Assembly: GCF_052425735.1 (NCBI RefSeq)
Contig: NC_135762.1
Span: 23,870,001-23,934,000 of the forward strand
Direction of reading: 5' to 3'
Source: Oculina patagonica
Lineage: Eukaryota
DNA length: 64,000 nt
The translations under genes were made by a program, and so were the position numbers. A model generated the notes under the pieces. It made no database searches. It was not told the DNA's origin and worked only from the letters and a program-made list of their open reading frames with translations. This document shows, piece after piece, positions 1 through 64,000 of the stretch; within the stretch, counting starts at the first letter, position 1; every line of letters starts with the position of its first letter.

Positions 1-1817
1 CGTTTTCGCTGACTCTCGCTGATCGTCTTCAAGATCCGCGCTAATATTTCGATCTTTGATGCCGGTATGTGGTGAATTTTCAATGAATCGCGAGTGATGT
101 CTAGAAAATCTGACCCGAAAAGTTAAAAGGTTAGTTCAGTTTGATGTTGACAACTTTCGGCGATGGTTGAACGATACGAAATTGGATTACAAAATGGCGA
201 TAATTACCTTCTAATGATCATGGTTGAAGTCTTTGACATAAGAATTACTTCAAGCACGATAGCGCAGGGTATTTTCGCCAGTGAGGAGAACATTTTGCAG
301 TGATTTGTAACTCGTATGTGTTCCGGAAAGCCAGCAAAATTTTCAACAGGGTTTTGAAGGTTGAATTGATAAGCTTACTATCACAATCGAAGCTTAACTT
401 GGATTTTGCTATCTTGGCGTTTTTATCAGTTCTGTTTATTAATCAGATATTTTAAGTACAACTGACAGACACAGTGAAGAAATCAACGATAACCAGGCAA
501 ATTGCATTTAGATATTGTCATTAATTTAACACAAAAACTCTACAGATGCAATATACACATAAAATGTTGATAAGTCATTTAAACTTGACTTGCACATTTA
601 AATTTTGAAACTTGCTGGTTTCATTGTTAAATTAAATTAAATAATTAATGAGTGTGTGTCTTTTAAATTTGATTAAGAAGATTAAATTATTTATCTGGCT
701 TTTATAGTTTTATGCATTTGTTAATTCAAATTGAAAGTGCATGTTGGACCCTGTTTTTGTCACACAGGTCCACTGAATAAATAAAATTTATATTGATACA
801 TGTATCAATGCATAAGAGCATTTAAAACAGTTCAGTTACTGAACTGTGGGACAGAAAGTATGATTTAGTCTCACAGATTCCAAAAATGTTTCTGTAAATA
901 AGATTCCCAATTGTTGGAGTCTTTTTATCATTATTTTTGTCTGCAGTGTTGTAAAGTTTCTTCCCAAAACAACACAATGTTTCCTTGGACTTCAAGTTAA
1001 CACTGAACACATCATGTTGGTAAATCGGTTGGATATTACAGCCATTCAAAGAGTAAATTAGGTTGCAATGCTTTTATTTTCAAATGGTGCCATCTGGAGT
1101 TACACTAAGTGCAGAACTTTTGAGACAGGACTCTTGCTTAAAAAAAAAAACAAACTGAGCAGATGGTGACTCTAGAAACATTGAAGCCGATTTTCTTTCT
1201 AGGTAGTCATTGCTGTTGAACAGTTTTGTAAGCATTCAACTTGTCTACAGGTGCTTGCCTGTGCTATCATTTCAATTTCTATGTGAAAACAATTTGAAAT
1301 ATGCAAATAGAACTGCCTATAATTCAATTGGGCAATAAATTTAATGGTCTTTCGAACTGTGAAAAAGCTTCACAAATTACTCCCATGCTTTTGAAATCTC
1401 ATCCAGCATGGCTGCTACTGTACCTGTAGTTTCCAAGAATATTATTATTTTAACATGCTCTCTTGGAAAAATCTTTCATATTAAAAGCAAATATTGTTTA
1501 GTCTTCCTCTTGTTTTTAAAGAAAGACTTGTGAATCTGAAATTACCATTTAAACAAATGAAGCATTGTTTTCTTTGGTGCCTTTAAAGTGGCACCAAGAT
1601 TAAAATGCGTACTCTAAAGTGGCTTGCTTTGTTTCATTAAGCCCCAAATGTTAAACACACCAAACTACATGTCTTTTTTCTCGTGGGAGTATTTTCTAGA
1701 CCAAGCAAAGAAGATGTGATCATACTTGGTGCTAGAGATTTTGGGCCTGTTCTTACTGTTTTCTGATGATGGCTGGTAAACTTGGACCTTTCTTAGTTTT
1801 GTAGCTCTATGACCAAG

Positions 1818-2193
1818 CGGTGTCTGACATTTGCAGAATGCAGTCTGCAGAATGCAGACTAAGAGAATATATTGTGTTACCTTTACCATTATTGAAAGCT
1901 AACCGTAAACAGGCTAACCGGAGTGCTATTGGAGGGTAGGCTAACCGGAGTGAATAGTAGGCTAACCGGAGTGCGTAGTAGGCTAACCGGAGTGAACTTT
2001 TCACTCGGGTTAGCCTACTACACACTCCGGTTAGCCTACTATTCACTCCGGTTAGCCTACTATTCACTCTGGTTAGCCTAAATAGCACTTCGGTTAGCCT
2101 GTTTACAGTTAGCTTTCAATAATGGTAAAGGTAACACAATATATTCTCTTAGTCTGCATTCTGCATTCTGCATTCTGCAAATGTCAGACACCG
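1818..2193. mobile_element. Foldback/MITE with ~110-bp TIRs, internal 21-bp minisatellite and 9-bp TSD
   Basis: CGGTGTCTGACATTTGCAGAATG... / ...CATTCTGCAAATGTCAGACACCG; TSD ATGACCAAG / ATGACTAAG; inner repeats of GGCTAACCGGAGTG switch orientation at the centre. Confidence 0.85.
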
Positions 2194-2454
2194 ATGACTA
2201 AGCACTGCTTGTTGACTTCTTTAGCTTATTGACTTCTTAGCTTATTAAGCTTGTTGACTTCTTAGCTTATTTAGCCAAATTAAATAGAAATGACCCTATT
2301 GGTTTGTCCTCTTGATAATAAATTGTTGAATGTGTGATTTTTTCCACAGATCCATCAATGTGCAGATAACTTGTAGAAGCTTTCACTAAGCTGCAAATAA
2401 GGAGTGTGCTGCACAGACATAAAGAAGTGCTAGCAAGCATTTAACATCTACAAA

Positions 2455-5400
2455 ATGAACTTCAGAATATGTATTCTCAGCCTTCTTGTGACACTTATTT
2501 GTGCTAGTGGATTAGAGGATCAATACAGAAGACTTCCAAATGCTATAGCTGTCGTTGGAAGATCTTTTGAATACTTTTTACCCCCTAAAGATGGAAGCAA
2601 ACAGCAATATAAGGTATGTTCTGAAAGCAGATACACACACACTTTATGTGCATACCGTGAAATGGATATCACTTAATCCATTGAAGCACTAACAACATTG
2701 AATATTGGTGTTAATTAAAAGAGTTGTTAAGTACAAGGTTAAAAAAATTAACCCAAGAGAAGTTAATTAAAAATATCTTCAGCTTTGAAGGCAGGTCTGA
2801 AAGTGCACACAATTTTTGTACTTTCACCAATCCAACTTTGATTAAAGATAGGAAAATTATGACTTAGAACACAATAGAATTAAAATGCTACATCCTTTGC
2901 AACCATAATATTATTGTCCATAATTTTAATTGCAAGGGTGTGGAAACTACAGAATTTGAGATGTTGTCATGCATTTTTAATTGAACCATTGATTAACATT
3001 GTAGCAATGGAACAATATTTTAGAGAATTGCTTGATTTTATGAACGTAGCAGCTGTGACATACAAACTAGTGAAGGAACTGTCAGAAGCTGGCTGCCCAT
3101 CTTAACGTAGGCAGTCATGCATTCACAAAGGCCATGCCTCCTTTTAAGGATGCAGCTAAGAAAGAACTAAGCAGGCTCATTAAAGAGCCCAGCTGGCTTT
3201 TCTGGTCCTGTGCACCTAAAGCAGGTGATACAATGGATCCGTTCCCTTAGTGTCATCTTTCAGTCATTTTCAAACTTTGAGCAGTCAGTCAATTTAATTA
3301 AAGTTGCAAGTCACAATAGGTGGTAATGCTGGCTATAAATGAAGTCCTGAGGAACAGTTAAAATTTCAAGGTACTCTTAGAGTGACAAGGCTACTAAATG
3401 TATTCATTGAGCAAACAATTTTGTACTCCAAACCTTTCTCAGATAAGATGAATCCAACTAGAAGTTAGAATAGGATAATTTGATACAAATGTACCAAAGA
3501 CATCCTGATTTTATGTCTACCTCCCTTACATGTACAGTATCACTCTACCACTGTTGCATCTACCCCATTGCCTCTAACCTATTACAGTAGTGCATGTCCT
3601 ACCATTGCCAAGTAAAAAACAACTACATGTAGAATCTAAGTTGCACCACAATTGTAATATCACCTCAGTTTTGTAGTTTTTCTATATTAATGCAGCTGTT
3701 GTTTCTGTTGTGTCTGTTAGGTGTTTGAACAAGGTAAAACAGCTCTACCCAAATGGCTGTCATTTGATGCAGGCAAGAACCAACTTCATGGGTTGCCTTT
3801 ATGGCGCGACAAAGGGAAAGTGGACATTGAGGTCCATTTGAAGGACAGTCAACTGGACAAGGCTGTTTTCTCTATTGATGTTCAAGACTTGCATACCATG
3901 TTGGAGAATAAATCCATGATCTCGAATGAGACAAAGGTACCACCCTTTACAGAACCACAGTGCTCCCAAGGAATGCATGTTGCTGTTGCGACTATCCAGT
4001 TCGATCTTCACATGGGTAAGCTCTGTGGAAGAGAAAGAATGAATCTGATGAGAAAACTATCCAACTTTGCTGACGTGAACATGGAAGAGCTTCACATGTC
4101 AGTTGGAAAGGGACACGGCACAGCATTCGGGTTCAAAGATGTCATGATGGTAACAGCAGGACCAGGGAATGTGGCAGATCCCAAGGAGCCTGGTATTGTG
4201 ATTTCTTGGAAAATTGGCTGTGGAATGGACGTTGCAGGTGGGTAGTATGTAGTAATGCAGTTTTGAAATTGATGTGACTTTGATTGAAGGGACGAAAAAC
4301 CTGTCAACACCAGAGCTTGCAAATTCCACTGTTCAGGAACGCAGCAGGCCAAAGAACATTCACATACAGAGCCGTAAACCTATAGAACAGCCTTGATATT
4401 AAAATCAAAAACGCTAAATCTCTGTACTCTTTTAAATCAAAGCTTAGGGATCATCTTCTTTTAAACTTTTAATCATTATTTTATTTAGTTTTCAATTTTA
4501 TTTGTAAACATTAGTGTTAGTAGATTTATTTTTTATTGTAAATAGTTTCTGAAAAGCCCTATGGGGAGATTACTATTAGAGTTCTTATCTTATCTTATCT
4601 TAAGGGAGATGTGGTCACCAAAATGGATAATTAGTATGTTGGACTCTAGACCAAGGGGGGGGGGGAACTTCCATATATGAGCTTTATAGGTATGTGCGGC
4701 TGTGAAGGGTATGGTTTTGTCTGGGACAAGGTATTGAAATCAGAGAGTTTTGGTCTAGAATAGGGCATGATTTGCCAGGAAACTGATCAGTGGTATGAAG
4801 AATTAAGTTCAGAAAAGGAATTGAAACTCAGAAGAGAAACAGGCTATCTAAACATAAATAAAATAGTTGCAGTAACGTTGCTGACAGATGGTTCCCATTA
4901 AAAACACTAATAATGAGACAGTTCCAAAAAAATAAGTCTGGGATAGGGTATTTTTTTTGGTGTCTGGTCTAGTATAGAGTTGCAGAATCAGCTTAACATG
5001 GTCTGGTATAGGGTAAGGGCTTTAGAGTCCCAGCTGCACACCCACACCCAAAAATATACAGTGCCCCCACCCCCCTGGGTTGTGAGAGTGTTGCACAATA
5101 TAATTATTTTGTTGAATACTAGTGACAGTATGAGCCTATGGACTAAGAAGTAGGAACAGATGAAAAAACATTGGCTTGAGGTCATAGTGTGTGGCCTGTG
5201 CCACAAGTTTTAGGGGTGGTGAATGGTCCTTCAAAAAATGCGTGTCTCGCAAAATTTAAGCCAAAGTTCAGGTGTCTCGTCGTCTCGAATATTTCTTTGA
5301 TGCCTTCTCGAAGAGTCTCAATTTCTTTTTCAAGGCTAAAAAGGTCTCGGGCTCGCAGAAAAGATGTCAGTCTCGCCATCTAGCAAAGTCTCGCATTAAC

Positions 5401-8400
5401 CGTTCGACACCCCTAGTTCTGATGTAATGTATATGAAATAATTCATATACGAACTGCGGATGGATATGAAAGTGATAAATGATCATCGCAGTGAATTTTC
5501 TAATTTAAGCAATTGGAATAAAGAAGCCTGAAAAAAATTCAGGGCTTCAACGGAGCATCGCACCGGTATCGCGGAGATCCTGTTGAAGCCCTGAATTTTT
5601 TTTTTCAGGCTTCTTTATTCCAATTGCTTAAATTGGAAATTCACTGCGATGATCATTTATCACTTTTTTTTTTTTTCACCCCTAGTTCTGTACGCAATGA
5701 CCAGAGCCAATATTTTCCTGCCCAGCCCAACTTTACACAGTCAATACATATTTTACCACTTTATTCAGTTTCTTTAGGATTGTGTCACTGGAGCCAAATG
5801 GTGATAAGATAAAGAACTCTTTTTGAACCTTGTCTTGTTTTAACTGTAGGAATGCAAGTGGCTTCTCTATTGAAATCCAGTTCTGAGCAAGGAACATTCA
5901 AACAGGCCCTTGAAGCCCCTGTAAGTGGATGGCACATTGCAACTGGGCATCCAAAAACTCATCAAAAAAGGGTGCGCAGACAAGCAAGCAATCTGTTTCC
6001 AACCCCAGTACCGACTCAGCCATTAGCAAGCTCAATGAGACAAGTCCGTCAGACTGCCACTCCTTCATTCACAGTGGCTCCACCGACTTCTATTACTGCA
6101 ACATCTACTAAAGTGACTCCTACAGTGACCATTACTCACAACACCGAACCTTCCATTCTGAGCCCGCTTAGCCAGATGACTATCTACATGGGAAGAGCTG
6201 TACGGTACCAAATCCCAGCTGATACATTTTTTGACAAGCAGGATGGTTTCACTAGAAATCTAAGACTAGAAATGAGAACAGGTAGTTCTGGTCAACTGTC
6301 GTCATCATCGTGGATATTGTTTGACTCACAGAAACAAGAAATCTATGGCCTTCCATTTGGTAATGACAAGATTGGATTACACCAGTTTGTTCTTACAGCC
6401 ACTGACACAGGAGGGAAATCTGTGTCTGACTCTTTTACTGTGCAGGTGTCTAACAGTCGTACCCCTTTCAATCAAGTGTTTACAATTTGCTTGAATTATG
6501 ACTACAAGACATTTATGAATAACGTTGCGATTCGGCTACAGCTGATGAGGAAGATTGCTCATTACTATGGTTGGGACTTGTCTAAGTTACAGGTTGCATC
6601 CTACTATTATAAACATGGTGCAATTTTCTTTGCATTTCAATTCGAGTTATCAAATGAGGATTGCAACAGTGCATCTTTGAAGAATCTTATTGACGGCTTT
6701 GGAAGTAATAACAGACAATTGAATCCAAACTTCAAGAAATCTCTTCTTCCAGAGTTTGACGTAATGTATGGTTTTCATGAAGGCATTGGACCCTGCGCAC
6801 CAGTTCCTTCTACAAATACTGCACCTGAAATAAAGAATGCTATTGGCCGGCTGATTGTGTTTTTGGGACAAGGAATGCGTTTCACTATCCCCTGGGACAC
6901 TTTCTATGACCGACAAGACCACTACACTCGAAACTTGAAGCTTGAAATGAGAACAAACAATGGCAAAGCTCTGCCTGCAACCTCTTGGATCCTTTTTGAC
7001 TCTTCTCGGCAGGAAATTTTTGGCCAACCTAATGATCAGAATTTAGTTGGACAGCATGTGTTTCGTATAGTTGCTATTGATAAAGGAGGACTTGAAACTT
7101 TTACTAACGTAAAGGTGGTTGTGGTGGACGATACAAACAGTTACAATCACATGTTTGGGATTCGCCTCCGAGGCTATAGCTACGAAGATATTGCAGGAAA
7201 TGCTGAAAACAGGGTGTTCTTATTGAAATCTATTGCTAAATACTATCACCTGAATTTAACCAATGTGCGCATTGCCAAATATGCCCAAGGAGTATCTGTA
7301 AGTTTTAGGTTTGATTCCATTCCATATAATGATTGTGATAGTCCACTCTTGAAGAGAATCATCGATGGCTTCTGGGTCCATGGCGATAAAAATGAGGTCA
7401 ATCAATCCTTTGTAGCTGCCCTTAAAGAAGACAATATAACTGTTGTCACTGGCCATTACATAGCTTCTGGACCTTGTGAACATCTCACATCAGAAATAAA
7501 CAGTGCTCCATATGAAAGTGAGCGTATTGACCGGAAATTTGTGTACCAAGGACAAGCATTGTCCTTCCACATACCCTATGACACCTTTTACGACGAGCAG
7601 GAATTTTTTACACCTAACTTGAGATTGAGCATTAGAACGATGCAAAATGAAGATCTTCCACAATCATCTTGGCTTTCGCTTGACTCTGCAAAGCAGGACA
7701 TTTATGGTTTACCTTTGGACATCAGTACAGTTGGAAGTCACAGGTTCCGCCTTGTCGCAAGGGATAGAAAGAACGAGGAAGGAGATACCACGTTGAGAGT
7801 GAATGTCTTGGAGGACAAAGCAGCTTATAATCACAAGTTCACCATCCGTATTGACAACTACAATGCACTCAAGAACGATGTTGCTATGAGGGTGAAATTG
7901 TTGGCTAAAATAGCCAGTTATTATGGTCTGGATCTCAAAAATGTAAGGGTATTGAGAGAAGAGCCTGCTGACACATTTACTTATCGATTTGACACTGTTC
8001 CAGCTGACCAGTGCAACAACACAAACCTTACAAAGTTAATAAATGGATTCTGGAGTGGTAAAAACATGAATCCAAAATTTGTGGAAGCCCTTTCTCCAGA
8101 TTTTGTTGTCATTTCCGGTGGTTACCAACGTCTTGAACCATGCAAAGGGGAAAACACTCCACCACGGTTAATCAACCCTATAAAGCGTCAAACTGTTTTC
8201 GAAGGGCAAGCGATGAAGTATGCTATTCCTCCAGAGACATTCTATGACAAGGAAGACGGCTACACTACCAATCTCAGATTGGTCATGACGACAGCGAAAG
8301 GTGAAAATCTGCTGCCAACTTCGTGGATTCTTCTTTTTGACTCCCCAAAGCAAGAAATTAAAAGTTTGCCAATTGACAGCAACAAAATTGGTGTACATAA

Positions 8401-10381
8401 GTTTTACTTGACTGCCATGGACAAGAAAGGGTTTATGGATTCTGATGAAATTGAAGTGGAGGTGTTGGAAGATACCAATATCTACAACCACAGGTTTACA
8501 ATTGTAATTGGTGATTCAACAGTCCCAGACAATGCAAATTCCAGAGTAACTTTTGTGGAGAAGCTCGCTGCTTACTTTGGTGTTGACTTTCATGATGTCC
8601 GTGTCCGTAGCTATGGCCCAGATGTTCCAACTACTTTTCAGTTTGCCATCCCAAACCTAGAATGTGATGACTTACGGCTATTGAAGTGGAAATCTAGCTT
8701 CATAATCAACAAAAAATTAAATGAAAACTTCATCAATGCTCTTAGTCCTGAGTTCCAAGTCACTTCTGGCTCATATGAAGGCCTGGACATTTGCAAAACG
8801 CCTGAACCAATAGCAAATACACCTCCTCAACTATATAATCACATTGACCGGCTGAATGTATTCCAAGGACAAGGGCTACGATTTTTAATTCCAAATGACA
8901 CATTTTATGACAAAGAAGACCTGTATACTCCAAACTTAAAGCTAGAGATGAAGACAATTGATGGTGACAAACTTCTAAGGACATCTTGGATACTCCTCAA
9001 TTCTTCACGCCAAGAAATTTACGGCTTGCCCACTGATATAAAAAGAATTGGATTACATGAGTTTTTGATGGTTGCAGCTGATAAGGAAGGAAGTAAGGCC
9101 TATGATGCATTTGAAGTGAGTGTGTTGGAAGACAACATTCCGTACAATCACAAGTTTAACATTCTGATCGACTATGACAATGTTACATTCATGGACAATG
9201 TCGGGGTCAGAGTGTTCCTGCTAGACAAGATAGCAAGTTACTTTGGTGTGAACTTCACCAGTGTGCGTGTCCTCAGCTACACTCCTGGGGTTCTCTTTAC
9301 ATTCTATTTCGATTTTTTGCCATACGAGGAATGTTCACATCCTTTCTTGACAAAGCTTATTGAATTGTTTTGGTTTGGTGAAGATTTAAATCCACAGTTT
9401 GTAGCTGCACTTGGTCCTGATTTCAGGGTGATATCTGGGTCTTATGAGATGCTAACTCCATGTAAAGTTGTTGGACCAGACACTGATGCTTTAGTTGGAG
9501 ACCGTCCTGGAGGAATATGGTGGACTTATGCAATTATACCTGCAATTGTGCTTGCAATTGTCCTCCTTCTCATTGGGTGCTGCGTGTTAATCCTTATGGG
9601 ATGTTGTCGAAAGCAGAAAATGACAGGAGCAGAGAAAACCACCTTCATTTATAAGCGAAAGCCAGTTGTCCTCCAGGAAGAGTACGAGATCAAGGAACTG
9701 CTACTGAAGCAGCCAATAGTCCTGCCGAATGAAAAGCCACCTGTTCCACCTGTGTATCCTCGCAGCCCTGTACTAGGTGGTGACAAAACCCCACTTCTGG
9801 TGGAGGAAACAAAGTCTGTACCCTACCAAGCACCAACATTCGTGTCCAGTAGACAAATGGCGGGTGGTGGTGGTGGTGGTAGTAGTAATGCTGCATTTGC
9901 TAATGGCAATGGTGGTGGAGCTGGTGGTGGGGCTGGAGGTGGTGGCGGTGGCGGTGGTGGTGGCGCAATTGCTGGTTTCGGTGGTAGTGGCGGTGGTGGG
10001 GTTGGAGCCGCTGGTGGTGCCGGAGGTGGTGGTGCTGGCGCAGGTGGAGGGGGTAGTGCTGCTGGAGGAGCTTTTGGTGGTGCGGCCGGCAGTGGAGGTG
10101 CTGGTGGCGGAGGTGCTGGAGGTGGCGCTGGTGGTGGTGGTGCCGGTGCAGGTGGGGCTGGTGGAGGTGGAGCTGGGGGAGGTGGAGCTGGGGGAGGTGC
10201 TGGTGGCAGCGGCTTTGCTGGTGGTGGTTCTGTCGGTTTTAGTATGGCTTCAGGTGGTGGTGGTTTTAAGCAGACTTCATACAGCTACAGTTATAGCAGC
10301 AGTGGGGGCAGTGTTTCTGGGAGCAGTCGCAAGGCAGCCTATTCTGGTTACCGGTTACCTCCAGCCTATGTGCCACCATAA
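2455..10381 (+). CDS. DAG1: Dystroglycan-like protein A (expanded form, ~1735 aa): signal peptide, N-terminal Ig + S6-like domain, furin site, short mucin stretch, 5 tandem cadherin-like Ig (CADG) + SEA-like modules, TM helix, Gly-rich cytoplasmic tail, C-terminal PPxY
   Basis: Coding exons 2455-2613 (acceptor ...ccacag 2349, donor AAG|gtatgt), 3721-4237 (ttag|GTG, donor G|gtgggt), 5850-10381 (ctgtag|GA). Phases 0 and 1 join into one open frame of 5208 nt. Dystroglycan hallmarks: LPKWLSFD..LHGLP, AGPGNV..VISWKIGC, WHI...KRVRRQ, IPxDTFYDxED repeats, C-terminal YRLPPAYVPP (vertebrate YRSPPPYVPP). Confidence 0.9.
5211..5415. mobile_element. Small MITE (TA-flanked, ~17-bp TIR)
   Basis: TAGGGGTGGTGAATGGT ... 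ACCGTTCGACACCCCTA. Confidence 0.6.
5422..5676. repeat. Palindromic interspersed repeat flanked by a 14-bp direct repeat
   Basis: Hairpin arms ~5470-5550 and ~5583-5665 (AGTGATAAATGATCATCGCAGTGAA.../...TTCACTGCGATGATCATTTATCACT). CACCCCTAGTTCTG occurs at 5408-5421 and 5677-5690. Confidence 0.75.
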
Positions 10382-12132
10382 GCTCGTTACAAAAAAAAAC
10401 TGAGGCACTCTCTTGACAGTCAGTCACGACAAGTGGCTTGCTGACTGGGCTGATGTTCAAGTGTTAAGGGACAGTGATTTGTTAAAAGCTTGTTATGATC
10501 AATCTGCTGAAGCTGCCTCTAAACTAGCCTCCTACACATGGGAGGACGATTGCGTGACAAGGCCAAAGAACATATTTTCAGAATGCTATGATCCGATAGA
10601 TGCAGTAACAAGATTATTTTGGTGGTTTGAATGTTTTCTGTTTGTTAAGTTTTTACGTTAGCACTTGTTGTTTTTCACAAGAGTGAAGTGAATAACAGCG
10701 GATATTTTTCAAACTACAAAGCAGTGAGGTGAATATCCTCTGTTGTTCAACAACACTCAGGTGAATAAATTGTTATTGTTATGGTATGCCTTAACAAGTG
10801 ATCAGCTTGGGTGAAAAGTGCATATTTCTGTTAAAAATGTTAAAAAGAGATAAACTTTTTATGCTGTTTGCAAACCAGTGAAATATTCACTGTTAGTAGT
10901 AAACAAATTATAGCATGTAAAAACAATTTGCTGGTTTTGTACATATTATTATTTAAAATTGATGTAGAAATTCCTTGTTTGGATGTTGAGGATAAATTTG
11001 CAATAGGTATTGTTAATCCTAAGTTTAAGGCATGCATTGTTAGAAGTAAGAGTAAAAATAACAAATTTAAAAAATTACAAGATGTAAATTTTAACATCAT
11101 AATATTTGTAAAGAAAATTGATAAAGGGTGTGTCAATGAAAGCCCTTATAAATGCTTCCAGGCACAAGATAAGAAACAGAAGACTGTTTTATGACAATGT
11201 GCTTCAATGATTGAGCAATGCAAAATCAACATCACCCATCAGTTGGGTGATAAGCCAAAAGGTCTGACATAAGGGTTTCATTCCATGCAACCTAGCTTTC
11301 ATGTTTCTACTAATATTCGAGTTAAACATAGATAATTTTATTGGCATATAATGAATGTAAGAAAAAAAATTATAACATCCATTGAATGGGCCATCTCCAA
11401 GATGCCTTTTACTTTGTTGCAAAACAACGCCTGGTACACAACCTTTCAAATGGAAAGGAGTTTATTCCACATTTATTGTCTTGTAAATGAAACTACTTCC
11501 ATTTGGAAGAGTTTTACACCTCAACATGTTTCAAACCAGAGCAGAAGACAACTTGCAAATGGCATTTTGCTTTAAGACTAGTATTTGGTCTACTTATGTT
11601 GAATTATGTACTCTTTCTTGGCTAGGAAGAAAACTTTATTTAAAAATTATGCCTAGTGACTTTGAAACTGGCTTTAAGGAGTGCAGAATGGTCCCTATGA
11701 GTAATGATTCTTGGAAGTTTTGCAAAAAGTACTTGCATTTTAAGTCTGACTGGTGATTGACTTTTGAAAACCCAAATTGGAATTTGCACACAAGAGTCAG
11801 AGTCAGCTTTTAAGTACGGGATTTCTGATTTCACCATTCTACACTCCCTTCAGTTGTGCAATGCGGCAATGCAAATTTAAAATTGTAACTTTTACCAATT
11901 ATTGAAAATTGGGATGCTGTTCTTTGATAGTAAATTTTAGCATGTCTAATGACTGTACTTAAGGTTCAGTTTGCTCTTTATAGCAGTGCAATGTGGCAAA
12001 GTAATTCAGTCTTTGCTTTATTCTTATGATCAGTAAACTTTTGGAAATGTTATTTTTTTAAATAATCTTGGAAAATAAATTTCAGCTGTTAATAATGTGT
12101 GTTGCCTTTGAACTTTTTTTGTGACAACCATT

Positions 12133-12338
12133 CCCGGGGGGGGGGGGGGGGGACCGCAATGAAAGTGACGGGGAGCCGGCCGGCAAAACGCCCCGCCAAA
12201 TTAGCCAAAATGGTCCAGGGACCCGAAGAACAAAACCCATCTAGTGGACAGGGCAGAAAAGCGAGCCACACCCAGATTGGCCAGGGGCCAAAACCGACGA
12301 GCATCCCCGCCGCATGTGGGAGTCCCCCCCCCCCCGGG
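12133..12338. mobile_element. MITE with CCCGGG(G)n termini and 8-bp TSD (hAT-like)
   Basis: CCCGGGGGG... / ...CCCCCCGGG; flanks CAACCATT / CATCCATT. Confidence 0.7.
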
Positions 12339-12343
12339 CATCC

Positions 12344-12520
12344 ATTACAGCAAGGCGCCCAAATGTGTGACCACTTTTAATTTATTTACATTCTTTCGTG
12401 CAGATTTAATCCAATCAGAAGTCAACTGCAAGCTATCCACAGCTTTTGATTGGATTAAATCTGCACAAAAGAATGTGAATAAATTAAAAGTGGTCACACA
12501 TTTGGGCGCCTTGCTGTAAT
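12344..12520. mobile_element. Near-perfect palindromic MITE
   Basis: ATTACAGCAAGGCGCCCAAATGTGTGACCAC... / ...GTGGTCACACATTTGGGCGCCTTGCTGTAAT, arms ~75 bp. Confidence 0.8.
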
Positions 12521-13517
12521 TCTAATATTTATGCACACATTGTCTTTGAAAATCTAACATTGACTGCAAGACCAATAAGTACATTACTGAGGAAATTGGA
12601 AGAATGGTTTGTCAATGTTAGAAGAATGAAATAACTGAAGAGTGAATTCAACTGAAATGAATGGGAAATTATATGTTAAAAGGTGCTTCACGAACAAACT
12701 AAGATTACCAACTGAAGCCTTGGACTCAAACTAGAACCATGTTCACAGTGATAAAATATGTGATCAACTTGAGCAACCGTTGTCACCTGGTATTAGGTAA
12801 CCTCATTGGGGACCTCATCAGGTGGGATGGGGTCAACAATGTTTAGAAAATATTGGTCCATTGGAGCAAATGGTTTCCTGGGGTGTGGGGGTTTCCCCTC
12901 ACTAAGACAAGGACTCGGTGTTTTCTTTTGAGATTTGTTCCACAACTAGAGGATACAAATGCAATGCTTATACCCGCACCGGAACAGCCGAAAGACAAGG
13001 GACCGTGGATGATGGTCCACGTGAAGCGACCGCGACCCGCCGAACTGGCGGAAGATGGAACAAGACTCCCGACAAATGATCCTGATCTGTGTCAAATGCA
13101 TGATGGACTGAATCACTCTGGTGCAAAGTCACCTGCCAGTGTATGGGAGCATGAGCGGAAGTGCCGACGGCAAGAACGACTGCGAACCAAAGAAGTGGCA
13201 GCTTGTGCACGCAGATGCAAGCGACGGTATTTGGCTGGGACCATGACCAAGTGTGGGTATTGGATGAAACCAGGATATAAGGAACCTCTAGGGACCTACA
13301 ATGCTACATAGCATTAACATAAAGTTATGCACTGGCCTGGCAAGCCACTGGAGTCCTAGAAATATGCACTGTATAGTATTTTCAAAGTGATAGATCTAGA
13401 GAAAAATACCCAGGTGAAAAAGTAAGACCTAACCTTTTAACTTCAGGCCCTGAGTGGCCTTTCATAAAAGTCTGGATATCCTCCTGCATTTATCAATCCA
13501 TGAGATAAATTATGTAA

Positions 13518-13839
13518 TGCACCTATCAATGTTAAGCCCGAGGGGGGGGGGGTCGGGCTAACCACGGGAATTTGATCGTGAGGTTGGTCCCCAGGGTAGG
13601 GATTTTGATCGTACGTGATTGCCCCAGGGTAGGGATTTTGGTCGTATATGATCCCCTGTAACAAGGTTTGAAGGACATCTGACCACCTTTCATTGCTCCC
13701 GGGTGGGGATTTTGACCAATTATTTTGTCCCGGGGGTGGGGAATTACTTTGACTTTTTCTTATAGAAAATGTCAAAATCCCCACCCCTTGCCCGACTCAG
13801 CCCCCCCCCCCCCCTTTGGGCTTAACATTGATAGGTGCA
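13518..13839. mobile_element. PIF/Harbinger-type MITE (TAA TSD)
   Basis: TIR TGCACCTATCAATGTTAAGCCC / GGGCTTAACATTGATAGGTGCA with TAA on both sides; a related copy lies at 48295-48554. Confidence 0.8.
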
Positions 13840-14678
13840 TAATATGTAGCACTGATATTTCTACAAAGTTTGGCTACACTGTTTGGCCAATTCTTTCATT
13901 TTGTATTTAACAAACTACATTCCACAAGATATTAAAATCTGTGCCACCCCTCCCCCCCCCCCTCACCTGCCTCACCCTGTCGAGGACTGGTCTTTCAATC
14001 TCATCCTTAAATAAATCTGATAAGACCTGTGTTGCCATTAAAAGAAAATTATCCATAAAAATATGTTAACTCCACAAGAATAATAATTTATTTCAAGAAT
14101 TTCATAAAATTTCTCAGTCCGACCACCACGATTTCCTCCCCCCCCCCACCCCTAAAGAATTCCAATGCTACTGCAATGGAGGGCCGGGGGAGGGGGGTTG
14201 GGGACCGCATGTGAATGCACATGGTTTCCTTTACGGCAACAGACAATATTTATAACTTCTGAATTTGAGCTGGCCTGGCTGAGGGCAATCGAAAATAAAA
14301 CATTAAAATTGAAAGTTTAATTTAAGGTTAAGGCTATGAAATACTGCAGGCATTAAGAATTAAATTTTAAGTTATATTTAGACAGCTGGCAACAAAATTA
14401 TTAATACAAATCATTTTCATATTAAAGTTTTTGCAGCCGCTCTCATTTGGAAACAGATATTTTGATTCCCTTGCGATATCTTACCGGTACCTGTTTGTAG
14501 CGTTGTCGTTCAAGCTCATTCCAGTTCTCTAACTGTCTCATCAACGCCAGAGTTCTAAGTGTCAGTAAACAAAATCATACTTGAACCGCGCACTTCTCCT
14601 GAAATTGAAACTTTCAGCAGTCCCATCTTGTCCAGCGGTGATTAGTAATAGGTGACGAGGAGAGCTGGAAAGAATCTT

Positions 14679-14870
14679 ACCATTCTCGTCCCCAGAGCCC
14701 GTCTCTCTTACCGGTTCTGGGGCATCCACCTCCCCCAGGGCCAGCGACGCCGACCACGTGACCAAAGAAAGGAGGCTGGGAACGAGATGGGGACCGCCTC
14801 GAGTCTCGTCCCCTGCGCAGGCCGTCGACCGCGGGTCAAAGGGAACGAAGACCCTGGGTACGAGGATGGT
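14679..14870. mobile_element. Short TIR element
   Basis: ACCATTCTCGTCCCCAGAG ... CCCTGGGTACGAGGATGGT inverted termini. Confidence 0.6.
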
Positions 14871-17800
14871 TCTGGGGTTTAATGGGGGCCGGAATGGGGG
14901 TCAGTCGCAATGTTAATTTTTTTACACGATAATAACCACGAAGTAAACAACAACGGGACACAATAGACAATTGAGACGGACAGGAACCATCAGCTGTCCA
15001 AGATAACTGCTTTTTTCAATTCAAACGAGTATATCAGTACTTTTGAAGAAAAGACTCTTGACCATAAACACTGTTTCCTACTTTTTCACTTTTTTGACAC
15101 TTTCGTGCCATCTGGCACAAAAGTATGTATTTTGAAAGTATGACTTTTGAGGCTACGGAATTAATTTTTTTTGGATTTAGAAAAAAATCGCAAAACCGCA
15201 AAAATTGGAAAACGGAAAAGTTTCATCCCGCAAGGTATAGGCGGTTTCTGTGGTTAGAGGAGCTCTTGAGCTTTGACCAATCAAAAAGGAGGCATTACAG
15301 GGTCTTTTATCGAGTCTTTTTTGAAGACAGCGGTGAAGTTCACGTGAAAAATAGCTCAGCATACAACAGTTGAATTTTCCCGCAGTCTTGAGCCTCGTTC
15401 TCAAAAAGACCTGAAAACGAGGTTAGATTTCTTTGAGTTTCAATCAATGTCTCTAGCTAAGAAAATCTTTTCTCCAACGAAAAAAATATTCAGAATGTAA
15501 AGATAAACCGCGATTTGGCGCTGCCCATGCATCACTCTCCTCCATCCGGAACTCATGTCCGGATAATCTGCGATAATAACTATCAAAGTCTCTTCGAGAT
15601 ATCGACGTTGCTGAAAATGAGTCGAAGGATCTGCATGTTCTCGATCATTACAGCTTAGTCATCCATCTTCGCGGAGGAAATGCAGCCAATGTCAAAATGC
15701 TCGTTCCCCGGAAACACAATCCACACACAAGTGCGGAGACGACACGGGACCGAGGCAGTCGAACGGGGAAGCGAAACAGCAAAAATGCGTTCGACGGATT
15801 GCGAGGGACCGCCGCAAGTGCGGCCGACGAGCCGAAGACAAAAATACGGATCCGACACGCGGGCGACAATCGTACACTCAAGCTGGGCCGCCGGGAGGGG
15901 GAACAGACCGGAAAGCCACAAACAGTGAAGCCGATGAAGAGAACGATGGCGAGAAACCACCGAACGCGCGACGCGGTAGCCGACATGCAACACTCCACGC
16001 GAGAAGTGCTAGTGATATATTCGTGTTTTAGTTACGCAATCCATGTTGTGCGACGCTAGATCGCCCAGACACACGTGGTGAGAAAGAAAGCTGACATGTC
16101 ACTAAAATTGTAATCGTAAAGTGACAAGTCACGCGAAACGAGTGACACCCAGGGAAGTTCCCTGAGATAAAACAGTCCCTTGAGAAAAAAAAGTCCCGAG
16201 AGTACATGGTCTCACTAACCCCATTCTACCATTTAGCTGAAACAAGCAAAAACGTCGAAAAAATGACAAACGTATTTGCGATCTCCAGATTGCAAAAAGA
16301 TTGCGGTTAGGTGTTCCATTCAGACATCCGCTTTTAAGCGGAAGTATGGTATTGCCCACACCCCATTACTCCCACAATTACAACTCATCACTTTTAAAAC
16401 ACCGAGAGCTAAATTCTTTCCCACGCAAAAGTTGGTGGTCACGCAATCGTCGCAATTTCACAAGAACTGTCACGCGGTACGCGTGACGAGTGACTGGAAG
16501 TAACACTCACCTGATGACATTAAAGAGGGTCATTACAAAGCTTCGAGCCGGAAAAGCAAGTATTTTTTAGAATAAGATTACTGTTACATGTAAACAGTTT
16601 ATAACGAGATGGAGAAAGAGAAAAATAACAGATCTGGCATGGTGACATTCATAAAGATACATTTCTGTCAACCTAGCGGCAGATCAAGACAAGGTTAATG
16701 GCAGCACAGGTCTTATCAGCCCCATCTTATCAACTGGCGGGTTATTTTACCGTACCAAGATTGGCTTAAAAAAATAAATAATATTTTACGCTTTTAGTTA
16801 AAAATTGATTTTGATGGCAGCCAAGAGGCCAATTAACAAGGCATGACAAACATATCTACAGCTTAAAGAAAGAAATATTTTTACACGAGGAGAAACTAGC
16901 CCCTTTTTATTATTTAAATAAAAATAGGATTTTCGCCCTTTTTCATTCTTCATTACGCGGTGTACGGAAAATTTGAGAAAAAGAACTTTCGTTTTCAGGG
17001 TTTTGCATATGCGCACACAGAATGCATCTGGTTTTGGGCAATCACCATTAAATTGAACCACAAAAATGGAATTTGGCAAACTTCAGTACAGTGATAACCT
17101 TATCGATTCCAGCTAATAAGGTGAAACATAAGATAACGTCAGATAGTAGACTTACTCGTTTATCAGTTTAGTGGGTGGTCACGGGCCGACAATCTGTTTG
17201 TGTAGATATATCGGTAATTTTAGGGCTGTTTATAAAGTTTGTTTGCTTCACAAAAGTTTTCAAGCCCCGACACTGCATAGCTCCTTGTCCCTGAAATGTC
17301 TCTCAAGTGTGCGTGATGACTGCAGTTTCCTGCTGTGTATTCCTGACATCCGAAAACTTTTCAGTCCTAATTTTGAGCATTTTCCTTTTGCATTTATGGT
17401 TTCTTTCAGCATCAAAAATAAAGCTGCTAACTATTAAATGGGTTTTATCCCAGGCATGCGGATATACTATAATGACTATAATTGCATTATACAACACCCA
17501 AAGGCGGATATTCAAATGGATTTTCTCTTGTCCCAAAAATTGAATTTGGCAATTGAGATCAATTAATTTTACTCGAAGGACTTCAGGAATGCATTGTTTT
17601 GAAGTACTGTTTGCCAGTCTGTCTACATATTTACTCAGCGTATTTAAGCTTTTGAAGCTTTGCTGGTTTGTTTTTGTGGCTCAACATTCTCCGTTCTTTC
17701 TTCGAGGGAGGTAAAAAGATTAATATCGTTAAACTATTTTTAAGGATGTCGTGATTTCTTTAGGCCTTTAATATTCTAAGGCGTTTTCGTACTAGGCTGT

Positions 17801-19209
17801 AAAGCAGATCTTAGAATGAAAGCTAAACTTTTAAAAAGCCCGAATCTAAAATCTCAAAAGCAAACAATGCTCTGACATGTTCTAGTGTACTAGACAACGC
17901 CAGCAAAAACAACTCAAGATAAGAAATGTCTCCCCTTTTCTTTCTCACAGGCTGGCGTGTCTCTTGTTAACGAGGTCAGAAAATTGTTCTGTCTATAAAT
18001 ACATCAGAGAATACTACACATAATTGATGTTATTTGTTAGACGAAATGTCATTGTTCATTAGCGATGCCTTTTTAGTTTTTGAAATCAGTCAAGCACAGA
18101 GGTTGGAACAAAATTGCTTTTAGAGAACGCCTGTTTCCATCAATTCGGTAAAAAAATGTGACATTTGATACTGAAAAATTCCCCGTTTTCTTCCAAATTC
18201 CATCTGTTTCCAAAGAAAACATAGAATTTGAAGGGATTAACTTAGTCCTCAAATGAATTCCTCATTCAGTCTGATCTTGAGCGAGAGCCTTTATATATCC
18301 GGCACGACAGCCGAACTCGCTTGCCTGTGTGTAGAGAGCACTGCTGTGTGACCGGGAGAATTAACTAGCGCAGCTTTCATTCGTCACTTGTCATCACATA
18401 TAAAGCAATTCGACACCATTTGGCATAAGGTTCCGAGCGTCCATTGTACCTTTCATCTAAGGTCAGATCTACAGAACCGTAGCGACGCTCTCTTTAGAGA
18501 TCCAGAGAGGGAACATATGATAGTAGTCGATTAGCCGAGCGTAACAGTACCCGGCTATTTGAGGAATTAATTCGACTCTTATTGTTTGTAAACTTTGGTA
18601 GATTTCATGCTGTAGTTGAGTGGAAAGCTTGACGGGCGAGCGGAAGGCACGCATTCTCTGGGCTTCAGGAAACTTGGATAGAATCGGTGGGTGTTTTAAA
18701 GTATTTATGCAATCATTCATTCTGAATGAAACCCCCTTTCGCGTGGAATGTGTTGCGGTTAAAGACTCGTTCATTTGGAATTTATGCCGGCGTCTTATAG
18801 CTTATAAACTAATCTCTGCACCTCACTACGGCTTCTTTCTGGTCTTAAGGTGCAAATATTATTCTTAAGTGTTAATCTTGGTGTTCATTTAAAGCTCACC
18901 CGGCAGATTACTAGCCGAACAAAGAAACAGACTAGCTAGGTATAAATATAAAGATTATTGTAAAAGCGTATGTCATCGGCCCTTCAGAAGCAGGGCGGAT
19001 ATTTGTTAATATTTACTCGTTAAATCGTTTCCTTTAGCTGGAGATCTAGGGCCAAGCCAGCAATCGCGGAATAGCACGTATTTTACCGAAATCCGCGGAG
19101 TAGCTTGTGCTTGCATTGATTAATCTCGTTATACCGTTGTATTTCACAGAGGCAGTGGGGCCGTCCAAAAGGTAGTTGTATCAGTTACAGACCGCGAAAG
19201 ACCTTCGCC

Positions 19210-22200
19210 ATGAACTCGAGAGCGTTTCTGCTTGGTTTGTTGTTCATTTCGGTGGCTCACGCCGAGAGAGGAAGCCAACAAAACAACATGAAGCCGATTG
19301 AAAGCATCGACAATGTATTAGCAGTTGTTGGAAGGGTTTTTGTATATTCTCTGCCAAATGAGGGTGGCCATAAAGAGACATACACGGTAAGTGATGAGTT
19401 GTGAGTTGGGTGCTAACTAAACGAGACAAACGACCTTTCTTTTGTGTTAGTTGTGGGGTAAAATAAATACACACTGATCTTTATTTCCACACAAACGGAT
19501 TTGTGTTGCGAAATTAACAAAGCAATGTTTTGGAACAAATGTCCGTTCATCGATGATATAAATTTTCGTTAAAAGTCATTTTATTTGTTTGCTACACTTT
19601 AAGCAACACACAGAGGTAACCTAAAATAATGGCATAGTTAGTGATCCTTCTGCACGTATTTTAATAATACAAATATGATCTCTAGATCTATTTAGCATTC
19701 AAAGCATTACGGATATTGAGTTAGTGCTGGGTTGTCCATATGCTCGTGACTTCTAGTAAAAGTGCTAATACATTTAAGTGCCTAACATATGTAAGAAAAG
19801 GGATGAATACCACGTTGACTGAAGAAGCTTAACGTGTTTTAAATGCGTGTAAAATTTTATCGAGATAACATGCATGTGACAGTTGTGTGGAATGATCAAA
19901 ATTCTTGGGCGTTTTACAGCTACAAGTATTCCTCAGTAAAATTCGCGATTGTCATAAAGTTAGCATTTTTGTGGGCACATTCTCCGCCGAATAACGGAGT
20001 AATTGTGCATATTTTTTTCTTTATTAAAACGGCTTCCTCTTGTTTTGTATAGGGCCCCTGTTGTTGTGGTTTGGCAGAAACAAAGAATTAGGGTGTAGAA
20101 TAAAGAAATTAAAACCCGCTGAAGTGTCAAAGAGATAAAATGCAGCGAGCATACCACTCATAGCGAAAGGAATTCTTTCAAAACCGCGCTCTAATGAGTC
20201 GTGAAGGATCTGTTTTATCGATTCATCTTTGACCAGTTATAAGACATGAAACTCGGCATTCGTTGATCAATGCTGTATTTCTAATCGCGAAAGAGGCTTG
20301 AAAAAGGAGAGAAAAGAAAGGAACAAATATGTTGAGCGATTTGTGTTTTTGTAGTGACTAGAGCGGACAATTCGTGTTTGTCTGTACTGCATGTGACGTC
20401 TGGCTATGCATGGCAGATATGATTTCCGGCATGAGTTATCAAACGAGATCTCGCCCAACTCCACCTCGTAAATCGATCGAAACAAAACATTGATAACATT
20501 TCCCAAATTATTTTTGTGTTGTAAAAGTCGATTTTAACGATAAAGAATCAAGTACCTATCCTATTTGGACAGAGCGCAGAGAGCGTGATTTATGGGCTGC
20601 CATGCCGTGATGAGCAAGCCTCAAGCCTTCTAAATTCACTGCCTCAAGCCGTTTTCAATGCCCGCGAATCGTGTGGTTCGCGGTTTCCCTGTTAGGAGTT
20701 TGATTACATGTATGTCAAGTCAAAGGTCCGGTCGATTTTAGACAGAGGAAAAACTAAACTGCTCGCCGCGTAGACTGTTTACACCTCTCTTTTTTGTGTT
20801 TTTTTTTTCTTCGAATTTTGAACACGGGAAAAGAATCGAAAGAGAACTGGACGCCAGCGGGGAGGCGTCAGGCGTGAGGGTGTGGGAGGGGGAGGGAGGT
20901 GAGGGGCTTCGCTCGCCCCCCCCCCCTTCCCCATCCCCCTTGTGCCTCGTGCTTGCTGTTTTGCAAGTCGTGCGTGATCATATCTTCAACCACAATTGGA
21001 CCAAAATAACGTACTTCCTTTATGCACAATATCGGAAATTCTGGAATGGAAATAGTGATTGTCTAACGTGCTTAGCAAGAAAACCGCCAGCTACGCAGGC
21101 TACTGATTGTCTCAATTAGACAAAATTTGGATGTTTTTTTATTCCGGGTGCCGTTTTTTCCGTTTAATATAGTATGTCTGGGTTTTTTATGACCTTTTAT
21201 GTTTAACCTTTTTGCCAAACCCAGCTAAAAATTGTCGCAAAGGAAGCCTTTAACGATATCACAGTTTATATGTCAGGAAATATCACTTAAACTGGATATT
21301 TTTCCTGTTTTACGCTCATAGTTAGAAGTGTTTGGATAGTGCGAGAGATTTCCATCCTTAGCACATTCTATTTCGAGTAAATCTGTCATTTAGAATTTCC
21401 TTGATATGACACACGATTACTTAGAAATTTTTCCTTGTTCCGTGGAATAATAAAACCTTTCCTAGCAAATAGTTTGAACACAGGAGTATGAGAAGTTCTT
21501 ATAGTGTGATCGTCTGGGTGAGAGTAGTTCTGAAAAGAACTGTTGTTGGTGACTGACGTTTCGACAACCTGAGCGGAAGTCATCTTCAGAGTCAATAAAA
21601 CCTATCAGAATAAAACCGTTCTTGCGACAAAACTTTGTCAAAAATTTCACACGAATCCAAGCCGGATCGACCGGAAAACCCTAGCTATCACAACTTAGAT
21701 CTGTTGGAAACCCATTCTAATTAACTCAGTCGATACCCAAGTTATTAGGGCATATACTAAAACCCGAAACAACGAAACGAAACCACCGAAACGAAACGAC
21801 CGAAACCGCCGAAACGAGCGAAACGAAACCGCCGAAACAACCAAAACGGCTGAAACGAGCGAAACGAAACGAAATCACCGAAACAAGCAAAACTTCAAGA
21901 ATTCCGTCACTTACCGTACTATGCACTCAGTTTAGCCTACTTTACACTCCGGTTAGCCTACTACACACTCCGGTTAGCCTACTATAAACCCCGGTTAGCC
22001 TACTATACACTCCGGTTAGCCTACTATAAACCCCGGTTAGCCTACTTTACACTCCGGTTAGCCTACTATAAACCCCGGTTAGCCTACTATACACTCCGGT
22101 TAGCCTACTACACACCCCGGTTAGCCTACGTTTCACTTTAATAGGTTAGCCCACTATGCACTCCGGTTAGCCTGTTTACGGTTAGCTCTCAATAATTGTA

Positions 22201-25200
22201 ATGGGTTTTGCTTGTTTAGGTGATTTCGTCGCGTTTCGCTCGTTTCGGCCGTTTCAGTGGTTTCGCTCGTTTCGTTTCGGTGGTTTCGTTTCGTTGTTTC
22301 GGGTTTTAGTACATGCCCAATAATTGTAATGGGTTTTGCTTGTTTAGGTGATTTCGTCTCGTTTTGCTCGTTTCGGCCGTTTCGGTGGTTTCGCTCGTTT
22401 CGTTTCGGTGGTTTCGTTTCGGTGGTTTCGTTTCGGTGGTTTCGTTTCGTTGTTTCGGGTTTTAGTACATGCCAGTTATTAGTCCAAATTCAAAGGTCCC
22501 AGAAGCTGTCATGTATTGCAGATATGTACTCCCGGGATGTACTTCAACAGTTCTCATAAGACTATTGGGGTTTTTAGGTTTTCCTGTCTTTCAAGTTGGT
22601 GTACCACCATAAAATTCTCTATAGAAATGCACTCCAATTATTATTTTCTCGATAGTGTGGTGTATAAAAAGCATTGCGGTTTAAAAATTAGAATATTTAT
22701 CTCGTTAGCTTTCTAACTTGTAAATGGTCGTTTGAAGCTAAGCCGGAGTACCTTTCTCGAGAGTAGTGATCACAAAGCACCATTTGATTGTTTCGTCAAC
22801 CTGCCCACATTTGTTCAAAGGATGGATAACGTTATCCACCAGATAAATCACTATCCAGTGGACAAGGTATCTTGTTTTGTTAACACTAATCCACTGGATA
22901 GTGATTTATTCGGTGACTGTCAGTACTCTTATCCGGGATACATGTACTACACAGGACAAAATTGAGTTTCCCCTGGGTTCTTTTACTAGCCTGCGCGAAG
23001 AAAAGACAAGAAAGAGACGGGTTAGTTCACCCCTTCTTGACAAACGCCTGGACGTTTTGCACTCGCTATTCTTCGCATTGCTTCCGACTAACCGAACGCC
23101 TGAACGGGCTAGTGAAAGAACTGAGGAGAAACTCAAGTTTGTCTTCTGCAATATTCCGGGTAAAACTGAATAGTTCTGAAGCTTATTAATGTCTTCCTGA
23201 CGTTTTGAAGCCCCGAGTGCGTGGTCTGAAAGAAGCTATTCTTTTGTACTTGATAACAACAGTCTATAAATATCTCTTTTTCGCTCTACTTTTTAGGTGG
23301 TTCAAAGAGGGCAAGATACTTTACCTCAGTGGCTGTCTTACATCGAGGACAAATCTTTGCTACTTGGCGTGCCGTCTTGGCGTGACAGAGGTGAAGTTTT
23401 CATCGATTTTCAATCAAAGGATGGAAGTGTTAAACATTCTCTGAAAATCGAGGTTAAAGACTTGCGTGACGAAGCGTTACAGCCTTCGTCACGCTCTAAC
23501 AATACCAAGACCAATTCGTATTCCAAACCAAAATGTCCCAAGGGATTACCAGTGGCAGCCGCCTCGATTGTGCTTGATTATCACTTGGAGAAAGTTACGG
23601 GAGAAAAGAGGGTAGAGATCATGAACAAAGTGCACGATTTTGTGGACGTGGATGTAAAAAACCTTCACATGTTAGCTGGCAAAGGGCATAACACTGCCTT
23701 TGGGCTCAAAGATGTGATAACTGTAACAGCAGGGCCAGGAAATGTGGCAGATTCCAGTCAGCCTGGCGTGGTCGTTTCCTGGCAGATCGGCTGTGGGGTC
23801 GATATACCAATTGCTGGTAGGTTTTCACGTCTATTGATTCTATTTAAACGGGCTTTGTCGTGGATTGCCTTTCCAGATTTTTTAAAAGCCCAAATTTATA
23901 TTTGTGTTATAGGAAACCTAAAAATAATGGTCCATTTTTATTCAAAATTGCCATATTAGAGCACTGAAACTGTTAACAAGCATCTTTGGCTAAGGATAGC
24001 TAGGATAGAAACGGATTGCGACTTGAAAAATTGAGGCTAAACGTTTCAAGTTGTTTCCGCGCATCTTCAAAAAATCGATATTTATAGCCGAAGTTTAATT
24101 TCCATCCACACATTAGGGTAAAATCTTCTCTAAGATGTCCAAAGATAATGGTTTTTTATGGTTAAGTTGCCTACCACTAATTTCAGATCGTTAAGATGGT
24201 TAACTCCATACGGACATTTCACCAACTCTTTGACATTGAGATTTGAATATTTTGTTTGTGTTTTTACAGGGGTACGAATAGCCTCCTTTCTCAAATCAAG
24301 CGCAGAGACAGGATCCTTTGGTCCAGTGCTTGGTCTCTCTGTGACTGAATGGCACGTATCCATTGGTTACCCCAAAGAGCCTCGACAACGAGCTCGCAAG
24401 CAAGCTGCGCAGGACAAAACGCCAAAAGTAGTTAAACGATCAACAAAAAGATACGTTCGAGCTGTCCAGGCCACTCCTACACCAACCATGACTGTGGCAC
24501 CGCCTACGTCTGTTGTCGCTAGTGTCACGATTACTGTTACTAGGACAAGCTCTGTTGTTCCGACCTCGACTGTGACACCGACTACAACTCCGGTGGCGCC
24601 GACAACGACCGAAAAACCGACGACGACGGAACCACCAACACCGACTACTACAAAGCGACCGACCACAACAGAAAAACCGACCACTACCGAAGAACCGACA
24701 ACTACCGAGCCACCGACCACGACAGAAAAACCGACTACTACCGCACGACCAACTACGACAGAAAAACCGACTACTACCGAACGACCGACAACTACCGAGC
24801 CACCGACCACCACGGAAGAGCCGACGACTCCTGTGCAGCCGACCACGACTACCAAGCCGCCAACCACAACGGTAAAACCGACTACAACCGAGCAAACGAC
24901 GACAACATCTCCGCCTAGTACGACTACACCATCGACCGCAGTCGAGGTAAAAGGTAAAACGGTACTAATCACCACAGAGAAACCAACACCACCTGAGAAG
25001 CCGAGTTCCACACAGAAACCAACTAAAAGAACAGAAAAACCAACAACAGAAAAAATTACAACAGGACCATCTGTTAAACCTTCAACAGAGGCTGTTAGTC
25101 GTCCAGAAGTCATTAATCCCATTGACCGCTTGGATGTTTACCGCGGTCAGGAGCTCCGGTTCCGCATTCCTTGGGACACGTTTTATGATAACGAAGACCT

Positions 25201-26227
25201 GTTTACGCCCAATCTGACTCTGTCGATGAAAACTTACAAATGGACCACACTGTCCGACGTGCCTTGGATTAAATTTGACGCTGAAGAACAAGTGATTTAT
25301 GCCTATCCTGTCGACGAGGATACCATCGGCCTTCACGAGTTTTTAATCATTGCTGCTGATAGTGACGGAGAACAGGACTATGATGCTTTTGAAGTGAACG
25401 TCATGGACGATTCGTCTGATTCTTACAATCATCGGTTTGGTCTTGAGATTGATTATGATTTCGAGAAATTCTCCAGTGACTTAGACATTAGAGTAGAGCT
25501 GCTCTCAAAACTTGCTCAATATTTTGAAGTGAACGCGAGCAGCATTAGAGCCGTCTCATTCACCGAAGGCTCCGTGATCTTCAAGTTCCAGTTCGACTCC
25601 TCTGTTGTCCCGTTCGACAACTGTGACTTTCCTTTGAGGGAGAAGTTTCTCTCTGAAGACGTTGATGAAGATGGTGACAATGTAAATCCTGATCTAAAGA
25701 AAGCTCTCGAACCGGAATTTCCAGTCAAATCTGGCTCGTATGAAGGCCTTGGAGAGTGTGGCGCTGGGGGTGGAGTTGGTCCCGTGACGAAACAGCGATC
25801 GGGTGTATGGAAGACCTACATTATCATCCCGGTAGTGATCTTAGCAATTGTGTTACTGGTCATCGGCGGATGTCTTTTTGTTATCATGCGGTCGCGCCGA
25901 AGACGCAAGCTGTCGCTAGAGGATCAAAAACTTTTCGTGGAGAAAAAGAAACCGGCCGTGCTCCAAGAAGAGTATGAAGTCAAGGAAAGGTTACTTAAAC
26001 AGCCGCTTGTGTTGCCAAACGAGAAACCACCCCTCGCCCCGTCGGTCTATCCGCGAAGCCCGTCCCTAAACCACTCAGCCAGCGAGCCGCCCCAGTCCCC
26101 CGGATACCAGGCCCCCTCCTTCGCTTCAAGCAGACAACCAAGTAATCAAGGAACTCCCGGTGGGAACAGCCCTCGGAAGCCTGCATATTCGGGATACCGG
26201 CTACCCCCGGCTTATGTGCCCCCGTAA
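19210..26227 (+). CDS. DAG1: Dystroglycan-like protein B (canonical architecture, ~884 aa): signal peptide, Ig + S6-like N-domain, long Pro/Thr mucin domain, one CADG + SEA module with Gly-Ser site, TM, basic juxtamembrane motif, C-terminal PPxY
   Basis: Coding exons 19210-19386 (donor ACG|gtaagt), 23297-23816 (ttttag|GTG, donor G|gtaggt), 24270-26227 (ttacag|GG). Total 2655 nt in frame, same intron phases as DG-A. Motifs: AVQATPTP, IPWDTFYDNED, FTEGSVIF, RSRRRRK, YRLPPAYVPP. Confidence 0.92.
21495..21594 (-). mobile_element. Penelope-like terminal repeat fragment with degenerate hammerhead-like motif
   Basis: Minus strand TGACT-CTGAAGA-TGAC...GTC-GAAA-C-GTC-AGTCA (21594-21550). It encodes the spurious MTSAQVVETSVTNNSSFQNY ORF that I recognise as a common coral repeat. 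Confidence 0.55.
21749..22473. mobile_element. Foldback (Mutator-like) element with perfect 9-bp TSD, CGAAA-rich TIRs, internal 21-bp minisatellite and duplicated right arm
   Basis: TSD AGTTATTAG at 21740-21748 and 22474-22482; termini GGCATATACTAAAACCCGAAAC / GTTTCGGGTTTTAGTACATGCC; CCGGTTAGCCTACTATACACT repeats at ~21930-22130; right arm present twice (~22190-22318 and 22319-22473). Confidence 0.85.
24597..24935 (+). repeat. Coding tandem repeat (18-nt unit, PTTTE[K/P/E/R]) forming the mucin domain of DG-B
   Basis: Repeated CCGACNACNACNGAA units translating as PTTTEK/PTTTEP. Confidence 0.85.
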
Positions 26228-27990
26228 GAAAAAGATATATAAAATTAGGAACGTTTTGGTGCTTTAAAAACTGGAAAGAACAAGGACAAAATTCGATGAA
26301 GACTTACAAAACTGGAAAACAAAACATGTTGCCGAAAGATATGATGTAAACTGAACAAACTACAAAAAGGATTTTGAGTTAAAAGCTACGCAAATTTTGC
26401 GCGTAGTTGCCGTGCCTTCTCTCAGTTTATTCAAAATTCTCTGCTCAGAAAGGGGTTGTGATATCGTGCGTGTATATCGGGACACGAATTCTAAGCACTG
26501 CTTAAAAGTAACACGGTAAAAGTTTCAGTTGGGAATTATCGAATACATAAAGCAAAACAAAGTGTGCTTCATAGTTCAAGTTTATTACATTATTTTAGCT
26601 AAATTTATTCTTGTAGTAGTAGTATTCTAAAACTAAACTAAACAAAGTTCCATTTTTTGTCGCAACCAAAGATGCTTTGTTTTGCTCAAGTGTTAAATCC
26701 GCTGTGAAACTGTATTATTTCAAAAGTAACATTCCTTCACGAAATCTCGGCTTCAAAAGGAAAGAAAATGCATTATCCATTTCGAGGATTTACCAAAGAT
26801 AGCCTCAAAAGATTTGCCTCAAATAATCTTGCCAAGAATGCCGTGGCAAATAAAGATAAAGACAAAGAAGATAAGGCCATCCGTATTTTCACATTGAAAT
26901 AGAGCTTTTATAGAGCGTATTGATTTGATAAAAAATTTCCATGTATATCGTAAGAGATCGTATCATTATGAACGCTGTTAATTTTTTGCCAATAATGCAC
27001 ATACCCAATCAGAAAATATATATATGTTTCTATACCAAGGTTATAATCTTTGTATTTGACTACTTCGTTAAAGGCATTAATAGATTAAAGTGATATTTTT
27101 AAACTGATATGTTGCCATAATTGTTAATCCTGCCAAAAGCGAGCGTTAATGCGGGAATGTGGGCGTGTAAAATGGCACTTTACAGTTTATTAAACAAGTG
27201 TCTTAGTTTTACCTCCAGCAGAGTTCATTTAAAACAACACGCAAACGAGGTGCGCGTGCATCTTCTCAAACAATGAGGTGCTGGAACCAAGGCCAGATGC
27301 CTCTCTCCCCACCCAACCCCCCAACCCCCCTTCCCTCTCGCCATTTAGCACTGACTGTTGAAACGATTTCTATTTAAAGCCCGGGCCAAACAAGGATGAG
27401 AGTTGATGAGAGTTCAAATTCTCACTTTTGTTTGGTCTTAAACTCTCATGCACTCTCATCGACTCTCATGTGCTCTCATCGACTTTGATCTTCTCTTTTT
27501 TTATGAGAGTCTATGAAAGTTTTCCCTCGATTGGCGAGAGTTGATGAGAGTTGATCTACGAGCCCGAGTTTTCTATGAGCGAATTGTCAACGAGAGGCAG
27601 CCGTGTTGGAGATCGCTCATAGAAAACGAGGGCGAGTGGTCTAATTGGTTTAGTAGAAACTCTAAAGAATTGCAATCCAACACCTACAATTTTATGCACC
27701 CTTGATCCAAAAATCAAGATTATTGTCCTTTTAAGGAACAACGCGCGCGCGATCATGTTCTTTCAGCGAATAGAATTCAATGGGAGAACCAATCAGATTC
27801 GCTGATTTCCAATAGAACTCGGCCGAGTTTCTACTAAATCGAGTTAGCTCAGACCAAAGGCCGACTATTATACAACTCACAGTTTAATTGGCTATCAAAG
27901 TAAGTCCACAAAGCTCGTGATATCTTCGATACTGTGAACACAACACACGCTTTATTACCAAAAGAATAAATAAGAATTACAATTCAAACA

Positions 27991-28415
27991 TACAGTTGAA
28001 TTCCGATAACTCGAACTCTCGGTAACTCGAACCATTCTCAATTCCCCTCCAGTTCATTTCTTACTAATTTTACCCCCGATAGAGGAGTTTTCAATTGAGT
28101 GTCGTAAAACCAAAACTAAAGTAATTACTCTGGCCAATCAGAAACGACATTGACAATCCAGTGAACCAATCAAAACTCGAAGCAAAAACATGTAGCTGAC
28201 GCGAAGCGCGGGAAAACGTGCGCGAGCGAGTCACGATTGGTTTTTGTTTTAGTTCTGACTGGTCGAGAAAGTGGCGCGAGATTTTTAAACCAATCACTGA
28301 GCGTAGTAATGCAGAACCAAAGCAAACGCAAATTACTTTCGACACTCAAGTGAAAACCGCTCTAACGCGAACCTTTTTCGACTTCCCTTGAAGGTACGAG
28401 TTATCGGGATTCAAT
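27991..28415. mobile_element. Tc1/mariner-type MITE (TACAG terminus) with a second MITE nested at 28082-28362
   Basis: The host motif CCCCGATA|ACNCGAACC is split by an insert with TIRs GAG.AGTTTTCAATTGAGTGTCG / CGACACTCAAGTGAAAACCGCTC and a duplicated TA (28080-28081, 28363-28364). Confidence 0.7.
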
Positions 28416-30330
28416 GCTGGGGGTAATTATAACCTGCGATGGAGCATCCCATCCAGGAAGGGGCAGAAATATAAGACACTTTTATTCTTAGGCCATCTTA
28501 ACTTCAGTAGCTTAATGCCAAGGGAACCGGAACTTGTCACAAAGTTCTTTAGTGAAATCATTTCTAATAAAAATAAAGAACAACTGTCACAACGAGAAGG
28601 AGTTTTAATTTTGTTAAGCTTCAGAACAGTTTCTCTTTCTAGCATAAACTTCACAGAGAGCTGTCAAGGAAGCTGATGAAAGAATAAGGGTTTTGTGCTT
28701 TTTTTCTCTCTCTGGCAATGAGAAACAACTTGATTTAATTTAATGATTAGCAGTGCAATATTATTAAGTGCCAAATTACTATGCGGACAAATCATCCTTG
28801 TTATTAGAATATTAGTGAATCTTACATTTATCATTCATAGTTAGAATTACTAGAATATGTCAGTCGGGGGAATAAGTGCAAATCTTCGTTGATACACTCG
28901 ACGAGTATTTCCGAGTTATTTCATCCAATCAAAAACTAGCGCGAGCGCTCACGAGTACTTTGAAAGCAATTGCACGTACAAATACGTCATGTTGCTTAGC
29001 AACTCCTGGGGCGAAAGCTGCGGGCTCAGTCACTTCTCGGAGAAGTGATGTCGCCATCAACTAGTACTTGTTTCCTCGACTGATGTGTTCGAAATTAAAA
29101 TATTGGCTGTCTGAGGTGACAAAACTGCTGTGCTAAATTTTACCTCAAATGTATTTTTACGTTACGTTTATACAACTAAATAAAAATGGTTTTAGAGATG
29201 ACAGTTAAGAAATTGCAATTTTTAAGACTTTAATGCTCTGCTCTATAATTCCACCCTTCTTTGTTCAGTTCTGTAAAGTTTTCAAAAGTCAAGTCGAAAA
29301 GTGCGTATATATTTCTCGTCCTCAATAGCGGAGCGCGCGAGGTTTAAAAATGGAATGCAAATAATTATACCCCCACGAGGCTCAGACAACACCAGCGTAC
29401 ATTCTGAGAGAAATAGAGGGAATTTAGGTAAAGTTTTCGTTTCAAAAATGTGTTTTGGGAACACCGGATGTTTTAGAAAATGTTTTGGGAAAATCGTCCG
29501 CCATTCCAGTTTGTTTGTCTGAGTCTTGTCTGAGTCATGACGTCACTTGCGCGCTTCGCTATTAAAGAGTATACATTTCACAAATTGTAACAATTTAGCC
29601 TCGACAAATCATAAGATGAGCCCTTTCAGCAAATAAACGCTCGCGCAAAATTGTTTCTTTTGCCCAAATATCACTTGATCACTTGTTGATATCAATGATT
29701 AATTTAACATAGGACAAAAAGTTCTCACCATCCTTTTAAAGTGATAAAAATATAAAATAAAGAAATTGAAAAGATCGAGTACCGTTTAGTACCATAAATA
29801 GCGGTTTTCTTATCTAAACTACCAATTCTATTTACACTTTTTAAATACACTACCAACGTAAGTCCCAACTACTGTACAAAAACCTGGCATCGCACAATTG
29901 CTAAGCTTTAACTGGCAAACCAAACGCCAATTCAAAATGTCCTGAGACTAACGTTTACTGGAATCAGTTTCAAACTGAAAGAGAGAGCATGCGCACTGAA
30001 AAAATGGCTTGAACATTTCTTTACTTTCGCGAAAAGAAAACGGGTTTCTTTATGGAAATTTTGCTTGCGGCCTTTCAAACGACCCATATTTACATTCTTT
30101 TCCAATAAAGCTGAGTAAATTGGTTATGACAATTCAACGTTCGAGTGGTCTTGTTCCAATCATTACGATCTACTCGATCAAACGCCACTTTTGAGTTATT
30201 TTTCACGCCATTCTGGTTCCAACGAACCAAAGGCTTCAAGGCAGTTTGGACCGCTACATTTTATCAAGCGCAGGAACTAATTGCTTCTTGATCTAGAAAA
30301 CTAGCATGCAAATATATTTGTTCTTTTGCT

Positions 30331-33300
30331 CTACGTGACGGGATTGTCGCTTTTGTTAAATCCAGAAAACCATTTTGATACATTCCCGTCTGGCTCCAGC
30401 AAGCCCGAAACCTTGGTTTTGATCAGACCGACCATAGAATTGTCCCTTTCGAATTCTTGTGGACGTTCTTCTTCTTCATCGTCACCAAGTGTGAACACAA
30501 CGGGTGGCTTCTCGCGCGTGTCCCGCGCGTCCTTCGAGTCCCGCGAGAATAGCGTACCGACGTCGGGGAGAAGCGAGTTTCCTTGCCTTGCTTTACTTTT
30601 GCTCTGTGGTTTAGTGCCGTTTGGAATTCCTCCATTATTCCTGCCTCGCCTTAAATCTGGTACAGAAGTGTCAAACGAAGTGAAGAAGTCGTCTTTTGTC
30701 TTGGAGGACTGTTTCCAGCTACTTTTCCTGTCGTATTCGTCATCGTCCCAAAAGTCAAGCGTTGATTGGCTAGAGTAGCTGTTAGATCTCAGTGCGCTGT
30801 AAGGTGGCTTCCTGCGCGGGAGGCGGCCATTACTATACTGATGTGGGTTGGTGTAATCTTGGTACTTGACCTCGTTTAGAGGAAAGCTTTCTATGCCCAG
30901 GCCTCCCTGACCCTTGGTGACCGGGGAGTGATTCTTGATAGGTTTGGGCTTGGCGAGACAGGGAGTGGCTTCATCACCGTCATCAAAATCGTTGTCAAAA
31001 ATCGACTTTTCGTGGTCGGACCGATCTTCGAAGCCATGCTCGCTGGGTGCATCAAAAAGGGAATCAGGGTATTCGTCAGAGCCGCTTTCTCTAGAAGGTC
31101 TTCTATTGCCCTGTTGCTCACCATAATTGGGGCCACCAGAGGGATCTTGGGTCCTCTGATGGTGATCGGAGCTTGTACTATGTCGGCGACCTTGGAAATA
31201 AGTTCTGTTGTGATTATCAGAAGTTAAACTATTTTGGCGAGCTGGGAAATACTGGGAGAGTTCATATTCAGAAGTGGTACTTGGACGACGAATAGACTGA
31301 CGATGCACGGAGCTGTGTCTCTTGAGAAATCGGATCCTCTTCGTGCATAATCGTAGCGTTGTCGTTCACTTCGTGCATCTTCGTACTCCGATGTGTTACT
31401 TGGACGACGAATAGACTGACGATGCACGGAGCTGTCTTCTGTCGTGAAGTCGGAGCCTCTTCGTGCATGATCGTAGCCATGTTGACGTTCCCTTCGTGCA
31501 TCTTCGTACTCATACTCGGATGTGTTACTTGTTTGACGAATAGACTGACTATAGATAGTGCTGTCGTCTTTTGAGAAATCGGAACCTCTTCGTGCATTAT
31601 CGTAGCGTTGTCGTTGACCTTTGTGCATCTTCGTACTCCGATGCGTCACTTGGTCGACGGATAGACTGTCTAACAGAGCTGCCGTCTCTTGAGAAATCGG
31701 AAACTCTTCGTGCATTATCGTAGCGTTGTCTTTCACTTCGTGCATCTTCGTATTCCCGAGGCTTGTAAATGTACGATTCGCTGTCATCGGAATCGTCGTA
31801 GGGAGCCTTTTGATGTCCAACACCCTTCTCTGTCTCAATCTTGCCAGCTGCGTCTTGTGCATCTGTGGAAATATTCAACATGGATTTTCCAAAATCTCGT
31901 AGCTTTGTCGAGAGAGAGGGCGCCAAGTTGCTTGAACTTGTTCCCGCTGCCTCTGTTGGCGCAGAAAGATTGAGCATGGACTTTCCCAGACCTTTCAATT
32001 TTGACGATAAACTTGGCTCAGCACTTGAAGTTCCCCCGAGAGGTTTTGTTGCCTCTTGCTCCGTAGCTTCCGCTTGGGATATGTTCAACATCGACTTTAC
32101 ACCTTTCAATTTTGTAGAAATGTTTTCAGCGATGTCAGCAAAGTTCATGTCTATTACTGCATCCAAGATTGAGGGCTCTTCTTCGTCATTGTTCCTGTAC
32201 GTGTAATAAACAGGAATGTTCAGGGGGGGACGCTCTGTGTCGTCATCATCGTCCCACATGGCGCGAACATCAAACGATCCCTTTTCCCTGTTGAAAGGAA
32301 ACTTAAACGGATTATTCTGCTTGGCTGAATTGTTGGTTTTGTCCGCGGTGGCCGCCATACCCTGTCTGGGCCGATTTGCAGTTGCGTTCGGAATTGTCAA
32401 ATGTTTACTTGAGGGACTACCATTTGGAATATTCGCCTTCCCAGCGAGGCCTTTCTCGTCCTCACCGATGCCATCTTCCTTAGAATTGTTCGCTACTGAC
32501 AGCATCGAAGGATGTCGGTTGTTAAAATGAACGGTGTGCGATGTCCAACCCGTTGTACCATCTTCGTTTCTTCGACGCAGCGTTCGAGGCGTTCTTTTCT
32601 CTTCGGGAACTGGACGCTTAGTTTTGTATTTATTCACTAAACAAGCAATAGTAACCGGGATCCCTACCACACAGAGGAGAATGGCAATAGGCATGAAATG
32701 TTTCAACCAGCCCCATTCAAAAGGAGGGTCTGGTCCGAACAAGTTTGGATCGCAGGCTCCAAAAAACTTGAAGTGCGCGCTTTTGATGGGAAATCTTTCA
32801 GTTAGCGCATCCTGAAACTTGGGTTGAATTGTTTTTGTTTTCTTTGTTTTCTCTTCAAGTATCCTTGCTCTAAGCTTGCTGTAAATGTCTTCATTACAAG
32901 GAGAATAAGGGATATTCACAAATACAAGAGTTAGGTTTCTAGATGCTTTGTCGAACGACTTGAGCAAAATGGACGCTGGTTTTTCGTTGAAACAATAGCG
33001 TGCCAACTTCGAAGCAAAGTCAATTCTCATATTTACCTTTGTCATAAACTGTTGAACGTTTGTGCCTGTAGTTAAAATCAGTTCGTGACTGTACGCAAAT
33101 CCGTTTGCTTTCACAAGTAGCCGCAATAAAATTTCATCTACCAAAGATCCCGTAATGTTGTTAACGAGGATTTTATAAAAGAATGTTCCCGCATTTCCAG
33201 GCAAAGGAAAGCCGTAAACTTCTCGTCTTTTCATATCAAACTGAACCCATGAGGAGGAGCGAATTTTTCCATAGTTAGATGTCTTCATTGTAAAGCGAAG

Positions 33301-33528
33301 ATTAGCAGTATCTCCGTTAACAGCGTCTATAGTTTCTTGAGGAATCGGTATTCGAAATGCCTGCCCAACATGCGCCGTCCCTTGAAAGGATTTTGGCGCA
33401 ACTTTTGTCGTGGCGAGCGTTGAGCGACTCGGGCCGGTGGAACTTGTGCTAATAGAAGATGGAGTCTCGGTCGAATTTATGGACACCAGAGAGAAAAACA
33501 CCTTGAGAACTGTTAGTGCTTTTGACAT
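30331..33528 (-). CDS. Dystroglycan-related type I membrane protein C (signal peptide, one CADG Ig + SEA-like module, TM, long repetitive cytoplasmic tail); frame interrupted at 31618-31313
   Basis: ORF 33528-31597 contains AHVGQAFRIPIP, SSWVQFD..EVYGFP, YSHEL, IPYSPC and FQDAL..FP...GAC, which align by eye with the modules of DG-A/B, then TM FMPIAILLCVVGIPVTIACLV. An in-frame TGA just upstream of the ATG and an acceptor (ttttcag) at 33650 imply a 5'UTR exon start at 33649. ORF 31308-30331 is in the same frame. Length is 963 aa if 31618-31313 is spliced, 1065 aa if both indels are errors, and 643 aa if translated as is. Confidence 0.75.
31258..31756 (-). repeat. ~120-bp x4 coding tandem repeat (EYEDARxERQRYDxARRxSDFS...QSIRRPS) in the DG-C tail
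   Basis: Four recognisable units plus a partial one, visible at DNA and protein level. Confidence 0.85.
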
Positions 33529-36500
33529 TGGAGAAGAAGCTTCTCTGCTTCATGAGAGCGGACGGTTTGTTGAACTGAAGCTCTGTTCTGACTGCTGCTC
33601 ACGGAAAGATCCAGCCAAGTGCGAGATTAAACAATAAATCTTGATACACCTGAAAAAAGTTAAATCCGAGACATGAACAGAACTAATCACTTTTGTGTAA
33701 CTGAAACCGGTACCCAAAACAAAATTGTGTAATGCTTATGTCTACAAGAAGAAAATTAAGATAATAACAGGCATGTTGAAGGAAGGTATAATATAAGGCT
33801 CTGTTTAATTAACGAAGGTTTAACTGGACAAAACAGCACTTGAAAAGTAAAGCAATGTGTTACTGAGATTAAAGTTCGAGTTGAAGGATTTTATTAGCAC
33901 CGAAAATTACATTATTTTATGCTTTTGATAATATCATCCATATCAAATTTTTAGTTCGTAGTTTTTAAAAGTATTATGAAATTTTTTGTTGATTTTTGTG
34001 AAAAGAAGTGCCTTAAAATATGGCGCGTATTGGAGAGTAAATCAAGTCTCGATTGAAAACTATCCGTAACCGCATTTTCATGATTTGTTCCTAAGTCATT
34101 GTGGCTTTTCTAAAGCCTCAAGCGACTCGGTTCTACTTTGTGGCTTCATAACAAAATATACAATGCAGATACAATAAATAAAGATCGTGTCTTGAGCGTT
34201 TTTTTCATTCCATGGCGAAATTAACCTTGCCTTGACATTCACGGGCGCAGATCGCCTTTTTCGTAGACAGAACTGGGGTTGTTGGATGTGAAAATCTGTG
34301 TAAAATTTGTATTACTACTGAATGAATTTTAAATGTTTCGTTTATAAAATTGTTTTGGTACTGGTCTTTGAAGAATTGTTCTAAGTTTTTCCTTGTGCAT
34401 TGCGGCTATGGTTTTGACGTCATCAAGGCATGTTTATACTTTTGGGTAAGACATTTTACTAGTGGGTATCCAATCCAAGGCATTCATTTATTCGCGTCTA
34501 AGGTCCTGGGAAAATAAAACACGCCTTGAGCACGAATTAAAACATCGTTAACATTAAATTCTCGATAATAATTATATTCTTCCAAGGCGCGCGCCATTGC
34601 AAAACTCGAGCTTAAAGAGTTGTAATTTAAAATGGAGTTTTGGAGCACTTATCACCAATGCAAAATTGTTTGTTATTTTGTAATCTTTTGCATTAATTCA
34701 ACGAGCTCCTTTGTTCAATACAAAATCATATCTGCGTCAAGTTTTGCATATAACAACTAATTTTCACAATTAAAGCATGGATTCAAACTGAAGCTTTTTT
34801 AAATATTTGAGAGTATCTGAACAAATCACATCTCAACATCGATGAAATAGACCACTTCGCTCGAGAAACAAACACTAAATCTTTACTTAATTTGCTTAAT
34901 CATTTTCACCTTTAAAATGATTTGGAAAACATCGCAGTATTCGTTACATTTTAAATCAAATTACTTTGATCGTAATCGGTATATTTTTTGCCGGTACCAC
35001 AGGTTTTCAAAAATGACAACAGAACCTTGAAAAGATGAGAATTTTCTTTAATATGAAGCAAAACCATATCGTCATCTTTTTTACACGGCGATATTTTCTT
35101 TTCAAATGTCTGAAATTTTTGTGATCACGATTAAGCAGATGTTTTAGTTACGCGCTGCTAAATAGGAGCATAATTTCCATTGTTGTACAGTACAACATTT
35201 CTGTTTTCATCGAAATTAAGACTATTTGCACATATTATAAAAGTTTACTCAACGAAAAACCTTTGCAAACACTGACGATGTTTGAAATCCTTGCTTAATT
35301 TTCATACCTCCCTCGCATTGAAAAGGTTTGAGAACTTATTATGTGCAAAAATAATGATGCTTTCTTTGTTAAATCCGATGTACTTAAAAGACTCTTTTAA
35401 ATATAGTTTTAAATCAGAAAATCACACAAAATAATTGTTGGTATAGAGGACTGTTTTCGAAACGTTTCCGTTACGAAACTGCACGTTAAAAAACTCTTGA
35501 ATTGCAGAAGAGATAAAATTTTTGTATAATGACTACACCTGCCCCTCCAGAACTATTGTGCAACATTGCAAAAGAATTCCTACCTGCTTACTGAATGGGT
35601 GCTGCAAGGATCTTGTCATTTTAAATCTTTTGCGGCCAGAAAACCTCTCCTAGACTTGGTGAAGCACTTAGAGGGCGCGTTCATCGTTCGAAGCATCATT
35701 AAAGAGCCATTTTCTTACAAAACGCGCTGGGATTCCTTCGCTAAGAAGAAAGTGTTGAATAATTTAGTACGTGAACAAAACTTAATTACACCCCCGTCTA
35801 TACACATGTCTATAATTGTTAGCCGTTGTAACAGAAATATGAAAATTTAATCATGTGCAATTTGATCGCCTCCTTTCTGAATATGCGTTGAGCACAGCAT
35901 GAGGCTATTTTTGACACCAGGGCTCTAGCGCAGTCAAGAAACCGAAGGCTCTGGGGTCGAGAATGGGAGCGCTTGTCGAAGGCATGTGCACAGATAGCGA
36001 ATTCAACTGACTACACGACCATGAACTGAAAGCAGAAACACCAGAATACGGTAACTTTAAAAATGCTTCAGCTAATTACTAAAAACGCTAAAAACGATCG
36101 GCAAAACTAATAAACGCTAGCCGCTAACTACAGATCGCGTAATTCGTAGTTCATTTTTAACAGTTTACTTACCGCGCGCAAGGGCTCACTGACTCGCAAC
36201 AGTACAAATCTCTTCCTCAAATGATCAACTTTTCTCGCGTGAACTACGCCATCCATAATGGTATCTAAATGGTTAGTTTTTTTCTTAGCGTTTAATAGTA
36301 AACTCTCCCTACCTCGCCCTATATAAAAATAGATTCCAATTTGCCGTGCGTCTGTTCAGTTATACCAGATGGCGTCCGGTAAAATTTGGTAGGAACCAAA
36401 AAGACATTTTGACGTCTTCTGTGATCTATAACTGAACAGAAGGACGGCAAAATGGAATCTCTTTGTTTTATATAATAACAGAAGACTTCAGTGCATTTCA

Positions 36501-37077
36501 GTGCATTTCAGTGCTAAAGCAATGCCGCTACCAGTGAGCTAAAGATGCTTTCATTTCACAAAAAAGTTTTCCGCAATCACGAAGTACTGTATGATGGAAA
36601 TATGAAATGTCAACTGAAAAACTAACCTTTATCCCATTTGGAAAGTTGTTTAACTCTTTAAGCTTTAACCTTAGTGTTCAACTGCTATTCATCGATTTCT
36701 CGTGGTGTCTTCAAACTACTCAACATCGGACAAGCACTTACAGCTTTCGATGTTTTTTGAATCAGTCAGTGTCTACTTCAAGTCCTAAGACCTTAAATAT
36801 GTTTTACAACAATGAAGATTAATTTTTATTATTAGGACAATGGAAATTAATTTTTAACACTTCTGTTAACCTTAAGGAAAAGCAACTAACCGTTAATCGT
36901 AAAAGCCACAACCCCATGGACACCCTACTTCAAGCTTGTTTAGCCCAGTGATATGTCTCGAAAGGTGAACGATGTTTGGCTGATTGTTTCTCAGTGTTGT
37001 GGACCTGCAAGTTTTGAAAAACTTTGCCGATAGCACTGATTTGGATAATGAACTCCGATCACGCGCGAGATTCACAC

Positions 37078-37470
37078 GAGTGACGTCATCTGTACATCTG
37101 TATAACTGCACTTTACAGTACAAACAGGGGCAGCAAACATGAAACATGGACTACGCATGGTTTGAAAAGAAAGAAAAGAAACCATGCGTAGTCCACGTGT
37201 CATGTTTGTTGACGCTCTTTTTAAATCGATATGTTTTTAACATGTACAAGTGCACCGATTTTTTTATTTAATCAATTGTAATTAGGTTATCCCGTGGCGC
37301 ATTTTTACACACACGCAGTGACGTCATCTGTACATCTGTACTCTAAAATACAAACAGCGGCAACAAACATCACACATGGACTACGCGTGGTTTGAAAACA
37401 AAAACAAAAAGAAACCACGTGTAGTCTGTGTGCCATGTTTGTTGCCGCTGTTCGAACTTTATTTTTTTGT
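37078..37470. repeat. Direct duplication (~150 bp x2), each copy containing a hairpin
   Basis: GTGACGTCATCTGTACATCTGTA...CATGGACTACGC.TGGTTT...AAACCA.G.GTAGTC at ~37080 and ~37318. Confidence 0.65.
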
Positions 37471-37573
37471 TTAATTGAAATCGCCAAGGAACAATAGTGT
37501 TTATGATCTATACTCTAATAGATGACAGGTATCAACCAATTATAACGCGCGTAGTAGCTCGGTTATTGTTTTT

Positions 37574-37765
37574 AAGAATTGCTTCATGCTTAACGTGCGT
37601 ATATCGAGTTATGAATACACGCGGGGAGTTTGGAGAGCACGAGAGATGCGCAAGAGTTGCTCGAGGTGATAGCCGAGGGCAACTCTAGCTTCTTGAGTGC
37701 TCTCTAAACTTCCCAAGTGCATGCATAACTCGATATACGCACAGCTAAAGCATGAACCAATTCTT
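37574..37765. mobile_element. Palindromic MITE
   Basis: AAGAATTGCTTCATGCTT..GTGCGTATATCGAGTTATG / CATAACTCGATATACGCAC..AAGCATGAACCAATTCTT. Confidence 0.7.
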
Positions 37766-40700
37766 TTATACAGTGAACGTCAAAATAATAGTTTGAAAAG
37801 CATAGAAACTAAAAAGGAGTAGCGCACCAACTTTTCCTTATATCAGACAGGAATAACCCTGAGCAAAGGGAAAATAAAAACCGTATTTTACGGTATCGAT
37901 ACGATTTTTAGTTTCTCGCAATCTGGCTAAAAATTGCCAATAGTGCAACTATAACCAACGCCACTGATTAAAGCCGGGAACTTTTTATATCAGTAGCATT
38001 TCTCATTCTCTTTTCCTCTTATTTCATAGATTAACAAGTCATTATTTTTGCAGCAGGTGTTCAGGAACAGATCATCAAATAACAAACTTACCAGTTGCTT
38101 TGGCGACCGATTTAAAAATAATATATTTTTTCAGCGCTGTTCGTGTTTGTTTCACCTCCGGTCGGACGAGAATTAAAGAGATACAAGTATCTTTCAAGGA
38201 AAACCTAATTCTACATGTTATTCAAGGTAAGGAAATTAAAAATAATGCCGCTTTAACAGTTATCTCGAGTTTAGGACTCACTGCATTGCAAAACATCTAA
38301 GAACTGTTGGTGATATTTTTGGTCTTGAATTTTATATTTGCATTCGATATGATCTAGTTTGTTTTGAGTAACGAATGTTTGGCAGATTGCAGTGTCTAAT
38401 CGTTCTTTTTGTATTTTATTCGACGGAATTATTCATAAAATGTAACCTCTCTTTTCATCTTTTGCTTGAATTAGAAGAAAATTCTAACGGCATTTTTAAT
38501 CAGGGTGATAACAGTATTGTTAACGCGTTGTACACGTTGTATTTAAACAGTCGATTTCAGTGTTATCAGGAAAAACAATTACTTTAGATGTTATCCTGCC
38601 GAGAAAAAAAACACTACGAAAGATAAACGTTTATGAAGCATGTTCGAACAGTCTCCTGTTTTTTGCATTATTTTGAAGAAGCCCAGTAGATAATGTATTT
38701 CAGAGGAAAGGTAATAATAATAATGGTTTGATATTGTAGAGCAATAGCTGACAAATGACAGGAACCCGTTATGAAATATGACTTCGGCTTGATGCTCAGG
38801 GTTTCAAAAGTTTAATGTGGCTTCCACAGATATTTTACAAAACTCTGCATAGCATTTTTTTTTAAAAAACTAATTATTATTTGTTGGCTAGTTTAGTAGA
38901 CGCTGTCAGAGTTCTAAGAATGTTTTTTTTTTTTTAAGTTTTACTACATAATTTGAGAAAAGTTCGATGCGTTTACAATAAACGTGAGTATTGAGCCAAA
39001 ATGCGCTGGAGTAGTACTGGAGCCCTTTATGTAATTTCAAAGGCAATTGTTTCATGCCACATAATTTCCTCAACTTGAATTCCCACATTATTTTCGAAAA
39101 CGATAATATACCTTTAAAAAATATAGCAATGAAACAAGACCTGCCTCGTGCATCGAAAACTTTGTACTTTTTTTCAAAACGTCTTTGTCTAATGTTTATT
39201 TCTTTTGTTTTTTTATTTGATTGCTGATGCAAAATCACTCAACGAAACCGTGATACAGTTATCGATTCCAAGATTCTGAAATTGTTAACCTCTTCAACGC
39301 AAATTCCGTAAATCGCGGTATCTCTTAGAAAGTTACCTCTGTTTGTAGAGTGAAAAAATTAATTACCCACGACAAATCTAATGCAGAGTGCTAATTTAAT
39401 ACTAGCTTACACTGATATCGCCTTAAGCTCTTTATTTATAATCCGTCTATTGTGAAGAGCTTTTGTTTGGAATAAACAAAACCTTAAAACGAACCTCAAA
39501 TTATTCAACTGATAACCCGGCGCAATCAACACAGCTCTCAGAAGTCGGCGCGGCTTTGGCGCTAAAACATCTCGAAGTATTTGTGATGCTCTAGGTTTTA
39601 TGCGGTGACGAAGAACACAAACTTTCCTAGAAGAGCTTTGCAAAGTAAGTACACATATATTGAACTCAGAAAATTGTTCAAGACTCGAAAATCTTTGTTA
39701 GTCAAGAAGTCGTGTAAACAAACATGTAAAATCCGTTTTGCGATTTTACTGTAGTTACCACTCTTCGAGATTGTTAAGAATTCGTGCAATTCACTGGGAT
39801 TTTGAAGAATCTAAAGGTCCGTACAGTGCTTGTATCGACCTTAAAGCGGTAGCGTTCTCGATATTCAAGTTTGTATACTGTTTTTAAAGTGGATTTACTA
39901 TACACATTAAGTCTTCTATTGTTCGGGTTTACAGTCCAGATATATCGGATTTTACAAAGCTCTAGTGGTCTATTTTGTATATTGTGTATAAGACCGCTAT
40001 TTATGCAAACAGTCTGCATCTAGTCAAGAATAGAATTAGTGAAAAAAGTTTTTAAAGAACGAGAAAGTTTTCTTTTAATGTGAGGGCAGTGGACAATTAG
40101 ATACTAAGATATTCCTTCAAGTCTGACACACGACAGTTTTATTCAAATAAGGCTCACTTGTTGCCTTTTTCCATTAAACTGACTTAGCCAGAAATATGCC
40201 TCATTGGGCAAAAAAAATAATATTATAAAATCTAAGCATCGAAGCCTATTTTTGCGTATAGATAGTGTATTTTGGTCATTAATTCATTAATGCTCTATTT
40301 TCCTGTTAGGTCCTTCTGAAGTAAACCAACACAATTCAGATTCAGCAGACAGCTATACAAATCTTACGCAACAAGTGTGTCCGGTATTTTGTTCCCAACT
40401 ATTATCGTAAATTTTTTGAAACATTTTGCAATACTCTTTTAAAGACCCCCTTTTAAGCTATACGGCAACTTATTTGTAGCTAAACAACGACAGCTGCCGG
40501 CGTGAAACATTGGAGAAAACAGACGTTTGACTGTAAATCGCTCCTCGTCTCAACTTAATTTAATAGGTCAGTTCTCTCTACCTCAGTATGGAGTTTGCTT
40601 TTGAAATTTTGATTTATTTTGCATCAAGAGTAATCTGTTTTATTTTTCAGCAGTATAGCTTCAAAATCGAGTCATCCACCGCTAACACTTTTTCACACCC

Positions 40701-41336
40701 TTTTTAATCTAAGGAAGAGTGGTTTGTGGCAATGCGAACCGTTTATTCTTTGCAAAGGTGATTTCAAGTCACACCTCAATTAGTTGCTGTGAATGACTTG
40801 TAAAATGGTCTGGTAGCTAATTTTCAAGCATTTCACACTTTAACGTAAAAATACATGACTATAATTATTTTGCTGGTTAAACAAAGCTACCCATCACTAA
40901 TTAAAGGCAAGGCGACTTGATAACATCGACGGCGTAACAATTTGTCTTTCTTTTGTGTCGGCGGTGTTGTAGAGAGGGACTTGAAGGGATAAAAGGGGAA
41001 CTGGGATTTGGGCAAATTTTCACTGAGAGAATGGTTGGGTCACTGGGACTGGGAATCACAAAAGAAAAATCAATAGAACTGGGACTGGGATTTGGAAAAT
41101 CGGAAAACCAATAGGTTGGGAAATGAGTTTTGGGAAAAATTTGGGCTGGGAAATGGGATCTTTACCTCCCCCCCCCCCCTTTCAGACCCTCTGTAGAATT
41201 TTAAGTTGTTCTATAGCTTTCTGTGCATTCTAATTTTTCTTTCTTTTCATCCGTAGGGGTTTAATATTCTGTTTTGTCTTTTTCTCGTTCTAGGCTGAAG
41301 GAAAAAAAAACACAATTTTTCTTAGGAAAGGACAAG

Positions 41337-42416
41337 ATGTCGAGATCAAGAACACTCCTGAGAGAAGTGATTGACTCAAACCACCGAAAACTCAACAGAA
41401 TCTCACGCTTTGCACCACCCAAGACCAACACTTTAAAACACCTCCAAAACGAATTCAGAAAAACAATCCCGCGCCCGCGATATGCATTCGTCACCTTGGT
41501 GATGTGCGGTGACGAGTATATTAAGGGAGCACTGACCCTCGCTTGGTCTCTAAGGCAACAGAAAACTCAGCATGAATTGATCGTCATGGTAACACCTGAC
41601 GTCAGTGTTCCTGCCATGAAGCTACTGCGCAAGCTCTACGATCGAGTGTTAAAGGTGCAGTATATCAAAACGCGAGTGAAAAGCGCTTTGAGGGGGAAAA
41701 AGTATCGCAGAGAGGATACATGGATTGAATATAGTTTAACGAAAGCGCGTATGCTAAAGCTTACAGAGTACGACAAGATTGTTTGGTTAGACGCAGATTC
41801 GCTCGTTCTTAACAACATCGACGCGCTTTTTGAACTTCCAACCCCAGCTGGAGTTTGCTCCAGCATCAAAAATCACGATTACTGGCACGGGTCGAAAATC
41901 CCCGAGTTGGAAATTGAAAACTCTGTTGAAAACAATTACGGTGTACACGGATGTATCATGGTACTGACTCCTAATTTAGATCATTATCTGTTAGCGAGTT
42001 CGCTCCCTCAAATCGGAACAACAGCGAACTTTGTTGGTCCCGATGAATACTTCTTTACGCAATTGTACAAAACTGAATGGCATCATATTCACGTCAAGTA
42101 TGCCTGCACGAAATGGTTTTATGAAATGAGGGATGTAAAACCCGAGGTGATTCATTTCTCTGGGGACAAGCCGTGGGAAGTAGAGAGCGACTGGGAAGGA
42201 GTGCGAAAGTGGAGAAAGGCAGCGGAGGGAATGGTTCGAGTATGTCCTAAAATGTCGGATTTATTTGTTACAGGAAGTCAATCGAGCTCTCAACGAAGTG
42301 ACGACGAGGCCGAGTCTTCGGAGAGTGGCAAAGTTTCGTTTAGGACTGAAAGCTCTGAATCTACAGTAAAGTTAAATGGACTCCGCGGTTTCCATGAAAC
42401 TTTAACTAATAAATGA
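41337..42416 (+). CDS. Glycosyltransferase family 8 (glycogenin/viral P13-like), single coding exon, ~359 aa
   Basis: YAFVTLVMCGDEYIKGALTLAWSL, LTK...LTEYDKIVWLDAD (DxD motif), IDALF and VIHFSGDKPW are GT8/glycogenin-fold motifs. First ATG at 41337; a pyrimidine-rich acceptor (ttttcatccgtag, 41256) upstream implies a non-coding first exon. Confidence 0.85.
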   Translation: MSRSRTLLREVIDSNHRKLNRISRFAPPKTNTLKHLQNEFRKTIPRPRYAFVTLVMCGDEYIKGALTLAWSLRQQKTQHELIVMVTPDVSVPAMKLLRKLYDRVLKVQYIKTRVKSALRGKKYRREDTWIEYSLTKARMLKLTEYDKIVWLDADSLVLNNIDALFELPTPAGVCSSIKNHDYWHGSKIPELEIENSVENNYGVHGCIMVLTPNLDHYLLASSLPQIGTTANFVGPDEYFFTQLYKTEWHHIHVKYACTKWFYEMRDVKPEVIHFSGDKPWEVESDWEGVRKWRKAAEGMVRVCPKMSDLFVTGSQSSSQRSDDEAESSESGKVSFRTESSESTVKLNGLRGFHETLTNK

Positions 42417-43426
42417 GACTAAACGAAATACCGTAGAATCCCGAGATCTCGAACCTCCAGGGGAGATATCGGGGTTATCGGTGTTACAGAGCAGAGTAGT
42501 ACTATTCAAGGGAAATGAAAATTGGTTCCACATATCGGGAATTTCGAGAAACCGCAGGTTCGAGAAATCGAGATTCTACTGTACAGCCATGATTGCTTTG
42601 AACTACACAAATTCATGTTTAACTGAGAAATACACAAAAAAAACAACAATAAAAAGCAAATGTTTTTAAATGTTCCAGGAAACAATAGTTAAAACAATGC
42701 TTCACTTTGATTTTAGTGACTTTACTTGGAGATTTTATTCTCGTTCAGTGGTGGATGGGAGGCTGGGGAAGTTATAGGACTACATAGGGGAAGGTGGAGT
42801 GAGGCACAACAGCCAGCACTTAAAGCTTGAAAAAACTAGGAGCATTGTTATTTCCCCTCGATACTCCCCTCCACTCTGTAAAGTTTCCCCGACAACCTAA
42901 CAGAACAACGCCAAGGATTGTCTTGGAGAATTGAACTTTTAATATTCAACAATCTTCTTTCTAACTTTTTGAACTACATAAATATATTCTGACAGCCTTA
43001 AACGATATAGCAATTAATTTACTAATGTTTGGAGAAATATGTTAGCTCTATAACTATGCTTGAGAAAGAGGGAACATTTACTTTTTAATTTTTTGTTACT
43101 TTTTCTCGTCTGTAGTTAAAATATCTTTCACGTAAGGAAACGCGAGACTACGCAAACGCTATGAAGAAAATATTTTAACTCTGATGGGATACGATATCGC
43201 ATATGCCATTTGCATAAGTGACTCTTTTAAATGCTTTCTTTTAACCCGTTTCTCTTTCTGTTCGAAAATATGCAGGGTTTAGTTAAGTTTACTTTTATTT
43301 TGCCGTTTAACAAGCAAACACAGCTCAGACAAACAAAACGTCACTGATCACGTGAACTTTGATTCCAAATATGGAGTTAAATATAGTCAATCAGAGGGCA
43401 GGGATGAAAGCACGTGATCGGTTCAA

Positions 43427-46400
43427 TCAGATGCGTGTTAACTGGTGCCAGATGTGAGCCGGAAAGAAATCTTCAAACTTCTGTATGATAAGGTTTAACG
43501 GCGTTGAAATCCAGCTCAAACACTGCAAAATAAAACAAATCGAAAATTATATTGATCTGATACAAAAAAATACATCACGTGGGATATACACAGAAATATG
43601 GTGCCAAGAAAAAGGAAAACTCGAGAAATGCAGATTTTATCGACCCTAGTATAAGCAATACACAGAAGTATTCGGTGGTCCCAAATACGAATTAAAAAGT
43701 AGATTAGACTAATGGACCTTTAAAAATCGAGTCGTGTTCAGTTTCCAAAACCTAAATATCTGCCGAAAATGCCCCTTGACCTGTAATGCTAACATGTCCC
43801 TATGCCCTAGTGCAATTAAGTCCTCGCTGGGGACTCTCAATTTTCCTTATAGGGTAAATTCTCGATCTTCCCTACTTAAAGAGTCATTAATTCCATAACG
43901 TTCTCTGCCTCTTTCGCCAAGTTACAAGATGGAAAGCTATATTCAATTCCCATTCCCCGCCATCAACATTTGGGCGTCGTGTACCTATTTCCAATATCTC
44001 TGAAATGTCCTGCCTAAGCAAAATCTTGCTACTCATATCTATAGCCTTGCCTGAGCAGTGAAGTGGTTATTTTCACAATATTTTATTTACAAGCTAACAG
44101 CTAAACAACCACCACTACAGTTCAAAACCAAAAAAATGCCACAGTTTATTTGCTACTTACAGTTTTGGCCGCGTTAGCCATGGGTTCAGGGAACTGGTGA
44201 GTAAGAAGAGCCAGCATAGCAGTGAAGGAGCACAGGGCAGCGGTAAACAGAATGAAAAAAGGAAGCTCTTTTTTGGGGTAAATGGAGAGTTCATGATGAC
44301 CTGAAACAAACCAAAAGTAATATTAGTCACTTTTTTATCTTACAGCTATTTTAGCACAGCTTCAAGCACTGATCTTGACTGCATAAAAAAGAGAAAGTAC
44401 GGCGCGGGGAAAGCATGAGTTTCACAAAAGTTTTTCCATGTGTTGTTCCCGTGATTTAACCTTTTTCGCACGTGTTTTTCACGCATTGCCGGTCAGCTGT
44501 TCACGTGCGTAGAATTTGTCTTACAGTCACAACCCTTGGAAATTTGTAAACCACCTGTGAGAATCTAGAAAGGATTTTGCCGGCACGTTTAAATTCATAG
44601 GTACGATAAAGGGGTAGCAAAAGCAGTTAGTACATGTAAAACAAAGATATTTTTCTTACTTGGCAGAAGTTCTCTGTCAGCGTTCTCAGTGCATGCTGGG
44701 TAAGGATGAAACAAATGTCCCTTCTCCAGGGGGTAGGGGACGAGACGAAATGCTGAAAGAGACACAGGAGAGTTTTCACGTCCATCTACACAAACTTACA
44801 TAACTTGAATAAACAAAACAAATCTAAAAAAAATCAAGCAAAAGAGTCTTTCGTACTTCCTTCCCATGTACAGTGAAGTAAGTTAAGAGCGCCCTCCACT
44901 CTCTTCCAGTGAGGTAAATGGAAGAAGGCGTAAGCTATCGCTTCGCTGTCTCCTCTTTTTAAAATATGCTCCGGAGGTAGAATCAAACTCTTCTGCTCCA
45001 GAAGATACTATAAGAGAAACAAATTATAGATCTTAATGCTGTGACATGCATCAAACTGCTGGCAGTCTGGGCTGGCAGTAACTAAAGATTTGATTAAATA
45101 ATGGCAACTTTGACATTATACTGGTTTTCCAAACCCCCCAGCCAAGTCAAAGAGCAATCATTAACACAGAGAACTTTTTGACATCTTTCTATTAGTTTTC
45201 CAAACTTGTCAGCCAAACAAATAGCCAATTACCGCACATACAACTTTTTAACATTTTTCTGTTGGTCTTTGAAAGCGAATTAACTTGGACTGGACACATA
45301 TTTGATAACTTAAATCCTTACTTTAGGAACATGAGGATTAAACTCCACTGCTCTGTGTATGGCTTCAACGGCCGCCATTTCAGCTGGACTTAACCCTCTT
45401 TTCGCTGCAATCTCAGGAGAGAATCTGCAAAGGAAAAAAAAATTAAAAATGAAAATGCCCCAGTCCATGGCAAATGTTTCTAAGAATAGGGCCTTCAAAC
45501 ATATAACTTGATAATAGGGGAAGCAAAAGAAGAGAAATGCTCTTCTAAAAGAGTAGGTGTTAGTGGTCTGGCCTTAAAATTAATGTTATGGGTGAGTGGC
45601 TTATGAAATTATTTACCATCATAATCTGCACTGCGTGCAGAGAGCTAGACATTCTAGCACCACAGCCTTGCAAAACGTGCAGAAAGTAAGATAAGTTTGC
45701 ACCATAAGCCGGTTATGTGTTGAACATAATTTAGCATACAAGGCCTGCAATGCTACAAAAATTCTTTTCTTACTTGTCGCAGACTGCTCTGGCTTTTAGA
45801 AGTGCAGCAGAATAACATATTGTAGCTGACTTCGGAAGACTTATATCTGAATAAAGAAAGTTATGATTAATATTCGTATTAGTCACTTTATCATACAACT
45901 GAACTGGTAAAGCAAAGTTGCGTCTTTGTTTTATATTCTTACCATCATATTTGGCTAGAACTTGCTGCAATGGGAAATAACAAAGAAAAAAATTGAAGTT
46001 ACAGTCAGTTTCAGTGATACATGATAGAGAGATGAAAGGAATTATTGAATGTCAAAAACAAAACAGTTTGGTTTAAATACCTGCACTTCTGAGTAAGCTT
46101 GTATTTCGAGTAAAGCCTCCAGAAGATTCTCATGAATGTTAAGAACGCTCATGAGAGGAAATTCCTTCATTAGCTGCAAAAAAACAAATAACATGATCAT
46201 GAACAACCAAACCTAACTATGATAGAAATGAGATGCAGTTGGAAAAAAAAATTAGTCTGCGACAGGGGTGGAACCCATGACCTTGTGCCTACTGAACTGT
46301 TCTACTGAGAAGTCCTGAGATGACCTGAGATACTACTCATACTATATCATTTCAATAGTAGGTTCTATAGTGTCATGTTAGCTAGCTTGCCAGGAGCTCT

Positions 46401-49400
46401 CACCAGCTCAGTGGTTGGAGTGTCCAACTAGTGTGTTGGAGGTCATAGGTTCAAACCTTACTGGGGACTCTGGATTATTTTCCTAATTGTCTAACGTTCC
46501 TGACATAGTGGATAAATATCTTATCATCAAAGCCAACTATATGCCACAAAACAAAGTTTAGTTAAGGTGATTCCCTAGTATTGCATTGTGCATCCTTACT
46601 GCGCAGAATTTTATGCGTAATTAGCGCATGCACACAAACAAAAATAATGGTTGCTATGCGGCTTGGCCCGTGAGAGAGATAAATCATCGTTTTCTTGTAA
46701 ATGAATATGGCGACCTATCATTTTTGTCTCTTAGTTTGAGAGTAGTGATCAAATTCTTTTTGTAAAATGAATACAGATCAATTTCTATGGCAGAATGATA
46801 CATTATTTCTGGTACTCGCAAAGGAGTTATTAAGGAATTATGTGGTACCTACAAGGTCTTCCTGCTCCTAAACGAATACGGTGACCCCACTTTTTTGTAT
46901 CAAAAATTAACTTCCCTTAAGGTAAACAACCAACCCGCAAAGTTTGGTTGAAAATCTATGACCAGTTCTATTTCACATGAATTACCTTAATAAGCTTGTC
47001 AAACTACACTAGCTATAGAACGTAATCATTGCAAGTGAATGTAACCCTGGCTATAAACTCGCAGACAGTATAAGAATGTAAACCTACATCTCTCATCATT
47101 TTAATGGCTTCTTTGACTCTTCCAAGTTTTCTCGCACACATGGCAAGCCTTCGTCTTATATAAACACACACATTGGTGTCTCTTCCTGAAAGTGGAATAT
47201 AATTGGAAATGTTCATGACTTGGTTTAGGATTAAAAAAGTCAAGGGAAAGGTTGGTAGTAAGGTTTCATTTCATTTAAAACTCAAAAGCGAATGGCAACC
47301 TTTCTGAAACCACTGTAATCTAAAGGTATAGTCAAACTTTCTGTAAGTGGACACCTTTGGGGCTTGAACAAGGGTCTTTTTAGAAGAGGTGTTAACTTAT
47401 GAGAGGTAAAGCACGTAGTGTTTGTATGTGGTGGGAACAAAACCAAGTGTCCACTTAGGAAAGGTGTCTGATTATAGGAGGTTAAAAATGTAGTGTTTTT
47501 ATGTTCTTATCTTCAATCTTTGTTAAAGAGATTTGGTTTTTTACTCACTGTGTAAGGCTTCCTCTTTTGTGTCTGGGTTCACTGATGCACTATTTCGTAA
47601 CAAAGCTTCACTGGCCTTCAGTGCTTGTTTGAATAACTTTTCAGCCTGTAAAACAAACATGGATAGTTCGTGACAAGGAAGAAAACATCACTTACAAATG
47701 AGAAGAAAAAAAATCCTCCAACAGAACTCCCCACCCCCAGTTCTTCCAGGCATTTGATTTTCAATGAAATCCCTATTTAATAGCAGTTAGAGCTCCAGAA
47801 AGGTCATCTTTTACCAAAACCACCTTAAGTAGAAAGTAAACTCTTCCTAGGGCCTCCCTCCAAACTACAGAAGAAACCCATATTATGAATACCATGTCAT
47901 TATGTCCATGACCTTCTTTTGGCACAAATAGAAACTCAGTCAGCCATTTTCTTCCCTTGTGAATAGCTCCCACTCTCCTGTACACAGGCTGTCATCTTCT
48001 TAATTCAGAACTCCTTTATAGAAGCACCCATTAATAACATATGATCAGGGGATCTGTTGGTGTTTAGACTAACAGATACCACTGTACTCTCAGTTTGGAG
48101 TAATTATCTTCAATACAGTTGAACCCTGTTATTTTGAACTGTCAGGGAAACAACAATAGCAGGAGATCGAAATAGCTGTTAGTACATGTAAATGACTGAA
48201 GAGAAAATCCAAGGGAAATGGGTTTAAGCTTGAAATAACAGGGAATTTGAAATAACCAAGTTTGAATTAGCGTGGTCTAACTGTGGTTATATAATGCACC
48301 TATCAATGGTTTGCCCCAGGATGGGGGGGGGGGGGGACAACCACAGGGGAATTTGAATTTTTTTGGAATTCAGAGTTGAAATCCCCACCCCTGGGCACCT
48401 AGTGAATGTCAAATTTTACATATGTCCTCTTAAATTTCTAACCCAGCATACTATTTAAGATGTCATAATCCCTACCCTGGGAGAACTTACGATGTCAAAT
48501 TCCCGTAGGTTGCCCCCCCCCCCCCCATCCTGGGGCAAACCATTGATAGGTGCATAAGAAGCCAGTGTGGGGTTGGTAAAATTCACTGCCCATTTTCCTT
48601 GAAATTGATAATGAGCAAGCAAGAATTAAACTACATGTATGCCAGCCATCAACTCTCACCAGTGACTAGTACTTATCAGAAAGCTTGAATCGATACTGGA
48701 GTCAACCTACAGTTTCCCTTATTCATAAAATCTGATATTTCTTACCTCTAAAATGGTTTGAGCCTCCTCCTCTGCTAGCAAAATAAGTGCTGTTGGAGAA
48801 CTGTTCAAGATAACAAACCAAATTAATTTTAACAAACAAACAAACAAACATTATTTCACCAATGTGTGACTTGCATTCAATACAAGATCTTAGACAATGT
48901 GCTAATTTTGCCAGGAGCAAGTGTTGTTTTCTTCTTTGACAGCATAAATTGTTGTGGTATTTGGGGAAACAACTCAACAAAAACTTCAAAATTGTCCAAA
49001 ATCAAGGGCAACAAAGTGGTTAACCAGACAATGATACCACATGGAATATTGGTATTTCAGCAGACAGTTACTCTGTCCTCAACCAAACACCTTTTATTAA
49101 GAAAATTTTAACTAATAGTGGTAAAAGTACCTTTTAAGAATACAGTGGGCAGGCGATAACAGATTAATTAACTAACATGGAATAAAGTTTGTTAAAACAT
49201 AATTTGTTTAAAGTTAGTTATTCTTATTATCGAAATAAGCTTTTAGAAGAGCAAGAAAGCCCTGCTGACATTGCAATTATTTGTGAGGGAGCTTGATATA
49301 AAAGTTTTTTTTTTCTTGCATAATACATACCTAGGATTATGTTCTAAGGCTTGATGAGCTGTCTTGATTCTCTTCTCTTGATCTCTTTCCCTCCATGCTC

Positions 49401-52400
49401 TTAACATTACTAAAACATTAACACAAGTTCAAATGAAATTATGCAAATTAATAAGAGTCAATGTAGCAACACGAAAAGTGCTAAATTGTAAAAGGTCTTG
49501 TTCTAAGGCTAGCAACGTAACCAGTATGCCCATACTGTATTTTCTCAATTAAACGCCCCCAGCGTTTATTTCAAACTTGGCCTGGTGGACCCGGCATTTA
49601 TTTGAAGCCGGCGTTTAATCAGGGCCCGGGGTTTATTAAAAAAAGTGAAACTTTCTGTTATTTTTCAAGTTGATTTATTATTACCCATCCTCGGATACCC
49701 AGGGCCAGTTTGTCAAGGCGGAACAATTTTACCCTTCGTCCCTCCCCAACAAACTGTCCCTGGGTCTACAAGAATGATTATTACCAAGAGTTACAGTATT
49801 GCATACCGCATGTTGCAATCAAGATTTGTGACAAACAGAACGGAAACACTATATGAACAACATGGGAACAAGTAAATGTTACTGATATAGAGTTTTAAGT
49901 TCATAAATGGCAATGCCTGGACCTCGAACAAACACCGGGACCTCGATCAAATGCCCCTGGCATTTATTTAGAACCTAGCAGTTTTGACCCAGTGTTTGAA
50001 AGAGACTGGTGTTTAATCAGGGTCCGGCTTTTAATTGAGAAAATACGGTATACTTTTAAAATAACATGGCTTGTATCTGCTTATAAAATAAGCTTCAAAA
50101 ATGTTACTAATCTCGTTCCAAGATCTCGCGGGCGAAGCCGAAGGCGAGATCTGGTCAAATCCGATTTGTACCACGTGATTGCCTGTCAGGAATGTGGCAG
50201 GCCAGTCAATTGCGCATGCCCTAGACAACTCTAAGAAAATGGCAATCAAATAAATAACCAATCCTCAACTATATGAATAAAGAATGCTTTACCATTCTCG
50301 TCTTTCCTGGAATAATATCTAGCAGAGTATTTTACTAAGCAAAAGGCAATCATGAAGGCTTTAGGTCAGGTAAAAATAGTTATTTCATTTAAAAAAATTG
50401 TTCATTCGGCGGTTACATGCAATGTCTGAGACATGTCTAGATTTTATACAAATTTGATCCGGTCACGTAATCAATCATAAATATTCTTACGGCAGATTTT
50501 CTGTTTATAAACCTCATTATTCGTTTGAAATAGCTCTATAATGCTACAAAGAACTAAAACGAAATCTTCTTGTCTTTTGAGGCCGACTGTAAACAACGAA
50601 ACGTCCCAAAAATAAATATATTATGATTGCGTGCATGATCTATAATTTGCATAAAATACAGACATTGAATTCCCTTGGGGCCGCATCGCACGTTCAAATT
50701 TTAGCGCTGTGACAGCCATGCTTTGAAAGAGCCAATCAAAAAATTGAATTTTCTTACTTGGCCAGATCTCGCTTTCCGGCTTCGTACCCGCGAGATGTGG
50801 GAACGAGATTAAAATGTTACTGATGGGAAAATAATAACTTTATTCATCCAGTACACTCAAGCTGGAGAAGAACTGTTCGGTTATCAGTCATTCTGCATGG
50901 GCAGGCTTAACCTGCGATCAGGCGTTATTTTTCTCGCGGCGGAGGGGTCAACGGAAAAATGAACGCCTAATACAATTACTTGTCGAGTCGTCTGTAAAAA
51001 GTCCAGAATCTGGACTTTTTTCTGATTGGTCAGAAAACAAAAGGCAACATTAGAACTCTATCCTGATTGGCTTACTGAGTTCAAGTCTAATTTCCGGTCC
51101 AAAAATATCGCATGTAGATGATTGTTATCATGGCGGGTGTCGAGCGGAATGAAGTAGAGAGCGAGTTCTTCTAGCTTTTAGAAAATTTCTCAAGAGTTTT
51201 GTTCCCAAAACATTTAAAGACGAACAAAGGGAGTGTATTCGATGAATAGTTTGTGAAAGAAAAGATGTTTTGGCGGTGCTTCCGACGGGATTCGGCAAGA
51301 GCGTGATCTATTATCAATGGTGTCGAAGATTATTGCATCACACCACCAAAGATGCCAGACGATCGTGCCAGTGACGAAAACTACGCCCTTGAAATGTCTG
51401 ACCTGAGCCTTACACAAAATCAGCCTGTGCAGAAAACAAATTTTAAAAACCATCCGATCAGCTCGTTCAAAAAGGGTAATTCAAACACATGCTTGTGAGA
51501 GTGAAAATATAATCTGAAGGCGCTAATCATGCACGCTTATCTGATGGCATCGCCGACATTCTCGACGACATTGACAGATACTTTAATTAGGGGGCAGCAG
51601 ACCTTCCCTCTGCAGCGAAAAAAAGAAAGCCTGATCGCAGGTTAGGGCAGGCTATTTTTTGTTCTCAGCCAGTACATGTGTGTCATGCATCCAGTCAGAC
51701 ATATTCCCATATCACCCTCTCTCGTACAGTCAATAAGTACGTAAATAATACTCACACTCATCAGATGGCTCTGAGCTTTCAGCATCAGCATCACAAGTAA
51801 AGAAAGTCTGTAACATGGAAGAGGAAGATCCAAAAAATAGTTATTTTCTTAAAATACTTTGCCCTGATATTAAAATGCAAGCAAGAAAATTTGTTATCTC
51901 TTGTAGTGAAATTATGATAAAAGCTCCATTAAGCCCCTGGGGGTGGGGTGGGGGCATATTTCTTTTTAAAAGGGATTAACAGAGAGGGGGGCTTATTAAA
52001 AATCATGTATCAGTTAGGGTATACCGGTATAAAACACAAAATAAAGTACTTCTTAAGGCTTCTCACCGTTGTAGTGTTGTTTAGTAACACATTTTCACAA
52101 AAAAAGCAACAACAATAAGTAAATGTGGTTGAAATGAATATGTTTAAAAGGGTAAAGTTCCCCCTGTTTCCTTCTTCATAAATTGTCATTGTCATGATTT
52201 ACCATCGAGGGAGGGACAGGGGCTTAAAAGAGCTTTCATGGTAAATGTGCATAAGAAGGAAATTGGGACACGGTAACTTAAATGTCCGAGTGGTTGCAAG
52301 GACTTTGTTGGATTGATTTTGAGAGTCTAGAAGCTTGAACCCAGACTGCATGCGGGCACCTCATCTTTTACAAGTTAAAATACTAGCTGTCAAATATAAC

Positions 52401-55400
52401 AAATTAGGGTTAAACATTACCTGGTGATCCTGAGCAGATAAATTCATGTCATAATAAGTTAATGGCTCCTTTCCTGTCACCCAGTAATATCTGTAGTTGT
52501 AAACAAATGAAATTGTAATTTGAAACATAGATTAGAAAAACGAAAACTACTACAATGAAACAGCAATTCAACAAAGTATGGTTACCTATTATATTCTGCT
52601 CCTCTGAAAAGATTTCCAGGATTTCTCCATACTTTACACTCTAAAAACACAGAAAAAAGAATCCAACTCATTGCCTGGTAAGGTAAGGTAAAGCGTGCGT
52701 CAAGCCATCTGGCCCATACAGCCTGAGCTCATTTGGGCAGTTTCCATAGCATTAAGTGGCTAGGAGTATTTTCTAATTCCTCCTGGATGGGATGCTGGTC
52801 CACTGTAGGGTTACCCCTCAGAATTAATTCGCTGGTATCCATTCATACACCTGGGTGGAGAGAGGCTCTCTAATAACAGTAAAGTGTCTTACCCAAGAAC
52901 ACAACACAGTGACCCTCAATCCACGCCATATTTCCTTGGGACACTCATTTTAACAACTGTAACGTGACATTCTGTTACAAATTCTAAGGAATGGAGAATC
53001 CCCATCTCCCAAAAGCAATGTTGCAAGATAGATGGCAACAGGAGGCATTGTTGTTTCAAGATACACAACATTGTATTGGGGAAGGGGAGGAATTTCAAAT
53101 TTCCCCCCTGTTACAAGTGTAAAAAATAAATGGCAAGTGTCCCAAGAAATAGGCCTTGGTTCGAGCCGGGATGGCACATACCTGCTACATTCTGTTGTGT
53201 ATTTTGTGGAGTATTATCAGAACTACCCAACAGTGGACCAAGGTGTGACAAGGACACATGTTCTATGAAGGATGTGCCATACTTCCGAAAGTACCACCAC
53301 TCAAATATCTATGAAAACAGAACAGTTAGAAAAAGTTACCAATAAATAGTAACGAGATGCCTAAAGGCTGATTATGTGGGGTGTGAATGGCGTCCACAGA
53401 ACCATTTTGTTTTATTCAACAATGTACATACAAATAAAAAAAAATGGAAATGCAAACACTCAATAAAGCATTACAAATGACCCTAAGCAAAATGTACGCA
53501 AATGCGACTCTTGCCTTTGAGTGGTGTTGTGTTACAAAGATTCAATTAACAAGTACAAGAGTTTGTATAAGAACTAAATGATTTGTTTCAAAAGGTATAA
53601 AATTTAATGTTTTGTGAAGGAAATCAGATGTTGCTACCATAAGGAAAATGATCTGGTTAGAGTAACTATCAAGCATGCTCTAGGCGAAATCTCAATGTGA
53701 TCGGAGCTTTTGAGCAAAATTGAACAATTACCTTATTATAAAAAATTAACGCGTCATGAAATTAACGTGAATTTCAAAAATTCGTGTTAATTTAAGTCGC
53801 GTTAATTTTTGTTAACGTTAATTTCCGCACCGTTAATTAAGTGGAGCGTTAATTTCCATGACCTTAATTTCCTAAATTTTGGCCCCGATTTCTCGTTACA
53901 GTCCAGACGTTCTTGACTCAAAGGAAAAATCAGTATCTTAACATGGTGGACATCTGCCGCTATCACTGATACTACAAAGAATGCTCGAAGTGGGAAAAGT
54001 ACCATGAACATTGTTTGCGTTTAAGATTATATGCCAACAAGTGTTTAAATAAACTTGTTCCTGTTGTGTACGTCATGTTAATTTCCTTCATTTTGAAATA
54101 TTACCCTCTCTTTCGCGTTAATTTCCAATACCTTAATTAACACAAGCGTTAATTTCCTATAATAAGGTAATAAAACCAAATTTACAATGCCGTCATCCCA
54201 TGTGAAAATGCAATAGATTATACAAGCCTGCTATGAATAGGTCTAAACGACTGAAAGACAACAATATGCATGCAATGGCAGAGATATCTTCAGGAAGGAA
54301 TTGTTAAGTTATTCAAACTGGAGTTCTCTAGTTATAATTAGCCACATTATATGTATTACTAAATGAAAGAGTACACAAAGATTAATGTCATTTGCTTTTG
54401 TCTAAAACATGCAAAATACAATGCTTTCCTAAGGCCATTTCATTTCAGTAGGATTAGACCCATGTAAGGCTAGTAAAAATAGCATGATTAAAATGTCAAT
54501 ACTACACGTGGTGGATTTAAATTTCATGACAATATAATGAATTGTAAAATATGTGAAAACTAATCCTTCAAAGGCATAAAATGTATTGGCCAGGCTGGTT
54601 TTATCTAAAGGCTTTTGTTGACACAAGACAAAATATCAAAGATCTATAAATTATGTCCTTAAGTAAAAAACAGAATAATCCTTGAGAAAGCTTTTGAACA
54701 GCCAGAGGAAACATTCCACATCCAATCAGAAGTCATTTTACTAGGTTGAAGAGATGTTAAAGAAACTGCAAATGTCACAACAGATGCTTAAGCTGAATAA
54801 ACAAATTGATCTCTGAATGACTTTAACAGAACTAGACTCACCAGTATAATTCCAGATATGAATGAAGATGTTCCCGTGAGAGCAACATAAAACTTAGGAG
54901 TCAGTGTGTTCAGGAACAGAATAGCTGAAAAAAATTGTAAATTAGTAATTAAAACTTTAAGACCTGTTTGGTTCATGCAACTTGTAAAATAAACATTGAA
55001 ATGTAGCTATTAGCTGATGCAGTTTAATGAGCAACAACCAAGCATTTTCATCGGAGATTGATAAACATGCCTGGTTGTTTAGCCACCACAAGTTTGAACA
55101 CTTGCATGAAGATCATTTAATTAATCACTTCATCCAACATGATGCTGAATAAAAATGATTGATGGCTTAGCTGGGACTTCAGGTTGAATAATACATCAAA
55201 TTAAAAAGGATTATCCTAACATTTAATTTTAATTTTGTGTTACATCAGAACTGCATGTGCTCTAGAAGAGCCTGGGTGCCACAGTGAAAAATAATTTTTA
55301 GAAATTATAGTGTAAGAAAATATAATAGGATTGCTATCTGAAAAAGCTTTAAATTTCATGTGAAGTACAGGTTTTCAAAATGATTGCTGTCTTCCCTCTC

Positions 55401-56052
55401 TTCCCTCAAAAAAGAAAAAAAAATTTAAATGAAGAAACATGGCAACTATAAAAAAGATCAAAAGGTCATTCAACAAATTATAAGCTTACGGAATAGACAA
55501 ACTAGGGCTACGAGGAAAAATCTTAAAATGGTCACATTTATAAGCTGGACTAAAATTCAATGGAATTATAGGATTCTTATTTGAAAAAAGAGGCAAACGC
55601 CAACAATGAATACGACTCAGTGAGAACAGCTGACATCACAAGTGTCATCCGGTTTGACATTTTCGATTCGTTTCCCGAATAAAATTCACGTCGATCTTAA
55701 ACCAAAAAAATCAAACCATGGAAATAAGGACCTACCTATAAAAAGCAATTATTTTGAGGTATCTAAAATAGTTCTCATTTATATGTAATTATAAGACTGA
55801 TTTGTTAATTTTTTTAGAAAAAAATGAGAAGCGGCGCGAATTTAATTTCTTGATTCTATTTTTCGGTAAACAAATGAAGATCAATGGCTCACCTAAATTC
55901 AAGTTTTCCTTCAGACGAAGTGGTGTACGAAGTACATAGAGTAAGAATATGACCAAAAGAAACCAAAATCCCCACAGATACGTCCATGACCATCCGATCC
56001 ACTGCTTAATTTTACTTATCGATCGCTGAACACCGCTCGGCTCGTCCGCCAT
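43427..56052 (-). CDS. ST7: Suppression of tumorigenicity 7 protein homolog (548 aa, 18 coding exons)
   Basis: Exons (minus strand): 56052-55893, 54924-54842, 53308-53182, 52640-52586, 52490-52421, 51807-51756, 49409-49331, 48800-48746, 47645-47549, 47185-47088, 46173-46081, 45964-45943, 45846-45774, 45424-45322, 45007-44857, 44752-44660, 44300-44161, 43522-43427. All introns are GT-AG and phases are consistent (1647 nt). ST7 peptides: [98 protein letters not shown]-terminal WHQLTRI. Confidence 0.95.
48295..48554. mobile_element. PIF/Harbinger-type MITE in an ST7 intron
   Basis: TIR TGCACCTATCAATGGTTTGCCCCAGGATGGGG / CCCCATCCTGGGGCAAACCATTGATAGGTGCA; TAA flanks. Confidence 0.8.
50108..50811. 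mobile_element. Non-autonomous TIR element with 9-11-bp TSD (TA...TA termini, Academ-like)
   Basis: TAATCTCGTTCC..GATCTCGCGGG / CCCGCGAGATGTGGGAACGAGATTA; AAATGTTAC on both flanks. Confidence 0.75.
50908..51644 (+). mobile_element. AcademH-like non-autonomous DNA transposon with a RecQ-helicase relic
   Basis: TIR TAACCTGCGATCAGGC / GCCTGATCGCAGGTTA; perfect 9-bp TSD GGGCAGGCT (50899-50907, 51645-51653); internal frame [32 protein letters not shown] (~51213-51311). Confidence 0.75.
52678..52915 (-). mobile_element. 5'-truncated SINE copy
   Basis: The reverse complement matches the body and 3' end of the element at 61152-61440 (TTGTGTTCTTGG..AAGACACTT, CCAGG.GTAT.AATGG.TAC, CATCCCATCC, ending in TTTACC repeats). 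Confidence 0.7.
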
Positions 56053-56495
56053 TTTGGATCACTAAAAATAAAGCCTCCGCGCTTGCGCAAAATGACTAAG
56101 GTCTAGACCTCGCGCGGTCGGGGGTCACTTCAATGTTCAGTCCCCAAGTGATGATGACAAGTGAAGCATCAAGCGTCCCGGATACAACGAGTAAATCAAA
56201 CAAAGACGCAAAAGAAAAGAAAAGAGATCCACAAAAGAGGATCAAAGAAAGGAAAGGATAGAAAGATAGAAGAGGAACAGAACGAATGGATCAATAGAGG
56301 AAAGAACGAACTGATGATGACCCGGAGGGGTACTCCCTATAATGGCCTATACGGGGAGGCTCCGCCCGTTCTTGCTTCAGGTATACAAAAGGGTAGTTAT
56401 TTCACAAGTTTAGTTAGGCAATTCTGTCATTTAGGTATTTAAAGGGCCTTTAATTAAAATATTTCGAAAAATATTTAAAATAGTTATTAGCTCTA

Positions 56496-56793
56496 AAAGT
56501 AAGACTAAAACTGCAAGGGACCGCAAACGATAATGCTGCTATTCGTAGGATCTAAGGAGAGTTCTGATCAGCAATAAAATGGAACTTGATACAGTGTACG
56601 GGTTATTGGGCAATTAATTTGCGTTGGCTCTCTGAGCTGGCGCCATTTAGATTTGCTACACCGCACTGATGAGTCCCAAGAAGGACGAAACAGCTGTCTG
56701 CGGTTGCAATCCTGCTGTATCGGTTCTAGTCGTGGTGGTGTCTCGCAAAGTCAACTTTTCACGTAGTACGATCAGCCTTGCTTTCAGTTGTCT
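56496..56793 (+). mobile_element. ~300-bp retrozyme/Penelope-dependent-like insertion carrying the hammerhead
   Basis: Flanked by a 13-bp direct repeat GTTATTAGCTCTA (56483-56495 and 56794-56806). The ends are imperfectly complementary (AGAC..GCAAGG / CCTTGC..GTCT). No ORF. Confidence 0.7.
56660..56704 (+). ncRNA. Minimal type I hammerhead ribozyme
   Basis: ACCGCA-CUGAUGA-GUCC-caagaa-GGAC-GAAA-C-AGCU-G-UC-UGCGGU. Stem I ACCGCA/UGCGGU, intact core CUGAUGA and GAAA, stem II GUCC/GGAC, helix III reduced with palindromic AGCU loop, predicted cleavage after GUC at 56698. Confidence 0.85.
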
Positions 56794-59465
56794 GTTATTA
56801 GCTCTACATGAAAATGACAAGTAAACTTCCTGTCATTTAGATATATGAAAACCCGGGAATGATGAATGTAAGAAAGGAAGAAGTAGTGACTGATCGCTGA
56901 ATACAGTACAGTAGTAGTCTCAAGTATTGTAAGTATTTGTAAAGTACGAAAATGGTGCAAGTAGTCGGTTTTTTCTCTTTTTCTTTCGTCGTCAGTATCG
57001 TTAGTTTAATTGTATAGTGTAAGTAGGAAAGCACTTTGAGTTTTGTATGTTTTGTAAGTTTTTCTTTTATTATGTGCATGGTATTAGTTAACTAAATCAT
57101 GTAAATAAAACAATTAAAAAAACGAAAAAATAATAATCCCGATTTCTCAAACCCTTGGTTTCTCAAAACTCTGATTTCTAGAACAAATTTTTGCTTGCCT
57201 TGGATTGTACTTCTCTGTAATTTTAACCCGATTACTGGAAGAAAATTCCGTTTCCCCTGGAGGTTCGAGGAATCGAGATTCGACTGCAGTTATATAGATC
57301 GACAAAACATGACTAATGAACAAATTATAAATTTAATGAGCAAAAGAAGGAAGGAAAGAAGGAAGGGACGGAGGAAAGACTAGAGTGATTCGGCGAATGA
57401 AGAATCGGTTAAGGAAAGAATAAATATTATGAATGAAAATTCAAACAGACGATATAAACAAATGAATGAATTAACGAGGAAAGGAAGGAAAGAAAAAAGG
57501 ATCAAATGAAAGAAAGAAGGAATGAACTTACTGGACGAACAAACAAAGAAAAGAATATAAGGGAAAGGAAGAGTACCGAAAAGGGTGACATAAATGATAA
57601 TCGTCAGATCTCACATGCGGCAAACTGTCAATTTATTCGTTATAATATAATCTACATTCTACAAGCATAATACCCGCTCGAAGAGTAAATAAGAGGAGAG
57701 GGGAGACACGTTCTCTAAGTGTCACAGGCTACCCGGGCCAGATGATTATCTAAGACATCCGTCATTTAGAAGAACCCGATTAAATCGAAATTACAGGAAT
57801 AAATTGAAGAGGTATTGCAATATTTAGCATTTGAAACAACATCACATTCAGCACTTTGAAATGCGGGGACGTTGAGCGGAGAACGAGCAGGCGTTTTGCA
57901 CGAGCTTTGCAAACAGACAGGTTTATCGCGTCACCTTACATTTCTTACTATAACACTGAAAAAAAAAAAATGAAAGAAATGGAAAACTGCTCCGTCGTGT
58001 TTACATAAGCTGATGCACACACTCGAGTGATTTTGGGCGAAATTGAAAGTACTTGAAAGTGTTTTATTAGACCTGAGCCGTACTCAACCCGACAACTTTT
58101 GAGTCAGTTTCCAAAGTCAAAACTCTCGGGTGAGTTCATAGATGCTATCCGTTGTTTGTTGTTGTTGTTTTTTGTTTAAAAGACGAAGAGTTCGTAAAGT
58201 CGTAAAAGAAAGCTATCGAGACTACTAGAATGACCGTATCTATTGTACCTTTGATCAGTTGATATTGTATCATTCGTTCCAGACAAAACCCATAAACTTG
58301 ACATGAATCCTTGACCCGTACACTTGAGTTTAGTGATTAGCGCTATCTTTCATCTCGGTTTATTAAAAATTATGTATATAAACTTTATTAATTCAGCCGG
58401 CAAAAGATGTATAGAGCTAATTAGCAGTTCTTATCACGAATTTAACTTGCAAAATCATGTAATAGTTAAACAAAGGCTGCATTCAAGTCACGTTCTTAGA
58501 ACTGAGTTAAGACCCAGAAACACCCTGCTATTTGGAGCAAACGCAACAGTTTTATTCAACGTGGCCAATCGCTACGTGGCGTGGCGTGGCAAGCGAGTTC
58601 CAAAATAGTGACTTTCACAGGCCAGTCATATGTAGTATGTTCTAGGCTCTCAGGGAAAAAAACAAAATAATACACAACCATATTCTTGCTTGGGTTAGAT
58701 ATCGGATCATAAGGCTAGAAGTTTTGCCTATTAATGTACGAGCAAGCAACCTTTGACGATATATCCTGCTGTTATAGGTTTGATCAATAGTGATCTAATA
58801 GAAAATAAGGAATATAAAAGCAGAGACCTATACAACGTAGAATGACTTAAAATTTGTGTAAGTACTATATTTCGGCTGGCCAAGCCAGCCTTTATTTGGC
58901 ATGTATGGTACAATGAGAATTTACATTGGAAGCGTTTTTTTTTTTGCCTCGTCATTGCACGCAGTGGTGCAGAGAGTGGAAGCCGGTTGATATTGTTGCG
59001 GACGATGTTGCGAAACTAGAAATTGATTACACTTCTTCTGCAACAGCGCGCGCGGTTAGTGTTGCGTGCAACATTTTCAGGAGTGAATAAAACATCGTGC
59101 GAAGTATTGTGCAATGCAATGTAGTACCCGGTGTAATACCAGTACTTTATTTTACGTTTAAAAGGTTTTAAAAAGCATGATTTGTATGTTGCTACATTTG
59201 GGAATGAATTATCGATGAAACGTGCCTAGATTTATGTGCGATGCTCTTTCTGGCTTGGTAAGGGGTGTGCGGTGACTACCTTATTGGTACTTAAGTTCGC
59301 GGGTACGTACTTAAGGGAACAGTGTCACGATATTTTAAGTCATTTTTCTGATTACTTTCAAAGTGAAGAAAACCTCAAAATAATAGTTGTGAAATTTAGA
59401 AAAACAACAAAGGAGTAATAAAAATGTGAAAATAACCAAGGATGGTCTCGACTGACGAAGATTAA

Positions 59466-59853
59466 GGCCCCGTCCACACTGACCCGGGTAAATTTGAAAA
59501 CGGAGAAATTTGAAAACGCCGCGTAAGATGTTTTCCGTCCACATTAACCCGGGCAAATTTGAAAACGATACGCTTCATTAGTAAGTAAAAGTAAAAGTAA
59601 AGTCTTTATTTAACGAGGGTAGCACTAAAATAACATAAAAAATACTAACAAACCAGTGGCCCTCTAAAATTATTTACAATAAAATATAAAAATACACTAT
59701 TTCACGCTCCAAGTCCAAACGCTCATTGGTGAGCGTTTTTTGAAAAGCTCCGTTTTCGGTGACCGAAAACGCCGTTTCAGTGTGGACGGTTGGCCTAACC
59801 GGAGAAAAAAAAGATGCGTTTTCAAATTTACACGGGTCAGTGTGGACGGGGCC
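59466..59853. mobile_element. PIF/Harbinger-type MITE
   Basis: TIR GGCCCCGTCCACACTGACCCG.GTAAATTTGAAAACG on both ends; TAA TSD. Confidence 0.8.
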
Positions 59854-60633
59854 TAAGACAGATTGCCAACGACAAACTTGAAAAAACTTGCCAGTTTATT
59901 CCAAAATGGGTTGTCCGCGATGTAGTTCCTTTCATTTCGCCATTTTGGCAAATCAAGTCAACTTTATTTAGGCAGCGTGGCCCAATTATCACTTGGCCGA
60001 TATCAAAAGGGCCCTGCTTAAAAAATGACTACATTTAAAAAAAAATAAAATATATACAAGGACTAAAAACGGATAAAAAGAGCACTCAAAAATACAAATG
60101 AATTATAATTATTTAAAAAATTAAGAAGAAAATGGAAACCAAGTGACAAAAGTATATTCATAATAAAACAATCAAAAATAAAACTACTGTCTAGGACGGT
60201 CTACTGTTTACAGGCGAGACAATATTTCGCGGGGTTATATTTTCTCGATTTGACCAAAAAGTGCGTTAAGACAATTAAAACTATGTCAAAAAACCGTTAA
60301 AAAAGTTAAAGACCCGTGATAACTGTGCGATATCAAGTACCAATACGGTATCGTGAAACCTTTACCTTATTTCAGACCAACTCATAATGTTTTCCATACA
60401 TTATTTGACCTTTGTCGATACTCTTGTGTATTTACAGCATAACTGTTATAATCAGTATAGTTTACTTTTGGCATAATTTGGCTTAAAAAATAACAGAAAA
60501 TAACAACAAAATTTCACGTTTGTTTGTCCAGATTAAAAGCATCAGTCAATTATAATAAAAAAAATTGTACGACGATATTGCGTGCAGTGTTGCAGGTAAC
60601 ACTCTTTTAAAATGGAACACTCGTTTTAATATT

Positions 60634-60810
60634 CAGTCAACTCTCTCTTAACGGACATTTCTGTAAGACGAACACCCGCTGTTGGTCCCGTGGCTCCGCC
60701 GTTTTTGCAGTCATTTTACTGTAATAGACTCTTTATTAGACGGACACCTCTCTAAGACGGACAGTGGGGGCAGGTCCCGACGCGGTGTCCGTCTTAGAGA
60801 GAGTTGACTG
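60634..60810. mobile_element. Tc1/mariner-type MITE
   Basis: CAGTCAACTCTCTCT.A.ACGGACA / TGTCCGTCTTAGAGAGAGTTGACTG. Confidence 0.7.
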
Positions 60811-61151
60811 TAAACCCCTTATAGATAAGCTTTAGTTAAACTCAGAATAAATAACCAACAGGTAGATACGACAAGATCTCTAGATATGACAGACTTTTGT
60901 TGAAGATGATATGAGTCTCATTTCCAACTTTATTGTCCTTTCTTTGTAATTAGCTTATGCTTGTGCAACGCTGTAACCATTTATGGCCCCCGGGTTATAG
61001 CCATCCAAACAAAGCTGTTGCTGTTGTTATCATTGAAACTGTTGCGCGTATTTGTTGTTAAAGTAGAAAGCTACTCTTTATCTGCAGCATCTCGCGCCTC
61101 CCTGTTCTGTCGAAATTTCAAAATATTTTCAGGACCCTATTATTCTTTTCA

Positions 61152-61440
61152 TGGGAGGAGCGATGGCCTAATGGTTGGTGCGCTGGACGGGTCGGGTACG
61201 AGCCTTGGCTGGGGCACTACGTTGTGTTCTTTGGCAAGACACTTCATTTATAGTACCTCTATACCAGGGTATAAATGGGTACTGGCGAATTTAATGCTAG
61301 GGGGTAACCCTGCGGTGGACTAGCATCCCATCCTCAAATCCCATCCATAAATACTCCTGGTCACTTATTGCTATGGAAAACTGGGAGTAAGCTCCGGCCT
61401 GATGGGCAACTTACTTGGCTCGTACGCAGACTTTACCTAC
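61152..61440 (+). mobile_element. tRNA-derived SINE
   Basis: tRNA-like A-box head (TGGCCTAATGG), conserved central GTATAAATGGGTAC block, 3' end ACTTTACC; second copy at 52678-52915. Confidence 0.7.
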
Positions 61441-64000
61441 CATTATCCCTTTTATGGTCACTGAGATGAAGTCACTTTTTGTTTTTCACGTGTTTTTAAG
61501 AACGGCTATTTAGAAATGGGGTCATGAAGTGGAAAGTGGAAAGGGAGGGGAACCTCGTTGCCTGAATTTCAAAATGTCTGCGGGTTGTATTATTCGTGGC
61601 TATTATAAGCCATTTTCGAGATAACTAGCCAAGACTTCGAAACTCTACTCTACCTTTCATGTAACTGTCAGGAATTTTGCCTGAACACTGTGAAATAAGT
61701 TGCATGATTTTCAGGCGTGTTACTTACTCAGTTTTCAAATCGTGTTTCGAGCGGAGTTACATGGCACTGAAATGTAGTAGTTTATATGAAAATCTGATGT
61801 CAAATTATTTTGGTAAACTTGAATTTCTGCAATATTTAATAGTCGGCAATCCTAGGCCATGGCTAATAAATGATTTTATTGATCAAATCTGAGGGATGAA
61901 GCTGAGATACTGTTCAGTTTCGTTTATAGCTTTCCATACCGTGATTTATCAGTATATTTTCAACGGACGATTTAATTGATCTTGCAGACGAATATATAGA
62001 ATGGCCGGAAGACTAAAACGAGCTTGCAAGCGCACTTACAAGGTCAGCTACATTCTTTTAATCAGTAACTGTTGCTAAATATCTTATGTTTTCAGACTTC
62101 CAATATTTCAGAAATCCGAAAAATTTACTCGACCTTTTTAACACCGGATTTGTGCAGAAACATTAGCTGTATATCGAGCCATGTTTACAGCCTTATGAAA
62201 ATGCCGCAAAAAACCGCGACATGGCCTGTAAAAATTGGCCCTGCATTGTATAAATTCTTTCTTAACGTGAGCGGTGGTAATGGAAAATAAAATCACGCCA
62301 AGTGAAATGAAAAATTTCTCCGACCACGGAGGACTTGAACCCTCTCGACCTCCTGTGGTTTTTAAAACGCCCTTTCTGATCACTCACGTATTTTTCCGCC
62401 GATTCATGAATTCACGCACAAAACAACCTCACCGTTCGAATCATGTTACCCTATATTGTGCACCCAGATCTATTGATATCAAAAGCCCAGTGGAATGTGA
62501 CTAATATATCTTAAGCTTTTTAAAGTATTTGGTTAAAATGCAACACTCCTACGGACAAAAGAAAATCTAAGGACCACGAAAGGAGAATTGAAATTTCTAG
62601 ATCTCATTTTGAAAGACATCCAGGCAGCAAAATGAAAAATAGCAAAGAAGAAGTACTTTCGACAGAAACGGGAGAAAGAAAGGCCTAACATTAATTGTCC
62701 CTCGACCCCTGGGGTAAGGGGCTGTACCGCAAGCCCCCACCCCATTCTAAAACGAAACAGTGCCGATTTTGCTACATTGTTGCAAAATAAACGTGCAAAA
62801 TCACTGCTATATTCAGAGGCCTTCAGATGTATTCATTTGATTGAAGGCGCTCTGCTCCCTGTTATTCAGTCCAAAACAGGATATTTTTACCCCTAATTTT
62901 ATGATAAATCCTAAATAAAGCCTCAAACGGTATGTATTTATTATCCACAACTGAATTTGCGACTTTGTAGCCAGCTACAAGTACGTGCTGGCTCGTAGAC
63001 TCACGAAAACCACGCTATTATTGCTACTTGAATATAAATGTATTCATTCTCAAGTTGTAGCTCGACTTAGCACTTGAAAAGTGACCTTTCATCGCTGACT
63101 CATTGCCTCGAGAAACCATTAACATTTCACGGCCAAGATACCTGTATATTTATTCAGAACTTGCGCTGTGGGGGTCCAGAGCAAATATGTTCCCCACTTG
63201 AAACTTTAAGCTTTGAAACCTTACAATTAAGCTTCATTCTGCTGCGACGAAAATTGTAAGGACGTGTTTAGATCTGAAGAAATTCAGGATACACTGAAAC
63301 AGCTATGAATAATTACCAATAATAATGTGTTTTAATATTTTTATCAGGGTGAATTAAATAATGATGTTGCAAATCCTGAACAACACTGAAACATTTTCTG
63401 AGCACCTCTCAAAAAGGGTGGTTGGTTGCTATGCCATTAAGAAGCTCTGTTTTGAATGTACAGGTGAATGTAGCCGTCAGACTACAAAAGCAAGGTCAAC
63501 TGCTTTATTAGGAACTGCAATGAAAACTCTAAAAATAACTGAAATCCATATAAAGATGTTAAGACTTTTGGTCACACTGTTTTAGTAATACCGACTGACT
63601 GGAGTTGAAAATCACCTCCAACTGAAGTTATCCACTCAGCAAAAAGGTTAAAAATATATATTCTTTTTACTTTTCTTGAGTCCTCTTGCAGGGGCCAGTA
63701 ACTTAATTCTTAATTCTTAACAACGCTTTTATTACAACACAAAAACTGAAGATTTCTAGCTTTTTTCTTGACTATAACCTCCACGCGCGGACACGCGCGC
63801 GAGAAAGACACACTGAAGGATCCCCCAGGCGAGCCTGAACTTCATAAGCTTTTATGCAGGCTCGCAGTGGTTAAGCTCCTAAAAGGTTTTCTGCTTATGT
63901 GTGCTGTCTTAGAAAGCCACAAAAATTAATAAAGAAATTAAAATTTATTTGTCAGCAATTTAACAACTAAATATTACACGGACATGGGGTAAAAATATTT

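Follow-up and report, generated by a model that had tools for sequence, protein, structure and literature searches.

Dystroglycan (DG) is treated in the literature as a single-gene link from the extracellular matrix to the cytoskeleton, and accounts of the evolution of the dystrophin-glycoprotein complex take one DG per cnidarian, from which they infer that cnidarian DGs have very short mucins and that the Nematostella protein lacks the alpha/beta cleavage site. The DG of Nematostella vectensis has six IG2_MAT_NU modules and no alpha/beta maturation site (Adams & Brancaccio, 2015; PMC4582122), and its gene structure has also been reported (Brancaccio & Adams, 2017; PMC5216574). These studies describe a single DG per cnidarian and mention neither the paralogs called here DG-B, DG-C and DG-D nor their linkage (PMC4582122; PMC5216574). 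It has also been shown that cnidarians possess dystrophin, laminin and 12 of the 13 alpha-DG glycosylation enzymes (PMC4582122; PMC8478517). Outside cnidarians, DGs with two IG2_MAT_NU modules occur in arthropods, hemichordates and placozoans (PMC4582122), and teleosts and lamprey carry pairs of DAG1 paralogs (PMC5216574; PMC8478517).

The window analyzed here, a stretch of 64,000 nucleotides from the coral Oculina patagonica (NC_135762.1, positions 23,870,001 to 23,934,000), contains between positions 2455 and 33528 three adjacent and mutually diverged genes of the DG family, DG-A, DG-B and DG-C. Every feature claimed for them was found at its coordinates (Table 1), and the E-values rule out chance. 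A scan of the same genome for Ig-SEA modules recovered eight modules in four genes, all on contig C5 within ~140 kb; the three genes that a sequence-only reading had taken for the dystroglycans of this coral are indeed present, although they are accompanied by a fourth, DG-D. We consider it probable that these three genes belong to a hexacoral group of DG paralogs that is old and arose by local duplication, in which DG-A would be a rod, DG-B a cleaved receptor and DG-C a protein off the dystrophin axis, with the canonical DG-D lying upstream.

Table 1. Features of the dystroglycan genes and their neighbor (window positions, except for DG-D).
Feature	Position	Strand	Description
DG-A exon 1	2455..2613	+	ATG, GTATGT donor; signal peptide and first half of IG1; phase 0 end at universal IG1 intron; homologous to DG-B exon 1
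DG-A exon 2	3721..4237	+	Second half of IG1 and most of S6-like domain (a_DG1_N2); phase 1 end at S6 intron; PF18424 6.5e-11
DG-A exon 3	5850..10381	+	Five Ig-SEA modules, TM, PPxY tail
DG-A furin site RVRR	5969-5983	+	Exon 3
DG-A short Ser/Thr stretch with TATP	6053-6070	+	Exon 3
DG-A five tandem Ig-SEA (IG2_MAT_NU) modules	6149-9493	+	6149-6823, 6824-7507, 7508-8161, 8162-8824, 8825-9493; all without Ser of G|S site
DG-A TM	9515-9607	+	Exon 3
DG-A PPVY	9746-9757	+	Exon 3
DG-A Gly-rich insert	about 9857-10267	+	Exon 3
DG-A terminal PPAYVPP	10358-10378	+	Exon 3
DG-B exon 1	19210..19386	+	Signal peptide and first half of IG1; phase 0
DG-B exon 2	23297..23816	+	Second half of IG1 and S6-like domain; phase 1; PF18424 1.2e-11
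DG-B exon 3	24270..26227	+	Mucin, one Ig-SEA module, TM, PPxY tail
DG-B ATPTPT	24470-24487	+	After basic stretch
DG-B Pro/Thr mucin	24470-25102	+	18/54/90-nt repeats; exon 3
DG-B single Ig-SEA module	25103-25777	+	Exon 3
DG-B TEG|SVIF	25562-25582	+	Gly-Ser motif inside Ig-SEA module
DG-B TM	25808-25888	+	Exon 3
DG-B terminal PPAYVPP	26204-26224	+	Exon 3
DG-C	30331..33528	-	Single exon, ~1065 aa; one Ig-SEA module, disordered tail
DG-C invariant N-terminal 20 aa	33528-33469	-	Before short Ser/Thr stalk
DG-C Ig-SEA module	33393-32734	-	A-S replaces G-S at 32949-32932
DG-C TM	32697-32635	-	Followed by tail
DG-C NPF	32313-32305	-	Tail
DG-C tandem repeat	31274..31756	-	Tail coding, 129 nt, ~4 copies; contains the two indels of the window
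GT8 gene	41337..42416	+	Intronless, glycogenin-like; neighbor outside the DG family; linkage to DG-C recurs in one further coral and in Actinia
DG-D	G000:C5:23764210-23774704		Fourth DG gene, 96 kb upstream of the cluster, same chromosome

Analysis of the gene models indicated that DG-A and DG-B conform to the full dystroglycan plan, with an IG1 and S6 head, a basic furin-like stretch, a T-x-T-P acceptor stretch, Ig-SEA, a transmembrane segment and a PPxY tail. The DG-A model (three exons, GT/AG splice sites, introns of phases 0 and 1, 1735 aa) is matched at 100% by a GenBank protein of identical length (P0052), and DG-B comprises three exons encoding 884 aa. The Pfam families DAG1 (PF05454; 6.4e-26 in DG-A and 2.3e-20 in DG-B) and a_DG1_N2 (PF18424) are both matched, the latter above the cut-off. 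The two tandem genes have introns at homologous residues and in the same phases, are 46-52% identical to each other in head, module and tail, and are each 27-37% identical to DG-D. Both proteins terminate in AYSGYRLPPAYVPP (...SRKAAYSGYRLPPAYVPP in DG-A versus ...PRKPAYSGYRLPPAYVPP in DG-B), so that the common intron structure and near-identical C-terminus proposed earlier were borne out. Moreover, the phase-0 intron inside IG1 lies at homologous positions in DG-A, DG-B and DG-D, and this intron is universally conserved in DGs (PMC5216574). The C-terminal PPxY, a putative ligand of the dystrophin WW domain, is represented by PPVY and PPAYVPP in DG-A and by PPAYVPP in DG-B, and through it DG-A, DG-B and also DG-D may still couple the extracellular matrix to dystrophin.

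The ectodomain of DG-A has almost no mucin, with ~45 Ser/Thr-type residues including the TATP, and none of its five Ig-SEA modules, not even the membrane-proximal one, carries the Gly-Ser site, which is also missing in all 30 DG-A modules compared across orthologues. The description of DG-A as a multi-module, probably uncleaved protein agrees with this, and the protein is predicted to form an extended one-piece rod. A multi-module uncleaved form was known before from Nematostella (PMC4582122). Its coral counterpart is DG-A, in which a single large exon encodes the tandem Ig-SEA modules, with a very short mucin, the IG1 and S6 introns and a PPxY tail, the difference being that Nematostella DG has one module more; the number is five in Oculina and most corals, and six or seven in other assemblies. 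The Actinia orthologue P0073 likewise has six. Tandem duplication of Ig-SEA inside one exon is likewise found in the DGs of arthropods, hemichordates and placozoans. In these two-module proteins the distal module lacks G|S and the membrane-proximal one usually has it, whereas no module of DG-A retains the Ser. Since DG-A resembles the published Nematostella and nematode DGs in lacking this residue, the Gly-Ser site is not a universal feature of the DG family.

DG-B has a mucin of ~210 aa (46% Ser/Thr, 19% Pro), a single module whose Gly-Ser site is intact in all five coral orthologues, and a basic stretch, RARK, that is off the R-x-K/R-R consensus, in contrast to RVRR in DG-A. DG-B is predicted to act as a cleaved alpha/beta receptor able to carry matriglycan-type glycans. 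As a hint of transcription, sampled words of DG-B exon 3 were present at 0.82-0.91 in at least 14 small runs, represented by contigs rather than raw reads and only guessed to be of RNA nature. Among the anemones, DG-B was not found in Actinia by a word-based search of a kind that could miss an orthologue. Vertebrate DAG1 (PDB 8yt8, 9c3c, 8uf4) has the plan common to DG-B and DG-D, namely the IG1-S6 head, a T-P-T-P that comes after a basic cleavage stretch, a mucin region, an Ig2-SEA unit carrying G|S, a transmembrane segment and a PPxY C-terminus. Compared with it, the coral has four genes, of which DG-A has multiplied its modules and lost the cleavage motif, DG-D has a mucin of well over 1,000 residues, and DG-C lacks the head, the mucin and the PPxY.

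Considering this likeness, bilaterian DAG1 might have its direct orthologue in DG-B, and the coral might have no dystroglycans beyond those of the window, a reading that we regard as unlikely. It is favored by the canonical plan of DG-B, from IG1-S6 through ATPTPT, mucin and one Ig-SEA with G|S to PPAYVPP, and by its extreme C-terminus, which looks nearer to the vertebrate ending than that of DG-D, a resemblance that serves as a lead and not as a test. Against it, no locus of the genome matches PF05454 better than DG-D (1.5e-26 over profile positions 10-289), which also matches a_DG1_N2 and has canonical architecture, with PPxY motifs, G|SVIM and an exceptionally long mucin region. Orthologues of DG-D occur in Montipora, Nematostella and Actinostola, the Gly-Ser site is present in six of six, and the type has passed under other names ('mucin-3A' for the Nematostella orthologue, and 'mucin-5AC-like'). 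In addition, the a_DG1_N2 match of DG-D (profile positions 9-119 of 123) is contained in one open frame, which implies that DG-D lacks the S6 intron common to DG-A and DG-B.

Phylogenetic analysis of the Ig-SEA modules provided further evidence in the same direction. In the unrooted module tree, DG-A, DG-B and DG-C were split from DG-D and the bilaterian DGs (98/89, starred), and the clades of DG-C (100/100, starred), DG-D (98/97, starred) and coral DG-B (100/99, starred) were recovered. DG-B fell with the DG-A modules, its exact place relative to them being only tentative (84/90; p-AU 0.12), and constraining DG-B to group with DG-D cost 60 log-likelihood units and was rejected (p-AU 0.01), while a single cnidarian group of all four genes was not rejected on this unrooted tree (p-AU 0.35). 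Judged from these modules, DG-B belongs with DG-A and not with DG-D. The sequence-only reading of DG-B as the classical receptor thus holds for its mucin, G|S site and architecture, and in architecture only, because a canonical DG-D exists and the grouping of the two was rejected.

DG-C lies tail-to-tail with DG-B, its stop side facing the DG-B stop at a distance of 4.1 kb, and shares the Ig-SEA module, as had been noted: residues 46-265 match an HMM of the DG-A modules at 2.5e-25. Nonetheless, no alpha-DG head was detected (no PF18424 match, and ~45 residues, signal peptide included, before the Ig domain), the mucin region is reduced to a short Ser/Thr stalk, and the Gly-Ser site is absent in eight of eight sequences, A-S or other residues taking its position. 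The minimal ectodomain is joined, as anticipated, to a new tail of ~770 aa that is predicted to be disordered (mean pLDDT 41) and is rich in motifs. The PPxY is missing in 17 of 18 orthologues, no similarity to the DG-A and DG-B tails was found, and a search of the ESM Atlas with the tail as query gave no usable match. Conserved in this tail are a juxtamembrane HTVHFNNR-PSMLSV, three KLKG-x-KSMLN repeats, NPF and acidic-aromatic motifs. Taken by its domains, DG-C is a DG-derived paralog that does not qualify as a functional dystroglycan by definition; it may be a head-less membrane protein off the dystrophin axis, with a conserved ectodomain and tail motifs that would engage other partners.

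Within the window the DG-C reading frame is interrupted, with one extra base near 31619, one base missing at 31317, and the sequence between them out of frame. It is very unlikely that DG-C is therefore a decaying pseudogene or bears a new intron of 306 nt, even though the shift at ~31619 and its restoration at ~31317 fall within the tail repeat and the RefSeq model (P0001, 943 aa) leaves out the segment between the breaks. In a second assembly, 98% identical, DG-C is a single unbroken ORF of 1055 aa. Besides, the missing base, at 31316, is present in the contigs of four of four runs, and three runs, including both haplotype contigs of a same-species DNA run, have one base fewer at 31618 or 31623, the fourth having no contig there; run contigs span both putative splice sites and no joints were seen. 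Orthologues of 800-1090 aa have also been kept from corals to anemones. The frame breaks are two single-base assembly errors, and DG-C is therefore one intact exon.

Still less probable is that DG-C is a homologue of the alpha/epsilon-sarcoglycans (PF05510) rather than a derivative of dystroglycan. These are members of the same complex and, like DG-C, single-pass proteins with a cadherin-like Ig domain, and Oculina DG-C taken alone falls below the Pfam DAG1 cut-off (16 bits, E 0.0075). However, 13 of 15 DG-C orthologues match PF05454 (E up to 0.01; best 4e-8), that of Actinia passing the cut-off at 28.6 bits, whereas Sarcoglycan_2 is unmatched by DG-C at E up to 10 and is also unmatched by its 14 orthologues. 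Sequence and profile searches of the PDB with DG-C (E up to 10) returned no sarcoglycan chain, although the same entries hold sarcoglycans, and the family profile recovered dystroglycan chains only (8yt8_O, 7.8e-22). The AF2 model of the ectodomain (pLDDT 84) has as its best structural match the beta-DG chain 8yt8_O (TM 0.70, rmsd 2.5), other chains of the complex, 9c3c_a and 8yt8_A, being weaker matches (TM 0.34-0.35). Moreover, the Sarcoglycan_2 locus of this coral lies on another contig (C4) and was missed by a DG-C ectodomain query that recovered all eight DG modules, and the module tree places DG-C as the starred sister of the DG-A and DG-B modules. The grouping with sarcoglycans that had been named as a possible refutation was accordingly not seen, with profile, fold and tree all favoring a DG origin.

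All three genes of the window are conserved across Scleractinia, DG-A and DG-C occur in Actiniaria as well, and orthologues recur in many further hexacoral assemblies. A coral with ~74% identical proteins carries the genes in identical order and orientation (GT8, C, B, A) on a contig of 1.77 Mb, DG-C and DG-B are tail-to-tail also in a coral at ~49% identity, and in Actinia tenebrosa DG-A and DG-C lie 11.6 kb apart in the order A, C, GT8, without DG-B; a named Nematostella DG-C was not found by a word-based search, which could miss it. The proposed origin by local duplication is consistent with this recurring linkage and with the single group formed by the modules, and the genes are not unlinked elsewhere, as might have been feared. 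The chance of a recent Oculina-specific or assembly duplication, as adjacency and the gene structure and tail motifs common to DG-A and DG-B might suggest, is negligible given paralog identities of only 24-52% and the linkage kept in these three species. The duplication of DG-A, DG-B and DG-C is ancient, and DG-A and DG-C are older than the coral-anemone split. It is thus not coral-specific, which weakens the idea of a role in skeleton attachment; no link to skeleton proteomes emerged either, since in a full-text literature search on coral skeleton and mesoglea proteomes dystroglycan came up only as a ligand of agrin or among cited references, and the idea found no support. A wider text search on corals and dystroglycan yielded nothing informative.

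Taken together, these observations show that at least hexacorals carry four linked genes assignable to the DG family, two of them with a long predicted mucin region and an intact cleavage motif. The arrangement is common to other corals and in part to sea anemones, so that these animals depend on more than the one dystroglycan described in the literature. This paralog system appears to be undescribed in the literature that could be searched. Teleosts and lamprey likewise have extra DG genes per genome, but their paralogs retain the canonical architecture, whereas in the coral all the genes sit linked on one chromosome, three of them side by side, and have diverged in architecture. A division of labor among the copies may have followed, and the locus offers a natural experiment on three variables of receptor design: module number, SEA autoproteolysis and dystrophin coupling. 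The presence of these four genes changes which cnidarian gene is to be set beside human DAG1, an incremental change to the picture of a known family and not a new kind of system. As a tentative extension, which we consider less likely than not, hexacorals might possess a multi-receptor DG system in which the multi-module "cnidarian DG" belongs to an A/B/C group specific to the lineage and bilaterian DAG1 has its counterpart in the DG-D type. DG-C would then be the first of a new class of DG-derived receptors that lack the head and act independently of dystrophin, its invariant N-terminal 20 residues and conserved tail motifs pointing to partners so far not known for any dystroglycan.

The glycosyltransferase gene beside the cluster was also considered. 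The xylosyltransferase domain of LARGE belongs to GT8, but a LARGE-like role of the neighboring GT8 gene is not supported, as the nearest relatives with a solved structure are glycogenins.

Three dystroglycan (DG) family genes, DG-A, DG-B and DG-C, are carried by the locus, as the sequence-only reading had observed. DG-A and DG-B are both far over the cut-offs for Pfam DAG1 (PF05454) and for the S6-like domain a_DG1_N2 (PF18424), DG-C is matched through a profile, and gene models were obtained at the locus. The window corresponds to G000:C5:23870001-23934000 of Oculina patagonica, the species name borne by proteins that are 100% identical over the regions used as queries. The models of DG-A and DG-B were built from six-frame reading and splice-site inspection in a window free of N runs, and the GenBank protein P0052 matches the DG-A model at 100% and equal length. 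Intron positions (phases 0 and 1, GT/AG borders) agree between the two genes at the level of homologous residues: one intron interrupts the IG1 domain and the next the S6-like domain, which is the structure published for the DG genes of Nematostella and Hydra (PMC5216574).

Coordinates of the dystroglycan genes and accompanying features (window positions unless prefixed)
Feature	Position	Strand	Remarks
DG-A	exons 2455-2613, 3721-4237, 5850-10381	+	1735 aa, three exons
DG-B	exons 19210-19386, 23297-23816, 24270-26227	+	884 aa, three exons
DG-C	33528 to 30331	-	stop 4.1 kb from DG-B stop
DG-D	~G000:C5:23764210-23774704		~96-106 kb upstream of window base 1; loci L017, L018
GT8	41337-42416	+	intronless
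21-nt repeat, unit ~TACTATACACTCCGGTTAGCC	1936-2100		just upstream of DG-A start codon
21-nt repeat, same family	21917-22173		within DG-B intron 1
GTTTCG-rich arrays	21764-21893, 22190-22457		adjoin 21-nt repeat copy in DG-B intron 1
Transposase-exonuclease ORF	L021:2-2350 (G000:C5 ~23799705-23802350)	+	between DG-D and DG-A

The cluster is not the complete DG set that had been assumed, since the best DAG1 match of a whole-genome Pfam scan (1.5e-26, profile positions 10-289) falls 96 kb upstream of the window, with an a_DG1_N2 match 7 kb ahead of it. Examination of the 110 kb upstream of the window identified this fourth gene, DG-D, which has the same IG1 intron as DG-A and DG-B and lacks the S6 intron, because its entire a_DG1_N2 match lies in one open frame. 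Its basic site RRRVRR is followed by TPTPT, by a Ser/Thr-rich mucin region that spreads over three large open frames (Ser+Thr 40-46%) and totals well over 1,000 residues, by one Ig-SEA module with the motif TPG|SVIM, and by a transmembrane segment and a tail in which PPxY occurs three times. The predicted N-terminus, like that of its orthologues, shows an odd Cys-rich extension ahead of a signal-like segment. An exhaustive HMMER search with the C-terminal 335 aa recovered orthologues in Montipora ('mucin-5AC-like'), Nematostella ('mucin-3A isoform X2', XP_032234245.2; PF05454 2.7e-20, PF18424 2e-11, motif EG|SVLF) and one Actinostola protein. Unrelated genes separate DG-D from DG-A, namely a Mutator-like transposase, an ankyrin-repeat gene and two large unassigned ORFs. 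One long ORF in this interval joins Mutator-like transposase, RNase T/Exuperantia-like exonuclease and PML C-terminal domains.

The reading frame of DG-C is lost in the window at about 31619 and regained at about 31317, within a 129-nt coding repeat. In a second assembly (L033), 98% identical, which relative to the window is one base shorter near 31619 and one base longer at 31317, DG-C is one unbroken ORF of 1055 aa. When contigs from four public runs were aligned to this region, the extra base at 31316 was present in all four, and one base was missing at 31618 or 31623 in three, including both haplotype contigs of a same-species DNA run; the fourth run had no contig there. No joints across the supposed 306-nt intron were found among the contigs of the four runs, which span both of its borders, and this intron was rejected. 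Because the second assembly has an unbroken ORF and the run contigs restore the frame and cross both borders, we conclude that window 31619 (one extra base) and 31317 (one missing) are two consensus errors of the assembly, that DG-C consists of one intact exon encoding about 1065 aa, and that the RefSeq model P0001 (943 aa) omits real coding sequence and masks the errors with an artificial intron. Over the first 636 codons the two assemblies differ by 10 synonymous and 8 non-synonymous codons, a ratio of roughly 0.3 if about three times as many non-synonymous sites are taken.

DG-C is a dystroglycan derivative and not a sarcoglycan. Taken by itself, the Oculina protein does not reach the Pfam DAG1 cut-off (E 0.0075) and has no Sarcoglycan_2 (PF05510) match at E up to 10; its ectodomain finds the beta-DG chain 8yt8_O in PDB (1.1e-8), and a profile from 15 orthologues retrieves dystroglycan chains only (7.8e-22). 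PF05454 is matched by 13 of these 15 orthologues and PF05510 by none. The AlphaFold model of the ectodomain (pLDDT 84) predicts an Ig sandwich and an alpha/beta SEA-like domain, for which 8yt8_O is the closest structure (TM 0.70, rmsd 2.5 Å), while two further chains from the same complex entries reach just TM 0.34-0.35. A grouping with alpha/epsilon-sarcoglycans, the outcome that the earlier reading had set against itself, is thus rejected. The ectodomain recovers only the other seven DG modules in its own genome, and the Sarcoglycan_2 locus of the coral sits on contig C4.

The copies also differ in architecture, as had been proposed. DG-A carries five Ig-SEA modules (residues 326-1440; 5 to 7 among its orthologues) versus one in DG-B. 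The furin consensus RVRR of DG-A corresponds to RARK in DG-B, outside the R-x-K/R-R consensus. A T-x-T-P ... APPTS stretch comes after the basic site in both proteins (DG-A: TATP; DG-B: ATPTPT), and after it DG-B has about 210 residues of Pro/Thr repeats. Their tails are 52% identical and share the terminus AYSGYRLPPAYVPP, with a Gly-rich insert of about 140 aa present in DG-A only. DG-C is without the IG1-S6 head, its mucin is limited to about 30 Ser/Thr-rich residues, and no similarity of its tail to those of DG-A and DG-B was found. Among 18 DG-C orthologues, PPxY is missing from 17 and a single NPF motif is present in 13; the tail is predicted to be disordered (mean pLDDT 41), and short blocks are kept across corals and in part across anemones. 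The first 20 residues of DG-C (33469-33528, minus strand; MSKAL.VLK.FFS.VSINST) are near-invariant from corals to Actinia while synonymous sites vary, which is unusual for a signal peptide.

At the Gly-Ser position of an alignment of 79 Ig-SEA modules, G|S[VI] is found in 5/5 coral DG-B and 6/6 DG-D orthologues, in octocoral DG and in most bilaterian membrane-proximal modules. DG-A modules of all species have G-V/I and lack the Ser, and DG-C has A-S, K-H or other residues. Because the site is kept in DG-B and its Ser is missing from DG-A, the sequences predict an uncleaved DG-A and a cleaved DG-B, in line with the contrast drawn earlier.

The same modules, analyzed with IQ-TREE (LG+C20) in an unrooted tree, bear out the common descent of A, B and C, which separate as one group from DG-D, octocoral DG and bilaterian DGs (98/89*). 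Support is 100/100* for the C clade and 94/96 for its sister relationship with A+B, 98/97* for the D clade and 100/99* for the coral B clade; coral B itself is nested, weakly supported (84/90), among A modules close to the terminal one. A tree constrained to join coral B to D was rejected by the AU test (delta lnL 60, p 0.01), so that DG-B is classical in architecture and not in descent. Neither a group of the hexacoral paralogs A+B+C+D (p 0.35) nor one of every Ser-less A-type module that excludes coral B (p 0.12) was rejected. The order of events is one that we infer: preferably, a D-like ancestor would have been duplicated to give the A/B/C lineage, after which C may have lost the head and PPxY, A may have lost the Ser and gained further copies of its module, and B would have retained the ancestral single cleavable module. 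P0051, a protein from an anthozoan assembly with a single Ser-less module, short mucin and Gly-rich A-type tail, is placed with the terminal A modules of anemone type (97/91*) and may be an independent derivative in which a B-like architecture arose independently.

Linkage of the three genes extends to other corals, and that of DG-A and DG-C to a sea anemone. A coral at ~74% protein identity carries GT8(-), DG-C(+), DG-B(-), DG-A(-) in this order along a 1.77-Mb contig, an arrangement that mirrors the window. A second coral, at ~49-51% identity, has ST7 upstream of DG-C, a tail-to-tail arrangement of DG-C and DG-B, and a DG-A orthologue whose recorded contig has the same length. Actinia tenebrosa has DG-A and DG-C on one strand, separated by 11.6 kb, and GT8 follows 4.5 kb past DG-C; the A-C gap contains no called gene, and tblastn found no DG-B in the 10 kb of this gap that was searched. 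Because the A-C-GT8 neighbourhood is common to corals and Actinia, it is older than the coral-anemone split, and DG-B and the inversion of C have so far been seen in scleractinians only. The nearest solved relatives of the GT8 in the window are glycogenins. A GT8 of 346 aa likewise adjoins DG-C in one other coral and in Actinia, so any horizontal origin would be older than that split.

A six-module, non-cleaved DG has already been published for Nematostella (PMC4582122), so the novelty of DG-A had been overstated. In PMC4582122, PMC5216574, a 2021 glycosylation-enzyme survey and a 2023 complex review, DG paralogs are described for teleosts and lamprey only, and no description of cnidarian DG paralogs, the DG-C family or this cluster was found in open-access papers. 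The names under which databases list these genes were assigned automatically ('Dystroglycan 1', 'Peptidase S72 domain-containing', 'uncharacterized', 'mucin-3A'). A functional division of labour among the copies is likewise something that we infer.

Sampled words of DG-B exon 3 were present at 0.82-0.91 in at least 14 small runs guessed to be RNA (84-335 million letters each, three related organisms), and those of DG-C at 0.31-0.40 in three of them, which suggests, if the guessed run type holds, that both genes are transcribed and DG-B is more abundant. In other assemblies, the proteins P0083, P0086, P0088, P0089 and P0093 (4,800-6,200 aa) each show 14-20 separate stretches of similarity to the Ig-SEA region of DG-D at ~25% identity, suggesting putative giant module arrays in the organisms behind them; the Oculina genome yielded only eight Ig-SEA modules.
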